This document shows positions 1-64,000 of a DNA stretch of 64,000 nt, in pieces. The stretch lies in contig CALGOA010000021.1 in NCBI GenBank assembly GCA_937958015.1, forward strand, positions 1,669 to 65,668, given 5' to 3'. The position numbers and the translations under genes are program-made. A model generated the notes under the pieces. The model was not told the DNA's origin and searched no databases. It saw only the letters and a program-made list of their open reading frames with translations. The DNA is from an uncultured Acidimicrobiales bacterium (GTDB lineage Bacteria > Actinomycetota > Acidimicrobiia > Acidimicrobiales > SZUA-35). Numbering within the stretch: position 1 is the stretch's first letter; each line of letters starts with the position of its first letter.

Positions 1-510
1 GGGGTTACCGCCCCGCTCGGCGGCCAGAGCGAGCATCTCCTCGCGGCTGTACCCGCTGAGTTCGCCGAATCGGTCGAAGGAGCTGACGTCGAAGTAGACG
101 GCGCCTCCCGACTCGTAGGCGTGGCCGTTGTCGAGCACCATGGCGATGAAGCCTCGGATGTCGGCGATGGCTGAGGTGGCACGGGGTTCGCTGTAGGAGG
201 GCAACATCTCGAGGGCCTCCATGTCCGAGTCGAATCGTGCGGTTTCGGAGGCGGCGAGATCGAGGTAGTGAACGTCGAGTTCTCGGCTCTTGCGAAGAAG
301 GTCATCATCGACGTCGGTGACGTTGCGAACACATCGGGTTTCGTGGCCAAGATCGCGCAGCCGGCGCTGCAGCACGTCGTAGGTGATGTAGGTGGCGGCA
401 TGACCGAGGTGGGTGGCGTCGTACGGGGTGATTCCGCAGGTGTACATCGTCACCAGGTGACCGGGCTCAAACGGTACGACCTCGTTTCGGAAGGTGTCGT
501 AGAGCTTCAT
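1..510 (-). CDS. mshC: Cysteine:GlcN-Ins ligase (mycothiol ligase MshC, CysRS paralogue); runs off the left edge
   Basis: Not in the ORF track. Manual translation from ATG at 510 gives MKLYDTFRNEVVPFEPGHLVTMYTCGITPYDATHLGHAATYITYD...RNVTDVDD...AERGGNP. CGITPYDATHLGH and ERGGxP are MshC signatures. Confidence 0.85.
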   Translation of the reverse strand, partial: MKLYDTFRNEVVPFEPGHLVTMYTCGITPYDATHLGHAATYITYDVLQRRLRDLGHETRCVRNVTDVDDDLLRKSRELDVHYLDLAASETARFDSDMEALEMLPSYSEPRATSAIADIRGFIAMVLDNGHAYESGGAVYFDVSSFDRFGELSGYSREEMLALAAERGGNP

Positions 511-611
511 TGGGCCGGTGGGGGCGTCGGTCACCTGCTGGAGGATAGTCCTGTTCGCCTCGGTCGCACCGATCCGAGACGACCCGGAGTGACCGTTGTT
601 CACATGGACTT

Positions 612-1394
612 CTACGCCCCGATGGCGTGGTATCCACCGTCCACGTGAATGACGCTGCCGGTCGTGTGGCTGAAGAGGTCGGTGAACAACGCCATCGTCG
701 ATTTGGCCACGCCGGAACTGTCGTTGACGTCCCAGCCCAACGGCGCCCGTTTGGTCCATTCGTCCTCGAACTTGGCGAACCCCGGAATCGATTTGGCGGC
801 GATCGTGCGCATCGGACCGGCGGCGACCAGGTTGCAGCGAATCCCCTTGGGGCCAAGTTCCTTTGCGAGGTATCGGTTGAGCGACTCCATCCCCGCTTTG
901 GCTACACCCATCCAGTTGTACGCCGGCCAGGCGACGGTGGCATCGAAGGTGAGCCCCACGATGCTGCCTCCGTTCGGCATCAGTTCGAGACCGATGTCGG
1001 CCATCGTCCGCAGCGAGTAGGTCGAGACATGGATCGCAGTTGCGACGTCATCCCATTGGGCGCCGAAGAAGTCATCACCCAGACACGCCTCGGGGGCAAA
1101 TCCGACCGCATGCAGAATGCCGTGGAGTTCACCGACCCCACCCTTCAGCTGCTCGATCAGTGACTCGACCTGTGCCGGATCGGTGACGTCGAGTTCGAGT
1201 ACCTCGGGAACCGGGTCGAGTTTGCGGGCGGTGCGATCGGTGAGGCGTTTGCCCCGCCCGAACCCGGTGAGGATCACGTTGGCGCCGTGGGCCTGTGCCT
1301 CTCGGGCGACGCCGAATGCCAGTGAGTCGTCGGTGAGGACGCCAGTGATCAGAATGTTCTTGCCGGAGAGCAGGCCCGCTGCGTTAGTGGTCAC
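612..1394 (-). CDS. fabI: Enoyl-ACP reductase FabI/InhA
   Basis: SDR fold with ITGVLTDDSLAF, AWPAYNWMGVAKAGMES and VAAGPMRT, typical of actinobacterial InhA. Confidence 0.93.
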   Translation of the reverse strand: MTTNAAGLLSGKNILITGVLTDDSLAFGVAREAQAHGANVILTGFGRGKRLTDRTARKLDPVPEVLELDVTDPAQVESLIEQLKGGVGELHGILHAVGFAPEACLGDDFFGAQWDDVATAIHVSTYSLRTMADIGLELMPNGGSIVGLTFDATVAWPAYNWMGVAKAGMESLNRYLAKELGPKGIRCNLVAAGPMRTIAAKSIPGFAKFEDEWTKRAPLGWDVNDSSGVAKSTMALFTDLFSHTTGSVIHVDGGYHAIGA

Positions 1395-1454
1395 GCCTGT
1401 CAGACTGCCATCCCGCCCGGAGTGTTACGTGCACCGACTCGATGTTGGGTCTTG

Positions 1455-2438
1455 TCAGCTGGCGCCCGAACAGACGTAGGCCACGCTGGGGTAGGGATTG
1501 GTGGCCGACCCACCGCCGGGGTGGATCTCCAGGTGCAGGTGAGGAATACCCGCGGCGTTGCCGGTGTCACCCACGTAACCGATCACGGTTCCAGCCTGAA
1601 CGTATCCGGACTGACCGTAGGCGGAGAGGTGGGTGCCGTAGTAGTAGTTTCCGTCGTCGCCGTTCAGGTGGAACGACAGACCGCCGACGCTGTTGCCGCG
1701 GTGGGAGACGGTGCCCGACACCGGAGCCACCAGCGGAACGCCGATGTTGGCCATCATGTCGACACCCTTGTGTCGGCGTCCACCCGATCGGGGGTATCCC
1801 CACGAGTCGATGAACGAGTGGGCTCCTGCAACCGGACAGGTGGTGAGTTCGACGAACGTGTGCCCCTGCGAGACGGCTCGTTCGGCTCGTTGACGAATCT
1901 CTTCCAGCCGAGCGGCCTCGATCGCTTCGAGTTCTTCCAGATCGGCCAGCAGCGCCTGGCGCAGCACCCCGACCTCTTCGACGGTGCGAGCCTGGACGGC
2001 CCTGCTCTCCTCGAGTGAGGAGGTGATCAGTTCGAGTTCGGCGACCGCAGCGCTGTACCGGTCGATGGCGTCGTCGTCCTTGCCGACCGCCGCATCCGAT
2101 AACCCTTCGGCCCGGACGCCCTCGGCCAGATCCTCGGATCGCAGCACGACCGGCGTCTTGTACGAGCGGGTGAATCCGACCACTGCGGTTTGGATGACCG
2201 AACTCTTGTGAACACTCACCTGGGCCTGCACTTCGCTGAGGCGTTCCTCGTTCAGCGCGATGTCGGCTTCGATCTCGTGGAGTTCGGACTCGAGATCGTG
2301 GTAGCGCCTGGTGAGATCGCCGACCTCTTCGCGAAGTTCATCGAGAGTGGTGATTCGACTGGACGCGTCGACCGGGGCCACCGCTCCAAAGAGGACAAGC
2401 ACCATCACGATGCGCGCCACAGTCTTCACTCCAAACAC
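1455..2438 (-). CDS. Secreted M23 metallopeptidase with coiled-coil N-terminus (murein hydrolase)
   Basis: Signal peptide, long coiled coil, HKGVD (HxxxD), YGTHL and HLHLE (HxH) motifs. Confidence 0.88.
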
Positions 2439-2556
2439 GGCCCGGAATCTAGCGGCTTTTGGCGGCCGTTGACCACCGAAGGTGAACAGGACTTCGGACC
2501 GCCTCCAAGGAACCTCTCACACTGACCACCCGGGTGACCACAAACAGTGGTTGACG

Positions 2557-3618
2557 TCACACCACCTCGGCGTCGTGGGATCCGTCCGAAGCCGACGACC
2601 TCGCCTCGGGAACCGGAACCAGCGCTCGCACCACCTCTTCGATCGAGGCCGATCCGATCGGCGAGCCGTCTTCGACCACCACGGCCAGCTGCTGACGGGC
2701 GCTGCGCATCAGGCGAAGCACCTCGATGAGCGGACGTTCACCGTTCACCCGCACCGTTGAACGGATCATCGAGTTGGGTATCGGCTGACCCAGTTGCTGC
2801 GACGACAGTCCCAGGAGGTCCTTGGCATGTACGTAGCCCTGGATCGGTCCGTTGGCACCGCGGGCCTGAACCAGAATTCGCGAATCACCCCGGTCCCGGA
2901 CCAGCCGGCGGGCCTGATTCCCGGTGGCGCCGATCCGCATGGTCGGCACCTGCTCCCACGGTCGAACGATGGCCCGAACCGGTTGCTGGGCGAAACTCAG
3001 CGCACCGGCGATGAGGCTGGCGTCATCGGATTCGAGGGCTCCATGTTCTTCAGAGCGCAAAACGATCGAGGAGAGTTCGGCCACCGAATGAGCGGCGACC
3101 AATTCGTCGCGAGGCTCGACGCCCAGCGCCCGACAACCAGCGTTGGCGATGGCGTTGAGCAACTTGACCACGGGACCGAACAGCCACAGGAACCCGGCGT
3201 AGATGTACACCAGCGCCCGCAGCGTCGGCCCCGGACGGGCGATGGCGATGTTCTTCGGCACCATCTCGCCAACTACGAGATGAAGGAACACGACGATGGT
3301 GAGCGCTATCACGAAACCGAGAATCAGCGAGAGGTCCTCGCTGAGGTACAGGTGGAGCCAGTCCTCGAGGGCGTGACCGATCGTGGGTTCCGCCAAGCTA
3401 CCGATACCGAGCGACGCCATGGTGATACCCAACTGCGCACCCGCGAGCTGTAGCGACACTTCGGAGAAGGCCTTCATGACGAACTGGGCCTTACGGTTGC
3501 CCTCGGCCGCCGCGGCCTCGAACTCGCTCTTCTTGGCGACGATAATCGCGAACTCGTATGCCACGAAGATCGCGTTTGCGATGAGCAGAATCAGCGCCAC
3601 ACCCAACTGCCAACCCAT
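2557..3618 (-). CDS. DUF21 (CNNM)/CBS domain membrane protein, hemolysin family
   Basis: ANAIFVAYEFA, AQLGIT, VVGEMVPKN and a CBS pair; coupled to the upstream paralogue. Confidence 0.88.
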   Translation of the reverse strand: MGWQLGVALILLIANAIFVAYEFAIIVAKKSEFEAAAAEGNRKAQFVMKAFSEVSLQLAGAQLGITMASLGIGSLAEPTIGHALEDWLHLYLSEDLSLILGFVIALTIVVFLHLVVGEMVPKNIAIARPGPTLRALVYIYAGFLWLFGPVVKLLNAIANAGCRALGVEPRDELVAAHSVAELSSIVLRSEEHGALESDDASLIAGALSFAQQPVRAIVRPWEQVPTMRIGATGNQARRLVRDRGDSRILVQARGANGPIQGYVHAKDLLGLSSQQLGQPIPNSMIRSTVRVNGERPLIEVLRLMRSARQQLAVVVEDGSPIGSASIEEVVRALVPVPEARSSASDGSHDAEVV

Positions 3619-4874
3619 CAGGAGTCACCCCCCGACGGGGCGGTCACCACGAGCGACGCCACCCGGCGGCGGTCCATCTCGGCGATCTCCAGCCGCCACT
3701 CGCGGTAGATCACGAAATCGCCCTCGTGAGGGATTCGCCCGAACTCGGACAGGAAGAACCCGGCGACGGTTTCGTAGTCACCGTCGGGGAGTTCCAACCC
3801 GCAGACCTCTTCCAGCTCGCTCCAGCCCAAGGCACCCGAGATCAGGTACACACCCTCGGCCTGATCGACCATCAGCAACTCGGCTGCGTCGTACTCATCG
3901 TCGATTTCGCCCGCTATCTCCTCAAGGGCATCTTCGAGGGTCAGGATCCCCTCGGTGCCTCCGTGTTCGTCGATCACCACGAGGAGTTGGGTGTCGTGCT
4001 CGGTCATGTCGGCCAGCACGTCGAGCAACTCGCGGGTTTCGGGCACGACGACCGGTTCAACCATGACGTCACGCACCAGCGTGGTCCCGCGGGCTGACTC
4101 GGGCAGGTCGAAGGCGGCGGTGACCTCAACGATTCCGCGGATGTCATCGATGCCATCGCCAAACACCGGATAGCGGGAGTGCCCGGACCGCTTCACGATC
4201 GACACGAGGTCCTCGATCGTGGCGTCCAGCTCGAGGGCATCGATCTGACCTCGGGGCCGCAGGGCATCGGCGGCAGTCTTCTCAGCGAACCGGATCGTTC
4301 GAGACAGCAACGCCTGAATGTCGGGCTCGAGGGCCCCGTCTGCGCCCGAGACCCGGATCAAATAGTCGAGTTCGTCGATCGATGCGATGGACTCGATCTC
4401 CTCGGTCGGTTCGATGCCGATCGCCCGGACCGCCCAGTTCGCCGCACCGTTGAAGAGCCGGATGATCGGGCCGAGCACGCCGTGAACCACGTTGGCAGCC
4501 GGCGCAAGGAGCATCGCCGACGGCTCGGGTCGGGAGACGGCGAGGTTCTTGGGGATCAGTTCGCCGACCACCATCTGGAACACGGTTGCGACCGCGAGGG
4601 CCATGATCGTGAAGAATCCCGATCCATCGATCATCTGGTCGGTCACGAAACCGAGCACGAGGCTGGAGATGGTGATCCCCAGCTGAGCGCCGGAGAGGTG
4701 AAACGACATCTTTTTGAGGGCGCCCACCGCTGCTCTGGCCGGCCGTTTGCCCTGGGCGGCAAGAGCCTCCAGCTTGTTCCGATCCGATGCGACCAGAGCG
4801 AACTCCACGGCGACGAAAAAGGCGTTGGCCGCAATGAGAAGAGCCGAGACTGCCAGCCCGAGGTAGATGTTCAT
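3618..4874 (-). CDS. DUF21/CBS/CorC_HlyC hemolysin-family protein
   Basis: ANAFFVAVEFA, AQLGIT, GELIPKN, GHSRYPV, VIDEHGGTEGILTLED and YETVAGF (CorC domain). Confidence 0.9.
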   Translation of the reverse strand: MNIYLGLAVSALLIAANAFFVAVEFALVASDRNKLEALAAQGKRPARAAVGALKKMSFHLSGAQLGITISSLVLGFVTDQMIDGSGFFTIMALAVATVFQMVVGELIPKNLAVSRPEPSAMLLAPAANVVHGVLGPIIRLFNGAANWAVRAIGIEPTEEIESIASIDELDYLIRVSGADGALEPDIQALLSRTIRFAEKTAADALRPRGQIDALELDATIEDLVSIVKRSGHSRYPVFGDGIDDIRGIVEVTAAFDLPESARGTTLVRDVMVEPVVVPETRELLDVLADMTEHDTQLLVVIDEHGGTEGILTLEDALEEIAGEIDDEYDAAELLMVDQAEGVYLISGALGWSELEEVCGLELPDGDYETVAGFFLSEFGRIPHEGDFVIYREWRLEIAEMDRRRVASLVVTAPSGGDS

Positions 4875-4917
4875 ATGATCGGACCGATTCTAGACTCCGA
4901 CGGTCCGAGAGGCAGCC

Positions 4918-5718
4918 ATGACGAACAAAGAGCCGGTTCTCGATCTGGACCGAATCACGGTCATCCGAAACGGCAATCGACTGCTGTCCGAAGTGACCCT
5001 TCAGGTGATGCCGGGCGAGCACTGGATCGTGCTCGGCCCCAACGGATGCGGAAAGAGCACACTGCTCGGCGTCGCGAGCCTGGACCTGCATGCGAGCGAA
5101 GGGATCGCTCGCTTGCTGGGATCCGAACTCGGGCGTACCGACATCCGTCCGCTCCGCGGTTTGGTCGGTGTGTCGAGCGCCTCGTTGGCCACGCGACTTC
5201 GAGGAGAACTTCCGGGTCAGACCGTCGTGGTCTGCGGTCGTTATGGGGCACTGGAGCCGTGGTGGCACGAGTACACCGACCGCGATCGCGACCGAGCTGA
5301 TGAACTGATCGCATCGGTCGGCCTGAGCACGAGAGCGATCGACCAGCCGTTCTCATCGATGTCCTCGGGTGAACGTCAGCGGGTGCTTCTCGCCCGGGCG
5401 CTGTTCAACGACCCCGCGCTCCTGCTGCTCGACGAACCGAATGCGGGACTGGACCCCGGCGCTCGGGAGGCGCTCATCGACGTGCAACAGAATCTGGCCC
5501 GCAACCAGCCCGATCGGGCCTCGATCCTCGTGACTCATCATGTCGAGGACATTCCGGCGTCAGCCACTCACCTTCTGGCGCTACGCAATGCGTCGGTGGT
5601 GGCCAGCGGACCGATCGACCAGCTCCTGTCGGGCGAGTTGGTCAGCGAACTCTTCGACGTCGACTACGAACTCGATCACCGGAATGATCGGTGGCTGGCT
5701 CGACCCCGTCGGAGCTAA
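4918..5718 (+). CDS. ABC transporter ATP-binding protein (ModF/YlmA-like)
   Basis: Walker A GPNGCGKST, signature MSSGERQR, Walker B LLLDEP, H-loop VTHH. Confidence 0.88.
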   Translation: MTNKEPVLDLDRITVIRNGNRLLSEVTLQVMPGEHWIVLGPNGCGKSTLLGVASLDLHASEGIARLLGSELGRTDIRPLRGLVGVSSASLATRLRGELPGQTVVVCGRYGALEPWWHEYTDRDRDRADELIASVGLSTRAIDQPFSSMSSGERQRVLLARALFNDPALLLLDEPNAGLDPGAREALIDVQQNLARNQPDRASILVTHHVEDIPASATHLLALRNASVVASGPIDQLLSGELVSELFDVDYELDHRNDRWLARPRRS

Positions 5719-7352
5719 CGAGGAAGCACCCGACCCGAGGTTTGGATTCCGTCCGGCACCACCGGGGCGTCGGCCTCGGAACCATCAGCGACCGCGTCGT
5801 CGACTAGCGCATCGTCTGTCAGCGAATCGTCGTCCAGTGCGTCGGGAGCGGGGAGGGCGCCATCGACGCGCACCGGATCCTCGTCGGACTGCTGTTCGGT
5901 CTGGCCGGTCAGTCCGGCATCGACCTGGCCCTGGGTCAGCCCGTTGGGCAGCAGTCGGGTGCCGTCGGCGCCCAACTCGGCCGAGCTCTCGAGGCCGTCG
6001 GGTCGGATGCCGGCCTGATACCGGTCGCTCGCAGCCTGGAGGATGGGGAACGGATTCACCGGCCGGCCGCCGTCGGGATGCATCTGGAGGTGGAGGTGCG
6101 GCGGGGTGCTGATGGCGTTGCCGGTCTTGCCGACGTAGCCGATGAAGGAGCCAGCCAACACCTGATCGCCAACCTTGAGGTCCGGATTGAAGGCCATGAG
6201 GTGTGCGTAGTACCAGCGGGTTCCGCTGTTGCCGAGAATCCAGATCTTGAGACCGCCCAGCGTGCCAACCCCGATATCGGTGACGACTCCGCCTTCCGCG
6301 GCCACCAGCGTCTCACCCTCGGGTGCGAAGATGTCGATTCCCTCGTGCCAGTGTTCGTCGATGGAACCGGGCGCTCTCGGGTATCCCCAGCTGTTGATCA
6401 ACGGGAGCTCGTAGCGGCCGTCGATTGGCCACACCACATCTTCGATCCATGTTGCAGACCGGTTCTCCCAAGTGGCCCGCTCGAATTCGAGCCGCTCCAC
6501 CTCAGCCGCTGTCTCCTGTGCCTTTTCGTCGGCCTCGCGCAACCACCGGCGCACCGCAGCCATGCGGTCATACAGGTTCAGCGACTCCCGCTCAAGCTGC
6601 TCCCGAAGCCGGGTGTACTGATCGAGGAGGTCCTGGTCCAGCGCAAAAACTTCGCCGACGAGAAACTGCTGTTGTTGGTGGCGAAGGATCTCGTCGTGTT
6701 CAAGCGAGCCGGCGAGCTCGAACGAGTCGCCCTGTACGAAACTGGCCAGAGCTCGGCGACGCAACTGCTCCTCGGTTTCCTCCAGCAGCGCCAACGTCTC
6801 GACCGTCTCGGCCGAGAGTTCATCTCGTTCGATCATGAGGCGTTTATCGGTCAGCCGGAGGCTGCGAACCTCGGCCACGTTGGTCACATGCTCGGCCCGC
6901 GCTGCGTCGAGTTCTCGTTCGACCCGACGAAGTTCGCCCCGGTTGAGCGAGTCGGGCACGAACGCCGGCTGGTTGGCGTAGCGACCCCGCTTCTTCGGCG
7001 TGCACGGCTCGGCCTCCTCGCCCTCGGCCGCAGGTTCCTCCGGCTCGCAGGTTTCTTCGGCGTCGTCGGAATCGGTCGGCGCTGTCTCCGGCGACTCACC
7101 ATCGAGCGGTTCGTCGGGGGTGTTGGGGTCGAGTTCGTCGGACGCCCCCTCATTCACGAGCGGATCGCCCGGCACCGGAGTGACCGGCGGGGCTGGTTCT
7201 TCCGCCGGAGGTTCGGTCGTCGGCGGCTGTTCGTCCTGCGCAAAAGCGGGTGAGATCGAAACCGTCAGAACGACCGACAGCGCCATCAGTCCGGCGAGAA
7301 AAGTTCTCGCCGCGATCTCAAAACCAGTGCGGTGCCACAGCATCGGTTCCAA
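5715..7352 (-). CDS. Secreted M23 metallopeptidase with Pro/acidic linker and coiled coil
   Basis: Signal peptide ending AFA, HEGID, YYAHL and HLHLQ motifs. Confidence 0.86.
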   Translation of the reverse strand: MEPMLWHRTGFEIAARTFLAGLMALSVVLTVSISPAFAQDEQPPTTEPPAEEPAPPVTPVPGDPLVNEGASDELDPNTPDEPLDGESPETAPTDSDDAEETCEPEEPAAEGEEAEPCTPKKRGRYANQPAFVPDSLNRGELRRVERELDAARAEHVTNVAEVRSLRLTDKRLMIERDELSAETVETLALLEETEEQLRRRALASFVQGDSFELAGSLEHDEILRHQQQQFLVGEVFALDQDLLDQYTRLREQLERESLNLYDRMAAVRRWLREADEKAQETAAEVERLEFERATWENRSATWIEDVVWPIDGRYELPLINSWGYPRAPGSIDEHWHEGIDIFAPEGETLVAAEGGVVTDIGVGTLGGLKIWILGNSGTRWYYAHLMAFNPDLKVGDQVLAGSFIGYVGKTGNAISTPPHLHLQMHPDGGRPVNPFPILQAASDRYQAGIRPDGLESSAELGADGTRLLPNGLTQGQVDAGLTGQTEQQSDEDPVRVDGALPAPDALDDDSLTDDALVDDAVADGSEADAPVVPDGIQTSGRVLPR

Positions 7353-7378
7353 TCGGCACGAACCCCGACGGATTCAAC

Positions 7379-8185
7379 TCAATCCGGGTGGGTGATCGAA
7401 ACATCTCCATAGGTGATGGTGGATGTGGAACCATCGTCGCTCTCGACCACAAGAGCTCCATCATCGGCGATGCCGACGGCCCTCTCGAAGGAGGTATCGG
7501 TCCCGCTGTCGATTCGAACCCGGTGGCCCACCGTTTCGCAATGCACTCGGTAGCTCTCGACGAGGCCCGGAGCATCTTCCACCAGACGTCGTGTCCATCG
7601 GTCGAACTCGACCAGCAGACATTCGAAGAGTTCCACGTTGCTCGGCACCCGGGTGCAGAGCTCCGACATCGAGACCGACGTCGATCTGACCAAAGGGTCG
7701 GCCGAAGCCACCGGATGCAGATTGATTCCGGCGCCAGCGACCACGGCGATCCGGTCAGAATCGGACAGGGGCACGGTCTCCACCAGGACTCCCGACAGCT
7801 TGAGAAACCAACTCTCGTCCGAGGCACCGGAGAAACGAGGGTTTTCCACCACGACGTCATTGGGCCACTTCAAACGAATCGTCCCCGGGTCATCCACCCA
7901 TCGCTCGCAGGCGGCGTGAACGGCCAACCCCACCGCCAGAGGCATTAGCGGAAGCGACGGGTGGCCGGGATCCCAGTCCTGCCGGATCGATCCGAGCATC
8001 GAGCGGACACCGCCGCCGTCGGGACGATCGTTGTGCCAGGCCCGGCCCATCCGGCCTCGACCGGAGACCTGATGATCGGTCAAGAGTGCCGCCGGCGAGA
8101 GTGCACCGGAACGGGCGGCGTCCAGCAAATCCTGGTTTGTGCTTCCGGTCTCGGCGACCCGGAGAAACTTCTGTTCTGAATTCAT
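7379..8185 (-). CDS. birA: Biotin--[acetyl-CoA carboxylase] ligase
   Basis: TGSTN, QVSGRGRMGRAW, LKWPND and KLSGVLVE motifs; start trimmed to ATG 8185; divergent from the biotin carboxylase. Confidence 0.9.
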   Translation of the reverse strand: MNSEQKFLRVAETGSTNQDLLDAARSGALSPAALLTDHQVSGRGRMGRAWHNDRPDGGGVRSMLGSIRQDWDPGHPSLPLMPLAVGLAVHAACERWVDDPGTIRLKWPNDVVVENPRFSGASDESWFLKLSGVLVETVPLSDSDRIAVVAGAGINLHPVASADPLVRSTSVSMSELCTRVPSNVELFECLLVEFDRWTRRLVEDAPGLVESYRVHCETVGHRVRIDSGTDTSFERAVGIADDGALVVESDDGSTSTITYGDVSITHPD

Positions 8186-8231
8186 GGTCCGGTACTTTGC
8201 ATTTCGGTGCGAAGCGACTAACCATAGGTCC

Positions 8232-9989
8232 GTGTTCACAAAGGTCTTGATTGCCAACCGCGGAGAAATAGCAGTTCGAGTCATCCGAGCCTGCAGGGAA
8301 ATGGGTGTGAAAACGGTCGCGGTGTACTCCGAACTCGACCGTGACGCATTGCATGTTCGGCTGGCCGATGAAGCCTTTGCACTGGGCGGCCAGACAGCAG
8401 CCGAGAGTTACCTGAATACCGAGGCGATTCTTGATGCGATCGATCAGTCCGGGGCCGAAGCGGTCCACCCCGGCTACGGATTCTTCAGCGAGAACGCGGA
8501 CTTTGCACGTGCGATCGGCGAGCGCGGCGTAACGTTCATCGGCCCGCCCCCCGAGGCGATCGAAGTGATGGGCGACAAGATCAGTGCCCGTGCCGCCGCG
8601 GAAAAGGTCGACGTGCACGGCGTCCCCGGTTCCACGGACTTCCTCACATCGCCGGATCAGGTGACGGCGTTCGGCGACGAACATGGCTATCCAGTGGCGA
8701 TCAAGGCGGCCTATGGCGGCGGCGGCCGGGGCATGAAGGTCGTACACAGCGCCGGCGAAGCCGCCGACGCGCTGGAATCTGCTCAGCGGGAATCGCTCGC
8801 TTATTTCGGCCGGGACGAGTGTTATCTCGAGCGTTACCTGACCGCTCCCCGCCATATCGAAATTCAGGTCATGCTCGACCAACACGGCAACGGGTTGCAC
8901 CTGTCCCAACGCGACTGTTCCGCTCAACGGCGGCACCAGAAGCTCATCGAGGAAGCCCCTGCGCCGTCGCTCCCGACCGACATTGCCGAAGCCATGGGTG
9001 CCGATGCGGTGAAGGTGGCGCTCGGTTGTGATTACACCAACGCCGGAACGGTCGAGTTCCTGTACGAGAACGGCTCGTACTACTACCTCGAAATGAACAC
9101 CCGACTGCAGGTGGAACACCCGGTCACCGAGATGGTCACCGGCCTCGATCTGGTTCGTCTGCAGCTCATGGTGGCCGCCGGCGAGAAACTCCCCCTCACC
9201 CAGGACGAAGTGGAGATCCACGGGCACGCCATCGAGGTTCGAATCAACGCTGAGAATCCGGCCGAAGGCGCCTTCCTCCCTTCCCCCGGCCCGTTGACGT
9301 CGTTCGCCTTTCCCTCCGGCTACGGCACCCGATGGGATGGCGGCTACGAGGAGGGCGACGAGATCAGCCAGTTCTACGACAATCTCGTGGGCAAGCTGAT
9401 CTGCTGGGGTTCCGATCGTGACATTGCGATAGCCCGCACCATTCGAGCGTTGGAGGAGTTCCGGATCGAAGGCATCGCCACCACGATCCCGGCCGACCTC
9501 GCCATCCTCCGGCACCCGGACTTCGCCGCCGCCACGCATAGCACCAAGTGGGTCGAGGAGACGCTGGATCTCACCGGCGTCACCAGTGGCGCAGCTGCTC
9601 CCTCGAGCGACGATGATGACCCCAAGGTGAAACGTTCGGCCACCGTCGAGGTGAACGGCAAACGGTTCGACGTGAACATGTGGGTTCCCGAGAGCGAGAT
9701 CGGCTCGGCGCCCGCCGCGGCCAAGGCGAAACCCCGACGCAAGGGCGGTTCGGGAGCCGGGGCGGCAGCCGGTGGTTCGGGCACGATTACCGCGCCGATG
9801 CAGGGCACGATCGTGAAGGTCGTCGCCGAACAGGGAGCCGCAGTGGAGGTCGGCGACACGCTCGTCGTGTTGGAGGCGATGAAGATGGAGAACAACATCA
9901 CCGCCGACAAGAGCGGCACGCTCACCGAACTCGCCGTCGAAGCCGGTCAGGCCATCCAGACCGGCGACCTCATCGCCAAGATCGACTGA
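8232..9989 (+). CDS. Acetyl/propionyl-CoA carboxylase alpha subunit (biotin carboxylase + BCCP)
   Basis: KVLIANRGEIA, HPGYGF, GGGGRGM, EMNTRLQVEH and biotinylation site EAMKM; start trimmed to GTG 8232. Confidence 0.95.
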   Translation: MFTKVLIANRGEIAVRVIRACREMGVKTVAVYSELDRDALHVRLADEAFALGGQTAAESYLNTEAILDAIDQSGAEAVHPGYGFFSENADFARAIGERGVTFIGPPPEAIEVMGDKISARAAAEKVDVHGVPGSTDFLTSPDQVTAFGDEHGYPVAIKAAYGGGGRGMKVVHSAGEAADALESAQRESLAYFGRDECYLERYLTAPRHIEIQVMLDQHGNGLHLSQRDCSAQRRHQKLIEEAPAPSLPTDIAEAMGADAVKVALGCDYTNAGTVEFLYENGSYYYLEMNTRLQVEHPVTEMVTGLDLVRLQLMVAAGEKLPLTQDEVEIHGHAIEVRINAENPAEGAFLPSPGPLTSFAFPSGYGTRWDGGYEEGDEISQFYDNLVGKLICWGSDRDIAIARTIRALEEFRIEGIATTIPADLAILRHPDFAAATHSTKWVEETLDLTGVTSGAAAPSSDDDDPKVKRSATVEVNGKRFDVNMWVPESEIGSAPAAAKAKPRRKGGSGAGAAAGGSGTITAPMQGTIVKVVAEQGAAVEVGDTLVVLEAMKMENNITADKSGTLTELAVEAGQAIQTGDLIAKID

Positions 9990-10029
9990 TCACCGGCCAA
10001 CATTTCGCCACGAAATAGCGTCACACCAG

Positions 10030-10100
10030 CACAATCTCTCCAAAAATCGTTCGGCCAGCACACTCTTTGTGCTGGCGGACCGATTTTTGGGGGGAATGTG
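10030..10100. other. Long imperfect inverted repeat (terminator, or REP/MITE-like hairpin)
   Basis: Arms 10040-10062 (ccaaaaatcgttcggccagcaca) and 10068-10090 (tgtgctggcggaccgatttttgg) match at 21 of 23 positions; extendable with G-U pairs. Confidence 0.7.
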
Positions 10101-10247
10101 TTCGGGGGACGACAGATCGGGTGGGGGTCAGATCGGGCGAGGCAGATCGGACGAAGGTCACAGCGGGCCTCGGCCCCAACGGGCGGTGGGGGTGCCAGAC
10201 TTTAGACGTCGGTTGTCCGCCCGCGTCGATCGGCAGAGGAGAGAAAC

Positions 10248-11222
10248 ATGAAGAAGCTACTTGCCCTTCTTTTGGTGCTGGCGCTCGTCGCCGCAGCGTG
10301 CGGTTCGTCGGATGACGCAGCCGACGATGGCACGACCGATGACGGCACCACCGAGGAGACGACCACAACCACCGAGGCGTCCGACGACGCCATGGAAGAG
10401 GACGATGCCATGGAGGATGACGACTCCATGGAAGAGGATTCGATGGAAGAGGATTCGATGGAAGAAGACTCCATGGAAGAATCCAGCCACTGCGACGCCG
10501 TCAAGACCGCTGGCACCCTCACCGTGGCCACCGGCGACCCCGTGTTCCCGCCGTGGATGGAAGACGACGACCCCACCAACGGTCGGGGCTTCGAGTCGGC
10601 CGTGGTGTATGCGGTCGCCGATGAAGTAGGTCTGGACGTCGCTTGGGTTCGTACCACGTTCGACCAGGGCATCTCCCCCGGAGCCAAGGACTACGACTTC
10701 AACGTTCAGCAGTACTCGATCAACGACGAACGCGAGCAGGCGGTCGACTTCTCCACCCCCTACTACGTTGCCGAGCAGGCGATCATCGCCACCGACCCCA
10801 GCCTGTTTGAGGGTGTGAGCAGCCTTGATGATCTCAAGGGTCTTCGCCTCGGTGCCGGCATCGCCACCACCAGCCTCGACTACATCGAAACCGTTATCCA
10901 GCCCGACACCGATGCCTCGGTCTTCGACGACAACGTCGCCGCCAAGGCTGCGTTCGATGCCGGCCAGATCGACGGGCTTGTACTCGACCTTCCCACGGCC
11001 TACTTCGTGTCAGCGGTCGAAATCGACAACTCGTTCATCGTTGGTGTCCTGCCCGAGATCGAAGAAGACGCCGACGCACTCGGCTTCGTCTTTGAAGAGG
11101 GAAGCGAACTGACCCCCTGCATCAACGAGGCGCTGTCGGTGTTGAAGAGCAACGGAACACTCGACACGCTCGAGGACCAGTATCTGAATCAGGCCGGGGA
11201 CATCCCAACCCTGACCAACTGA
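10248..11222 (+). CDS. Polar amino-acid ABC transporter substrate-binding lipoprotein (SBP family 3)
   Basis: RBS gaggag, lipobox VAAAC, GFESAV and AVDFSTPYY motifs; followed by permease and ATPase. Confidence 0.9.
   Translation: MKKLLALLLVLALVAAACGSSDDAADDGTTDDGTTEETTTTTEASDDAMEEDDAMEDDDSMEEDSMEEDSMEEDSMEESSHCDAVKTAGTLTVATGDPVFPPWMEDDDPTNGRGFESAVVYAVADEVGLDVAWVRTTFDQGISPGAKDYDFNVQQYSINDEREQAVDFSTPYYVAEQAIIATDPSLFEGVSSLDDLKGLRLGAGIATTSLDYIETVIQPDTDASVFDDNVAAKAAFDAGQIDGLVLDLPTAYFVSAVEIDNSFIVGVLPEIEEDADALGFVFEEGSELTPCINEALSVLKSNGTLDTLEDQYLNQAGDIPTLTN
10392..10484 (+). repeat. In-frame Met/acidic tandem repeat (15-18 bp units; MEEDDA-MEDDDS-MEEDS x3-MEES)
   Basis: atggaagaggattcg repeated with variants inside the SBP linker. 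Confidence 0.85.
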
Positions 11223-11262
11223 TCAGGTCGCTCGGTCCTGTCCGGGCGATACAAACAATGCT

Positions 11263-12138
11263 GTGACAATGCAATCAGCGCCTCCCGAGTCACCACTGAC
11301 TCCGCCGTCCTTGACGGGTGGACTTCGGTCCCACCTCGACGAGGAAGGCGCCCGGGGGGCGCTGATTGCGTTCGTCTCAACGATCGCCCTCTTCATTCTT
11401 GCCCTCGTCGTCATCGGCGGGAGCGAGAACTGGCCCACCGTCCGGCGGTCGTTCTTCGACTTCGAATTGATGTGGGAGTCCCGGGGTCCGATCTGGGAGG
11501 GATTCACCACCAACATCTGGATGTTCCTGGTCGGCCAGGTGGCGATCATGGCGCTGGCCCTGCTGATCGCAGTGATGCGGAGCCTGAAGGGTCCGGCGTT
11601 CTTCCCCGTGCGACTGCTGGCCATCGTGTTCATCGACTTCTTCCGAGGTATTCCGATCATCCTCGGTCTGCTGCTCTTCGGCTTTGGCATCCCGGCGCTG
11701 CGTCTGCCGGGGCTACCAAATAGCGCTGTGTTCTGGGGTCTGGTGGTCGTGGTGCTCAGCTACTCCGCCTACACCGCCGAGGTGTATCGATCTGGCATCG
11801 ATGCGGTGCCGGACTCACAGCGACTGTCAGCCTCCGCACTGGGTCTGACCCAGTGGCAGGGCCTCCGGTACGCGGTGCTCCCGCAGGCGATCCGAAACGT
11901 CATTCCCGCTCTGTTGAACGGGTTCGTCTCATTGCAGAAGGACGTCGCCCTACTCAGCGTCTTGGGGGTTCGGGAAGCGGTGCGCGAAGCGCAGATCATC
12001 ACCGGCCGCACGTTTAACTACTCCCCCTACGTATTTGCAGCTGCGTTGTTTCTCGCGATCAGCATCCCGTCGGCGCGATTCGCCGATTGGTACACGGCCA
12101 AAGACCGGGCCCGCCGATCACAGGGGGCCGGGCAATGA
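11263..12138 (+). CDS. Amino-acid ABC transporter permease (HisM-like)
   Basis: FFRGIP, YSAYTAEVYRSGI, EAA-like loop ASALGL, LPQAIRN, LQKDVAL. Confidence 0.92.
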   Translation: MTMQSAPPESPLTPPSLTGGLRSHLDEEGARGALIAFVSTIALFILALVVIGGSENWPTVRRSFFDFELMWESRGPIWEGFTTNIWMFLVGQVAIMALALLIAVMRSLKGPAFFPVRLLAIVFIDFFRGIPIILGLLLFGFGIPALRLPGLPNSAVFWGLVVVVLSYSAYTAEVYRSGIDAVPDSQRLSASALGLTQWQGLRYAVLPQAIRNVIPALLNGFVSLQKDVALLSVLGVREAVREAQIITGRTFNYSPYVFAAALFLAISIPSARFADWYTAKDRARRSQGAGQ

Positions 12139-12875
12139 AACTCTCGATGCGTGGCATCCAGAAGTCGTTCGGCGCCAATCACGTGCTGAAGGGAATCGAC
12201 CTCGACGTCGACGATCACGAGGTGGTGTGTCTCATCGGTCCCAGCGGTTGCGGTAAGAGCACCCTGCTTCGCACGGTCAACCTGCTCGAGAAGATCGATG
12301 CCGGAACCATCTACCTGGACGGCGAATTGGTCTCGGAACGAGGCGTCGATGCCAATGCGATTCGCCAGCGCATCGGAATCGTCTTTCAGAGCTACAACCT
12401 GTTCCCGCACATGAGCGTCCTGAAGAACCTGACCCTGGGTCCGATCAAGGCCATGGGCATGGATCGGACCATCGCCGAGGCCACCGCCACTGAGCTGCTC
12501 GAACGGTTTGGTCTCGGCGACAAGGTGCACGAGTACCCCGACCGGCTGAGCGGGGGCCAGCAGCAGCGGGCGGCCATCGTGCGCTCGCTGGTGGGAGATC
12601 CCGAGGTTCTGCTGCTCGATGAGATCACCTCGGCGCTTGACCCGGAGCTGGTCGGCGAGGTTCTCAGCGTGATTCGCGAGCTCGCCGGACGAGGTCTCAC
12701 CATGGTGCTCGCCACCCACGAGATGGGATTCGCTCGAGACGTCGCCAACCGCGTGGTGTTTATGGACGCCGGCCACGTTGTAGAGACCGGACCGCCAAGC
12801 CAGGTTCTGTCCGAACCCCACGAAGTCCGGACTCAGCAATTCCTGGCTCGGGTCATCGAGGGTGGTCGACTGTAG
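12135..12875 (+). CDS. Amino-acid ABC transporter ATP-binding protein (GlnQ-like)
   Basis: GPSGCGKST, VFQSYNLFPH, LSGGQQQR, LLDEITSALDPE; ATGA overlap with the permease. Confidence 0.93.
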   Translation: MKLSMRGIQKSFGANHVLKGIDLDVDDHEVVCLIGPSGCGKSTLLRTVNLLEKIDAGTIYLDGELVSERGVDANAIRQRIGIVFQSYNLFPHMSVLKNLTLGPIKAMGMDRTIAEATATELLERFGLGDKVHEYPDRLSGGQQQRAAIVRSLVGDPEVLLLDEITSALDPELVGEVLSVIRELAGRGLTMVLATHEMGFARDVANRVVFMDAGHVVETGPPSQVLSEPHEVRTQQFLARVIEGGRL

Positions 12876-12878
12876 ATC

Positions 12879-13328
12879 TCAGTTGTTGTCGCGGGCCCAC
12901 ATAAGCGAAGCCAGCGCCACCAGAAAGACCTGCTGGGCCAAGGTCAGCTCGTCCGGAAACTCAGCCGAGTGGGGAAACAACACCGGGCGCGGGCCGATGT
13001 GGCCGACCTTCACCCCGTCCAGCCGCACGACGTACTTCGACGTGAAGATCGTCTCCGGTTTCAGCTCGTAGGTACGGCCGTTGATATGCCCCAACATCCG
13101 CCGGCTGACGAAACTCGGCTTCTCGCCTCGAGCCACCTCAAGCCCTCCCTGGAGCAGCAGGTAGTTGCCCGATAGCAACGACTCGCGCCGGAGGACGAAC
13201 TCGGTTCCCTGAATCCACAGCGTCGATCCTTCAACCAGCCACTTGTCTCGGATCGTGGCGATCTCGACCCCGCCCAGTGAAACGACGATGTGCCGGGAGA
13301 ACAGTCTCGCCGCCCGAAGTTGCATCAC
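12879..13328 (-). CDS. Hypothetical protein, possibly LURP-one/tubby-C-like
   Basis: 149-aa ORF fills the gap between genes, has beta-strand pattern with a C-terminal hydrophobic helix, and TACTGT lies 7 nt before the GTG start. Confidence 0.55.
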   Translation of the reverse strand: MMQLRAARLFSRHIVVSLGGVEIATIRDKWLVEGSTLWIQGTEFVLRRESLLSGNYLLLQGGLEVARGEKPSFVSRRMLGHINGRTYELKPETIFTSKYVVRLDGVKVGHIGPRPVLFPHSAEFPDELTLAQQVFLVALASLMWARDNN

Positions 13329-13362
13329 CCGAACGACAGTAGGTGGTCAACGAGGCTCGGCA

Positions 13363-14703
13363 CTAACACCGACCCACTCCAGGGAGCGGCGGGATCCAAC
13401 GGCCGGTCGACAACAGGCGATCGGCTTCTTCGGGCCCCATCGAACTTGGCTTGTAGGAGACGGGAACGGACGGCCGCTCGTGGAGTGGCGCCACGATGCG
13501 CCAGGCCGCTTCGATGTCGTCGATCCGGGCAAAGTGGCGATGATCGCAGCTGAGCGCCCCCGCCAACATCGTTGCGTAGTCGCTGAGTCCACCATGCCCG
13601 GTGGGGCCACACGCCCACATCGTGACCGGGCGCAGATCGTGGCCGTCGGGATCGAGCACAACGACCTCGAGGGCGATCGTCGGTTCCGGTTTGATCGAAA
13701 ACCGCAGTCGATTTGCTGGTTGGTCGGCGAAGACGACAACCGCTTCGGTGTAGCTGTCGGCCAACTCCTTCCCGGTGCGAAGGACCACTTCAACACCACG
13801 CCAGCGCTCACACTCCACCTCCAACCGAGCGGCCACGAAGGTCTCCGTCGTCGACTCGGCATCGACATCGTCCACGTCGGTGTACCCCTCGAATTGGCCG
13901 AGAACTGCGTCGGTGATCGGCGCAATCGACCCCAGCAGATCGGCCCGAGCCCGGTCGAATGCCTCTGCGGACTGATCGGTCGGGGTTTCCATCAGCAGCA
14001 CCGCGATCAGCTGAAGTAGGTGGTTCTGGACGACGTCGTCGATCGCCCCAACGTTGTCGTAAAAGGAACCTCGACCGTCAACGCCGAATGCCTCGGCCAT
14101 CGTGATTTCAATCCGCTGGGCCGTTCCGGTGCGCATCATCGCATCGATAGCGGGATTCGCAGATCGGAAGGTCTGCAGATTCTCCACCGTCGCCTTGGCC
14201 AGAAAGTGGTCGACCGGAAACAGTTGGCTCGGGTCGAGTACCGAGGTGATGTCGTCGTACAGCTCACGGGCGGAGGCCGCATCGCTCCCAAACGGCTTTT
14301 CCACCACGAGCCGAACGCCTTGGTCGATCCCGGCCGCAGCCAGACCTTCGGCGACGCCGCGAAAGAGGTGCGGTGGGAGCGCCGCATACACGACGGGATC
14401 GGTGGCCTCGCCCAGCCGTTCGGCGAGGTCGGTGTAGGTACTGGTGTCTTGAGAGTCACCCCGGAGGTACTGCAGGTCCAGGCGGTCGGACAGCTCATCC
14501 CGAGTTGCGCCGGTGGAGTCGGCCAGCATCTGCCAAAGTTCGTCGTCGCTCACGTCGCTGCGACCGATGGCGATGACCTTGCCGTCCAGTTGACCGGCGT
14601 TGACCAGCTCGACGATGGCGGGGAACAATTTCTTCTCGCCAAGGTCTCCGGTCAGACCAAACATGACGAGGGCATTCGACTGGGCTGGTTCGGTAGATGT
14701 CAC
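13363..14703 (-). CDS. zwf: Glucose-6-phosphate 1-dehydrogenase
   Basis: FGLTGDL, RLVVEKPFG, DHFLAK, DVVQNHLLQ, LRTGK. Confidence 0.9.
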   Translation of the reverse strand: MTSTEPAQSNALVMFGLTGDLGEKKLFPAIVELVNAGQLDGKVIAIGRSDVSDDELWQMLADSTGATRDELSDRLDLQYLRGDSQDTSTYTDLAERLGEATDPVVYAALPPHLFRGVAEGLAAAGIDQGVRLVVEKPFGSDAASARELYDDITSVLDPSQLFPVDHFLAKATVENLQTFRSANPAIDAMMRTGTAQRIEITMAEAFGVDGRGSFYDNVGAIDDVVQNHLLQLIAVLLMETPTDQSAEAFDRARADLLGSIAPITDAVLGQFEGYTDVDDVDAESTTETFVAARLEVECERWRGVEVVLRTGKELADSYTEAVVVFADQPANRLRFSIKPEPTIALEVVVLDPDGHDLRPVTMWACGPTGHGGLSDYATMLAGALSCDHRHFARIDDIEAAWRIVAPLHERPSVPVSYKPSSMGPEEADRLLSTGRWIPPLPGVGRC

Positions 14704-14754
14704 GGAGTCTCTGTACCCCGCTGGAGCCGATTCAATCGAGTCGGCATTCCGAGC

Positions 14755-16149
14755 TCAGCGGCGGGTGGCGTGGTAGATCGTACGGGTGCCGCCCGCGAGC
14801 ACCCGACGGTCGGTGACATCGAACCGTTCACCCAACCACCGCTCGAAGTTGTCGAGCGTGTAGTCGTCGTGGATCCCCGCTCGTTTATTCCGAAGGAGTT
14901 TCTTGACCATCGGGTCGTTTTCGCTGGGGAATTCGATGACCAGGTTGGAAGTGAGATCAGCCAGCAGATCCAGTTGCTGGGTCACCGGGATGTTGAATGT
15001 GAGCGCCAGGTGGTGAATGACGGCCAGGTAGATGACCGCATCGGGGGATGATCGATCGAACAATCCGGGCCGCTCCCGGCCCCGCCAGCCGATGCCACCG
15101 CCCGCGGTGGAGAGGTCTACGACCAGTGGAGTGATCCGCTCGGCGATCTGAGAAGGGTCGGACCGGAGTTCGTGATAGAGGCGGTCGACCACCAGTTCGT
15201 CGGCATCCATCGCGAGGACACGGTCGGCGTGTTTCGCCGCGATGCGGCTGAACATTCCGTCGTTGCATCCAACGTCCCAGCAGTGGCCGATCGAACCGCT
15301 GGCGGCGAGAGCGGCATCGACGAAGTCCGCCTTCTCTCGCAATCCCTCGTCGTCGTAGTGGGAACGGTCCGAATAGTCCGACCACAACGAGGTGTCGACA
15401 CCGATGTCGAGACCCTCGACCAACTTGATCATCTTCTCGACGGTCGCCAACATCAACTCGGTACTCATTCCCGATTCGGCGACGTCGTCGGCCACTCCGG
15501 AGTCGGCGTCGGAGAGCTTACGCTGGGCCAACGCATGCAGCACCACATGAGTCAGCCGGCCCTTTTGGCGCTTGGCCCGGGCAGGACCCAGGAGTCCACG
15601 GGCATCCTCGACCGAAATACCGTTGATTGACCCTCGCAGGATCGACTGGAACGGCACCTCGGCGTACGCCCGCAGCATGAGGGGGTAGAGGAAGAGTTCG
15701 CAGAATTGTTGGTATCCGAACCACGGGTCGGTCTCGGATCGTTTCTGGAACGAGCCGATGTCGATGAACAGTGGTCTGGAGCCCTGGAACTGCACGTTGT
15801 ACGGCGTTGCGTCCTTCACTCCGACGCCCGCATGGGCTGCATCCCGTATCAGCTGGAGTTGCAGGAGAGCCGCATCCTTGAGCATCGAAAACGACCACTC
15901 GAAGGCGTACGTGATCAGGTCGAGTCGGGGGTGCTCAACCATCCCCGCCGCATCGGTGTGGATCCCCTCGACCAGTTCGCTTTCAACGACCCGACCCCGA
16001 GCGCTCTGGGCGGTGATGAATGGCCAGGCGAAGGCTCGGTCGTCTTCGCCGGTGGCGTTGAACAGCCGAAAGACTCGATCATCCTGAATAACGACGTGGC
16101 TGAGCGGGTCTCGGAACGATCCCGGATCGTTTCTGTAGTTGTCCCCCAC
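14755..16149 (-). CDS. NoeA-like protein: kinase-like N-terminal domain plus class I SAM methyltransferase
   Basis: SFRDP, EWSFSMLKDAA, VKDATPYNVQF..FIDIGSF and C-terminal WDVGCNDG, LAVIHHL. Confidence 0.75.
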   Translation of the reverse strand: MGDNYRNDPGSFRDPLSHVVIQDDRVFRLFNATGEDDRAFAWPFITAQSARGRVVESELVEGIHTDAAGMVEHPRLDLITYAFEWSFSMLKDAALLQLQLIRDAAHAGVGVKDATPYNVQFQGSRPLFIDIGSFQKRSETDPWFGYQQFCELFLYPLMLRAYAEVPFQSILRGSINGISVEDARGLLGPARAKRQKGRLTHVVLHALAQRKLSDADSGVADDVAESGMSTELMLATVEKMIKLVEGLDIGVDTSLWSDYSDRSHYDDEGLREKADFVDAALAASGSIGHCWDVGCNDGMFSRIAAKHADRVLAMDADELVVDRLYHELRSDPSQIAERITPLVVDLSTAGGGIGWRGRERPGLFDRSSPDAVIYLAVIHHLALTFNIPVTQQLDLLADLTSNLVIEFPSENDPMVKKLLRNKRAGIHDDYTLDNFERWLGERFDVTDRRVLAGGTRTIYHATRR

Positions 16150-16158
16150 GATCGTGGT

Positions 16159-16353
16159 TTACGCGACCGTCTCGGCTTCGGCTTCTGTTTCGGCCTCAGG
16201 CGAATCGACACCGGGGGCCAGTTCGTCGCCTTTCTTGAACTTGCCTTTGAAGCGACGCATGCCGGTTTTTCCAACGACGGAAAGACCCGCAGCTCCTCCC
16301 GCAATCGCCGAAACGATCATGCTGCCCGTTGCCGCGTCGAGATAGCCAAACAT
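16159..16353 (-). CDS. Small membrane protein with YLD-x-x-TGS motif
   Basis: 64 aa: YLDAATGSM, one hydrophobic helix, basic cluster RRFKGKFKK, acidic tail; TATGCT 6 nt before ATG; 9 nt from the next gene. Confidence 0.75.
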   Translation of the reverse strand: MFGYLDAATGSMIVSAIAGGAAGLSVVGKTGMRRFKGKFKKGDELAPGVDSPEAETEAEAETVA

Positions 16354-16391
16354 GGCTAAAGCATAGGCGAACAGCGGGTAAACGTTGGGGA

Positions 16392-17762
16392 CTACTCGGC
16401 AGCTTCGCCAAGAACCTCGGCCAAAGCCGGGTGAACGAACAGCGACTCGACCAGGTCGGTCACTGTCAGCCCGGCCGTAACGGCCAGCGCTATGACGCTG
16501 ATCAACTCGGCCGCGTGGCGACCGACGATCGAACCGCCCAGCACCACCCCGGTGAGCGGGTCAGTGACGATCTTGACGAACCCGCGGGGATCATTGTTGA
16601 TGAGGGCCTTGGCCGACACGCTGAAGGGAACCTTGGTCACGCGGATCTTTCGACCCTCGGCAAACGCATCGGCTTCGGCCAACCCGACGTCGGCGATCTC
16701 GGGTTCGGTAAAGATCGCCGATGCCGCCTTTTCGTAGTCGATGTGGCGATGGGGACCGTTGTGCATTCCCATGGCATGTTCGGCGATCTTGCGCCCCTGC
16801 ATCGATGCCACCGAACTCAACGGCAGCTTTCCGGAGAGATCCCCACAGGCGTAGACACCCGGAACGTTGGAGAGACAGTTGTGGTCGACCTTGACGTACC
16901 CCCACTCGCTCTCGATGCCGGCCGCTTCGAGGTTCAGGTCGTCGCTGTTGGGAATCGAACCGATCGCCATCAGCACATGGGACCCTTCGGCGATACGACC
17001 GTCGTCACAGTGCACCATCACCCGATCGTTTTCGACCGTGATGCTCTCGGCTCGTGCGCCTTTGAGGAGCCGCACCCCGCGATCGACGAACGTCTGCTCG
17101 AGGGCCGCAGCAACCTCGGGATCCTTTTGGGGCAGCACATGTTGGCGGCTGACCACGAGGGTCACCTCGGACCCGAACGAGGAGAACATATGCACGAACT
17201 CCACGCCCGTCACACCCGACCCGATCACAACCAGCCGATCGGGAAGTTCGGGCGGCGGATACGCGTGGCGGGTGGTGAGGACCCGTTCGCCATCGATCGG
17301 TGCCCAATCGGGGATGCGGGGGCGACTCCCCGTAGACAACACCACAACATCGGCCTCGAGGTCCTCGATCCCGCCGTCGGATCGTTCGACCCGCACGCTC
17401 TTGGGACCCGTCATCTGGCCGGTGCCTTCGATCATTCGTACGCCCTGTGATGCCAACTGGCTCGAGATCGATTGCTCCAACCGGCCTTCGATGGCGCCGA
17501 TCCGCTCCTTCAGCGCATTGAAGTCGAGCTTGGCTTCCACTTCGGCGAGCCCCATCTCCGAGGCCTGCTTCATGTTCGACATCATTCCGCCGGTAGCAAT
17601 CATCGCTTTCGACGGAATGCAATCGAGCAGGTGGGCGGCGCCTCCGACAATGTCGCGCTCGATCAGCGTTACCTTCGCTCCCAGCCGCGCGGCGTGCGTG
17701 GCGCACGTGGTGCCACCCGGCCCGCCGCCGATGATTACGAAACGCTTTGACGATCCTGCCAT
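16392..17762 (-). CDS. lpdA: NAD(P)H:quinone oxidoreductase of the lipoamide dehydrogenase family (mycobacterial LpdA type)
   Basis: GGGPGG FAD motif; GGAAHLLDCIPSK keeps only one of the two redox cysteines, as in Rv3303c; GSGVTGVE; start trimmed to ATG 17762. Confidence 0.85.
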   Translation of the reverse strand: MAGSSKRFVIIGGGPGGTTCATHAARLGAKVTLIERDIVGGAAHLLDCIPSKAMIATGGMMSNMKQASEMGLAEVEAKLDFNALKERIGAIEGRLEQSISSQLASQGVRMIEGTGQMTGPKSVRVERSDGGIEDLEADVVVLSTGSRPRIPDWAPIDGERVLTTRHAYPPPELPDRLVVIGSGVTGVEFVHMFSSFGSEVTLVVSRQHVLPQKDPEVAAALEQTFVDRGVRLLKGARAESITVENDRVMVHCDDGRIAEGSHVLMAIGSIPNSDDLNLEAAGIESEWGYVKVDHNCLSNVPGVYACGDLSGKLPLSSVASMQGRKIAEHAMGMHNGPHRHIDYEKAASAIFTEPEIADVGLAEADAFAEGRKIRVTKVPFSVSAKALINNDPRGFVKIVTDPLTGVVLGGSIVGRHAAELISVIALAVTAGLTVTDLVESLFVHPALAEVLGEAAE

Positions 17763-17802
17763 GGTCAAGAGGATACGGCCTCCGAGCAGCCCGGCCTGTG
17801 AC

Positions 17803-18720
17803 TCAACTTTCGCCTTCCAGGACCGCTCGGTCGCGCCAGAGGGCTCTGAACGTTGACCAGCCTCCGCAGAATCCCAGCACGCCAACCATCGTGATCACTA
17901 CGTAGGCGAGGTCGTCGATGGCGGCAACCAGAAATCCAAGCTCGGCGGGGAGGTCGACAATCGTTGCTGTTGCACCGGCCAGAAGCTCCCGAATTCCAAT
18001 CCCACCGGGAAAGAACCCCGCTGCCGACGACAGAGCACCGACGGCGACAAGGGCGACCGCAGTGCCCGTGGGATCAAAGCCGAGCGCCCAGACCAACAGG
18101 AGATAACGCACCGCAAGTGCCACCACCAGGCCGACCGAGGTGAGGGCGACAAGTCCCCATCCGGCCAGGCTTGCTCCCAAGCGCAACGCCATCCCGAGGC
18201 TGAAGCCGATTGCTAGTATCCCTGCGGCGGCGACCAGGCCGGCCGTGGCGCCACCCCCTACCGACAGCAGCGGCGGCACCGCCACGAACAACGACCACCC
18301 AAGCCACGAAAGAGCGCCGACGGCAGTGGAACCACCTGCCTGTTTCAGGGTTGCGCCGCGATCGACGAGCGCTCCTGAGCGAACGACCGCAGCGCCTGGA
18401 ACCGGGAGGAGATTTGCGGCGGAACCGATCAGCGTGGTTCGAAGGGCTTCCCGGTATGGGACGTCGATGTTGATGAGACCCGCCTGAGCTCGGTAGCCCG
18501 CAGCATTTACCAGAATGGTCGTCGGCGCCAGAACGACTGCAGCGACTCCGGGAACGAGCCGAACGTCGGCCATCTGGTCGGTGGGGAATCTGACCACTGC
18601 CAAGATAAAGAAAAGGCCAAACGCAACGACGAGGCCGACAAATTGGGCTGGCGAAAAGCGATAGTTTCGGAGCGTTCCTATTCGTGCGAGCAGCGTCGTC
18701 AGTAGCCGCATCACCATCAC
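17803..18720 (-). CDS. Flippase-like membrane protein (lysylphosphatidylglycerol synthase TM / AglD2-like)
   Basis: Multiple TM helices, ANLLPVPG and PGGIGIRE motifs. Confidence 0.75.
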   Translation of the reverse strand: MMVMRLLTTLLARIGTLRNYRFSPAQFVGLVVAFGLFFILAVVRFPTDQMADVRLVPGVAAVVLAPTTILVNAAGYRAQAGLINIDVPYREALRTTLIGSAANLLPVPGAAVVRSGALVDRGATLKQAGGSTAVGALSWLGWSLFVAVPPLLSVGGGATAGLVAAAGILAIGFSLGMALRLGASLAGWGLVALTSVGLVVALAVRYLLLVWALGFDPTGTAVALVAVGALSSAAGFFPGGIGIRELLAGATATIVDLPAELGFLVAAIDDLAYVVITMVGVLGFCGGWSTFRALWRDRAVLEGES

Positions 18721-18827
18721 GTCGCGAACCTACTTCGGAGCCACGGCCCCTCCGTGGTTTCCCACCAATGAACGCAGACGGGCGGCCGCTCACCCCGCAA
18801 GGTCCCGGCTCGCACTACCGTTCTTTG

Positions 18828-20000
18828 GTGATGGGCTCCGGTGATCTCCTCATAGGTGCAGAGGTGACGAACACTCTGGCGGCTGAACAATTCAACGGCC
18901 TCCATCGGGTGGCCCTCGAATTGCTGCGCCGATCACCGGCGATCGAACCGCTGCGGTCCCTGGCCGACGCACCCGGTCAGTTTCGGCGGCTGACGCCGGG
19001 TGAACGACTTGCGGTACAGCGCGGTCTGGTGCCCGGCCGAGCCCTGGCCACTCGACTCGCTCGCCGTCTCCCCGGCGAGGCCCGCCGACGCTTTTCCGAC
19101 ACCTTCAATCTGGCGGCCGACGTGGCCGAGGTCGACGTGTTCCTCGATATGGAAGCCGCCTGGCTAAATCCGTGGAGCCGACGCGACCTTCTGCCCCACC
19201 TGCGTCGATTTGCGGTCGAGACCGCCGCAATCGTTCACGATGTGGCGCCGATCACCCATCCTGAATGGTTCGAGCCGGCGTCGTCGTTTCGATTCGAGAA
19301 GTTCCTCCGAGCCCACCTGGAACACGGTTCCCACTTCTTCTGCATCTCCCAGCACACCCGGCGCCAGCTGCTCAACGTTGCTGCCGAATTCGGTTACCCC
19401 CAACCCGCGACGTCGCTCCTACCCATGGGGGCGTTGAAGACGTCGGTCGAGAGTTCCGAACCGACTACCGAGCGATCGATGCTGCTGATGGTTGGGACAC
19501 TCGAACCGCGCAAGAACCACGATCTGGTTCTGGGTCTGTTCGATCGGCTGGATTCCGAGGGCGTCGACGTGGAACTGCAGTTGGTTGGAAGCCGGGGATG
19601 GAAGAGTTCCGACCTGATTTCGAGGATCACCAACCATCGCCACTACGGCGAGCGGCTGCGCTGGAGATCAGGACTCAGCGACGATGCGCTGGCCGCCCTG
19701 TATACCGATGCCGCTGCGGTGCTGGTCCCCTCGCTCGATGAGGGTTTTGGTCTGCCGGTCATCGAGGCACTCGCGCACGGAACGCCGGTGGTGGCGTCGG
19801 ATCATCCCGCCCTACGAGAAGCCGGCGGGACCTACGCGAACTACGCCGGCTCGGCCGACCGTTGGCACAGCCTGGTCACCAACCTGCTCGACCCGGCCGA
19901 GCAGAACGCGGTGCGAAATCGACTGAGTCGATACGAACCGCCTTCGTGGGATCACAGTGCCGAGGTTCTACGGGCTGGCCTAGTCAAGCTCGTCGACTGA
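18828..20000 (+). CDS. GT4 glycosyltransferase (mannosyltransferase-like)
   Basis: VHDVAP, VGTLEPRKN, PSLDEGFGLPVIEA; start trimmed to GTG 18828. Confidence 0.88.
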   Translation: MMGSGDLLIGAEVTNTLAAEQFNGLHRVALELLRRSPAIEPLRSLADAPGQFRRLTPGERLAVQRGLVPGRALATRLARRLPGEARRRFSDTFNLAADVAEVDVFLDMEAAWLNPWSRRDLLPHLRRFAVETAAIVHDVAPITHPEWFEPASSFRFEKFLRAHLEHGSHFFCISQHTRRQLLNVAAEFGYPQPATSLLPMGALKTSVESSEPTTERSMLLMVGTLEPRKNHDLVLGLFDRLDSEGVDVELQLVGSRGWKSSDLISRITNHRHYGERLRWRSGLSDDALAALYTDAAAVLVPSLDEGFGLPVIEALAHGTPVVASDHPALREAGGTYANYAGSADRWHSLVTNLLDPAEQNAVRNRLSRYEPPSWDHSAEVLRAGLVKLVD

Positions 20001-21341
20001 ATTGTCCGGGGACTCGCCGCCGGCCTGAGCCTCCAACTCTGCAACCCGGGCTTCGAGCAGCGAAATCGCGTCCCGAAGGGCCGTGGTGGACTCGTTCGAG
20101 TGGACGACCAGCGGATGGATCTGCCAGTTGGTGGCTCGGCCGATCAGATTCTTGGTCTGGTTGATCCAGGGTCGAAGGCTGATCGGGTGGGGCATCGGGA
20201 GCACGTCGATGTCGGCGAGCCGGTCCTGAATCGGCGAGGGTTTCGCCTCGATGGGACGATCATCGGTTCGGGCCCGACGTCGTATCTCGGCCTGGATCGA
20301 ACGTTGATCGACCGAGCCGACGTCCCAGGTTGTTGCTGGTTCGATCGCATCGGTCATTCCCGCCGCAACCGCCATCGCATCGAAGAGTTGGGCGTCGTCG
20401 GCGACGAGGACGATGCCGTCACCCTGGTCGCCGAGTCCACCAACTGCGGCGGCGATGATTGGCGTATCGAAGAGCTTGGCCCGTTCGACCACTCCGCTGC
20501 TCCAGATCTCCCGGTAGGGCAACACGACCGTGTCGGCCGCCTGAAGCCACGTATCGAATTCTGCATCACCGACGAAACGACGATGCAAGTGCAACTTCGC
20601 AGAAAGGTCGGCCAGACCACGCAACGTTCGGGCGTGAGCCTCGAGGTCGGGATGGTAAACCCGGACGTCACCGACAACGTGGAGCGACGAATCCGGCGGG
20701 TCGAGACGGAGGAAGGCCTGCATGGCTCGATCGAATCCCTTGTGGGACTGCAGGAAGCCGATGCATAGAAACACGTGCTCGTCGTGGGGTAGGCCGAGCC
20801 GATCCCGAGCTTCCGACCGGCTCAGGGAAACGTGCGGCGTGAAGCTGCTCCCATGGTCGAGCAGGGTGACCCGTTCGGCGGCGAGACCGGACGCCTCGGC
20901 CAACTCGCTTCGCTCCTGCTCGGTGTGCACGGTGAGTTCAGCCGCCGCCTCGAAGACCCGACGGGCCGCGGTGCGTTCGCTCTGGTGATCACGCATCGGC
21001 TGGTACTGAACCTCGTGGATTCGGAGTTCGGTCGGGACCATCTGGACAGCGCCCAGTAGAGAGGTCCAGATAGCCAATCGTTCGGCCCCGGTGCGGGTCC
21101 GACCGAAGATCATCTCGGGGAAGAACTGGATAACGAGCCGGTCAAAGCGACGGGCGACGGCGGCAAGTTTGATCATTCCCGCCACTCCGCCCAGCTTGAG
21201 GTGGTGATGTGCGGCCGACGGGAATGGTGACAGAACCTCGATCTCCTCACCGTTGGCTCGGCGCCGCCGAACCTCCTGGACGGCGTACGCCGCAATCCCG
21301 TCCCGATAGGGGGCGTAGGGCGTGACCATCAGGGTGGTCAT
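19980..21341 (-). CDS. GT4 glycosyltransferase with C-terminal coiled-coil extension
   Basis: RDGIAAY, GFLQSHKGFD, VLPYREIWSSGV and a heptad-patterned tail. Confidence 0.85.
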   Translation of the reverse strand: MTTLMVTPYAPYRDGIAAYAVQEVRRRRANGEEIEVLSPFPSAAHHHLKLGGVAGMIKLAAVARRFDRLVIQFFPEMIFGRTRTGAERLAIWTSLLGAVQMVPTELRIHEVQYQPMRDHQSERTAARRVFEAAAELTVHTEQERSELAEASGLAAERVTLLDHGSSFTPHVSLSRSEARDRLGLPHDEHVFLCIGFLQSHKGFDRAMQAFLRLDPPDSSLHVVGDVRVYHPDLEAHARTLRGLADLSAKLHLHRRFVGDAEFDTWLQAADTVVLPYREIWSSGVVERAKLFDTPIIAAAVGGLGDQGDGIVLVADDAQLFDAMAVAAGMTDAIEPATTWDVGSVDQRSIQAEIRRRARTDDRPIEAKPSPIQDRLADIDVLPMPHPISLRPWINQTKNLIGRATNWQIHPLVVHSNESTTALRDAISLLEARVAELEAQAGGESPDNSVDELD

Positions 21342-22549
21342 GACGCAACCTCGGAAGCCTCATCGATCGGTAGGGTCCAGCGCAGCAGCGTCTCTTCCAT
21401 GATGTCGAGCACCCGTTCGGGGGCGTAATTGTCGAGGACGTACTGTCGTCCCGGCCCTGCGAGTTCCTTGGCGACAGCGGGCTGGGTTGCAACGAAACGA
21501 AGGCACTCGACCAGCTCGGTGGGCGTTCGGTAGGTGAGACCGGCATGGGATCGATCCACATGCCACGCCACGACGTCGCTGGCGCCGTTGGCGATGACCG
21601 GCGTCCCGGCCAGCCACGCCTCCATGACCGTCCGGGAAAAACTCTCCATCTCACTGGGCTGGATGTACACCGCGGCGGCCGCCATTGCGTCGTTTCGCTG
21701 TTCCTCGGAGATGAACCCGACGTCGATGATCGAGCCTGCAAGATGGGCCGGGATCGCAGGGTCCCCGACGCCAGCGGTCACGAGCTTCAGGTCGACGCCC
21801 TGCGACACGGCGAACGCAAAGGCGTTCATCAGTTCGGTCCAGCCTTTGCCCCACTCGCGGCGGCCGGCGAAGAAGGCGAACGGCCCATCGATCCCGAAGG
21901 TCTGGTTGAACCGTTCGGGCTGGTAGCTCTCCGGCGCCTCTACACCAGCACCGACCAATTCATTGTTCCTAGGTACGTGGAAGATTCGCTGGGCGAGGTC
22001 GCGTTCGGGCCCGGCGAGAAACCAGACCCCCGCGGCGCCGTTCACCAGGGGTTGAAAAAGGTCGAGGTAGGCCGTGGGTTCGTCGTGGAGGCACGGCATC
22101 ACGATCGTCTTCCCCGAATCGATCTGGCCACAACAGAAACTGGTCCAGAACATGTACGGGGCAACCACGATCGCCCGGTATCGGTGGGCGTTGTCGAGGA
22201 CGTAGTGCCACAGTTCGGGCACGCGCAGACCGTCGTTCATCCAGAGTTGCTGGTCCTGAATGGGCACGTCCTGCCCGGCGAGGATCATTCCGCCGATGCG
22301 GTCCCGGTCGCGGTGGGGATCGTTCACGACCGTTGGAAATCGGTGCACGACAACATGTCCGTCGACGGTTCGACCCGGGCTGTAGTCGTTTGCCCAGGTG
22401 TAGTGATCACTGGCACAGGTGGTGAGTACCTCGACCGACCAACCCCGCGCCGCCAGTCCATGGGCGGTCTCGGAAACCACCGCTTCGGCCCCGCCAACGA
22501 CGTCGGGACCGTACCGGGGCGGGATGAATGCAATGGTGCCCTGCTGCAT
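21338..22549 (-). CDS. GT4 glycosyltransferase
   Basis: VVGGAE, AGRREWGKG, PSEMESFSRTVMEAW; start trimmed to ATG 22549. Confidence 0.88.
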   Translation of the reverse strand: MQQGTIAFIPPRYGPDVVGGAEAVVSETAHGLAARGWSVEVLTTCASDHYTWANDYSPGRTVDGHVVVHRFPTVVNDPHRDRDRIGGMILAGQDVPIQDQQLWMNDGLRVPELWHYVLDNAHRYRAIVVAPYMFWTSFCCGQIDSGKTIVMPCLHDEPTAYLDLFQPLVNGAAGVWFLAGPERDLAQRIFHVPRNNELVGAGVEAPESYQPERFNQTFGIDGPFAFFAGRREWGKGWTELMNAFAFAVSQGVDLKLVTAGVGDPAIPAHLAGSIIDVGFISEEQRNDAMAAAAVYIQPSEMESFSRTVMEAWLAGTPVIANGASDVVAWHVDRSHAGLTYRTPTELVECLRFVATQPAVAKELAGPGRQYVLDNYAPERVLDIMEETLLRWTLPIDEASEVAS

Positions 22550-22605
22550 GGGCTTGAAGCTAGCCGAATGCTGAACCCTCGCTGGTGACGCCGTACTCTG
22601 ATCGC

Positions 22606-24762
22606 ATGGCTTCCGACTCCATGGGTTCAGAAACTTCCGACCGGGCTGCACGCGAGGTTTGGGAGACGGCTGCGACGAAGGAACTTCGGGGACGTGAACT
22701 GGGTGATCTGACGGTCAGCACGCCCGAGGGCATCGATATCGCACCCCTGTACACAGAGGCGGATCTGGATGGGGTCGATCACCTGGGTTCGTTCCCGGGG
22801 CAGGCGCCCTACGTTCGGGGCCCGCGGGCCACGATGTACACCAATCGGGCCTGGACCATTCGCCAGTACGCAGGATTCAGCACGGCCGAAGAGTCCAATG
22901 CCTTCTACCGGGCCAACCTGGCGGCGGGTCAGAAGGGGCTGAGCGTTGCATTCGACCTCGCTACCCATCGCGGCTACGACAGCGATCACCCCCGGGTGGA
23001 GGGTGACGTTGGCAAGGCCGGTGTTGCGATCGAGTCCGTCGAAGACATGAAGATCCTCTTCGACGGCATCCCGCTGGATCAGATGAGCGTCTCCATGACC
23101 ATGAACGGCGCGGTTCTTCCGATCCTGGCCTGTTTCATCGTGGCCGGGGAGGAGCAGGGGGTCTCGATCGACCAGCTGAGCGGCACGATCCAGAACGACA
23201 TCCTCAAGGAGTTCATGGTTCGGAACACCTATATCTATCCACCCGAGCCGAGCATGCGGGCGGTGGCGGACATCATCGAATACACCGCCCAGAACATGCC
23301 CCGGTACAACAGCATCAGCATCAGCGGGTACCACATTCAGGAGGCGGGTGCGACCGTCGATCTCGAGCTGGCCTACACCCTCGCCGACGGCGTCGAGTAC
23401 GTCCGGGCGGCATTGGCGAAGGGACTCGACGTCGACTCTTTCGCGGGCCGTCTCAGCTTCTTCTTCAACATCGGCATGGACTTCTTCATGGAGATCGCGA
23501 AGCTCCGAGCGGCCCGGCTCCTGTGGGCCGAGCTGATGGAGCAGTTCGAACCGTCGAATCCGCGCAGCAGCATGCTCCGCACCCACTGTCAGACCAGCGG
23601 CGTTTCGTTGACGGAGCAGGATCCGTACAACAACGTGATTCGCACCACGATCGAGGCGATGGCCGGCGTGCTGGGTGGCACCCAGAGCCTCCATACGAAC
23701 AGCTTCGATGAGGCGCTCGGCCTTCCCACCGAATTCAGCGCCCGGATCGCTCGCAATACCCAGTTGATCCTCGCCGAGGAAACCGGCATCACGCGAACGG
23801 TGGACCCCCTCGGTGGCAGCTACTACATCGAGAAACTCACGGCGGACCTCGCCGACCGAGCCCGTGCCCACATCGCCGAAATCGAGGAGTTGGGAGGCAT
23901 GACCAGCGCAATTGCGACCGGCATGCCGAAGCTGCGTATCGAGGAAGCGGCTGCAAATCGGCAGGCTCGTATCGATCGAAGCGACGACGTGGTCGTTGGC
24001 GTGAACAAGTACGTCGTGGACGATCCCGAACAGGTGGACGTCTTGATGATCGACAACACCGCGGTTCGCCTGTCCCAGATCGAACGACTCACCGAGACCA
24101 AAGCCGCCCGCAACAGCGAGGCGGTGACGGACGCACTGGCGGATCTCACGGCCGCGGCCGCATCCGATGGAAACCTGCTCGCCGCATGTGTCGCGGCAGC
24201 CCGACTGCGGGCCACGGTGGGCGAGATGAGCGACGCAATGGAGGAGGTGTTCGGGCGTCATGCGGCCGAAACCCGTACGATCTCAGGCGTGTACAGCGCC
24301 AACTACGACGGTGACGAGCACTTCGCTGAAGTGCTGAAACACGCAGATCGATTCGCCGCGGATGCTGGCCGTCGGCCTCGAATACTGGTAGCCAAGATGG
24401 GCCAGGATGGTCACGACCGGGGCGCAAAGGTGATCGCAACCGGCTTCGCCGATCTGGGATTCGATGTCGATGTTGGGCCCCTGTTCCAGACCCCGGCCGA
24501 GGTGGCCCGTTCAGCGGTGGACAACGACGTGCACGTGGTCGGAATCTCCAGCCAGGCGGCCGGACACACCACGCTGGTCCCCCAACTGATCGCTGAACTC
24601 CGCACCGCCGGGGCCGGCGACGTGAAGGTGGTGTGTGGCGGGGTCATCCCTCCCGACGACTACGGCACGCTCACCGAGGCTGGCGTCGATGCGATCTTCG
24701 GCCCCGGGTCCAACATCGTCGATGCCGCCGAGACCGTTCTGGGCCTACTCACAAGTTCGTGA
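22606..24762 (+). CDS. scpA: Methylmalonyl-CoA mutase, single chain with B12-binding domain
   Basis: [42 protein letters not shown] (DxHxxG); start trimmed to ATG 22606. Confidence 0.96.
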
Positions 24763-25748
24763 CCGCACCGCTCTCCCGCACGGCGATCGCCGACCTGGCC
24801 CGGGGCGTGAGGGAGGGCGACCGGCGCTCGCTGGCGCGAGCGATCACGGTCGTTGAAAGCTCGAACGACCGGGACCTCCCGGTCAAGTCCGAACTGCTCG
24901 ACGAACTCCTCCACACTGGTCGCCCCACGATCCGGATCGGCATCTCCGGCACCCCCGGGGTCGGAAAATCGACACTGATCGAACGCCTGGGCATGGTGCT
25001 GATCGCCAACGGCAAACGCGTGGCCGTCCTTGCGGTCGATCCGACCAGTGCACGTACCGGCGGTTCGATCCTTGGCGACAAGACGAGGATGCCCCAACTT
25101 GCAGTACACCCCGATGCCTATGTCCGACCCTCTGCCGCAGGTTTTGGGTTGGGAGGCATCACGGCTGCCACGGCTTCTGCGGTCCAGGTGTGTGAGGCGG
25201 CGGGTTACGACATCGTGCTGGTCGAGACGGTAGGGGTCGGCCAGAGCGAAACAGCGGTATCCGAGGTAACCGATCTCTTCCTGTTGCTTCACTCGCCGGG
25301 TGGCGGAGACGAGCTGCAGGGCATCAAACGGGGAGTGATGGAACTGGCCGACCGGGTGTGTGTCACGAAGGCTGACGGCGACCTGCTACCAGCCGCAACG
25401 CTAGCCCAAGCGGAACTGCGGTCCGCGCTCCATCTCATGCGACCAAAACCCGGTCGGGAGATGACGCCGGTCGGCATGTGTTCCGCCGCAACGGGAGATG
25501 GGGTTGAAGAACTGATCGACGGCCTACTGGCTCAGCACCACACCCTCAGTGCTTCATCGGAGCTCGCGACGCTCCGCAGGTCCCAGAGTCAACTTCAATT
25601 TCGTCGGGCGTTGGATGCTGGCCTGCTGCGAAGGTCCGAGGGGCTCACTCGCGAGGCTACCGAGCGGGCACGAACCGAATTGGAGCACGGGCGGACCTCA
25701 CCCGTATCGGCAGCGTGGTCGGTCTTGAACTCGCTGCCGCAGGTTTGA
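24759..25748 (+). CDS. meaB: Methylmalonyl-CoA mutase-associated GTPase MeaB
   Basis: [42 protein letters not shown] overlap with scpA. Confidence 0.93.
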
Positions 25749-25769
25749 GATGAGCAGCGAGACTGGCGG

Positions 25770-27398
25770 CTAGCCGCGGATGCCGGTGCGGTTCATGAAC
25801 TCCAGCGAGTCGCTGAACCCGATCAGCACGGTGCCCCTCGGTACACCGGCCTCCAGGAGCCCGACCCAGTAGTTCCGGCCGCCTTCGTCGGGCGTGCGTC
25901 CGAGGACGTTTCGGTAGACCAGCTCGATGAACCGATCGTGGGAGAGGCGCCCGTAACGGGCCCGAAATTCGGCACTGATCGTGAAGTAGGCCGCGATATC
26001 GATGAGGTGATACTCCGAGTCGACCCAGTAGGCGAGGCCGCCATCGTCGGGAGCCCGTTCAAAGGCTGCGATGTAGAGACGGACCATCGTGGCGGTTCGG
26101 CCCTGGGCTCCCATTAGGTCGCGCGGGATCGGGACCGTGAGCGGATCCGGCGACGAGGTGGTAGGAGCTGCCGTCGGCGCGGGGGCTGAGGTTGTCGTTG
26201 TGGTCTGCTGCGTGGTCGTCGGTTGGGTTGGCGCCGGCTGGGTTGTGACCGGGAGAGTGGTCGGTCGCGGGGTCGTTGTCGGACGGGTCGTTGTCGTGAC
26301 CGGGCGCGTGGTGGTCGGTGCCTCGGTTGTTGTTGTAGTCGGACGCGTCGTCGTGGTGGGCCGGGTCGTGGACGGGACGGTGGTGGTAGGTCGAGTTGTT
26401 GGAGGTGGTGGAGCGACGGTGGTCGGGATAGTGGTGGGCTGGGACGTGGTGGTCGGCTGGGTTGTCGTGGTGGGCTGGGTTGTGGTGGTGGTCGGGGTCG
26501 ATCCACCTCCCTTGGTAAGGGTCCTGGTATCTCGAACCACGCCGTTCACGTCGATGAACTCGGAGATGAAATGGGTGGGGCTGACCCTCAGGCGAACCGA
26601 TCCGTGAGCGCCGTTGAAGCGCACCTTGGATCCGGCGATCGCCGACCCGTAGCCGGAAATACTGGCGCCCCCGAGGCCACTGCAGATGTAGAGAACCCCG
26701 TCGCGTTCGACTCGTTCGTAGTGGTGCCAGTGGCCGGCGTAGCTGGCATCGATGCCCCAGTCCTTGAACGGCCATCGGATCCGGGCCGCTCCACCGCTGG
26801 GTGAGACGTAGGCCGGGTAGTGATGGGCCACGATCTTCCATGCGGCATCGCTTGCGTCAGCGGTTCGCTGCAGCCACTGAGCCTGGACACTGCCGATGAG
26901 GTTGCCGTCGGGTTCGCGGAAGTAGTCGTTCAACACGAACACGTGCAGATCGCCGATACGGACGTCGTAGTACCGGCCGTTGCCCGGGGGTCGAAAGATG
27001 TCGTGCCACGCACCGACGGTGCCGCCGTTCCCGTCACTCCAAAGGAGCGGCCGACCCGGATCGCCCCAGTCGTGATTGCCGAGACTCGGGTAGAAGATGC
27101 CGCGGTCGATGTAGGACCGGTAGAAGCGAGCCGCCTTGCGCTCGAGCACTTCGTACGGGTCCGCGTCGTCACCGCTGTAGACGTTGTCACCGAGAGTGAC
27201 GATCGCTGTCGGGTTCCATGAATCGACCAGACTGGCCACCGCCCGCTGACCGGAACTGTCGCTTCCGTAGTCGCCGAACAACGCAACTGAGACTTCGTTC
27301 CCCATCGCGCCTGATATTGACTGGCCTACGAGTGGTGTTGCGAGCGCAGCTGCGCTGACAACACCGACGCCGCCGATGAATTCTCGCCGTGTTCGCAC
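25770..27398 (-). CDS. Tat-exported purple-acid-phosphatase-type metallophosphoesterase with Pro/Thr linker and DUF4214
   Basis: TRREFI Tat motif; GDYG, GDNVY, GNHD, VAHH, GHWH; C-terminal RLYIAAFERAPDDGGLAYW..VYRNVLGRTPDEGGRNYW. Confidence 0.85.
   Translation of the reverse strand: MRTRREFIGGVGVVSAAALATPLVGQSISGAMGNEVSVALFGDYGSDSSGQRAVASLVDSWNPTAIVTLGDNVYSGDDADPYEVLERKAARFYRSYIDRGIFYPSLGNHDWGDPGRPLLWSDGNGGTVGAWHDIFRPPGNGRYYDVRIGDLHVFVLNDYFREPDGNLIGSVQAQWLQRTADASDAAWKIVAHHYPAYVSPSGGAARIRWPFKDWGIDASYAGHWHHYERVERDGVLYICSGLGGASISGYGSAIAGSKVRFNGAHGSVRLRVSPTHFISEFIDVNGVVRDTRTLTKGGGSTPTTTTTQPTTTTQPTTTSQPTTIPTTVAPPPPTTRPTTTVPSTTRPTTTTRPTTTTTEAPTTTRPVTTTTRPTTTPRPTTLPVTTQPAPTQPTTTQQTTTTTSAPAPTAAPTTSSPDPLTVPIPRDLMGAQGRTATMVRLYIAAFERAPDDGGLAYWVDSEYHLIDIAAYFTISAEFRARYGRLSHDRFIELVYRNVLGRTPDEGGRNYWVGLLEAGVPRGTVLIGFSDSLEFMNRTGIRG
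26150..26500 (-). repeat. Pro/Thr-rich low-complexity linker ([Q/R]PTTT units), approximate bounds
   Basis: STPTTTTTQPTTTTQPTTTSQPTT...TTRPTTTTRPTTTTT within the phosphatase. Confidence 0.85.
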
Positions 27399-27491
27399 GC
27401 CCCGAATCTAGGCACAACGGATTACGCATGTGCGGGCAAAACTACCCAAATTCCCACTTAGAGTGTTTGTGAGAGGGCGATACGCAGCGTC

Positions 27492-27638
27492 TCAGGAGTC
27501 GGCCTGGGGTTTGCTCCACGTCGATGCGCTGGGGTGGTCGGACCAGGCCTGAATCTGTTGTTCCAGGAATCGAATCGTCTGTTCGCGCTGGACGATCTGC
27601 CAATCGATCGCATTCAAGGAATCCTCAAACACCGACAT
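27492..27638 (-). CDS. Putative 48-aa small protein
   Basis: MSVFEDSLNAIDWQIVQREQTIRFLEQQIQAWSDHP...; purine-rich ggagggcagg upstream; lies in an otherwise empty 430-bp gap. Confidence 0.4.
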   Translation of the reverse strand: MSVFEDSLNAIDWQIVQREQTIRFLEQQIQAWSDHPSASTWSKPQADS

Positions 27639-27827
27639 GTCCTGCCCTCCGCGACCGGATATCCCGCAGCGGGTTTCGCGTGACGAGGAGCGCATCATCG
27701 ATGACGAAGGCGTGGCCACAGGTCGGAACATGCAAATGTTATCGGTGGCCCACAACCGATTCTCGATGGGCCGATCGGCGAGGGGTAACTGGGTGTACTA
27801 CCCAGTCCACTAGGCCGGGGTGCGCGG

Positions 27828-29171
27828 TTAGGAACGAATTCCGGTTCGGTTCCTGAACTCGACCGACTCGCTGAAGCCCAGCATCACGTCACTGCGGTCG
27901 ATGTTCTTGTCAAGCAATCCGCGCCAATAGGAGGCGCCGTCGGCGTCCGCTGTTCGACCCAGCACGTTGCGGTAGACCCGGTCAACAAACTGAGAGTTTG
28001 TGAGCGAGCCATACCGAAGCTGGAACTCTGGGCTCGCGATGAAGTAGGCGGCGATATCGGCGGTGGCTGCATCGAGGCCTACCCAATAGCTGTGGCCAGC
28101 ATCGTCGGGCACTCGCTCGAACGTGGCAAGGTACAGCCGAGCGATGACCGCAGCGCGGCCCGTAGCGTTTCGGTAACGAGCCGGAACAATCGGTAGGTTC
28201 GATTCCGCGGGAGGCCGGGGAGGTTCGGGCTCAGGGTCGGGATTGGGTATCTGGGGTTGGCCCAGATACTCAAGGACGGCTGCGTCGCGAATGACGCCGT
28301 CGATCGAGATGAACTCGACGTAGGCCCCGTTCGGAGCGACGGTCAGTCGGCTCGCACCGTTGCTGGCCGAGTACAACGCCGAAACCCCGTCAGCGATCTG
28401 GCCGCTATAACCAAACACTGCGCCGCCCAGTCCGTTGACGACATAGTGAACTCCGTCAAGGGCTCGGCGCTCGTAATGGTGCCAGTGACCGGAAAAACTT
28501 GCGTCGATCCCCCACTGTGCGAAGGGCCAACGAATGCTGGCCTTGCCCGGTCGGCCCAGCACATACGGGGCGAAGTGGTGCACCACGAACTTGAACGTTG
28601 CGTCCGAAGCCGAAGCCGTTTCTCTCAGCCACTGAGCCTGCCGGGAGTTCTCCCGGTGCCCGTCTGGCTCGAGGTAGTAGTCGTCGATAATGAACGCATG
28701 CATCGACCCGATCCGTACGTCGTAGTACCTTCCGTTGCCCGGCAGGGAGAAGACGTCGTGCCAGGCGCCTCGGGTTCCGCCTGCTGCGGTGACCTCGAGG
28801 AGAGGCGTTCCGGGATCTCCCCAATCGTGGTTGCCGAGCGACGGGTAGAAGGTGCCGCGCTCGATGAAGGGTCGATAATAATTGACGACCTTCCTTTCCA
28901 GCAGCTCGTACGGGTCCCGACCGTCGGCGCTGTACACGTTGTCACCCATAGTGAAGACGGCATCGGGGTTCCAACTTGCGACCATGTCGGCGACCCGACG
29001 TTGGCCGACGGTTTCAGCTCCGTAATCCCCGATGAGGGCAACGGTTCGGGCGTCGGGGTGGTTCCGAATCTGCTGGGCGTTAGCTCCCGCTGGCGCTGGC
29101 AAGAGGAAAGAACCCAAACCGGCCGCCCCGAGGGCAGCGGAGCCCTTTATGAAGCCTCTGCGCGTCGCCAC
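27828..29171 (-). CDS. Tat-exported purple-acid-phosphatase-type metallophosphoesterase with DUF4214 (paralogue)
   Basis: TRRGFIK Tat motif; GDYG, GDNVY, GNHD, VVHH, GHWH; C-terminal DUF4214 pair. Confidence 0.85.
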   Translation of the reverse strand: MATRRGFIKGSAALGAAGLGSFLLPAPAGANAQQIRNHPDARTVALIGDYGAETVGQRRVADMVASWNPDAVFTMGDNVYSADGRDPYELLERKVVNYYRPFIERGTFYPSLGNHDWGDPGTPLLEVTAAGGTRGAWHDVFSLPGNGRYYDVRIGSMHAFIIDDYYLEPDGHRENSRQAQWLRETASASDATFKFVVHHFAPYVLGRPGKASIRWPFAQWGIDASFSGHWHHYERRALDGVHYVVNGLGGAVFGYSGQIADGVSALYSASNGASRLTVAPNGAYVEFISIDGVIRDAAVLEYLGQPQIPNPDPEPEPPRPPAESNLPIVPARYRNATGRAAVIARLYLATFERVPDDAGHSYWVGLDAATADIAAYFIASPEFQLRYGSLTNSQFVDRVYRNVLGRTADADGASYWRGLLDKNIDRSDVMLGFSESVEFRNRTGIRS

Positions 29172-29180
29172 AACCCAATT

Positions 29181-30353
29181 CTAGGTCTCGTCGGCCGCAC
29201 TTTCGCGAGAGGAATCTGACCCGACGTGGTCTTCGAGTTCTGCCGTGATCCGGTCATCCAATTCGTCGACCCGCTGGAGCCCCGGCACGAACTCTCCCAA
29301 TGCGATCCGGATGGCCGCTGCGGCGGGGACCGAAAGTAGTGCGCCCCAGATTCCCGCCACGGTGGCGCCGACGGCCAGCGACAGCAGGATCGTGACCGGA
29401 TGTAGTTGCACAGCCCGGCCCAGTAGGAGCGGCGCCAAGAAGTTGCCCTCCAGCTGCTGAACGGCCAGCACGATTCCGACGACGATCAAGGCGGTGGTGG
29501 GCCCGTTCGTCGCCAACGCCACTGCGGCAGCAAGTACACCAGCCAGAGTTGCACCTACCACGGGGATGAACGCTCCAAGGAACGTCAGCAGTGCCAAAGG
29601 CACGTACAGCGGCACACCCAGGATGGCCAAAGCGATGCCGATAAGGATGCCATCCACGAGTCCGGTCAAACCGACACCCCGAAGGTAGCTGGCGGTTGTT
29701 CCCCAGATTTCGGCCCCGGCCCGGTTAATCCGCTCGCCGCGGGCGTCGCCGATCAGAGCCGAAACATAGGCCGGGAACCTGTCTCCGTCTTTGCAGATGA
29801 AGAACAACACGGTGAGGGCGATGAAGAGCCCGGAGAAGGCGTTCGTGGCAAACCCGCCGACCGATGCGGCGACGTCGGCGCTGAGCAGACCCGAGTTGCT
29901 CACCAGATCGTTGAACTCCTCACCGAGATTGTCCAACCGCTCGCTCTCGATGTTGAACGGCGCCTCAGTGAGTCGCTCGGAGAAATCATCAAGCGCCTCG
30001 GTCGCCCGGTCCGAGATCTCCGGCGCCTCGGCGACCACCTGTCCGACCACGAATGTTGCCGCCAGAAACAGCAAAAGAATCGACCCCACAAACACCAGCG
30101 CCGCGGCAAGCGTTCGGGGAACGCCCATAGCCCGCACGCGCACGGTGAGCGGCTGCAGCACGCTGCCGATCAGCAGCGCGGTGATAATCGCCAATGCGAC
30201 CGACCGAACCTGCACGAACCCGAGGTAGCCGATGTACGCCACTGCTGAGACCGCAAGAATACGAAGGCTCACAACACCGGCGGTCTCGAGGAACGGCGTG
30301 TCAGCCCCACCGGGGATCATTGGTGCAGCGCTTCGTCGATCCGGGTGTGCCAT
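29181..30353 (-). CDS. AI-2E (PerM/UPF0118) family transporter
   Basis: LFFICKDG, FIPVVGA, VQQLEGNFLAP and LHPV motifs. Confidence 0.88.
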   Translation of the reverse strand: MAHPDRRSAAPMIPGGADTPFLETAGVVSLRILAVSAVAYIGYLGFVQVRSVALAIITALLIGSVLQPLTVRVRAMGVPRTLAAALVFVGSILLLFLAATFVVGQVVAEAPEISDRATEALDDFSERLTEAPFNIESERLDNLGEEFNDLVSNSGLLSADVAASVGGFATNAFSGLFIALTVLFFICKDGDRFPAYVSALIGDARGERINRAGAEIWGTTASYLRGVGLTGLVDGILIGIALAILGVPLYVPLALLTFLGAFIPVVGATLAGVLAAAVALATNGPTTALIVVGIVLAVQQLEGNFLAPLLLGRAVQLHPVTILLSLAVGATVAGIWGALLSVPAAAAIRIALGEFVPGLQRVDELDDRITAELEDHVGSDSSRESAADET

Positions 30354-30405
30354 CCCACGACTATTGCAGGTCCGAACCCGTAACAGGTGACTGGCGAGTC
30401 CGGCT

Positions 30406-32343
30406 TCAGGAGATCGGCTGGCCTACTGCGAAGCTGAATCTGAAGCCCTCGGTACCGGTTGGAACCTCTTCGTAGGTTTGCTCGAGACGCCGCAGATCGA
30501 CGCTGAACGCCTCACGTAGCGGAACCCCAAGCGATTCCAGGATTCCATTGTTATCAGCGATCACGACGACGGGTCTCCGCAAGTCTTCTACGATCTGACC
30601 CAACGTCGCAGCTGAGACGTCGGGATCGAGCCCAATGACATTCCTTCCCTCGTTTTCGATGAGCAGCGGCACTACGAACGCATCGTGGCTGGGACCTCTC
30701 ATCCACATATATACGGTGTCGTCACCGTTGGACCCGATGATCTGTCGAGGTACATCCAACCCGCCGCTCCACTCTCGATGGTCGTGCAGAGGGACGGTCC
30801 AACGCAGTTGAGGGCCGACGATGGCGACGACCAACACAACGGTGAGCGCCGGCCGGTATCGCCGACTGACCGCTACCAACACCATGGCCGCCCCGAGTCC
30901 CACCAGTATTCCGAGCGTAGGCCAAATCACCGGAACGAAACGCCGCATCGCCCACATTAGGCGTGCGCTGATGCGCTGATCCCATAGATACACGGGCGTC
31001 AGTGATAGACCGGGCGCGACCAGGGCAACGATTCGCCACGACGAATCTCGGGCCAGCTGGACAAGGCCGGCGACAGCGAGAAAGACCGCCACTGGACCCA
31101 AGAACCAGGAGATTCGCTCGATTGCGAAAGGGTTGAACGTGGAACTATCCAACGGAACGCTGGTTCCGGGCGCAGCCGACTTGGATCGAACCAGAAATGC
31201 TACGAGCAGAGCACCGAACACAACCATCGATGCCTGACGAATCGCTCGTACAACGTTATTGTCGAGACTCACGGGACCGGTGAAGAGTTCGAGTGTGAGC
31301 CCTGCGGCCACTGGACCGATCATGAGACCGAACACGACTCGCGGACCGAAGTCCAAATGGCCAGCTGCGTAGTCCGCTGTGGTTGCGTACGTCTGCGTCG
31401 CCCAGATGCCGATCCCAGGCGCAACGCCAACCACGGCCGCAATCACATGGCGTCGGTACCCGGCGAGAGCCATGGCCCCAAGAACGAACGATACCAACGA
31501 CACCAGTAGGAACGAGTCAGCTCGACTGTTGGCACCGGCACCCAAGAGGAAGCCCCCGATGAGTGCGAATCCGACTCCGGTTCTGTCCATCGAGTCAATT
31601 GAGAGCACCCCTGCCAGCATTGCGGCTAATAGCAATGTCGCGACGGGAACTTCGGACCCGTTCCAATCGGCGAAGAACACCCAGACGTAATTGAACGCGA
31701 ATGCGGCTGACCCTACGACTGATGAAAGTACACCGACGACCCGACGCAATATCAGGACCATCGAGAGCACACCGATCAGAGCGACCATAGGGCTGACAAG
31801 AGAGACGCCCAGGGTCCGCCCGATCGCATATGCGGGAGCACTCAGGGCGGGATAGAGATGGTAGAAGGCGAAGTCCAACTCGCCGGGAGTCGTAGAGGAG
31901 GGATCGAGTGCGGGATAGTCAGCGGAGACGTCGGGGTATTCCTGCAACCCCAACCCGACGATTGGATCGTCCAAGGCCAGGCGGCCGGATTCGGCGATGT
32001 GTTGTGAGTGACGGATGTATACCCCCGGGTCTATCCCGGCGATCGAAACACGGTTGCCGGGAAGTACGAGTCCTAGGAAAAGACCTGCCAAGAGCAACAG
32101 GTACAGTACCAACCACCGTTCGGTGGGCGCTGGCCGGTGGGTGCGGGCGACCGCTACCCCGATCGCAATAGGTGCCAGGAAAGCGCCGACAACGGGAGCT
32201 AGAGACCACGCTGCGAGTTGCGCCAGGACCAACGAGGTGACCGCACCGACGGCGACGGCGGCGGCCATGGCCACGACGGCACACTCGGCCCCGGTGGCAC
32301 GGCCGGACAACTGACGTTCATACCATTCGATTTCGTCGCTCAT
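30406..32343 (-). CDS. Polytopic membrane protein, probable GT-C fold glycosyltransferase
   Basis: About 13 TM helices, acidic first loop IDPGVY, WNGSEVP, WAMRRFVP; directly downstream of a GT2 gene. Confidence 0.6.
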   Translation of the reverse strand: MSDEIEWYERQLSGRATGAECAVVAMAAAVAVGAVTSLVLAQLAAWSLAPVVGAFLAPIAIGVAVARTHRPAPTERWLVLYLLLLAGLFLGLVLPGNRVSIAGIDPGVYIRHSQHIAESGRLALDDPIVGLGLQEYPDVSADYPALDPSSTTPGELDFAFYHLYPALSAPAYAIGRTLGVSLVSPMVALIGVLSMVLILRRVVGVLSSVVGSAAFAFNYVWVFFADWNGSEVPVATLLLAAMLAGVLSIDSMDRTGVGFALIGGFLLGAGANSRADSFLLVSLVSFVLGAMALAGYRRHVIAAVVGVAPGIGIWATQTYATTADYAAGHLDFGPRVVFGLMIGPVAAGLTLELFTGPVSLDNNVVRAIRQASMVVFGALLVAFLVRSKSAAPGTSVPLDSSTFNPFAIERISWFLGPVAVFLAVAGLVQLARDSSWRIVALVAPGLSLTPVYLWDQRISARLMWAMRRFVPVIWPTLGILVGLGAAMVLVAVSRRYRPALTVVLVVAIVGPQLRWTVPLHDHREWSGGLDVPRQIIGSNGDDTVYMWMRGPSHDAFVVPLLIENEGRNVIGLDPDVSAATLGQIVEDLRRPVVVIADNNGILESLGVPLREAFSVDLRRLEQTYEEVPTGTEGFRFSFAVGQPIS

Positions 32344-33354
32344 TCAGTCCAGAACCACGCTCTTACGCCGATCGCCATCGAGCTCAACGTCATAGTGGCT
32401 GGGTCCGACTTCAACCGCCAGTTCGAGACGGCGAACCCGTTCGAACGTTCGCTGCGACACTACTCGTTGGCCAGCGATCAGGTCGGCGACTACCGCGAGA
32501 GCGAACAGCTGCACCGCCGAGATTATTAGAACCGCTCCGACGACAATCGATTGCAGGTGTCCGGATGTGTCACCATTGAGCAACCAGTCGCTCAGGAAGG
32601 GCAGGAACGCAACCAAGGCACCGACGAGGCTTGCGCCAGCCAACACTCCAAAGAACTTCAATGGTTCGTAAGCTGCGAAGACTCGACCGATCGTGATGGC
32701 GTTTCGTCGCACGTAGCCGAACATCGATCCGAAAAGCCGCGACTCCCGGACCTTGGGGTTCGTGCGTATCGGAACAGATGTGATCGCCGAGTTCAGCCGG
32801 CCAGCCTGGATCAACGACTCGATCGTGTAGGTGTACTGGTTCACGACGGTCAGCCCGAGCGCAGCTTCCCGCGAGTACGCCCGGAACCCGCTGGTAGCGT
32901 CGGGTATGTCGGTGCCCGACGCCTTGCGAACGGTCCAGCTTCCAATGAGCTGCAGCCGAATCTTGAGGCGGCTGAACTCGTCATGGTTCCGGACATCCCG
33001 CGCCCCCACGACAATGTCGGCACGGCCTTCGAGGATGGGGGCGACGAGCTTTGGGATATCAGCCGCCACGTATTGGTTGTCCGCATCGGTATTGACGACC
33101 ACGTCAGCTCCGAGTTTGAGGCACGCATCAAGACCAGCCTGGAACGCGTTCGCCAGGCCACGATTCTGCGGAAGTTTGACGACGTGGTGCATGCCGAGCT
33201 CGCGCCCGACCGCAACGGTGCCGTCGCTCGACCCATCGTCGATCATCAGCCACTCGACAATATCGAAACCCGCTACCTCGGTTGGCAACTCAGCCAGCGT
33301 CGCTGGAAGTTGTTCAGCCTCGTTGTAACAAGGGACCTGGATAATCAACTTCAT
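32344..33354 (-). CDS. GT2 polyprenyl-phosphate glycosyltransferase (DPM synthase/GtrB-like)
   Basis: VPCYNEA, IDDGSSD, NTDADNQY, SGFRAYSRE and two C-terminal TM helices; start trimmed to 33354. Confidence 0.9.
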   Translation of the reverse strand: MKLIIQVPCYNEAEQLPATLAELPTEVAGFDIVEWLMIDDGSSDGTVAVGRELGMHHVVKLPQNRGLANAFQAGLDACLKLGADVVVNTDADNQYVAADIPKLVAPILEGRADIVVGARDVRNHDEFSRLKIRLQLIGSWTVRKASGTDIPDATSGFRAYSREAALGLTVVNQYTYTIESLIQAGRLNSAITSVPIRTNPKVRESRLFGSMFGYVRRNAITIGRVFAAYEPLKFFGVLAGASLVGALVAFLPFLSDWLLNGDTSGHLQSIVVGAVLIISAVQLFALAVVADLIAGQRVVSQRTFERVRRLELAVEVGPSHYDVELDGDRRKSVVLD

Positions 33355-33480
33355 CGACCAAGACCTTAGTGGCGCATTCAAGCCGGGCTGCGGATCGCAG
33401 GTGGCCCAACCCGCCGTCCTTGCCACGATTCACTGGAGGGTAGGCGGTAGTGTCGGCGACAGGATTTACCAAGGAGATCA

Positions 33481-34536
33481 ATGCCAGACCCACGAGAAAT
33501 CCCCAGGCGGGCCAAGGCCGTCGTGAAATCGACAGTTGGAGTACACCCGGACCTTTTTGACCTGATTCATGCCATCAAGAATGAGATCGTCGGCCGGTTG
33601 GAGCTCCTGCAGGGGGATCTCGATTCCACCGCCACCTCCCTTTCTGAAGAGGTGGCGATTGCGGGAATGGCAGCACACAGCGCCGAAGCGCTGGCGCGAG
33701 CAAATCAGGCGGAAATGCGGGCAGCCCGTGACGAGCTGGCGTTCGCTCGGGCCTCCATCGAGGACCTCCTCGGCAGGAACACCCTTTCGAGGATGCGCAA
33801 GGAGCGGGCCCAGATCGACCAGTTCGATGAACAGCTGGCCTTCTTCCTCAACTACGCACACTCCCACGAGGGCCCCCTCGCCGCCAGGAATCTCTGGCTC
33901 AACAATCCGGTCGTCGTCGAATGGCAGGAGCGAAACGCCAGAGTCGGGGCTGTCAACGAGCGAATAGTGGAGGTGCCCTTCGTGATGCAATCGCTCGGTG
34001 CCCTCGCCCCCGGAGCAAACATTCTCGATATCGGTGGCGGCGAGAGCACGCTCGGATTCTCACTCGCTTCGCTCGGCTACCTCACGACGGTTGTTGAACC
34101 CCAGGGGTATCCATTCACCCATCCGAATCTCCGAGTCTCGCTGCAAGCTTTGGAGAGCGGCGACGTCGACGAGCGTTTTGACGCCGTGATTCTGCTGTCC
34201 ACGATTGAACACTTCGGCATCGGGCACTACGCGGGTGGCCCCGAGCCAACGATGGACGCAGACCTCGAGGCCCTTCGCCTCATCCGAACTCGACTCATCA
34301 AGGACGAAGGAATTCTGATTCTCACCACCCCCTACGGTCCAGCGGAGGTGAACGATGTCGAGCGGATATACGACAACGAGCGGCTACACCGCCTTCTCGC
34401 CGGTTGGGATATCGACGTTGTCCGGGTGGCTCAACGAACGAATTCGACAAGCTGGACTCTGATCTCGGACCATCTGGTGGACGAACCAGCTTCTGGAAGC
34501 GTCGTGATGGTGACCGCGCGGCCAAGTTCAACGTGA
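33481..34536 (+). CDS. SAM-dependent methyltransferase (DUF268-like) with N-terminal coiled coil
   Basis: RBS aaggag; NERIVEVPF, ILDIGGGES, LSTIEHFGIGHY, LILTTPYG, RIYD. Confidence 0.75.
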   Translation: MPDPREIPRRAKAVVKSTVGVHPDLFDLIHAIKNEIVGRLELLQGDLDSTATSLSEEVAIAGMAAHSAEALARANQAEMRAARDELAFARASIEDLLGRNTLSRMRKERAQIDQFDEQLAFFLNYAHSHEGPLAARNLWLNNPVVVEWQERNARVGAVNERIVEVPFVMQSLGALAPGANILDIGGGESTLGFSLASLGYLTTVVEPQGYPFTHPNLRVSLQALESGDVDERFDAVILLSTIEHFGIGHYAGGPEPTMDADLEALRLIRTRLIKDEGILILTTPYGPAEVNDVERIYDNERLHRLLAGWDIDVVRVAQRTNSTSWTLISDHLVDEPASGSVVMVTARPSST

Positions 34537-36842
34537 CAGTCGTATACGACCTACTTGGCGTCCAAAGCAAGGAGCACGGGGAGCGAGGCATCGCTCGTTA
34601 CGTCCTCAACCTTGCGTTGGCCATCGAAAAGATCCATCCGAACGCCGTCGGCGCCTACCTCGTCCGCTCTGAGCTTCCGTTACCCGGCGTCCTGGAGCCG
34701 TTGATTCGATCGGGAAAGGTCCGGACGGCGCAAGAGATGGCGCTAGACCCGCCCCAATCCGGCGTCTTTGTCGTGGCCTCGCCATACGAACTCGGTGAAC
34801 CGCTCGACAGCATCGTTCCGCACTGGGCCCGGGGACCTCGCTGGAAGCGCACGGGAATCGTCTATGACCTGATTCCCATGATCTTTCCGGATGTCTATCT
34901 GACCAGCTTCTGGCACAAACGTTACCGAGCGAGAACGAACACCCTGAGATCATTGGACCACCTGTTCGCAATCTCCGAGGCGTCGAAGACCGATGCGGTC
35001 CGACTCCTCCATCGTGAGCCTGACTCGATCACCATGATCGGAGCAGGAGCAGACGACTCGTTTGTACCGCCGACGACGAGCCGACAAGACGTCGTCGCGC
35101 AGCTACAGAAACGGCTACCCGGTCTCCGCCCGTCGTACCTGCTCTTCCCCAGCGGCATCGAATGGCGCAAGAACCTCTCCCGAATGTTCGAAGCGTATGC
35201 CAGCCTCGAATCAGAGACTCGACGTAGACATCAATTGGTGATGGTCTGTCGAACCAACGAAGCCGAGCAGCACATGCTTGCCAGCGAGATGGAACGGCTC
35301 GGCATCACCGATGACTTCCTAGCAACAGGCTTCGTAACCGACGACGATTTGGTCCGGCTCTACCAGGGCGCCGAACTGGTGATCTTCCCTTCGCTGTATG
35401 AAGGTTTTGGCCTGCCCGTGCTTGAGGCACGACAATGCGGAGCGCCGGTCGTGTGCTCAGACAACTCGTCGTTGGTAGAGGTCCAACCCGATCCAACCGC
35501 TCGGTTCGACGCCGAGGACGTCGATGCCATCGCTGAAGTCCTGCGCCGGACGCTCGGCGATCCGGGCGAACGTTTGCGTCTTCGGGATTCGGACATACCT
35601 CCGTTCTCGTGGGCGTGGGCCGCCGAGCGCACGCTGCCCGAGCTTGCGCGTCTGGACCAATCGGCCCGCTCGACGCCCACAGCCCGGAAACGTCTTGCGG
35701 TGTTTAGTCCCCTGCCTCCTGAGCGAAGCGGGATCGCGACCTACACCTCACGGTTGCTCGGACCGATTGCTGATCAGGCAGACATCACTGTTTTCTGTGA
35801 CGGGGACGTTGCAGAAGCGAAGTCACCCGCAGGAATTCGGGTTCTCCGGACGAGTCAGTTCGATTCTGTGGAGCGGATGGCGGGACAGTTCGACTCCGTG
35901 ATCTACTTCATCGGCAATAGCGAGTTTCACCTCGGTGCACTCGCTCAACTGCGAAAGCGTCCAGGCGCGGTTCTTCTGCACGACGTTCGTATGACCGGAC
36001 TCTACGAAATGCAGTACGAATTCGAACCCGCCGCCCTGCCCCACGGGACTGTCGGTGGGTTGCTTCGACAGTGGTATCCGCTGAACTACCGCCCCCACCT
36101 CTACGACGAATTGGTGATCCTCGCACCTGACGCTGATCGCTTCGGTATCTATCTCACCCGTGAGATCGCCAGCCTGGCCACACGATTGTTCACCCATTCG
36201 GACTTCGCAGCCAATCTGATTCGGCTGGATTCGGGTGTGACCCCAGAGGTTCTATTTCCCATTCCGGTTCATCACGAGGAGATCGCACGACAACGCGACC
36301 AACCGCCAACGGTTACCACGTTTGGGATGCTCGACCCGGTGAAACAACCGTTCCTTCTCCTCAAGGCCTTCGACCTTGTTCGCCAAGAGATTCCGAACGC
36401 CCGACTTCGTTTTGTCGGGCCCGTTCACCCGGACCTGCGGGAGCGGATCGACGGAGCGATTCCCGCTCACAACCTCGACGCCGTCGAGATCACCGGACAC
36501 GTGTCCAGCGACAGATACCGCAGCGAGTTGGCTGCTACCACGGTGGCCGTGCAGCTCCGGGCGTTCACGAATGGTGAATCGTCAGCGGCGGTGGCGGACT
36601 TGATCGGTGCCGGAATACCGACCGTCGTGTCCGATATCGGAGCCATGACTGAGTTGCCGCCAACCATGGTCCGCCACGTCGATTCAAACGCTTCGGCGAC
36701 CGCTCTAGCAGCGGTACTCGTCGAGTTGTTGACCGATCACGCCATGCGTGACGCGATGGTTTCGGAAGGATCGCGGTACTCGGTCGAGCACTCCTACGAG
36801 GCGGCTAGTGCCCTCCTTCTCAGGAAGCTTCACCTTCGGTAA
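34533..36842 (+). CDS. Bimodular GT4-GT4 glycosyltransferase (WbdA-like)
   Basis: Module 1: ERGIARY, YDLIP, EWRKN, PSLYEGFGLPVLEA. Module 2: FSPLPPERSGIATY, VQLRAFTNGESSA. GTGA coupling to the methyltransferase. Confidence 0.88.
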   Translation: MTVVYDLLGVQSKEHGERGIARYVLNLALAIEKIHPNAVGAYLVRSELPLPGVLEPLIRSGKVRTAQEMALDPPQSGVFVVASPYELGEPLDSIVPHWARGPRWKRTGIVYDLIPMIFPDVYLTSFWHKRYRARTNTLRSLDHLFAISEASKTDAVRLLHREPDSITMIGAGADDSFVPPTTSRQDVVAQLQKRLPGLRPSYLLFPSGIEWRKNLSRMFEAYASLESETRRRHQLVMVCRTNEAEQHMLASEMERLGITDDFLATGFVTDDDLVRLYQGAELVIFPSLYEGFGLPVLEARQCGAPVVCSDNSSLVEVQPDPTARFDAEDVDAIAEVLRRTLGDPGERLRLRDSDIPPFSWAWAAERTLPELARLDQSARSTPTARKRLAVFSPLPPERSGIATYTSRLLGPIADQADITVFCDGDVAEAKSPAGIRVLRTSQFDSVERMAGQFDSVIYFIGNSEFHLGALAQLRKRPGAVLLHDVRMTGLYEMQYEFEPAALPHGTVGGLLRQWYPLNYRPHLYDELVILAPDADRFGIYLTREIASLATRLFTHSDFAANLIRLDSGVTPEVLFPIPVHHEEIARQRDQPPTVTTFGMLDPVKQPFLLLKAFDLVRQEIPNARLRFVGPVHPDLRERIDGAIPAHNLDAVEITGHVSSDRYRSELAATTVAVQLRAFTNGESSAAVADLIGAGIPTVVSDIGAMTELPPTMVRHVDSNASATALAAVLVELLTDHAMRDAMVSEGSRYSVEHSYEAASALLLRKLHLR

Positions 36843-37926
36843 TTCGCGCCGCGGGAGGCGAGAGCTGATCGGCAAGCGCCGTTAGCTGCGATACGTAGTC
36901 GAGCCACGACGTCGACTTCCGGCTGGCTGCGCTGGCCATGCCCATTAGATCTGCGGCAGCCAGTTCGATCCCGTCCGCGAACGCCTGCGGGTCCTCGGGA
37001 TCGGTCAGAATGCCGTCCTCGCCGTGGGCTATCGAATCAACGAGACCCCCGACCGCAGTCGCAACGACAACACGTCCGGCGCTCTGGGCCAGCGAGACTA
37101 CCCCCGACTGGGTCGCGGCGCGGTAGGGAGCCAGCAGCACGTGATGCGATTGAAGGAGCTCACTCAGTTCATTATCGGCGACGTATCCCAACCTCTCATC
37201 AACGCTCATCCCACGAGCCCTGAGCGCAGCGACCGAGGGGACAGAATCCTCACTCCAGACTTCACCAGCGATTGTCAGGGAATAGACCGCCGGGTCCACC
37301 AGCTCCAGCGCTGCGATGGCGAGGTCGAGGCCTTTGTAGTGACGGATGGTTCCGGCAAATAGCAGTTTGACCGGTGGGGATGGCGGCAAGGAGCTCGGCT
37401 CGATCCCCAGCAGAGAAGGCATCGGCAACACACAGGTCGGAACCTCGATACTCAACTGCTCCAGTTCGGCTCGGATCGATTCCGCATGACAGAGAAGAAG
37501 GTCGGCGCGGCCCAGAACCAGCCTCGCCAATAGCCCTGCGAACGGCATTCGTTCGTGGGGTCGGACATTGTGAACATGGATCACCCGAACCGAAGCCCGG
37601 GAAAACCATAAAAGCACCAACAGCGGGAGAAAGTGGAAGGGGCTGACCCAGGGCGTGAACACGATGTCGTGCTCCTTCGCCATCCGACCGGTTCGGACCC
37701 ACGAGACCGGGTTGAACCAACTGAGGTCCCAGCGTGTTCCTGGGTTCCCCACTGCGTCAGGGTCGATCGCGCTACGCCGATACAGAACCTTTGGATATTG
37801 ATGACGCCATGAGAAGCGGCCGACGTCGTAGCCGAACGTTTTCATCGCATCTGCGACGCGAGCCGTGTGTTGAGATATACCACCCTTCAGCGGAGGCAGC
37901 GGACCCACGATGGCTGCAGACCTCAT
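36820..37926 (-). CDS. GT4 glycosyltransferase
   Basis: GGISQH, HNVRPHE, GTIRHYKGLD, PYRAATQSGV. Confidence 0.88.
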   Translation of the reverse strand: MRSAAIVGPLPPLKGGISQHTARVADAMKTFGYDVGRFSWRHQYPKVLYRRSAIDPDAVGNPGTRWDLSWFNPVSWVRTGRMAKEHDIVFTPWVSPFHFLPLLVLLWFSRASVRVIHVHNVRPHERMPFAGLLARLVLGRADLLLCHAESIRAELEQLSIEVPTCVLPMPSLLGIEPSSLPPSPPVKLLFAGTIRHYKGLDLAIAALELVDPAVYSLTIAGEVWSEDSVPSVAALRARGMSVDERLGYVADNELSELLQSHHVLLAPYRAATQSGVVSLAQSAGRVVVATAVGGLVDSIAHGEDGILTDPEDPQAFADGIELAAADLMGMASAASRKSTSWLDYVSQLTALADQLSPPAARITEGEAS

Positions 37927-38891
37927 TGACGAATCCCCCGCACGCGACCCTCAACGAGTCGCAGGAGTTCTGAGCCCGCCCCGATCGCTCCGATGATCAC
38001 CTGCATCGCAAGAAGAGACAGTGCGAATCCGAGCGCCACCGGTCGTTCGATCTCATAAAGGGAGAGAAAGGCCACGAATCCAGCTTCGCGGATCCCGATT
38101 CCGGCGATCGTGAACGGAATCAATGTGCCAAGGAAGACGAGACCACGAATCCAACCAAGCGCCGCAAAGCTAACGCCGAGCCCGATGTCTTGGGCGACTA
38201 CGTAGCTAGAGAGGACGAAGAACAGATAGCCGAGCAAACCCCACACGGCGAGGCGTCCCGCGTCCACGGCGCGGACATCGCGGTGCTGTTGAATCGCATC
38301 TGCCAGCGATCCTAATTTTGGGCCGACCACAGGAAGCCGGACCACAGGTCGCAGAATTGCGAAGATTCGATCGAGGCGATCGGTGAAACTGGCCAGGACC
38401 GCAACCCCACTCGCAAGGATCAACGTGCTGAAGGTCGCGGTCAGCACTCTGAACTCATCGAACAGCTGGCTTCGCTCCAGGAGTAGAAACCCCAATGCGG
38501 CACACGCGTAGGTCAGGATCTGAACGAACTTCTCCAGCACCACAAGAGCGGCCGCACCCGAACGGCTGCCGGCATCCTGATAACGATGCCAACGCACGGC
38601 CGTCGCAGCGGCTCGTGGAAGAACCATCGTGTAGAACCGAACGGAGAGGTTGACTCGGACCAAAGAAGGAAGCGACAGATCGAGCGTTCTTCGGATCGTG
38701 CGGGTCACGATGGCCGGGATAACAATGGATCCGGCGACGTGGCTGGCCGTACCAATAGCCAGTCCCAGCGCTGTAACCCGACCGAATGCATCGGCGCTGC
38801 GCTCGTCGGCTACAAACCCGACAAGACCGGCGAGCACTGCGACCGAAAAGAGGGCCCGCAGCGAATAGGTGGTGACCTCGCGAGCCGTCAT
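37923..38891 (-). CDS. Flippase-like membrane protein (lysylphosphatidylglycerol synthase TM family)
   Basis: Multiple TM helices and IPFTIAGIGIRE motif. Confidence 0.75.
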   Translation of the reverse strand: MTAREVTTYSLRALFSVAVLAGLVGFVADERSADAFGRVTALGLAIGTASHVAGSIVIPAIVTRTIRRTLDLSLPSLVRVNLSVRFYTMVLPRAAATAVRWHRYQDAGSRSGAAALVVLEKFVQILTYACAALGFLLLERSQLFDEFRVLTATFSTLILASGVAVLASFTDRLDRIFAILRPVVRLPVVGPKLGSLADAIQQHRDVRAVDAGRLAVWGLLGYLFFVLSSYVVAQDIGLGVSFAALGWIRGLVFLGTLIPFTIAGIGIREAGFVAFLSLYEIERPVALGFALSLLAMQVIIGAIGAGSELLRLVEGRVRGIRQ

Positions 38892-38906
38892 CGGTAATGC
38901 GCCTGG

Positions 38907-40760
38907 TTAGCCGCACGTGGCGCCGTGAACGCCTTTGCCAGTGATGCCAGCCATCGCCCCATACGTAGCCAGCAGCGAGATTCCGTGATTGAGATTTGCG
39001 ACCCCGCCGGTCTCAGACCCAATCACGCGCTGGAAGGCGCGCTCGCCAAGTGTTTCACCCAAGAGCTGTTCGGTCATGGGCGCATGGGCAACGAACGGCA
39101 GTTTCGAGACGAGTTCAAGCAACACTGGCCGGAGATCACCTCCGTACCATTCGGTTGCCGGCACATCCGCAGCCGCCATCTTCGGCTGATAGATGACCTC
39201 ATCGGGAAGGAGTCCTGAGCGACTCGCCATCTTGGCTAGTGCGTACTTGCCAATGTTTGTTCCCTTCGAGGGCCTTAGGAGACTGGTGGGCACGCTTGCC
39301 GCCAGCTTCGCCATTCCTTCGTGTTGATACGGCGAAACGATGGTTACCCCGGCTGCGTCAATGCTCCCGGAAATCTTCATCGCTGAGGGGGTCAGAAGTT
39401 TCTTCGCCTGATAACCGAGCTGAACCGGGTCCAAATGTTCATAGGGCGCCGCAAGCCGAGCCGCATGTTCGGCCAGATCGATCGACCGCTTCGGATCGTG
39501 ACCGCCTCTCAGCCGTGAAAGCGAGCGTGGATCGAACACCCGAAACGTCAGGAAGTTTCGTTCTGGGTGGGGCAGCTTCGCCGCATCGAGCACACTTCCT
39601 GCCACAACCGCCGGGCGCCCGACGACATCGGAGAGCCGACTTGATGAAACCAGGGATCGGACGCCGCTGAGGACTCCATTCGGCAACCGGCTCAACAGCT
39701 CGACAACCTGCCCGCGTCGATACGTCAGGGGATATCCGAAGAACAGGTTGTCGCAGCCGTCTCCGCTGAAACAGACGGATCCACCCTCTTCCCGGACCGC
39801 ATCGGAGACCATGACGGTTTGTGCAACATACGCCGGCCAGTTCGTTGGGGCATTCGCGATCTCGGGATACCGGCGAAGCCACTTGGCCAACTCCAATGGT
39901 TCGATCGTATGCCACCGGTGGGTGCCGCCCGTCGCCTCGACAACTTCGCCGATGAAGCGTTGATTGAAACGATCGTCGTCGTATCGAAACGTGTGAGTTC
40001 GGACGTGGTGTCCACGTTTGGCCAGGCCAGCCGCCACGAGGGCCGAGTCGAACCCGCCCAGAAGAACGTCGACGCGCTCGTCCACGGGCGCCAGTTCCTC
40101 GATCGACCGGTCAAACGCAATCTGCAACGCCTCTACCAAGTCGTTCTCGTCACCGTCGCCCCAGTCGGGAACTGCCCACGAGCTCGGCACCTTCCGCTCT
40201 GGAAACTCCTCGCCCCCGAGTACGAAAGTCGATCGAGCATCGAGCCTGACGACGTTCGCAAAGATGGTCTCAGGCCGAGGAACGAACCCGTACACCAGCA
40301 GAAAGTCCTCGACTTCCCGGTTCAGATCAAGCGGCTGGGCCGAGTTGAGCAGGTAGATGGACGTGGCGGCGTCCGTTCGGCCCTGGTCGGTCCGTCGAAA
40401 GAGTTCGGACGAACCGTAGGGATCGGTCGCGATCACCAGAGTGCCGGTTTGTTTGTTGAGCCCAAACACCACGAAGCGCCCCCAGAGTCCTGCGGCGGGG
40501 TCGCTGACGCCATCCCAACGGGAGAGGATGTGGGCAGCCGCCGCGGTTGCGTCGTGCCTGATCGAAGGAGCGATGGTGGCGCCGTGCAAGAACCCCTTGA
40601 ACGCCACCACAAACCGATCGTCTTCGGCATGTCCACAAACACGCGAGTCTTGGCTCAAAACTTGGAGCGAGGATCGTTCGTGGAAATGGGTGAACGTCGC
40701 ACCCGGCAGCGGCGCACCCGACCCCTTCCCTTGCTGTGCGTAGATGCCGTTTCGGATCAT
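38907..40760 (-). CDS. Asparagine synthetase-like amide ligase lacking the N-terminal Cys
   Basis: ATDPYG, LLGGFDS (PP-loop variant), SGDGCDNLFFGY, GKYAL..LLPDEVIYQPK. Confidence 0.75.
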   Translation of the reverse strand: MIRNGIYAQQGKGSGAPLPGATFTHFHERSSLQVLSQDSRVCGHAEDDRFVVAFKGFLHGATIAPSIRHDATAAAAHILSRWDGVSDPAAGLWGRFVVFGLNKQTGTLVIATDPYGSSELFRRTDQGRTDAATSIYLLNSAQPLDLNREVEDFLLVYGFVPRPETIFANVVRLDARSTFVLGGEEFPERKVPSSWAVPDWGDGDENDLVEALQIAFDRSIEELAPVDERVDVLLGGFDSALVAAGLAKRGHHVRTHTFRYDDDRFNQRFIGEVVEATGGTHRWHTIEPLELAKWLRRYPEIANAPTNWPAYVAQTVMVSDAVREEGGSVCFSGDGCDNLFFGYPLTYRRGQVVELLSRLPNGVLSGVRSLVSSSRLSDVVGRPAVVAGSVLDAAKLPHPERNFLTFRVFDPRSLSRLRGGHDPKRSIDLAEHAARLAAPYEHLDPVQLGYQAKKLLTPSAMKISGSIDAAGVTIVSPYQHEGMAKLAASVPTSLLRPSKGTNIGKYALAKMASRSGLLPDEVIYQPKMAAADVPATEWYGGDLRPVLLELVSKLPFVAHAPMTEQLLGETLGERAFQRVIGSETGGVANLNHGISLLATYGAMAGITGKGVHGATCG

Positions 40761-41944
40761 GCGACCGACTTCTCGGTCGCGTCGAGGATCATCTGGACAT
40801 TCTGACCAGCGAGATCAATCACCTCTGGCAAGTGACGTCGGATCTCATCGGACCGACGGGAACGACTCTCGATCAATCTGTCGATCTCCGCGGCGAGCGT
40901 GGCACGATCAACCGAACCTCCGTCGAGTACCGCATTTCGCTGTCCGAACAGATCCATGATGCCGAGCGCTTTGTGGCTATAACCGAGCGCCGAGACCGCG
41001 ACCGCCTGAGACAAGGCTGCCATGTTGGCATGCATGCGTGCACCCACGAACGCATCACATGTTCCGATGGCACCCTTGCGCTGTTCCGGCTCCAGGTCCT
41101 CTTCGAGAAGAATGGCATTCTCACCGATCGCTGTGGCAAGCAGCCGGGCGGGGATTCGATCGTCCTGAGTGGCGGTGGGGCCGGTTACGTGCGGAACGAC
41201 GAGCACCTCGGCTCCTTCGCGCTCGCTGACCTCTCTGAGAACCGCGCCCAAGTCGGCTACGAGATCAGCTCCGCTTGTTGCGTAACGATTCACCAGAATC
41301 GGCGAAATGGAGACACCAAGCCTCATCCGGTCGGTGCGGGCCGGCAATCCCGGGACCGCTTCCGGAGCGGCTGGAGTCATCAGGAATGCAAGGTCAGCCG
41401 TGCGACGGACATCCGAGACCCCAATCTGGGACAGGAGTTCGATCGACGCATCCTCTCGAACGGTGATAAAGGAGGCGCGCCGCAGGAGAAACCTCGCCAA
41501 CCACTTCAGCCGAACAAACGGACCGATCGACTGGGCGCACAACGAGTACGGGGTCTTCACCGAGTACGAGATGAGAAGCGGAACCATATGGCTGAAGCCA
41601 ACGGCGAGCCCAGCATCCTCGGTCAACATGTCACCGCTGAGATCCACGACGAAGTCAGCTTGTTCGGTCTGTCGGAGTTCGTCGGTGCACAGAAGCCAGC
41701 GACCAAACCGCCTCCCCGTCGCCAAATGGAGCGGCAGCACAACGCTGTACAACACGAGATAGGCGGCGCGCCGCCGATTGCTCATGATGACCTTTGTCGG
41801 ATGATGAAACGAGGCGTCGATCTCGGGAAAGGGCGATGCGATGACGACCTCGTGGCCAGCCGCCTCCAGTTGAGAGGCGGCAACGCGCTGCATAGTGGCG
41901 TCCCCGGCGTTCAAGGAATTGTATGTGCCGGTCAGAAGAATCAT
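40757..41944 (-). CDS. Polysaccharide pyruvyl transferase (WcaK/CsaB family)
   Basis: NAGDA, LSGDML, AQSIGPF, ITVREDAS, ADLAF, GARMHANM, YSHK; start trimmed to 41944. Confidence 0.88.
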   Translation of the reverse strand: MILLTGTYNSLNAGDATMQRVAASQLEAAGHEVVIASPFPEIDASFHHPTKVIMSNRRRAAYLVLYSVVLPLHLATGRRFGRWLLCTDELRQTEQADFVVDLSGDMLTEDAGLAVGFSHMVPLLISYSVKTPYSLCAQSIGPFVRLKWLARFLLRRASFITVREDASIELLSQIGVSDVRRTADLAFLMTPAAPEAVPGLPARTDRMRLGVSISPILVNRYATSGADLVADLGAVLREVSEREGAEVLVVPHVTGPTATQDDRIPARLLATAIGENAILLEEDLEPEQRKGAIGTCDAFVGARMHANMAALSQAVAVSALGYSHKALGIMDLFGQRNAVLDGGSVDRATLAAEIDRLIESRSRRSDEIRRHLPEVIDLAGQNVQMILDATEKSVA

Positions 41945-42099
41945 TAAGAGCTCCGCTGGAGGGTGGGAGTGTGGCGAGAAGGGCGCGCAGCCGAACTGTG
42001 GTCGCGCCATGCCGACCGAACAGTACTGGAATGGCAGCGATCACAGGTCGATGTGACTCATCGGCCCTACGGCAACCGGGCCCGCATAAGCTCTGCGCC

Positions 42100-43140
42100 A
42101 TGAGAATCATCGTGACGGGCGGTTTGGGCTTCATCGGCTCGGCGGTGGTGCGTCAGGCAATCGGTGCCGGTCACGAGGTGCTCAACCTCGATCTTCAGAC
42201 CTATGCCGCCGACCCTCGGACCGTCGCACCGGTCGCCGAGGACCCCAAGTACTCCGAACGACACGTCGATATCTGCGATTCTCGGGCGGTGGGCGCCGCG
42301 CTTGAGAGTTTCGTTCCCGACCGGCTCATTCACCTCGCAGCCGAGAGCCATGTCGACCGGAGCATTGACGGCCCCGCCGTGTTCGTCAGAACCAATGTGG
42401 TCGGCACCGCAGTTCTGCTACAGGAGACAACCACATGGCTCCGAGAGGCACCGAACGATCAGTTTCGATTCGTTCACGTAAGCACGGATGAGGTCTTCGG
42501 TTCTCTGGCCAACAGCGATCCACCCTTCGACGAACACTCGTCCTATTCGCCTCGTTCGCCATATTCGGCCAGCAAGGCAGCCTCGGATCATTTCGCCCGG
42601 GCGTGGTTTCACACCTATGACCTGCCCGTCGTGGTAACGAACTGTTCGAACAACTATGGGCCATTCCAGTTCCCCGAGAAGCTGATACCACTGACGATCA
42701 TCAAGGCGCTCCACGGCGAGCGGATCCCGGTCTATGGCGACGGCTCAAACGTGCGGGACTGGATTCACGTGGAGGACCATGCCGCCGGACTGCTGACCGC
42801 CGCGACCAACGGTGAACCCGGCGAAACCTACCTCTTCGGCGGCAACGCCGAGCACACCAATCTCAATGTTGTCGAGACGATCTGCGATCTGGTCGATTCT
42901 CGTGTGGGCACCGGCGCTCGGAGCCGTCGGGAGTTGATCTCTTTCGTCGCCGACCGTCCGGGTCACGACCGCCGGTATGGAATTGACCACACCGGCACCA
43001 CCGAACGACTGGGGTGGAAACCGGGCCACTCGTTTACCGGTGGACTAAAGGCCACGGTCGACTGGTACATCGACCATCCCGAGTATTGGGAATCGATCCT
43101 CGCCGACCGTTATTCAGGCGAACGACTGGGTTCGGCATGA
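42100..43140 (+). CDS. rfbB: dTDP-glucose 4,6-dehydratase
   Basis: [47 protein letters not shown]; start trimmed to 42100. Confidence 0.96.
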
Positions 43141-44000
43141 AAGGCATCATCCTGGCCGGAGGCACCGGCACGAGGCTCCACCCTCTGACGCTCGCCGCGT
43201 CAAAACAGTTGCTGCCGGTGTACGACAAACCGATGATCTACTACCCGATCAGCACCCTGATGCTCGCCGGGATCCGGGAGCAGTTGATCATCACGACCCC
43301 CGAGGACGCGCCGGCGTTCCAACGCCTCCTCGGTGACGGCTCGCGATTTGGACTCGAGTTTTCTTACGCCACCCAACCCCGTCCCGAGGGTCTGGCGCAG
43401 TCATTCATCATCGGTGAATCCTTCGTTGCGGGCGGGGCCTGCGCGCTCGCCCTGGGAGACAACTTCTTCTACGGCGGCGGAATGACAGCGCAACTGCTTC
43501 ACGCAGTGACCTCCTCGACCGGCGCCCGGGTCTTTGCCCAACGGGTTCGCGATCCCCATCGTTATGGCATCGTCACGCTCGACGACGCCGGCGCACCGGT
43601 CGAAATCGAGGAGAAGCCATCGAATCCCCGGTCGGATTGGGCGGTCGCGGGCCTGTACTTCTACGACGAACAGATCACCGAGATCGCCAAGCAGGTGCGT
43701 CCCTCACAGCGAGGGGAACTGGAGATCACATCGATACATCAGACCTACCTCGACCAGGGTCAACTTGAGGTGACCCAATTGAGTCGTGGCGTCGCCTGGC
43801 TTGACACCGGCACGTTTGATTCTCTGGTCGAGGCGGGTGAGTTCGTTCGCGTGATCGAGAAGCGCCAGGGCAAGAAGATCGGATGCCTTGAAGAGATCGC
43901 CTGGGAGCAGGGTTGGCTGAATGACGAACAGCTTGAGCAGGCTGCTCAGACGATGCTGCGAAGTGGCTACGGCGAATACTTGTTGCAGCTTCTCGGCTAA
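43137..44000 (+). CDS. rfbA: Glucose-1-phosphate thymidylyltransferase
   Basis: [51 protein letters not shown] overlap with rfbB. Confidence 0.96.
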
Positions 44001-44045
44001 CGAGGGGTCAACGTTTGTCCGGACTCGCCCCACTACTGTCGAGGG

Positions 44046-45065
44046 GTGCATCTGGTCGTGTTCTCCATCTGCAAAGACGAGGAGAAAACCATCGCCGGCG
44101 TCTTGGACGCGATTCCACCCATCATCCCCGGGATCGACACGATCCAGACTCTGGTGCTCAGCGATGGTTCGCTGGACCGAACCGCCGAGGTCGCCCGTAA
44201 CGCTGGCGCCACGGTGATCGAAGGACAGACCCAACTACGTCTGGCCGCCAGATTTCAGCAGGCGATCGACATCGCCCTGGCGATGGGTGCCGATATCGCG
44301 GTGAACATCGACGGAGACCTGCAGTTCGACCCAGCCGAGATTCCGAAGCTCGTGGAGCCGATCGTGTCAGGCCGCGCTCAGTTCGTGGCCGGAGACAGAT
44401 TCACCAAACCCGGCGCAACCACCCCCGGGCGCCCGGAGAACATGCCGAAGAGCCGCTACGCCGGAAACGTCGTTGGAGCCGGTGTGGTCAGCCTTCTTAC
44501 CGGCACGCGTTTCCCGGATGTCACGTGCGGGTTTCGGGCTTACTCGCGCGAGGCGATGCTCACGGTCAATATCAACTCCACCTACACCTACACCCAAGAG
44601 TCATTTCAGCGATTTGCCCACGCCGGGCTCGCGATCGAAATGGTTCCCATCGCCGTGACCTACTACCCGGGTCGACGATCACGGGTCGTCGAAGGCTTCG
44701 TGTCGTTCGTCTCCAACAGTGCGGTCAATCTGCTTCGTTCCTATCGCGACATGGCCCCGCTTCGGTTCTTCGCGGTGTTGGCCCTCCTGCCCCTGCTGGG
44801 CGGACTGGGAGGTCTCGGTTTCGTGCTCACCCACTGGCTGCGCACATCACAGACCTCTCCCTACACCTCGATCGGCTTGCTGGGTGGTTACTTCTTCTCC
44901 CTCGGTGTGATCCTGATAGTGGTCGGACTGGTGGCTGACATGATGGTCCGCTCATCTCGCAATCAGGAGAAGATCCTGCGCCTTCTCAAGGAGGAGCGCT
45001 ACCAGCTCTCCTCGAATGAGCGCTACGGGCTCGCCGAACCCACATGGACCAAACGAGCCAGTTGA
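44046..45065 (+). CDS. GT2 polyprenyl-phosphate glycosyltransferase (paralogue of 32344-33354)
   Basis: SDGSLD, NIDGDLQF, CGFRAYSRE, YTYTQES and two C-terminal TM helices. Confidence 0.88.
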   Translation: MHLVVFSICKDEEKTIAGVLDAIPPIIPGIDTIQTLVLSDGSLDRTAEVARNAGATVIEGQTQLRLAARFQQAIDIALAMGADIAVNIDGDLQFDPAEIPKLVEPIVSGRAQFVAGDRFTKPGATTPGRPENMPKSRYAGNVVGAGVVSLLTGTRFPDVTCGFRAYSREAMLTVNINSTYTYTQESFQRFAHAGLAIEMVPIAVTYYPGRRSRVVEGFVSFVSNSAVNLLRSYRDMAPLRFFAVLALLPLLGGLGGLGFVLTHWLRTSQTSPYTSIGLLGGYFFSLGVILIVVGLVADMMVRSSRNQEKILRLLKEERYQLSSNERYGLAEPTWTKRAS

Positions 45066-46174
45066 CCGACCCGACGAGCAAACCACAGATAAAGATCCTG
45101 TACCTGCTGTCCTACCGCGATCCGATGTACATCCGAACCAGGGCGCTCACCGCTGCGCTCGCCTGTTCCGAAGGACTCGACGTCACTGAGATCATCAACA
45201 GCCGTCGTGGCCCCATTCGCTATCTGCAATTGCTTCGTGCGGTCCTTCGAAGTCCACGGAAACGCTACGACGTTGTCATCCTTGGCTTCCGGGCGATCGA
45301 AGTCGTGCCCGCGGCGCGACTTCTCTTCCGACGCACTCCCCTGCTCCTGGACGCCCTGGTGTCGCCCAGCGACGCACTCGACTCCGAAGGCAAAGGTGGA
45401 CGCATCGGTGAACTGGCAGGGCGAGTGCTCACCCCTATCGAACGCCGAATGCTCACGATGGTCGAGGGGATCATTGTCGACACCCATGCCCAGAAATCAT
45501 TCTACGAGTCATGGGCGTCACTGCCGGAGGAACGGGTACATGTGGTGCCGGTTGGCACCGACTCCCCCGAAACGGGGACGCCCGATAGGAATGCCACCGG
45601 CAAGCTCCGGCTGCTGTTCTTTGGGACCTTTCTCCCGCTGCATGGTGTTGATCGGATCATCGAAGCCGTGGGAAGTCTGCCCGCGGGCGCCGTCGACCTC
45701 CGGCTGATCGGCGGCACCACCGACGTCGTGCAGCGGCTCGCCAGAGAACATCAGCTGGCGCCCGAGGATCTTGACCACTCCGAATGGGTGCCGCTGCAAT
45801 CCATAATCGAACGTGAGATTCCGGCGGCGGATCTGTGCCTCGGAGGCCCCTTCGGCAACACCCCCCAGGGGCGTCGGGTGATCACGGGTAAGACGTTCGA
45901 GGCCCTGTCGGCGGCGCGACCGGTCGTGATCGGTGGAATCGGCGAGCTCGACCGGTGGGGGTTCGAAGACCGCCGAAACTGCCTCGTCGTCGATCAGGGC
46001 CAGAACCAGCAACTCGCCGAAGTTCTCCAGTGGGCCATCAACAACCGGTCCGCGCTGGGTTCGATCGGTGATGAGGGTCGAGATCTCTTCACCCGAACGT
46101 TCAGCCCGTCGGCAAACGCCGAACGGTTGGAGGAGATTCTTGGGGGCGTCGTGGCATCGGCCTGCTCATCATGA
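45044..46174 (+). CDS. GT4 glycosyltransferase
   Basis: FFGTFLPLHGV, CLGGPFG, RVITGKTFEAL. Confidence 0.85.
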   Translation: MDQTSQLTDPTSKPQIKILYLLSYRDPMYIRTRALTAALACSEGLDVTEIINSRRGPIRYLQLLRAVLRSPRKRYDVVILGFRAIEVVPAARLLFRRTPLLLDALVSPSDALDSEGKGGRIGELAGRVLTPIERRMLTMVEGIIVDTHAQKSFYESWASLPEERVHVVPVGTDSPETGTPDRNATGKLRLLFFGTFLPLHGVDRIIEAVGSLPAGAVDLRLIGGTTDVVQRLAREHQLAPEDLDHSEWVPLQSIIEREIPAADLCLGGPFGNTPQGRRVITGKTFEALSAARPVVIGGIGELDRWGFEDRRNCLVVDQGQNQQLAEVLQWAINNRSALGSIGDEGRDLFTRTFSPSANAERLEEILGGVVASACSS

Positions 46175-46917
46175 GATACCTGCCGCCCCGATATCTGTTT
46201 CGACGGGCGGAGATCCTTCGTTCGATCGTGCCGGGCGACCGCTTTCTGGAGGTCGGGGCCGGCGACCTCACACTCACCACCGAACTACTCGACCATTTCG
46301 GCTCCGGGATCGCGCTTGAACCCAGTGAGAATCCGGAGCGTTTCCTGCTGACTCTGGATCAGGATGTCCAAGCTCGACTGGAAGTCCAGTCGAGCGAACT
46401 CGATGCGTTTGAGCCGCCCGGAACATTCGATTGTGTGGTCAGTTGTGAGGTGATGGAGCACGTCGAGGACGACGCAGGATTTGCTCGCAGCCTCGTGCAA
46501 AACCTCCGACCGGGGGGACAACTGATCGTGTCGGTGCCCGCCCATATGCGGTTCTGGACCGTGCACGATCAACTGGTGGGACACCTTCGCCGGTATGACC
46601 GGGCCCAACTGGTCACATTGTTCTCCAACGCCGGGTGCACCGACATCGACGTTCGGTCCTATGGGTATCCGTGGATCAACCTGCTTCGTCTGCCCCGGCT
46701 CATCCTCGCCAAGCTCCAACAGGACGAACGGTCAGAGATGACCACTGCGGAACAGACCGCGTCCAGCAATCATCGACAGATTCCTGCAGGCCTGGCGTCG
46801 TCGCCCGTGCGGTTCCTCACCCGACCGGCGCTCGTTGCGCCCTTGGCCTTCATCTCCCGTGCCTTTAACAGACTCGACCGATCCGACGGTTTTGTAGTTG
46901 TCGCGAAACGCCGGTGA
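46171..46917 (+). CDS. Class I SAM-dependent methyltransferase
   Basis: LEVGAGDL, EVMEHVEDD, LRPGG, SVPAH, GHLRRY. Confidence 0.87.
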   Translation: MRYLPPRYLFRRAEILRSIVPGDRFLEVGAGDLTLTTELLDHFGSGIALEPSENPERFLLTLDQDVQARLEVQSSELDAFEPPGTFDCVVSCEVMEHVEDDAGFARSLVQNLRPGGQLIVSVPAHMRFWTVHDQLVGHLRRYDRAQLVTLFSNAGCTDIDVRSYGYPWINLLRLPRLILAKLQQDERSEMTTAEQTASSNHRQIPAGLASSPVRFLTRPALVAPLAFISRAFNRLDRSDGFVVVAKRR

Positions 46918-46918
46918 C

Positions 46919-48172
46919 CTACGCAGATGCCTCGGCGGGACGGACCGGGTCGATCGCACCAGGTTCCAGTTGTTGGTGAGAGATCGACGTCTTTAGTCGT
47001 ACCCGTCCACTGCTGGTTCCTCCCGAAGTTACCGAGAAACTCGTGGGCGCCTCAGCGCGGTCGTATTCGAATGTCTCCTGCACATCCTGCAGGGCGGCTG
47101 TGACCTCGAAGCTGCCTTGAAGCAGGGGTAGATCGTCCACCACGATCTCGACCTCGCTCACGCCAGGTTCGATATCGAGCAGGTCATGGCCGAGGATGTC
47201 GGCGCTCGAGAAGTTCGACACCATGATCCCGTCGTGGCTGTACAACCAGATGGCCAGCCGTATGGCCGGAATCGATTCGGTTGAGGTGAACCGAACCCGA
47301 ATCCTGATCGTCTGCCCAGGATGGTGCGACTCACCTCCGTCGGCCGGCGGATCGACGGAAACACCTACGAGCGAGACCGTATCCCGCTGGTTCTTGTTGA
47401 GTTCGGTCGGGGTCCCGTCTCCATGGCGAATTCCGGTTCGGGCTTCAAGCGCATCGCGGTACACCACCACACCATCGTGCGGTTCGCCGCAGTAGATCAT
47501 CTTGCCGCTATCGAGTACGACCGCCTTGTCACAGAACAGGCGCACCATGTCGGGACTGTGGGTCACGAGCACGATGGTTCGACCATCGCGCTGGAACCCT
47601 CTGACCCGTTCGAGGCATTTTCGCTGAAAGGCCTCGTCTCCGACCGCCAGAACCTCATCGATGAGGAGCACGTCGGGTTTGAGGTTCACGGCCACCGCGA
47701 AACCGAGCCGGGCGAACATGCCGGAGCTGTAGTTCTTGACCTGGGTGTCGATGAAGTTCGGAATCTCGGAGAAATCGATGATGTCGTCGATCATCTCGGT
47801 GATCTGTTCCTTGGAGAACCCCAGGATCGAGCCGTTCAAGTAGACGTTCTCCCGACCGGTCAGGTCGGGGTGAAAACCAGCACCCAGTTCGAGCAGCGCA
47901 CTCATCGACCCGCGAACCCGAACCGCTCCCTCGGAGGGGCGGATCGTGCCCGAGATGCATTTGAGCATCGTTGACTTGCCGCTGCCGTTGTGACCGAGAA
48001 TCCCGACCGTCTGGCCTGCGGCCACATCGAACGCGACATCGTCGAGAGCGTTAAATTCGACGCTGGAACCACGACCGACCGAAAGGAACCGTTCCATGAA
48101 CGATCCGGGTCCCCCGGTCTGGCGTTTGAACCGTTTGGTGACGTGATCGACCTCGATGGCGGTGTAACTCAT
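46919..48172 (-). CDS. wzt: Polysaccharide ABC transporter ATPase with C-terminal carbohydrate-binding (Wzt_C) domain
   Basis: GHNGSGKST, LGAGFHPDLTGRENV, YSSGMFARL, DEVLAVGDEAFQRKC and an Ig-like tail; start trimmed to ATG 48172. Confidence 0.92.
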   Translation of the reverse strand: MSYTAIEVDHVTKRFKRQTGGPGSFMERFLSVGRGSSVEFNALDDVAFDVAAGQTVGILGHNGSGKSTMLKCISGTIRPSEGAVRVRGSMSALLELGAGFHPDLTGRENVYLNGSILGFSKEQITEMIDDIIDFSEIPNFIDTQVKNYSSGMFARLGFAVAVNLKPDVLLIDEVLAVGDEAFQRKCLERVRGFQRDGRTIVLVTHSPDMVRLFCDKAVVLDSGKMIYCGEPHDGVVVYRDALEARTGIRHGDGTPTELNKNQRDTVSLVGVSVDPPADGGESHHPGQTIRIRVRFTSTESIPAIRLAIWLYSHDGIMVSNFSSADILGHDLLDIEPGVSEVEIVVDDLPLLQGSFEVTAALQDVQETFEYDRAEAPTSFSVTSGGTSSGRVRLKTSISHQQLEPGAIDPVRPAEASA

Positions 48173-49089
48173 CAGATGGCCTCGCCGAAATCGCCTTCGA
48201 GCCGGGCGAAGGTACGAATGCCAAGAAGCAACACCACGAAAGAGAACACGAACGAAATGGCCAGAAGTCCGACGAAGAAGCCCATTCCCTGGTCGAGCAT
48301 CAGGGGAAAGTGCAGCGCCTGGTCGGCTTCGCTCAGGTTCTCGGGGTTGTACAGCACCCGTTGGAAGGCCACCATCGGGCCGATCATTGGATTGAGCCCT
48401 GCGACCAATGAGCTGAGCCCCATGCTCTCGAGTTCGCGGCCGACGAAATCGAAGGTGTAGACGATCGGCGAAAACCAGAACCAGGCGAGCAGCCCCAGTT
48501 CGAGGAAATGCATCGTGTCGCGGTAGTAGACGTTGTAGGCGCCCAATAGAAGGCCCAGTCCGGTGGCGAGCATCATTGTGATGAGTAGTGCCGGGACCAG
48601 TAACCACAACATCGAGAACTTTGGAACGTGCCCGAACGCGGCCAGACCAGCGAGCAGGACGATCATCTGGAAACAGAAACTGATAAACGAGGCGCCCACG
48701 GCAGCCAGCGGCAGGATCTCGCGGGGAAACCACACCTTCTGGACCAGCGGGCCGTTGCTGACGATCGATGAGGCTGCACTGGACAGACCCACTGAGAACA
48801 GATTCCAGACAAGAAGACCCGAAAGTAGAAGAAGGCCATAACGGGGCGCAGCACCCTTGAGGATCACGCCGAACACCACGCTGAACACGGCGAGATACAG
48901 CAACGGGTTCAGGAGCGTCCAAAGGAACCCGAGCACGCTGTCTTTGTATCGAACCTTCAGTTCGCGCCGGACGAGGTTGCCGAGCAACTCGCGGAACTCC
49001 CAAACGTCTTTGATTCGGGTGGGGATGGATCGAGGAACGCTGCCGTGCTCGACCAGCGGAGGAATCTCGCTCCCCGTAACAGCTGCCAT
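48172..49089 (-). CDS. wzm: Polysaccharide ABC transporter permease
   Basis: RELKVRYKDSVLGFLWTLLNPL, KVWFPRE, YYRD, SPIVY, LNPM; start trimmed to 49089. Confidence 0.92.
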   Translation of the reverse strand: MAAVTGSEIPPLVEHGSVPRSIPTRIKDVWEFRELLGNLVRRELKVRYKDSVLGFLWTLLNPLLYLAVFSVVFGVILKGAAPRYGLLLLSGLLVWNLFSVGLSSAASSIVSNGPLVQKVWFPREILPLAAVGASFISFCFQMIVLLAGLAAFGHVPKFSMLWLLVPALLITMMLATGLGLLLGAYNVYYRDTMHFLELGLLAWFWFSPIVYTFDFVGRELESMGLSSLVAGLNPMIGPMVAFQRVLYNPENLSEADQALHFPLMLDQGMGFFVGLLAISFVFSFVVLLLGIRTFARLEGDFGEAI

Positions 49090-49218
49090 TCCCACCAGCC
49101 TAGTGCCGAGCCGTACGGTGTTTGGCGAGGGTCGACTTCGACGTTGGGCCGTCCCTGCAGCTGCGATGTGCGCAACCATCAGCGGTTCCCCGACGTCGGG
49201 AAACTATCGTTCGCCCGC

Positions 49219-50937
49219 ATGCTGGATCAGCGTTCTCGGCGGGACCAGCCGATCCACACACCGTCTCCACAGGAACGATCCGGAGATTGGTCGGCCCGAT
49301 CCGCCTTCGCAGTCCTGACCGCCGGCAGCGCCGTCCTGATCGCACTTCGATTGTGGATCATTTCGTCGGTGGCCTCGCCATTCCTGTTCGCCGATGAAAC
49401 CGTAGGTTTCGGCGTCGCTCGGTTTCTCGCGGGGTTCGGAAACGAGATCGCCGGCCCGAGCGGACGCCCCCTGCTCGGACTACTCCTCAGTCCGCTCGCC
49501 GTCGCCACCGACGACCCTGCGGTCCTGCATCGGGGCGCGCTCGTTCTGAACGTTGCGCTCGGCACCTCGCTGGTGCCTTCTCTGTATCTAGCGGGCCGAC
49601 GAATGCTGAAGTATCGACGCTCAGACAGCGCAACCATTGCACTGGCAGGGTCGGGCACGGCGGCCGCGATGAGCTACACCGTCATCGCCTTTCCCGAACT
49701 CCTCCTCACCGCGATCACCACGATTGCGGTTCCGGTCGTGTGGTCACGATTCGAACGACCAGACCCGCGAACCCTCATCCCGCTCGCCGCACTCTTTGCC
49801 GCATTGTTCTCCGGGGCCCATCCGCGGGGAGATGCGCTGTCGCTCGCCCTTGTCCTCACGCTCGTTCTGGCCGTCGCTCGCCGCCAGCTCGGTCCGGCCG
49901 AGGGGTTGGGCGCCGCAGCTGCGGCGATTGGCGCCAGCGCGGTCGTCGTCCTTACCTCGGCTGCGCTGAATAGTCGCCTGTACGTGGGGTCGACCAATGC
50001 CAGCTACTCGATCACCGAGATCGTGACCGACTCGATCGCCGAACCCTCACTTCTCGTACGGGCCGGCATCGGCAGCGTCTGGTACAGCGTGATCGCAACG
50101 TTCGGCCTCGCCGTGTTGGGCATCATCGCAATCTGCCGGGACATTCCCCGAAGCGACTCCCGGGGCACCGCAGCACAGTTCGTCGCCCTCCTCGTCCTCG
50201 GGTCGTTCGCCGCTTCCAGCCTTTTCGTTTCGCTGATCATGAGCGGTCAGGGCCGGGTCGACTCTTTCGCGTATGGCCGGTACGTGGAACACCTCTTTCC
50301 AGTCTTGCTGTTGTACGCGCCGGCCGTTTGGTCGCTGCGCTGGGCTCGGAACGCTGCGATGATCGGCGGCGGAGCAATCCTCGCGGCCGGAGCCGTGATC
50401 TCACGGCTGGCCTACGAGTCGGATTTCTGGACCGGCCCCACTCTGAAGACCAACATCCCGATGATCTGGTACCTGTGGGAAGGCGCCGACCCTATTCAAC
50501 CGTGGGTGGCGTCCGTCGTCGGGATCGGATTGGTCGGCATCATGATGGCCGCCCTGGCCCGTGAGCGATTCCGTGCGGTGGCTATCGCAGCTTTGACCCT
50601 CGCCGGAGTGGGCACCGCGGTCGCACTCGTTCGCCAGAACATCGCGCCGTACTCCAGCTACGTCGCCGAGTGGCGGCCCGCCGCCGACGCGCTTATCGCC
50701 GAAGAGGCCACCGACGTTGCGGTGGTGACCGAGGCGTACCCGGGATTGTGGCGTCATCTGATCCAGTTCTGGGCCGACGACGTGGACTTCGATCACTATG
50801 TCACGATCGAAGACATCGGCCCCGACGCACGATGGTTACTGGCCCTGGAGGGTCAGCCGCTCCCGGTCGGGCGTTCCGGACAGATCGTCCACAACTTTCC
50901 CGACCAGGACACGGTGATTTGGCGGCTGGACCCCTAG
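49219..50937 (+). CDS. Polytopic membrane protein, probable GT-C fold glycosyltransferase
   Basis: FADE acidic motif after TM1, FPE, HPRG, YGRYVE, many TM helices; start trimmed to 49219. Confidence 0.6.
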   Translation: MLDQRSRRDQPIHTPSPQERSGDWSARSAFAVLTAGSAVLIALRLWIISSVASPFLFADETVGFGVARFLAGFGNEIAGPSGRPLLGLLLSPLAVATDDPAVLHRGALVLNVALGTSLVPSLYLAGRRMLKYRRSDSATIALAGSGTAAAMSYTVIAFPELLLTAITTIAVPVVWSRFERPDPRTLIPLAALFAALFSGAHPRGDALSLALVLTLVLAVARRQLGPAEGLGAAAAAIGASAVVVLTSAALNSRLYVGSTNASYSITEIVTDSIAEPSLLVRAGIGSVWYSVIATFGLAVLGIIAICRDIPRSDSRGTAAQFVALLVLGSFAASSLFVSLIMSGQGRVDSFAYGRYVEHLFPVLLLYAPAVWSLRWARNAAMIGGGAILAAGAVISRLAYESDFWTGPTLKTNIPMIWYLWEGADPIQPWVASVVGIGLVGIMMAALARERFRAVAIAALTLAGVGTAVALVRQNIAPYSSYVAEWRPAADALIAEEATDVAVVTEAYPGLWRHLIQFWADDVDFDHYVTIEDIGPDARWLLALEGQPLPVGRSGQIVHNFPDQDTVIWRLDP

Positions 50938-51428
50938 GTTCCGAGCCAGGCTGCCCACTGCGGGTGGGCTTTGGTCGCCAACACAACCGAGAACGTCGGA
51001 GCTCGCGGTGTGGTCTTCAGCCGTAGTCCGGCCCCGGCGAGAGAACGGGACCCCTTCCGCTGGTTGTGCAACTTGCACATGAGCACGGTGTTCTCCCAGG
51101 TGGTCTCGCCGCCACGGCAGCGAGGGATCACGTGATCGATGGTGGTGCCCGCCGAGTTACACCCAGCGACCTGGCAGCAGTTGTCGTCGCGGGCCCGAAG
51201 AGCGGCCCGGGTCCACGGCGCCTTGCCTCCACGACGGAAGGCCTTCACCATGTTGAACAACCGAACGACCACGGGAAACGGGTACTCGTCGCCGCCGCAG
51301 GTGCGGATCGTGCGCTCGTCGGACTTCTCCAACAATTCGACTTCACCTTCGAGCACCATGACGATCGCTCGCCGCCAGCTGATGACGGTAAGCGGCTCGT
51401 AGCTTGCGTTGAGAAGAAGTACTGACAT
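50934..51428 (-). CDS. HNH endonuclease (McrA/Rv2469c-like)
   Basis: LLLNASYEPL, RDDNCCQVAGC, TIDHVIPRCRGG, WENTVLMCKLHNQRKG. Confidence 0.88.
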   Translation of the reverse strand: MSVLLLNASYEPLTVISWRRAIVMVLEGEVELLEKSDERTIRTCGGDEYPFPVVVRLFNMVKAFRRGGKAPWTRAALRARDDNCCQVAGCNSAGTTIDHVIPRCRGGETTWENTVLMCKLHNQRKGSRSLAGAGLRLKTTPRAPTFSVVLATKAHPQWAAWLGT

Positions 51429-51515
51429 CGGTGACCCGCCCTGTTTGGCTAGATCGCAGAGTAGTTCCTTGTCCTCACAAACGCAGGTTGGTTTCGACCA
51501 GCTTCACCCGAAGGG

Positions 51516-53399
51516 CTACTGGGCCTGCCCGTAGAACCGGTCCGAAGTGGCAAGTTCAACCGCCAGTCGCACATCGTCGATCGTGAGCAGACGGTTCGAC
51601 CAGTACACGATCGAGGACTCGGCTGGCGCAAATCCCATCACCCGGCTGTACATCCGGGTGGTGCGGTCTCGACGGGACTCGATCGACACGAAGAAGTACT
51701 TTCCAACCTGGATTCGGCTGAGCTCGTTTCGGTCCATCAAACCAACCCAGTAGGCCAATCCTTCGGCATCGGCTTCACGATGCAGAACGTCGCGATAGAG
51801 ACGTTGTACGTACGCCCTGTCGTTACCTCCGGCACCGTTGTAGTACTCATCGGATGCGAAGAAGTACGAACCGATGTCATCGAATCGGGTCCCACCCTTG
51901 AGAACGTCACGCCAGTAGGCGGAACCGCTCGCATCGGGTTGACGACCGAATGCCGTAGCATACAAGTCCGCCAACATGACGCCCGCAAAAGCATCGCTCT
52001 GGGCCATGCGGGTGGCGACGCCGCTGCGGTCCTGCGAGGAGTAGATCTCGTCAGTCCAGCGTTCGATATCGGCGGCCGACGGATCGGTGCCGAGGAAGGT
52101 CTCGGCGAGCGATTCGACGTACTTGGCGATCTGGTCGGTCTCACCGCGTTGGATGGCGCCGATAGTGAACCAGTCCGACTTCAGACCCAGCGTGGTACGG
52201 GCGACCCAACCACTCTGCACGACCGTGCCGTTCTCGAACCGGAACTCGATCTCGGTGATCCGTCCGCCGTCGGGGCCGAGGCCGTTTCGTTTGGTTGCGA
52301 CCAGCTCGAGAAGTTTGCCGCGCTTGAACTTGGCTTCGAGAGCGGTGACGTTCACGACCTTGGTCCACTGCCGGTTCGGATTGTCGACGATGGCGTCGCC
52401 CTCGTCCTGGACCGACGGGAAGGTGCCGCCAGCGGTGTACCCACCGGTGCTGGAGGAGAACTCGGTTCGAGCAACCCGACCGGCGCTGTTCACCCGGACC
52501 AGTCCGGTCGTCGCCGCAACGGCGGCGTCGGTACGGGGATCGGTCGTCGGGTTGATGGCTCCGCCCGATTTCTGGTGGAAGCGCCCCCAGAAAACCTGGC
52601 AGCGGGTGGTTTCGCAGGTGTCCGCCCACGGCTGGTGACGGGTGTCGCCGGCCATGGCGTAACTCCGGGCCGCGACGGCCTGGGCTTCCAACGCTGCCGC
52701 TGGCCACTTGGCCGGGGACTCGTTCGGGACGACGCCGCGGAGGTATTCCTCGATCGTTGTGTAGTTGGCGGTTCGGTGGGTTCCGGCTGCGTAGTCGGCC
52801 ACGATCTCACCCGAATACCAGGTTCGCGCGGAACCGGTGCGACAGACGTGGAGCAACGAGTCCGGGGTGTCGACCGCCGCCGACGACTCGGCCCGCAGAT
52901 GAATACGGGAATGGCCGGTGATGCCGCCCAGGAGGGTCCACGGGCCCGCGCAGCTCGAGGCATAACTGACCAGATACTGACTTCCGTCCCAGCCGAGGCG
53001 CACCGCACCGTTGGAGATCGATCCGAGATCCTCACCACCGGGTCCATACATGTGAATCAGTCCCGATCCGAGACCGACCGCAGTGGAGCGACCCTTGTTG
53101 TAGCTCAGGTCGACCCGAACCAGGTTCGGATCGACGATGTTGTCGGCGGGTACCGAACCGGCGCTGGTTCCCACATAGAAGTGATCGAGGATGCGGGCGC
53201 TCGACCATCCTTCGTTCTGGGCGTACCCGTAGGCGCCGTACTGGCCCATGCCGCGGCCATGACCCCAACCGCGGCCGGTGATGGTCACGGTTGCCGTGTC
53301 GGAGACGGCAGCGGAAGCGGATCCGGCCCACAGGAAGGGCAGGAGGATGACGGCGACGAGTAGTGCCGCAAGGTGTGAGGCAGGGCGCTTGGGGTGCAT
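51516..53399 (-). CDS. SpoIID/LytB-domain cell-wall hydrolase with C-terminal DUF4214 repeats
   Basis: Signal peptide; GWGHGRGMGQYGA, EEYLRGVVPNE, AQAVAARSYA, CETTRCQV; three LY..FGR.PD..G..YW-type repeats. Confidence 0.88.
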   Translation of the reverse strand: MHPKRPASHLAALLVAVILLPFLWAGSASAAVSDTATVTITGRGWGHGRGMGQYGAYGYAQNEGWSSARILDHFYVGTSAGSVPADNIVDPNLVRVDLSYNKGRSTAVGLGSGLIHMYGPGGEDLGSISNGAVRLGWDGSQYLVSYASSCAGPWTLLGGITGHSRIHLRAESSAAVDTPDSLLHVCRTGSARTWYSGEIVADYAAGTHRTANYTTIEEYLRGVVPNESPAKWPAAALEAQAVAARSYAMAGDTRHQPWADTCETTRCQVFWGRFHQKSGGAINPTTDPRTDAAVAATTGLVRVNSAGRVARTEFSSSTGGYTAGGTFPSVQDEGDAIVDNPNRQWTKVVNVTALEAKFKRGKLLELVATKRNGLGPDGGRITEIEFRFENGTVVQSGWVARTTLGLKSDWFTIGAIQRGETDQIAKYVESLAETFLGTDPSAADIERWTDEIYSSQDRSGVATRMAQSDAFAGVMLADLYATAFGRQPDASGSAYWRDVLKGGTRFDDIGSYFFASDEYYNGAGGNDRAYVQRLYRDVLHREADAEGLAYWVGLMDRNELSRIQVGKYFFVSIESRRDRTTRMYSRVMGFAPAESSIVYWSNRLLTIDDVRLAVELATSDRFYGQAQ

Positions 53400-53529
53400 G
53401 TATAGGCCATCGGACCCATACCCCCGCCATAAAGCCGTTCTCCAGAAGATTTATCCGACTACAGCAAAAATCTTTCCAAACCGCCACCCAAAGTGACGCT
53501 TGATCACTCTTTGCCCTGCTCAGCTCTCG

Positions 53530-56217
53530 TTAGCGAGTGACGAGTCGGTAGTAGGCAGGACTGGCGATCATGGTGGCGGCGAGCGTCAGGTCATCCGAAC
53601 GAGCCAGCTCCGACGCCCACGCTTCGCGCTGGCTGGCATCGGGGGTGGTTCCGGCGACCCGTCGATACAACGAGTCGACCCGGTCCCGGCGAGACTCGAT
53701 CGAGTCGTAGAACCCGGCGGTTACCTGGGCCGGCGTGGCGGCCCCGGTCCGTATCAGACCGGCCCAGTAGGCCCGCCCCTCGGCGTCGGGGGCTCGGTGG
53801 AGCAGGGAGTCATACAACACGTCGACGTACCGCTCTGGTGATCCGGATCGTTTGAACAGTTCCTCTGAGCCATAGAAGTAGACCCCCATGTCTCGAAGCG
53901 TCACCCGTTTCGAATTCAACAGACCGGTCCAGTACGCCTTTCCTTCGGCGTCAGGATTCCGGTCGAGCGCTCGCCGGTACATGTCGTCCACGATTGAGGA
54001 TGTGAACTCGGGGCGACGGACCATCGCATCGGCCAGCACCTTGGTGCCGCCGTGGTCGGTCTTCCAGTTCCAGTGGTCGATCCACTTCGCTGAGGTCGTT
54101 TCCGGGCTTAGTCGGTTCAGCACCGCTGAGATGTACTCGTAGTCGCCCGACTTCTTGAACGACGAACCGGTGAGGTCGTAGCCCGTGAGGACTGCATCGG
54201 TCGCGATCCCCGCCCCGACGTGGGTCGATGCGTTGACCACTGGCCGCTCATCGCCGAAGGTCCACCAGCGACCTTCGCTGTCGAGGACCCAACCGCCGTT
54301 GGCGTTCGGTCCGGCGACCACCGATACCGGCGCGGTCGGCACCACATCGCCGTAGCTGGTGGCGGCACCGAAGCCGATCACCTCGCCGATGTCGGTGAGC
54401 ACATACCCGGAATGGCCCGAAGCCCAGACCACGATGTCGATCACACGACCACGGGGCGTCGATCGAAGTGTGGCGGCAGGCGTCTGGTGGATCGGGTTCA
54501 ACGTGCCCGTTGCCGACACCGTGTAACCGATCTTGTCATCGTTGACATCACCGGCCACCGCCGGCCCTCGGGACGAGCGGTCTTGCACCTGTCCACCAAA
54601 TCCGTGCAGGAACCCATCGGCGGTGACCACGTAGCCGCTCTTGCCGCTGTCTCTCACGATGAGGTCAACCGGGGACGAACCACCGGGTCGGCCGGCAACC
54701 GCCGGCGCGTCTCCGTAGGCCCGCAGCGTGCCATCGACCGCCAGTACATACCCGGCGGTTGCAGTGCCGCCGACGGCGATCGCAGTGGACGCACCCGGTG
54801 CGTTGGCGGGTGTTGCCTGTCCCAAAGCCGGACGTAGCCCGCCCCGGTTATCCACGGCCATCAGTTTGGGCCCGAAGTCGTTCCCATCGATCCCGGTGCT
54901 GCCGTAGGGCACCGGCGAGGCGAGTGCCCGGGGGGTGAACTCCGCCTTCATCTCCGAGATGATGGGCATCGTCCAGTTGCCGGGACAGGAGGTCTCGCCG
55001 AGGTCGCGGTGGCCGAGGATCGTCGGAACCGAAACATACTGTGCAGCCGGGTGTTTCAGAACGCCGGTCGTGGCGGTGTTCTTCAGCAGCGCCCGACCAT
55101 TGGGGTCCACCCCGTGAAGCCGAAGTTTCCAGGCGCCGAGGTTCTTGATCGCCTGCAACGATGCCGACGACGGCCGGACCGGAGCCGGGCTCTTGATGTT
55201 GCTCTGGTGCTGACCGAGCAGTGCAACGGCGAAGGTGTTCGAGTTGAACCCGCGTGCGTGGCCGCCGATGATCGGTTTGTCGATACCGCCCGAACGTCCT
55301 TCCCAGAGGGTGCCGAACCGGTCGACCAGGAAGTTGTAGGCCACGTCACACCAACCTCGGCTCACCGTGTGGAAACGGTGGATGCCACGGAGCAGTTTGG
55401 GGACCTCGTCCTGGGAGTAGTTGTTCGTCGTCACCGTGTGGTGCACGACCATCGCCCGGATGCTGTCGGAATGACGGGGACCGTCTTCACAACCCGACGT
55501 GCCCTGTTGAAACCCGGGGCTGCCCCAATCGGCGTTGGAACGGATCGTTGGTTGGTTGGCCCAACCGGCGGAACCGTTGGCGAGGGTCGGCTTCAGAGGG
55601 ACATCGATCTCGGGCATGTCGAGAGCCTCGGAATCGATCGCGGCGATCTCTTCGTCGCTGTCGAGCAACACGATCTCGACACCGGTCGTTCCTTCTCCGA
55701 CCCAGATGGGACCGATCGATCCGACACCGGCGGCGGATTCGGGTCCGGACCCTTCGCCACCGGGGGTGCCGTCGGGTGCCTCGTTTTCGTGAGCGTGCAA
55801 AACCGCCCAGTCGCTCCAACCCTCATCGTTTCGTGACCGAAGAGCCAGTTGGCTGTGGGCGACGCCGTCGCCGGCGGGATCGACCGGCTGGATGATCACC
55901 ATCTCGGAATCGCCATCGAGGGCGATGTCGACAACCGGAACCGCGGTCGACCGGGCCAGCACCCTGTGCTGATGACCATCCTCAACCCCAAGGTCGAGCT
56001 CGGACTCCGCAGCTGGGGTCGCCGCATTCAGAAGGGCAAACAGGTCATCGTCGAGCGGTTGGGTGTCGACGAATGGAGTAACCGCAGCCGAGACGCGCAC
56101 ATCGTCGTCGTCGGTGATGTTCAGTGCACTCGCTGGGACCGCGAGAAACGCCGCTACCGCCAGAAGAGTTGCGGACAGCAGAAGCTGGTTCGGCCGCCGA
56201 AAAATGTGAGTTCGCAT
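53530..56217 (-). CDS. PGRP-like N-acetylmuramoyl-L-alanine amidase with beta-repeat region and DUF4214 repeats
   Basis: Signal peptide; VVHHT, GWCDVAYNFLVD, GGHARGFN, GHRD..TSCPG; DUF4214 tail; start trimmed to 56217. Confidence 0.88.
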   Translation of the reverse strand: MRTHIFRRPNQLLLSATLLAVAAFLAVPASALNITDDDDVRVSAAVTPFVDTQPLDDDLFALLNAATPAAESELDLGVEDGHQHRVLARSTAVPVVDIALDGDSEMVIIQPVDPAGDGVAHSQLALRSRNDEGWSDWAVLHAHENEAPDGTPGGEGSGPESAAGVGSIGPIWVGEGTTGVEIVLLDSDEEIAAIDSEALDMPEIDVPLKPTLANGSAGWANQPTIRSNADWGSPGFQQGTSGCEDGPRHSDSIRAMVVHHTVTTNNYSQDEVPKLLRGIHRFHTVSRGWCDVAYNFLVDRFGTLWEGRSGGIDKPIIGGHARGFNSNTFAVALLGQHQSNIKSPAPVRPSSASLQAIKNLGAWKLRLHGVDPNGRALLKNTATTGVLKHPAAQYVSVPTILGHRDLGETSCPGNWTMPIISEMKAEFTPRALASPVPYGSTGIDGNDFGPKLMAVDNRGGLRPALGQATPANAPGASTAIAVGGTATAGYVLAVDGTLRAYGDAPAVAGRPGGSSPVDLIVRDSGKSGYVVTADGFLHGFGGQVQDRSSRGPAVAGDVNDDKIGYTVSATGTLNPIHQTPAATLRSTPRGRVIDIVVWASGHSGYVLTDIGEVIGFGAATSYGDVVPTAPVSVVAGPNANGGWVLDSEGRWWTFGDERPVVNASTHVGAGIATDAVLTGYDLTGSSFKKSGDYEYISAVLNRLSPETTSAKWIDHWNWKTDHGGTKVLADAMVRRPEFTSSIVDDMYRRALDRNPDAEGKAYWTGLLNSKRVTLRDMGVYFYGSEELFKRSGSPERYVDVLYDSLLHRAPDAEGRAYWAGLIRTGAATPAQVTAGFYDSIESRRDRVDSLYRRVAGTTPDASQREAWASELARSDDLTLAATMIASPAYYRLVTR

Positions 56218-56418
56218 CGAGATGTCCAAACACCCCACTCCCCCGCCTAGAGGAATCGCCAGTCTAAACACCGGCCCCCGCCCGCTCGCAAGGGCGCGGC
56301 GGCAATCGTCACCTGACCAGCCCGGATGTGACAGGCACATTCCGATCCCGTGTCGACCCTGAACACAGGACGTCAGCGACGGTCACCGAGCGCCCAAAAT
56401 ACCGTTTGTCGGGGGCCT

Positions 56419-57492
56419 TCAGCCGGGGGTCAGAGCCAGTTCGACCGTGTCCATTTCGAGGGCGTCGACCACCAACATCCGGCCGATCAATGGTCGACCG
56501 ATTCCCAGGAGTAACTTCACGGCCTCGGTGGCCTGGATCGTACCGATGATGCCCGGCAGCACGCCGAGGACGCCGGCGGTGGAACAGTTCGGAGCCACCT
56601 CGGGCGGCGGCGGCTCGGGCATGAAGTTCCGGTAGGTGAATCCGGCCGTGGGGTCGAAGACGGTGGCCTGCCCCTCGAAACGAAAGACCGATCCGTAGAC
56701 CACGGGAACGCCCGTTTCGACCGAGGCGTCGCTGAGGGCATACCGAACGTCGAAGTTGTCGGCGCCATCGATCACTACGTCGTAGCCGGACAGCAGTTCC
56801 ACCGCGTTGTCGGAATCGACCCGCGTGTCGTGGGTGACGACCTCGACATCGGGGTTAAGGGCGGTGATGGACCGGCGGGCGGACTCGACCTTTGACCACC
56901 CAACCCGCAGCGAGTCGTGAATGACCTGGCGCTGCAGGTTGGTGACATCGACGGTGTCCATATCGGCCAGTCCGATCGTTCCAACGCCGGCGCCCGCCAG
57001 ATACAGCGCAGCAGGGCTGCCCAAGCCACCGGCACCCACGATGAGAACCTTCGACTGGAGCAGTTTGCGTTGACCGGACACACCAACTTCGGGCAGCAGG
57101 AGATGGCGGGAGTATCGAGCGAGATCGTCGCCCTCGGCGTTCGGCTCCTCCCACGGCTGGCCGTCGGCCTTCCATGCGGCGAAGCCACCGGCCAGGGACA
57201 CCACATCGGTGTACCCCATCGCCTGCAGCGTGGTGGCCGCTAGAAGAGAGCGGACCCCGCTGGCGCAGTTGACGACGATGGGGGTTGCCCGGTCCGGGGC
57301 AGCACCATCGATCGATGTCTCGATGAGGCCTCGCGGTACGAGCGTTCCGCCCGGGATGACCCCGAGCGCCGTTTCGTTGGGTTCGCGCACATCGAGCATG
57401 AGTGCGCCCGCATCCCGAAGTTCGGCCGCCCGGGCCGCGTCGACCTCCGGCACGGTCTCACGGGCATTGCGCAGAAGGTCGTTCAGATCCAT
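56419..57492 (-). CDS. moeB: Molybdopterin-synthase adenylyltransferase MoeB with N-terminal rhodanese domain
   Basis: LDVREP and CASGVRS (rhodanese); RYSRHLLLPEVG, GAGGLG, TNLQRQ, DGADNF; start trimmed to 57492. Confidence 0.9.
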   Translation of the reverse strand: MDLNDLLRNARETVPEVDAARAAELRDAGALMLDVREPNETALGVIPGGTLVPRGLIETSIDGAAPDRATPIVVNCASGVRSLLAATTLQAMGYTDVVSLAGGFAAWKADGQPWEEPNAEGDDLARYSRHLLLPEVGVSGQRKLLQSKVLIVGAGGLGSPAALYLAGAGVGTIGLADMDTVDVTNLQRQVIHDSLRVGWSKVESARRSITALNPDVEVVTHDTRVDSDNAVELLSGYDVVIDGADNFDVRYALSDASVETGVPVVYGSVFRFEGQATVFDPTAGFTYRNFMPEPPPPEVAPNCSTAGVLGVLPGIIGTIQATEAVKLLLGIGRPLIGRMLVVDALEMDTVELALTPG

Positions 57493-57499
57493 GTCGGTC

Positions 57500-58279
57500 C
57501 TAACCTGCCGCCTGCTGGCGAATTCCAAGAATCGACGGGAGAAGTTCGGTGATCGAGCCGTTGACGACCGAGTCGGCAATGTCGTCCATCTCGGTGGCCT
57601 CCCCGTTGAGGATCACCACTTTGGCGCCGGTCTGTTTGGCGATGGGAACGACCCGAGCGATCGGATGGACCGCCAGGGTTGAACCGATGGACAACATCAC
57701 GTCACAATTTCGAGCCGCCCACTCGGACCGAATCAGGTCTTCCTCGACCAGGCTCTGACCGAAACTGATGGTGCTGCTCTTGAGCAGGCCTGAACAGACC
57801 GGGCAGGACGGATCGGTCTCACCGGCCCGCACCCGATCCAACGCCACCTGCATCGGCGCCCGGTAGTCACACGACAGGCACACAACCTCGCGGATCGAGC
57901 CGTGTATCTCGACCAGACGATCCGGATCCGATCCCGCTCGATGGTGCAGTCCATCGATGTTCTGGGTGATCAACATCAGTAGCTGCTGGGTGCGTTCCAG
58001 ATGAAGTAGCGCTCGATGCCCGTCGTTTGGTTCTGCGTTCCAGACCGGTGAGTCGAGGCGACCCAACCACGCCGCGGCACGAACGTCGGGGTCCTCCACG
58101 TAGGTCTGCAACGTGGCCCGCTTTTCTGCGCCGGGGTTCTTGGTCCAGACCCCGTTCGGGCCCCGAAAGTCGGGAATCCTGCTGTCGGTGGAGATCCCTG
58201 CGCCGGTAAGTACGGCCACCTTGGAGCCAGCCCCCACGATCTTTGCGGCCTCGGATAGGGCGACCTCGTCCGGCGTCAC
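57500..58279 (-). CDS. cobB: Sir2-family NAD-dependent protein deacylase
   Basis: TGAGIS, IPDFRG, TQNIDGLH, EIHG, two CxxC zinc knuckles, IGST. Confidence 0.9.
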   Translation of the reverse strand: MTPDEVALSEAAKIVGAGSKVAVLTGAGISTDSRIPDFRGPNGVWTKNPGAEKRATLQTYVEDPDVRAAAWLGRLDSPVWNAEPNDGHRALLHLERTQQLLMLITQNIDGLHHRAGSDPDRLVEIHGSIREVVCLSCDYRAPMQVALDRVRAGETDPSCPVCSGLLKSSTISFGQSLVEEDLIRSEWAARNCDVMLSIGSTLAVHPIARVVPIAKQTGAKVVILNGEATEMDDIADSVVNGSITELLPSILGIRQQAAG

Positions 58280-58315
58280 CTTCCTAAGGGTATCGAGTCA
58301 CTAACGTTGCAGTCC

Positions 58316-58687
58316 GTGGAGGTAGAACAGGCAGATTTCGAAGCGATCGTGAACGAGACGTCGGCGCGAGCCCGCAACTCGGTGGATGGATTCGATCACC
58401 CGCTCGAACTCGATCGTCGAATCGACCACGCTCTGGCGTCGGTTCATGAGAACTCACACGCGTTGTCTATCGAAAGCCACCCGGGCGAAACGGCAAAGAA
58501 CCGAGCCGGCCAACTGGCCCGGCGCCTTGCGTTGAACCCAGCCGATCAGCGTCGGCTGAACCGCGAGCTGGTCGCCCTCGTCGACGATCTCGATCAGCGA
58601 ACGCGCCGCCAGGCCATCATCATCGATCAACTCACCGCACAGATCGATCGGCTCCTCGCTCTTCGGGCCGGGTCCCAAAACCCATGA
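58316..58687 (+). CDS. Small coiled-coil protein coupled to the GT4-methyltransferase
   Basis: Heptad-patterned C-terminal half; ATGA overlap with the next gene; GTG 58316 preferred over TTG 58307 because TAACGT precedes it. Confidence 0.65.
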   Translation: MEVEQADFEAIVNETSARARNSVDGFDHPLELDRRIDHALASVHENSHALSIESHPGETAKNRAGQLARRLALNPADQRRLNRELVALVDDLDQRTRRQAIIIDQLTAQIDRLLALRAGSQNP

Positions 58688-60687
58688 GTCGCAAGGGCCT
58701 GCGACTGGGCATCGTAAAACCAGACCACGGCTTCGTCGGGGGATTCGAGCTGCTGATCGGCGGTCTCTCCGAAGCGATGCGGGCCCGAGGCCACGAGGTG
58801 TCGGTGGTACCGGTTCCGGCGACCGAACGTTCCCCTTCGGTTTTTGGCTACCCGGTTGCACCCGTCTTTCGAGAGTGGCACGACGAGTACTTCCGGTATC
58901 TCGAACTCGTCGAGGCCACTCGACGTCTCGATCTCGGTGGATTTGACGTGGTGTGCTCCACCCAACCACCGACCTACGCCGCTCCCCACAGCCGTGTCTT
59001 CTCCCTCACCTATCACCAGTACCGGGTGTTCTATGACCTCTCGGACGAGTTCGTAGCCGCCGGTTTTGTGGCGCCCAAGGCGCACGAAGCCGCTCAAGCC
59101 GCAGTTCGGCAAATCGACGACGACGCCATCGCGAACGTGCGGGGTTTCCTGGCCGGGTCGCAGTCGGTCGCCGACCGGTTGCGTCGATTCTGGAACGTGG
59201 GTTCGGTGGTCTACCGCCACCCGAACGTCACCGAGCTCCCTTCGCCGACCGAACGGGATCGAGCTGGAACGCACGTTCTCTGTGTTAGCCGCCAGGAGTG
59301 GCCAAAACGAACCGAGTTGTTCGTGGCGGCCATGCACATGACCGCGGCCCGGCGAGCCGGCACTCAAACCACCGGCCATCTCGTCGGCGGCGGCAGCCGA
59401 CTCGACTTCGTGAGAAGCCTGGATATCGAACTGGCGGCAAACCCCGCCCACGTGGAGGATCTCCGATCACCCGATGAGGCGGGGGTGTTGTGGCGCAACA
59501 TGGGCATCTTCACCAAGGGCTGGTCGCCAGCCGAGGGTGAACCGAGCGGCCGGGTCAGCATTCTTGGAGAGGTGAGCGAGCAGGATCGAAATCGCCTCTA
59601 CCAGGACTGTGCGTGCGTCGTCGCCCCCGCCCTCGACGAGGACTACGGACTGACCGTTCTCGAAGCATGGCAGCAGGGTCGTCCGGTGATCGTTTGCTCC
59701 GACGGCGGTGGCCTCACCGAACTGGTGACCCACGGTGTGAACGGTCTGGTGGTCGAGCCGACCCCCTTCGCGATCGCCCAGGCGATCGATCGACTTTGCA
59801 ACGACCCGGGTCTGGGCGACGCACTGGCCGAGGCTGGCCGTCAGTCGCTGGCCGAAATCACCCTGGACGACGCAATCGATGTGTTCGAGGCGACTGCGCT
59901 CACCGCTGCCGGGGGGCCGGACAACACGGTCGCTCCCCCGTCGACACAGGCGCCGATGCCGCCCGCCGACCCCACCGCCCTGCGGGCGTACGCGGCGGAA
60001 GGGATCACGACCGTGTCAGGCTGGAATGGCCCGGCGGTGGTCGATCTGGTCACTCGGCTTGCGAATGAACAGGATGTCGGCGGCAACGTCGCCGAGATCG
60101 GCATCCACCACGGCCAGATGTTCATCCTGCTGGCGCTGCTGTGCGGCGACGGCGAACGGGCGGTCGGATTCGATCTCTTCGAAAATCAGGACGAGAACAT
60201 CGACGGATCGGGTCTTGGAGACCGGGACCAGTTGGATCAGAACCTGGTCGCGGCCAACGTCTCGCTCGATCGGGTGGTGCTGGAGACCCAGAACTCGATG
60301 CGACTCGATCCGGCCGAGGTGCTGAAGCTGGCCGGGGGCAGGGTTCGTTTCTTCAGCGTGGACGGCGGACACACCGCAACCATCACCGCCAACGACCTGT
60401 GGATTGCGGATCGGACGTTAACCAGGGGCGGCATCGTGATGCTCGACGATGCGTTCAACACGATGTGGCCCGGCGTTGGTGAAGGAATGCACAACTATCT
60501 TCGGCACCGCAGCAGCACCCTCGTCCCGTTTGGAAACATCGACAACAAGACGTTCTTTACGAACTCGTCGAGCCATGCCGAGCACTACCGCAACGTGATG
60601 CGCACACCATTCGAGAACTACCTGTCCCGGGACGACGAGCTCTACGGATCTCCGATGATCTGCAGCAACCCAACTCCAGCGCAGTGA
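58684..60687 (+). CDS. GT4 glycosyltransferase fused to a Methyltransf_24-type methyltransferase
   Basis: GGFE, SRQEWPKR, PALDEDYGLTVLEA; Pro linker; AEIGIHHG, SVDGGHT, GGIVMLDD. Confidence 0.85.
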   Translation: MSRKGLRLGIVKPDHGFVGGFELLIGGLSEAMRARGHEVSVVPVPATERSPSVFGYPVAPVFREWHDEYFRYLELVEATRRLDLGGFDVVCSTQPPTYAAPHSRVFSLTYHQYRVFYDLSDEFVAAGFVAPKAHEAAQAAVRQIDDDAIANVRGFLAGSQSVADRLRRFWNVGSVVYRHPNVTELPSPTERDRAGTHVLCVSRQEWPKRTELFVAAMHMTAARRAGTQTTGHLVGGGSRLDFVRSLDIELAANPAHVEDLRSPDEAGVLWRNMGIFTKGWSPAEGEPSGRVSILGEVSEQDRNRLYQDCACVVAPALDEDYGLTVLEAWQQGRPVIVCSDGGGLTELVTHGVNGLVVEPTPFAIAQAIDRLCNDPGLGDALAEAGRQSLAEITLDDAIDVFEATALTAAGGPDNTVAPPSTQAPMPPADPTALRAYAAEGITTVSGWNGPAVVDLVTRLANEQDVGGNVAEIGIHHGQMFILLALLCGDGERAVGFDLFENQDENIDGSGLGDRDQLDQNLVAANVSLDRVVLETQNSMRLDPAEVLKLAGGRVRFFSVDGGHTATITANDLWIADRTLTRGGIVMLDDAFNTMWPGVGEGMHNYLRHRSSTLVPFGNIDNKTFFTNSSSHAEHYRNVMRTPFENYLSRDDELYGSPMICSNPTPAQ

Positions 60688-60710
60688 CGGGCTGACTCGG
60701 GAAGGAACCG

Positions 60711-61595
60711 ATGGAGATCAGCGACCGCATGCCGTATCCGAAACGGCGGGTGAATGTGGGAGGGATTTCCATCGCCACGGTGGACCACGGTGAGGGGGAT
60801 CCGATCGTCTTCCTGCACGGCAACCCAACCTCGTCCTACCTCTGGCGCAATGTGATTCCCTATGCCGAACCGTTCGGTCGCTGCATCGCTCCGGATCTGA
60901 TCGGGTTTGGCGACTCGGACAAGCTGCCCGGATCGGGACCAGGTTCGTATCGGTTCGTCGAGAATCGGATGTACCTCGATCGCCTCTTGGAGTCGCTCGG
61001 GGTCAACGAGCGGGTTGTTCTAGTGCTCCATGACTGGGGCTCGGGTCTCGGGTTCGATTGGGCAAGTCGCCACCCCGGCGCCGTGGCCGGTATCGCCTAC
61101 CTCGAGGCGAACGTGGCTCCCCGGTCGTGGAGCCAGCTGACCGACGAGGGCCGCTCCTTCTTCGAACAGCTGCGGACCGAACAGGGCGAACGTATGGCCC
61201 TGGTCGACAATGTGTTCATCGAGCAGGGCCTTCCGGGCGGTGTCATCCGACAATTATCCGATACCGAGATGACCGAATATCGCCGTCCGTTTCTCGACCC
61301 CGGAGAGGGGCGACGGCCGACACTCACCTGGCCGCGGGAGATCCCCTTTGACGGTGAACCCGCTGACGTCCACGCGATCGTGGCGAACTATTCGGCGTGG
61401 CTGGCCGCCTCAGAGGTACCCAAGCTCTTGATCGACGTCTCCGAGGGCGACACGCTCCGCGGACCGCTCTTGGATTTCGCCAGAACCTTTCCCAATCAGA
61501 CCGAAGTGTCGGTCACCGGCCGGCATTTCGCACCGGAAGACAGCCCTCACCAGATCGGCCGAGCGCTAGCGGACTGGCTCGGGAGCGTCACTTAG
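60711..61595 (+). CDS. Haloalkane dehalogenase (DhaA/LinB family)
   Basis: FLHGNPTSSYLWRN, HDWGS nucleophile, LTWPREIP, GRHFAPEDSP. Confidence 0.9.
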   Translation: MEISDRMPYPKRRVNVGGISIATVDHGEGDPIVFLHGNPTSSYLWRNVIPYAEPFGRCIAPDLIGFGDSDKLPGSGPGSYRFVENRMYLDRLLESLGVNERVVLVLHDWGSGLGFDWASRHPGAVAGIAYLEANVAPRSWSQLTDEGRSFFEQLRTEQGERMALVDNVFIEQGLPGGVIRQLSDTEMTEYRRPFLDPGEGRRPTLTWPREIPFDGEPADVHAIVANYSAWLAASEVPKLLIDVSEGDTLRGPLLDFARTFPNQTEVSVTGRHFAPEDSPHQIGRALADWLGSVT

Positions 61596-62914
61596 AAGGG
61601 TTCGGTGTCGTGCTGCTCTTGTCTGACCCGGGCCCGGTGTTTTCGCCAGTGGATTTCGGCCTCGGTCTTGCTGCGGTGATGTTCGGGGCAGAGCAGCTGT
61701 CCGTTTGCAGTATCGGTCCGTCCGCCGTCCTGCCATTCGACGACGTGGTCGACGTGATCCCACCGGCCGGGTTTTCGACATCCGGGAATAACACAGGTCC
61801 GGTCCCGGAACAGGACCGCCTGTCGGGAAGCGCCCGTGAAGAGCCGGCTCGTCCGACCCAGATCAACCCGCCTCGATTCTGAGTAAACAACACATCGGGC
61901 GATGCGGTGATTCAGCGCTATTCGAAATGCTTCCATCGGCGTTATCTGGCTGCCGTCGAAGGTCTCGCACATATAGCCGGGACGAAACACGGTGTCCGCA
62001 GGCAACTGAGGTTCACCGTTAACATACGCATCTTTCGCCCGTTCGAACGTCTCACCATCGAACATCACGACCAGCAACGGATCGGGCGCCGACCCGTCTC
62101 TCGGAGCGGCGTTGGCAAGATTGGCAAACATTCCCACAGCGCGCGCCATCCAATACCGTCGGCCACGTCGAACAACCGGTCGCAACGTGTATTCACTCAC
62201 CGAGTAGTCGACGGCTTCGTTGTCTCCACCATCGCTGTAATCACAAGTTGGTTCGGTCGAAGCTTCGGGATTGGTGTGTTCGGCGACCCGGTCGGCTTCC
62301 ATCGCTTTCTCGGCGACCCGGATCAATCCTTCCTTCAATTGCAGGGCATCGGCAGTGAGCATCAGTCCTCTGATACTCGTGGTGCCGTCACGATTATCGG
62401 TGAAGTCGAGTCCAAGCCCCTTGTCTTCGGGAGCTTGGGCATCAGGGTCAGCATCTTCGCAGAGTGCGATCCACGCCTCACACGCCTTCCGAAAGCCCGG
62501 GAAGTCCAGCTCACGAGCGAGGTCCACCATCATCTTGTGGTGATCATCAAACGCTTCGGCCCGGTACCGCGACCGGTTCCGGGGCAGACACTTCTTCAGC
62601 ACGTTCAGGTGGTCCGACGTGAGCACACCCTCGGCGACGGCCTCCCCGATTGCATCGAACCGATCGACCAACCGACCCGTCTCGACGATTCTGCGACCCT
62701 GCAACTGAGAGATGTTGGCCTCGTGCGCCAGCCAGTGACCCGGGTTCGACAATCCACTGCCGACCAGGCCCCCACGATCGGCGAGCGCCGCAACTTCAGA
62801 CCCGATGAACGCGGTGAGGCGATCCCGAGCGGCAATCAAACCGGCCTCGCGGCGCCCCTGAGGCAGGGAATCTGCCTTCATCAAGTCACCGAGGATGTCC
62901 GCCAAGACCACCAT
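61592..62914 (-). CDS. DUF222 / HNH endonuclease protein (13E12 repeat family)
   Basis: LGRTSRLFT, RDRTCVIPGC, DHVVEWQDGGRTD..NGQLLCPEHHRSK; start trimmed to ATG 62914. Confidence 0.85.
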   Translation of the reverse strand: MVVLADILGDLMKADSLPQGRREAGLIAARDRLTAFIGSEVAALADRGGLVGSGLSNPGHWLAHEANISQLQGRRIVETGRLVDRFDAIGEAVAEGVLTSDHLNVLKKCLPRNRSRYRAEAFDDHHKMMVDLARELDFPGFRKACEAWIALCEDADPDAQAPEDKGLGLDFTDNRDGTTSIRGLMLTADALQLKEGLIRVAEKAMEADRVAEHTNPEASTEPTCDYSDGGDNEAVDYSVSEYTLRPVVRRGRRYWMARAVGMFANLANAAPRDGSAPDPLLVVMFDGETFERAKDAYVNGEPQLPADTVFRPGYMCETFDGSQITPMEAFRIALNHRIARCVVYSESRRVDLGRTSRLFTGASRQAVLFRDRTCVIPGCRKPGRWDHVDHVVEWQDGGRTDTANGQLLCPEHHRSKTEAEIHWRKHRARVRQEQHDTEPF

Positions 62915-62925
62915 AGGTAAGCGTA

Positions 62926-62941
62926 TCAAACATGTGTTTGT
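62926..62941. promoter_or_regulatory. LexA (SOS box)-like palindrome abutting the -10 of the DUF222-HNH gene
   Basis: tCAAACatgtGTTTGt versus the actinobacterial consensus TCGAAC-N4-GTTCGA; TACGCT on the minus strand at 62920-62925. Confidence 0.6.
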
Positions 62942-63017
62942 TGCTGCTATCAAAAACCGACGAAATTATTGAAATAGATTGAACCTTTTCGTGGACAGTC
63001 GTTGATCTGCGTCCACC

Positions 63018-63704
63018 TCACCAGGCGAACGCAAAGCGGAACTTGTCGACCAACTCCCGACGGCCAAGCTCGGTCACGGTGAGCTGGCGTTTCTCCTGTC
63101 GGCGTCGAAGCCAGGCGTTGTCGATCATGTGATCCAGAAGAGCTGCCGGTAGAGAGCCGGCGAAGTGGTCGCGTCGTTCGGTCCAGTCGAGGTCGATCCG
63201 CAACATGGGGCGGCGGAGGGTGGACAGGTGATCGACATCAATCCCAAGGTCGGTGAAGAACCGGGAACCGGCGACGGTCAATTGCGGGGTGTGATCGCGG
63301 ATCAGAACCCACTCATTATCGAGCAGCGCCTGGTGCAGTTCGACGCCGAGCTGGCCGGCGATGTGGTCGTAACAGCTGCGGGCGTACCCGAGGCCGCTGC
63401 CGGGTGTCGGTCGTTTCGGCGGACTGGTCTCGGGGAGGTCGAGGGAGTCCATCCGTTCGAGCAGATCAGCTACCTCTCGGGAGGCGATTCGATAGTGTCG
63501 GTGCCGACCGGCGGGTTCAACCCTCACCAGTCCTGCGTCGATCAGTTTGCTGAGGTGGCCGCTCATGGTGGATGGCGCAACACCACAGGCCCGGGCCAAC
63601 TCGCCGCTGGTGTGAGCCGTCCCCGACAACAGCGCAGCAACCGTCGACGCCCGGGTGGGGTCTCCGAGTGCTGCGCTCAGGGTATGAATCCGGCTGCCTT
63701 CCAT
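63018..63704 (-). CDS. ArsR/SmtB-family winged-helix regulator with extended C-terminal domain
   Basis: LGDPTR, ELARACGVAPSTMSGHL, GRHRHY, ARSCYDHIAG, LDWTERRDHFAG; start trimmed to ATG 63704. Confidence 0.88.
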   Translation of the reverse strand: MEGSRIHTLSAALGDPTRASTVAALLSGTAHTSGELARACGVAPSTMSGHLSKLIDAGLVRVEPAGRHRHYRIASREVADLLERMDSLDLPETSPPKRPTPGSGLGYARSCYDHIAGQLGVELHQALLDNEWVLIRDHTPQLTVAGSRFFTDLGIDVDHLSTLRRPMLRIDLDWTERRDHFAGSLPAALLDHMIDNAWLRRRQEKRQLTVTELGRRELVDKFRFAFAW

Positions 63705-63726
63705 CGTCCGAGCGTAGATCGACCAT

Positions 63727-63746
63727 GTTTCGGCCAGCACCGAAAC
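63727..63746. promoter_or_regulatory. Inverted repeat, putative operator of the ArsR regulator
   Basis: GTTTCGG-ccagca-CCGAAAC, 10 nt upstream of the predicted -10 (63711-63716). Confidence 0.6.
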
Positions 63747-63855
63747 GTCCAGACCATCGGTGGCGCCTGAACGGCCCCCAATCGGAATCGATCCCTAGAG
63801 ACCGAGCCCCGGTTACGCCAACTAGCCGCGAAGCGTTCGCCACGCAGCGTCCAGA

Positions 63856-63969
63856 AGCCTCCGTGGCGCCTGAACGGCCCCCAGAGGGAATGACAGCCTC
63901 CGTGGCGCCTGAACGGCCCCCAGAGGGAATGACAGCCTCCGTGGCGCCTGAACGGCTCCCAGAGGGAAT
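63856..63969 (+). repeat. 39-bp tandem direct repeat, about 2.9 copies, plus a degenerate upstream copy
   Basis: agcctccgtggcgcctgaacggcccccagagggaatgac at 63856 and 63895; a 36-nt copy with one mismatch at 63934; core gtggcgcctgaacggccccca also at 63760-63780. Confidence 0.95.
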
Positions 63970-64000
63970 AATAACCCCATGGCTGATGTGCGTGTTTGTG

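Follow-up and report, generated by a model that had tools for sequence, protein, structure and literature searches.

DUF4214 as a proposed surface anchor

DUF4214 (PF13946) tags surface proteins in many phyla. In segmented filamentous bacteria (SFB), the secreted proteins with DUF4214 tails make up Cluster.1/3 (PMC3371716), and the accessible text of PMC12780176 calls the domain a likely anchor in these SLH-less organisms. The RTX-DUF4214 protein Psh of Pseudomonas putida KT2440 is encoded beside surface-glycan genes and is proposed to bind glycan; its binding to O-antigen is a modelling result, and the protein is also described as shielding against phage (10.64898/2026.09.02.748959). The concept of DUF4214 as an anchor is thus not new, being in print for both SFB and Psh. 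The literature on these two sets of proteins, as far as its text is accessible, yielded no measured DUF4214 ligand. Exchanges between SLH and CWB2 anchors go together with polymer enzymes in Peptostreptococcaceae, according to the accessible part of 10.1101/2025.04.02.646754.

Four enzymes with a common tail

The window is a 64,000-nucleotide stretch of a contig from an uncultured Acidimicrobiales bacterium. The initial annotation described four secreted enzymes in it that share a DUF4214 tail, and all four open reading frames lie where they were placed and match PF13946 with 75-92 bits (gathering cut-off 23.2). The tail motif proposed there, LY...[FL].R.[PA]D..G..YW, occurs in two copies in each of the four enzymes once its first position is relaxed to L, M or V. 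Searches for a twin-arginine motif and all five metallophosphoesterase motifs succeeded in both phosphatases, and the SpoIID and Amidase_2 motifs are found in the respective enzymes; we presume that the enzyme motifs have the catalytic roles assigned to them. The first ATG given by the ORF finder for the Amidase_2 protein is at 56340, and the signal peptide comes after the ATG at 56217. Orthologues of this protein give weak scores against the propeller repeat, and the window copy is below threshold.

Table 1. Features of the tailed enzymes and the glycan locus in the window
Feature	Position	Strand	Evidence and remarks
Tat metallophosphoesterase, Thr/Pro-rich linker, two-repeat DUF4214 tail	25770..27398	-	PF00149; PF13946 E 1e-25; motifs; tail ~25773-26132
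Tat metallophosphoesterase paralogue, two-repeat DUF4214 tail	27828..29171	-	PF00149; PF13946 E 2e-26; weak TAT_signal; tail ~27831-28205
SpoIID/LytB-type wall hydrolase, four-repeat DUF4214 tail	51516..53399	-	PF08486; PF13946 E 9e-23; TIGR02669 above cut-off; tail ~51519-52157
Amidase_2 protein, probable degenerate propeller repeat region, four-repeat DUF4214 tail	53530..56217	-	PF01510; PF13946 E 4e-21; tail ~53533-54171
Wzm, glycan ABC exporter permease	48172..49179	-	PF01061
Wzt, glycan ABC exporter ATPase with Wzt_C	46919..48169	-	PF00005; PF14524; single copy in genome
Accessory four-gene block: polysaccharide pyruvyl transferase (40757-42010), Asn-synthase-like amidotransferase, LPG-synthase-type membrane protein, GT4	36820..42010	-	Pfam
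rmlB and rmlA	41923..44000	+	TIGR01181, TIGR01207 above cut-off
DUF268-type putative methyltransferase and tandem-GT4 glycosyltransferase	33481..36842	+	Profile matches, locus comparison; in part of family
Multi-pass membrane protein (~12 TM) and polyprenol-phosphate-type GT2	30406..33426	-	TM count; GT2 with sub-cut-off AglJ-like match
GT2, GT4 and methyltransferase of variable cassette	44046..46917	+	Pfam, locus comparison
Multi-pass membrane protein (~10 TM), probably GT-C-like	49045..50937	+	No Pfam match; homologues 25-43% in relatives
GT4 pair, beyond the span initially annotated	19980..22651	-	Many relatives have it beside wzm/wzt; co-occurrence with DUF4214 for 19980-21341
GT4-methyltransferase fusion, beyond the span initially annotated	58684..60687	+	GT4 domain marks DUF4214-rich wzt loci

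The glycan locus

Profile matches verify all the genes reported between the two enzyme pairs: wzm, wzt with Wzt_C, rmlB, rmlA, GT2 and GT4 genes and a polysaccharide pyruvyl transferase gene (PF04230). The locus contains the ABC-2 permease, ATPase and Wzt_C domain by which a Wzm/Wzt glycan exporter with a C-terminal binding module is recognized. The Wzt_C match scores 33.5 bits in one search and 29.8 in another, against a cut-off of 30.4, and the closest solved relatives of this Wzt are TarH/TagH and ABC transporters. Contig C119 of the same genome carries rmlC and rmlD. The protein encoded at 33481-34536 matches DUF268 and returned no solved relatives in a search at E 1; it may be comparable to the chain-terminating enzyme WbdD. 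No Pfam match was obtained for the membrane protein at 30406-32343, which is probably GT-C-like, judging from its TM count and context. Contigs of run X1, a possible source run, span the two ends of the pyruvyl-transferase block with no change in depth. Further glycan loci are found elsewhere in the genome, including an LCP/GT4 locus on contig C129.

Distribution of the pyruvyl transferase

The initial annotation proposed that the tails follow a CsaB-like logic based on pyruvate. This proposal finds no support, as the PF04230 gene is below the CsaB cut-off, is rare in the family and follows SLH rather than DUF4214. The window gene, the sole PF04230 gene of its genome, scores 77.2 bits against the CsaB equivalog TIGR03609 (cut-off 213.1) and is likewise below the cut-offs of the WcaK models. 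Of 24 family relatives, all with DUF4214, two gave a PF04230 match, and the 10 from the genus gave none. G004 has the flanking genes of the four-gene block without the block between them, none of the wzt loci fetched from the genus contains it, and genes similar to it are seen in the SLH-using G182. Among 161 genomes of the order, PF04230 occurs in 10/11 that are SLH-expanded, 4/12 that are DUF4214-only and 33/138 others. In G101, G151 and G141 it lies more than 100 kb from the best wzt match. Within 10 kb of the 58684-type GT4 in 40 long loci, PF04230 appears in one and DUF4214 in 33.

Most relatives gave no match to the pyruvyl-transferase gene, and it is unlikely to make the ligand of the tail. 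Family distribution, the CsaB cut-off, the tracking with SLH and the GT4-locus counts led us to reject pyruvate as a general DUF4214 epitope, and the pyruvylated-glycan reading is largely refuted as a general rule. The glycan of this locus may itself be pyruvylated, as a single gene suggests.

Fold of the tail

The DUF4214 tail is modelled as an all-helical, phycobilisome-linker-like fold, as reported for the SFB proteins; the model for the tail of the SpoIID/LytB-type hydrolase has a pLDDT of 96.9. Among solved structures the phycobilisome linker is the best match (Z 10.9, rmsd 2.9 over 114 residues), and a search with the sequence profile of DUF4214 likewise picks up ApcE at E 9e-4. Phycobilisome linkers bind protein rather than sugar and belong to a cytoplasmic protein scaffold. 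The DUF4214 repeats contain invariant Tyr, Arg, Trp and Glu residues.

A likeness to the Caulobacter RsaA anchor is possible. Foldseek places RsaA at rank 2 (E 0.043, TM 0.23), a wide structural search has it at rank 37, and structural alignment gives Z 4.2-4.3 with an rmsd of about 8 (164 aligned residues at Z 4.2 and rmsd 8.1), which is background level. The N-terminal RsaA family, PF19198, matches one of 40 DUF4214 paralogues at E 9e-5, with 22.7 bits against a cut-off of 27, and has no match at E 0.001 in the four window enzymes. RsaA is absent from the PDB sequence matches at E 10 obtained with either DUF4214 profile or with L002.

DUF4214 across the genome

The genome contains 45 DUF4214 open reading frames on 37 contigs, with unrelated cargoes. 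The domain is C-terminal in 29, N-terminal in 15 and internal in one, and 38 of the 45 proteins appear export-like by a crude test. An LPXTG motif or a C-terminal TM helix is found in none of the 45; matches to sortase families number five in the genome. SLH (PF00395) has no match in this genome, which is 88.7% complete, and CWB2 (PF04122) has none here or in the 24 family relatives.

The four tailed genes do flank the glycan locus as claimed. As clustering within the genome, this bracketing is weak because 41 of the 45 open reading frames are on other contigs and the four form two tandem pairs. Genes counted singly give 4 at the locus against 0.5 expected (P ~0.002), whereas after merging of tandem pairs 2 of the 42 clusters lie here, where 0.47 would be expected (P ~0.08). 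Local clustering was therefore set aside, being weak evidence for a DUF4214-glycan link after merging.

Probable anchor exchange in the Acidimicrobiales

A linkage of DUF4214 to wzm/wzt and pyruvyl-transferase loci had also been named as a check. The SpoIID and amidase genes are indeed linked to wzm/wzt family-wide; the pyruvyl transferase does not share in this. Of the 18 family relatives with both matches, 15 have SpoIID no more than 20 kb from wzt, and the enzyme is DUF4214-tailed in 14 of these 15. The same linkage occurs without DUF4214 in 3 of 11 other-family genomes with both matches. Since it also exists in DUF4214-free lineages, the linkage of hydrolase to wzt is not independent evidence on the ligand of the tail. 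The wzt loci fetched for G151, G092, G076 and G078 have no DUF4214 gene inside, and wzt presence is uninformative as a correlate (36/40 relatives have it).

Members of the same SpoIID-type enzyme family carry an SLH tail in G182 and L201, a six-repeat propeller tail in G025, G031, G034, G035, G038 and G039, and a PG_binding_1 tail in G030. Because relatives carry SLH or a propeller on the same enzyme, the DUF4214 tail is likely a wall anchor. At the level of sequence, DUF4214 stands in this Acidimicrobiales clade where other lineages have SLH or a six-bladed propeller. The propeller has no Pfam family; it is modelled as a beta-propeller, and Foldseek gave only generic WD40-type chains. Among the 161 genomes, 51 are propeller-expanded, and these include none of the 13 DUF4214-expanded genomes. 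Exclusivity of SLH and DUF4214 was rejected as an argument, the two expansions coinciding in one genome (G082) where about one is expected by chance; CWB2, found in only 3 of 41 genomes, was dropped as a swapped anchor. Because DUF4214-tailed SpoIIDs fall mostly in one clade, only a small number of independent events underlies the co-occurrence counts. True pairing of SLH with a pyruvyl transferase is seen in other families of the order.

Two GT4 genes (19980-21341 and the 58684-type) show strong enrichment with DUF4214; they follow it imperfectly, but more closely than the pyruvyl transferase does. Among DUF4214-expanded genomes, the 19980-21341 gene was not found in G012, G018, G020, G022, G024, G082 and G092 and was found only weakly in G076, which excludes it as a universal partner. 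In L201, the 58684-type GT4 occurs together with the SLH-tailed enzyme.

Possible ligands of the tail

DUF4214 could be a wall anchor that binds peptidoglycan itself or another polymer (that of the C129 LCP/GT4 locus, a capsule or a lipoglycan), with the hydrolases beside wzm/wzt only because this is the order's old cell-wall locus. The hydrolase-wzt linkage with other tails, PG_binding_1 on the same enzyme in one relative, a glycan cassette that varies among DUF4214-rich genomes and the additional glycan loci all fit such an anchor. We nevertheless consider it rather unlikely, given the enrichment of the two GT4 genes and, in the Psh preprint, the occurrence of DUF4214 in surface proteins of diderms that are encoded next to O-antigen genes. 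Docking onto a protein scaffold, either an S-layer or DUF4214 itself, would resemble the way phycobilisome linkers dock on phycobiliproteins, and both the best structural match and the reach of the profile to ApcE point in this direction. It is improbable in that, within one enzyme family, DUF4214 takes the place of SLH, an anchor known to bind glycan.

If DUF4214 served as a signal for secretion or covalent sorting and did not act as a binding module, the terminal location of the domain and the sortase-family matches would be explained; the ordinary signal-peptide-like starts of the cargoes, the N-terminal copies and the lack of LPXTG motifs or C-terminal TM helices in all 45 proteins make this very improbable. 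There is hardly any chance that DUF4214 reads a pyruvylated glycan from this locus in the way that SLH recognizes the product of CsaB. PF04230 has its single copy in the genome here, and the invariant arginines could bind an anion, but DUF4214 is present in all the family relatives that mostly do not have PF04230, and the sub-cut-off CsaB score, the distance from wzt in three genomes and the rarity near the 58684-type GT4 likewise argue against it.

A probable glycan-bound anchor

The reading we favour, at somewhat better than even confidence, is that DUF4214 is a non-covalent wall anchor, probably on the Wzm/Wzt-exported glycan and probably without pyruvate. The non-covalent anchor of the initial annotation is thereby retained on comparative grounds (unrelated exported cargoes, use of either terminus, lack of a sorting signal, an SLH tail on this enzyme in relatives), and its pyruvate part is given up. 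In this non-covalent anchoring, cargoes predicted to use Sec or Tat would leave the cell while GT4 and GT2 enzymes, by their family functions, would build a lipid-linked glycan. Wzm/Wzt would flip the glycan, and an LCP ligase encoded elsewhere may attach it to peptidoglycan. The tandem helical repeats could then grip the polymer, so that wall hydrolases and scavenging enzymes stay where they are needed on the wall. The pyruvyl-transferase block would be an accessory decoration of this genome rather than a conserved epitope.

A broader proposal is more tentative, and we hold it to be possible but doubtful. One old wall-glycan locus (wzm/wzt, SpoIID and amidase) might be served by at least three interchangeable anchors: SLH with pyruvate, the six-bladed propeller and DUF4214. 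DUF4214 would then be a third glycan-reading class beside SLH/CWB2, its repeats sharing ancestry with the phycobilisome linker and the RsaA anchor, and conserved GT4 enzymes (the 58684-type and the 19980/21338 pair) would set the epitope.

The order provides a natural control, in that the pyruvyl transferase is retained in SLH genomes and mostly missing from DUF4214 genomes, with one hydrolase occurring under either tail. This control removes one hypothesis for the DUF4214 ligand. The comparison also names candidate glycosyltransferases, and cultured hosts with orthologous tails are available through loci L159 (Salinilacustrithrix flava) and L180 (Aquihabitans sp.).

Comparison with known systems

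The closest parallel is provided by SFB, also monoderms largely without SLH, with many secreted proteins, four conserved terminal regions and a phycobilisome-linker-like fold. The present bacterium differs in its phylum, its 15 of 45 N-terminal domains, its conserved wzm/wzt link and the SLH found on the same enzyme in relatives. As in the SLH/CsaB system of Paenibacillus alvei SpaA (PMC6081394), a repeat module at the terminus is common to many exported enzymes, and tagged proteins are encoded beside polymer genes, although here this linkage also occurs with other tails. Unlike that system, the genome has no SLH, the module has another fold, and the pyruvyl transferase is not CsaB by NCBIfam and does not accompany the tag in relatives.

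A parallel with the Peptostreptococcaceae (10.1101/2025.04.02.646754) is that homologous hydrolases and phosphoesterases exchange their anchors across the whole proteome, together with polymer enzymes. In contrast, the alternating tails in these Actinomycetota comprise DUF4214, SLH and an uncatalogued propeller, and one of the three has a known ligand. Psh likewise is a DUF4214 protein encoded beside surface-glycan genes, but it is type I secreted in a diderm and is associated with O-antigen. The phycobilisome linker domain (PF00427; 3OHW, 2KY4) is similar in fold (Z 10.9 over ~115 residues) at 8-17% identity. The RsaA N-terminal domain (6T72, PMC6978808) is also helical and binds a surface polysaccharide; unlike the proteins here, RsaA has LPS O-antigen as its ligand and builds an S-layer, and hints of kinship are weak (the Foldseek match, PF19198 on a single paralogue, and Atlas 0.82).

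DUF4214 tails in the window and across the genome

As the initial annotation had claimed, all four tailed ORFs match PF13946 (DUF4214) above cut-off in a Pfam profile scan. Both phosphatases contain twin-arginine and metallophosphoesterase motifs. The glycan locus described between the two enzyme pairs is real: wzm, wzt with a Wzt_C domain, rmlB, rmlA, GT2, GT4 and a PF04230 polysaccharide pyruvyl transferase were all identified, along with methyltransferases and two multi-pass membrane proteins. The nearest named relatives of the locus GT4 are Acidimicrobiales records. Run X1, a possible source of this DNA, has contigs that read through the pyruvyl-transferase block at either edge (depth 12.6-13.5); short fragments of the block also turn up in two runs from another study.

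Features of the window
Position (strand)	Feature	Observation
1455-2438	M23 peptidase gene	without DUF4214
5715-7352	M23 peptidase gene	without DUF4214
17803-18720	~7-TM protein	no Pfam match; resembles an LPG-synthase-type protein of relative G182 (41% over 81 residues)
19980-21341	GT4
25770-27398 (-)	Tat phosphatase	two DUF4214 repeats; ~120-residue linker rich in Thr and Pro that may be O-glycosylated
27828-29171 (-)	Tat phosphatase	two DUF4214 repeats
33481-36842	putative methyltransferase	long N-terminal extension; the span includes an adjoining tandem GT4
36820-42010 (-)	accessory block	holds the pyruvyl transferase
40757-42010	pyruvyl transferase	PF04230
46919-48169 (-)	wzt
48172-49179 (-)	wzm
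50934-51428	small HNH protein	81-88% conserved adjoining wzt in same-genus loci
51516-53399 (-)	SpoIID/LytB	four DUF4214 repeats
53530-56217 (-)	Amidase_2	four DUF4214 repeats
58684-60687	protein with GT4 domain
61592-62953	DUF222-HNH protein

An iterated profile search of the window's own genome finds 45 DUF4214 ORFs over 37 contigs, 41 of them off the window contig. PF13946 is matched in all 40 of the off-contig ORFs scanned with Pfam, a set that omits one 86-residue fragment. The domain is C-terminal in 29 ORFs, N-terminal in 15 and internal in one, and its cargoes include M23 and M15 peptidases, a transglycosylase-like domain, 5'-nucleotidase, CAP, RCC1 and fn3. A crude hydropathy and Tat test predicts export for 38 of the 45, and none of the 45 has a C-terminal transmembrane helix or LPXTG motif. 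Members of the class Acidimicrobiia are expected to have a monoderm envelope. Neither SLH nor CWB2 was detected in this genome by profile search. The proposal that DUF4214 is an anchor is sound, and these proteins would bind the wall through their tails. Domain content, use of the tag throughout the genome, gene order, exchange of tails and the separation of the tag from PF04230 are established from sequence; export, wall binding and the ligand are inferred.

Elsewhere the genome encodes rmlC/rmlD, a WecA-like protein, two LCP ligases and more glycan genes. A second glycan locus (contig C129, L212) carries an LCP ligase, a UDP-sugar dehydrogenase, an epimerase, three GT4 and a nucleotidyltransferase. 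DUF4214 is enriched near wzt when the neighbours are counted as four single genes (P ~0.002) but not when they are counted as two tandem pairs (P ~0.08).

The SpoIID tail is modelled as all helical (pLDDT 96.9). Foldseek returned no match to it at E 0.001; the matches were mainly phycobilisome linkers, with RsaA (6T72) second (E 0.043, TM 0.23). VIA-align gave Z 10.9 for the linkers (rmsd 2.9, 114 aligned) and Z 4.2-4.3 for RsaA (rmsd ~8), the latter within background. The profile of the RsaA N-terminal domain, PF19198, matches one DUF4214 paralogue, and Atlas scores 0.82; both are no more than leads to RsaA kinship.

Gene order and exchange of tails

A gene order of sir2, thiF, amidase, spoIID, wzm/wzt, variable cassette and meaB/mutase recurs in the family. 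SpoIID lies at most 20 kb from wzt in 15 of the 18 family relatives with both matches, and on a different contig in the other three. A DUF4214-tailed SpoIID or amidase also adjoins wzt in five further genomes (G141, G184, G134, G101, G082); the wzt loci examined for G151, G092, G076 and G078 hold no DUF4214 gene. The predicted linkage of hydrolase to exporter is conserved in the family, but it belongs to the enzyme, since SpoIID is also near wzt in 3/11 other-family genomes with both matches, none of them DUF4214-rich. The phosphatases are a genus-level feature, found in G001, G003, G004 and G006 (split there) and absent from G005 and every other-genus locus examined.

Other tails occupy the same enzyme in other lineages. 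Six other-family SpoIID homologues end in six 42-residue repeats, which model as a beta-propeller; one ends in PG_binding_1 and one has no recognisable tail. At the wzm/wzt loci of G182 and L201, SpoIID carries a terminal SLH. In G182 an amidase and a subtilase end in SLH as well; this genome also carries three PF04230 genes and a block of Asn-synthase, LPG-synthase and GT4 genes resembling the accessory block of the window. In a catalytic-domain tree, with which a tree of fewer rows agrees, one supported clade holds 40 of the 43 DUF4214-tailed SpoIIDs and one tail-less member, so the tail was gained few times. L201 groups with a mix of propeller-tailed and other homologues, and G182 forms a long branch.

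Of 161 genomes surveyed in the order, 51 are propeller-expanded; none of these is among the 13 DUF4214-expanded (naive P 0.006) or the 11 SLH-expanded genomes (naive P 0.013). DUF4214 and SLH expansions coincide in G082, where one wzt locus (L109-L111) encodes two pyruvyl transferases together with proteins of all three tail types (several with SLH, three with DUF4214 and an amidase with a propeller), possibly a system in transition.

Several individual tails deserve mention. The SLH-tailed SpoIID of L201 (14744-16771) has an FG-GAP-tailed amidase nearby in an otherwise DUF4214-like locus, whose 21 kb of available sequence contain no pyruvyl transferase. Orthologues of the window amidase score E 7e-9 to 3e-5 on the propeller-repeat profile, and from sequence this amidase seems to retain a degenerate copy of that repeat, placed after the catalytic domain and ahead of DUF4214. 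One family-member SpoIID lacks a tail (L063:14652-15920) in a genome, G018, with just 12 DUF4214 matches. SpoIID tails at L114 and L088 (G078, G036) are another, distinct glycine/aromatic repeat with no Pfam family.

Pyruvate and candidate ligand enzymes

Pyruvate does not track the DUF4214 tag. DUF4214 is present in every one of the 24 family relatives (10-105 matches each) versus 3 of 16 other-family genomes; PF04230 was found in 2/24, and in 0/10 within the genus. G004 has the corresponding flanking genes with the accessory block missing. Against the CsaB model TIGR03609, whose cut-off is 213, the pyruvyl transferase of the window reaches 77 bits. Three of the same 41 genomes are SLH-expanded (G027, G033, G037), and in all three PF04230 lies ~2-10 kb from wzt. 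Across the 161 genomes, where match counts are lower bounds and kinship makes genomes non-independent, PF04230 is present in 10/11 SLH-expanded and 4/12 DUF4214-only genomes versus 33/138 others (including unpublished G154). The threshold for expansion is eight matches per genome; setting it at 6 or 10 leaves the pattern unchanged. In G101, G151 and G141, more than 100 kb separate PF04230 from the best-matching wzt. The initial annotation was therefore probably wrong about the epitope.

The ligand might instead depend on glycosyltransferases that follow the tag. Close homologues of the 19980-21341 GT4 occur in 11/161 genomes, 10 of which have at least four DUF4214 matches (10/17 such genomes versus 1/144 others); among ten genomes checked singly, it was not detected in seven that are DUF4214-expanded and matched weakly in an eighth. 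In 20 genomes, every one of them DUF4214-expanded, a locus scores above 200 bits against the 58684-60687 GT4 domain; no SLH or propeller locus of the relatives' genomes does so over the 3-40 kb covered per locus. Among the best 80 public loci, ranked by likeness to this query and overlapping relatives already counted, 45 have a DUF4214 gene, one SLH, one a propeller and three a pyruvyl transferase; for the 40 loci that span 19 kb or more, the counts are 33, one, one and one. L201 is a counter-example. Both GT4 genes may be clade markers.

Comparison with known systems

Our comparison drew on PMC3371716, PMC12780176, PMC11970703, PMC6978808, PMC6081394, 10.1101/695007 and 10.1101/2025.04.02.646754. 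In the preprint on Psh, an RTX-DUF4214 protein of Pseudomonas putida KT2440, the authors state that they could not determine how Psh contacts O-antigen. A full-text search for DUF4214 or PF13946 outside subscription journals gave no title on Acidimicrobiia among those listed, and the class name is also absent from the papers listed by a further search. The window itself combines its Wzt_C exporter with the putative methyltransferase, the adjoining tandem GT4 and the GT4 at 19980-21341. This combination may resemble capped O-antigen-type chain-length control.
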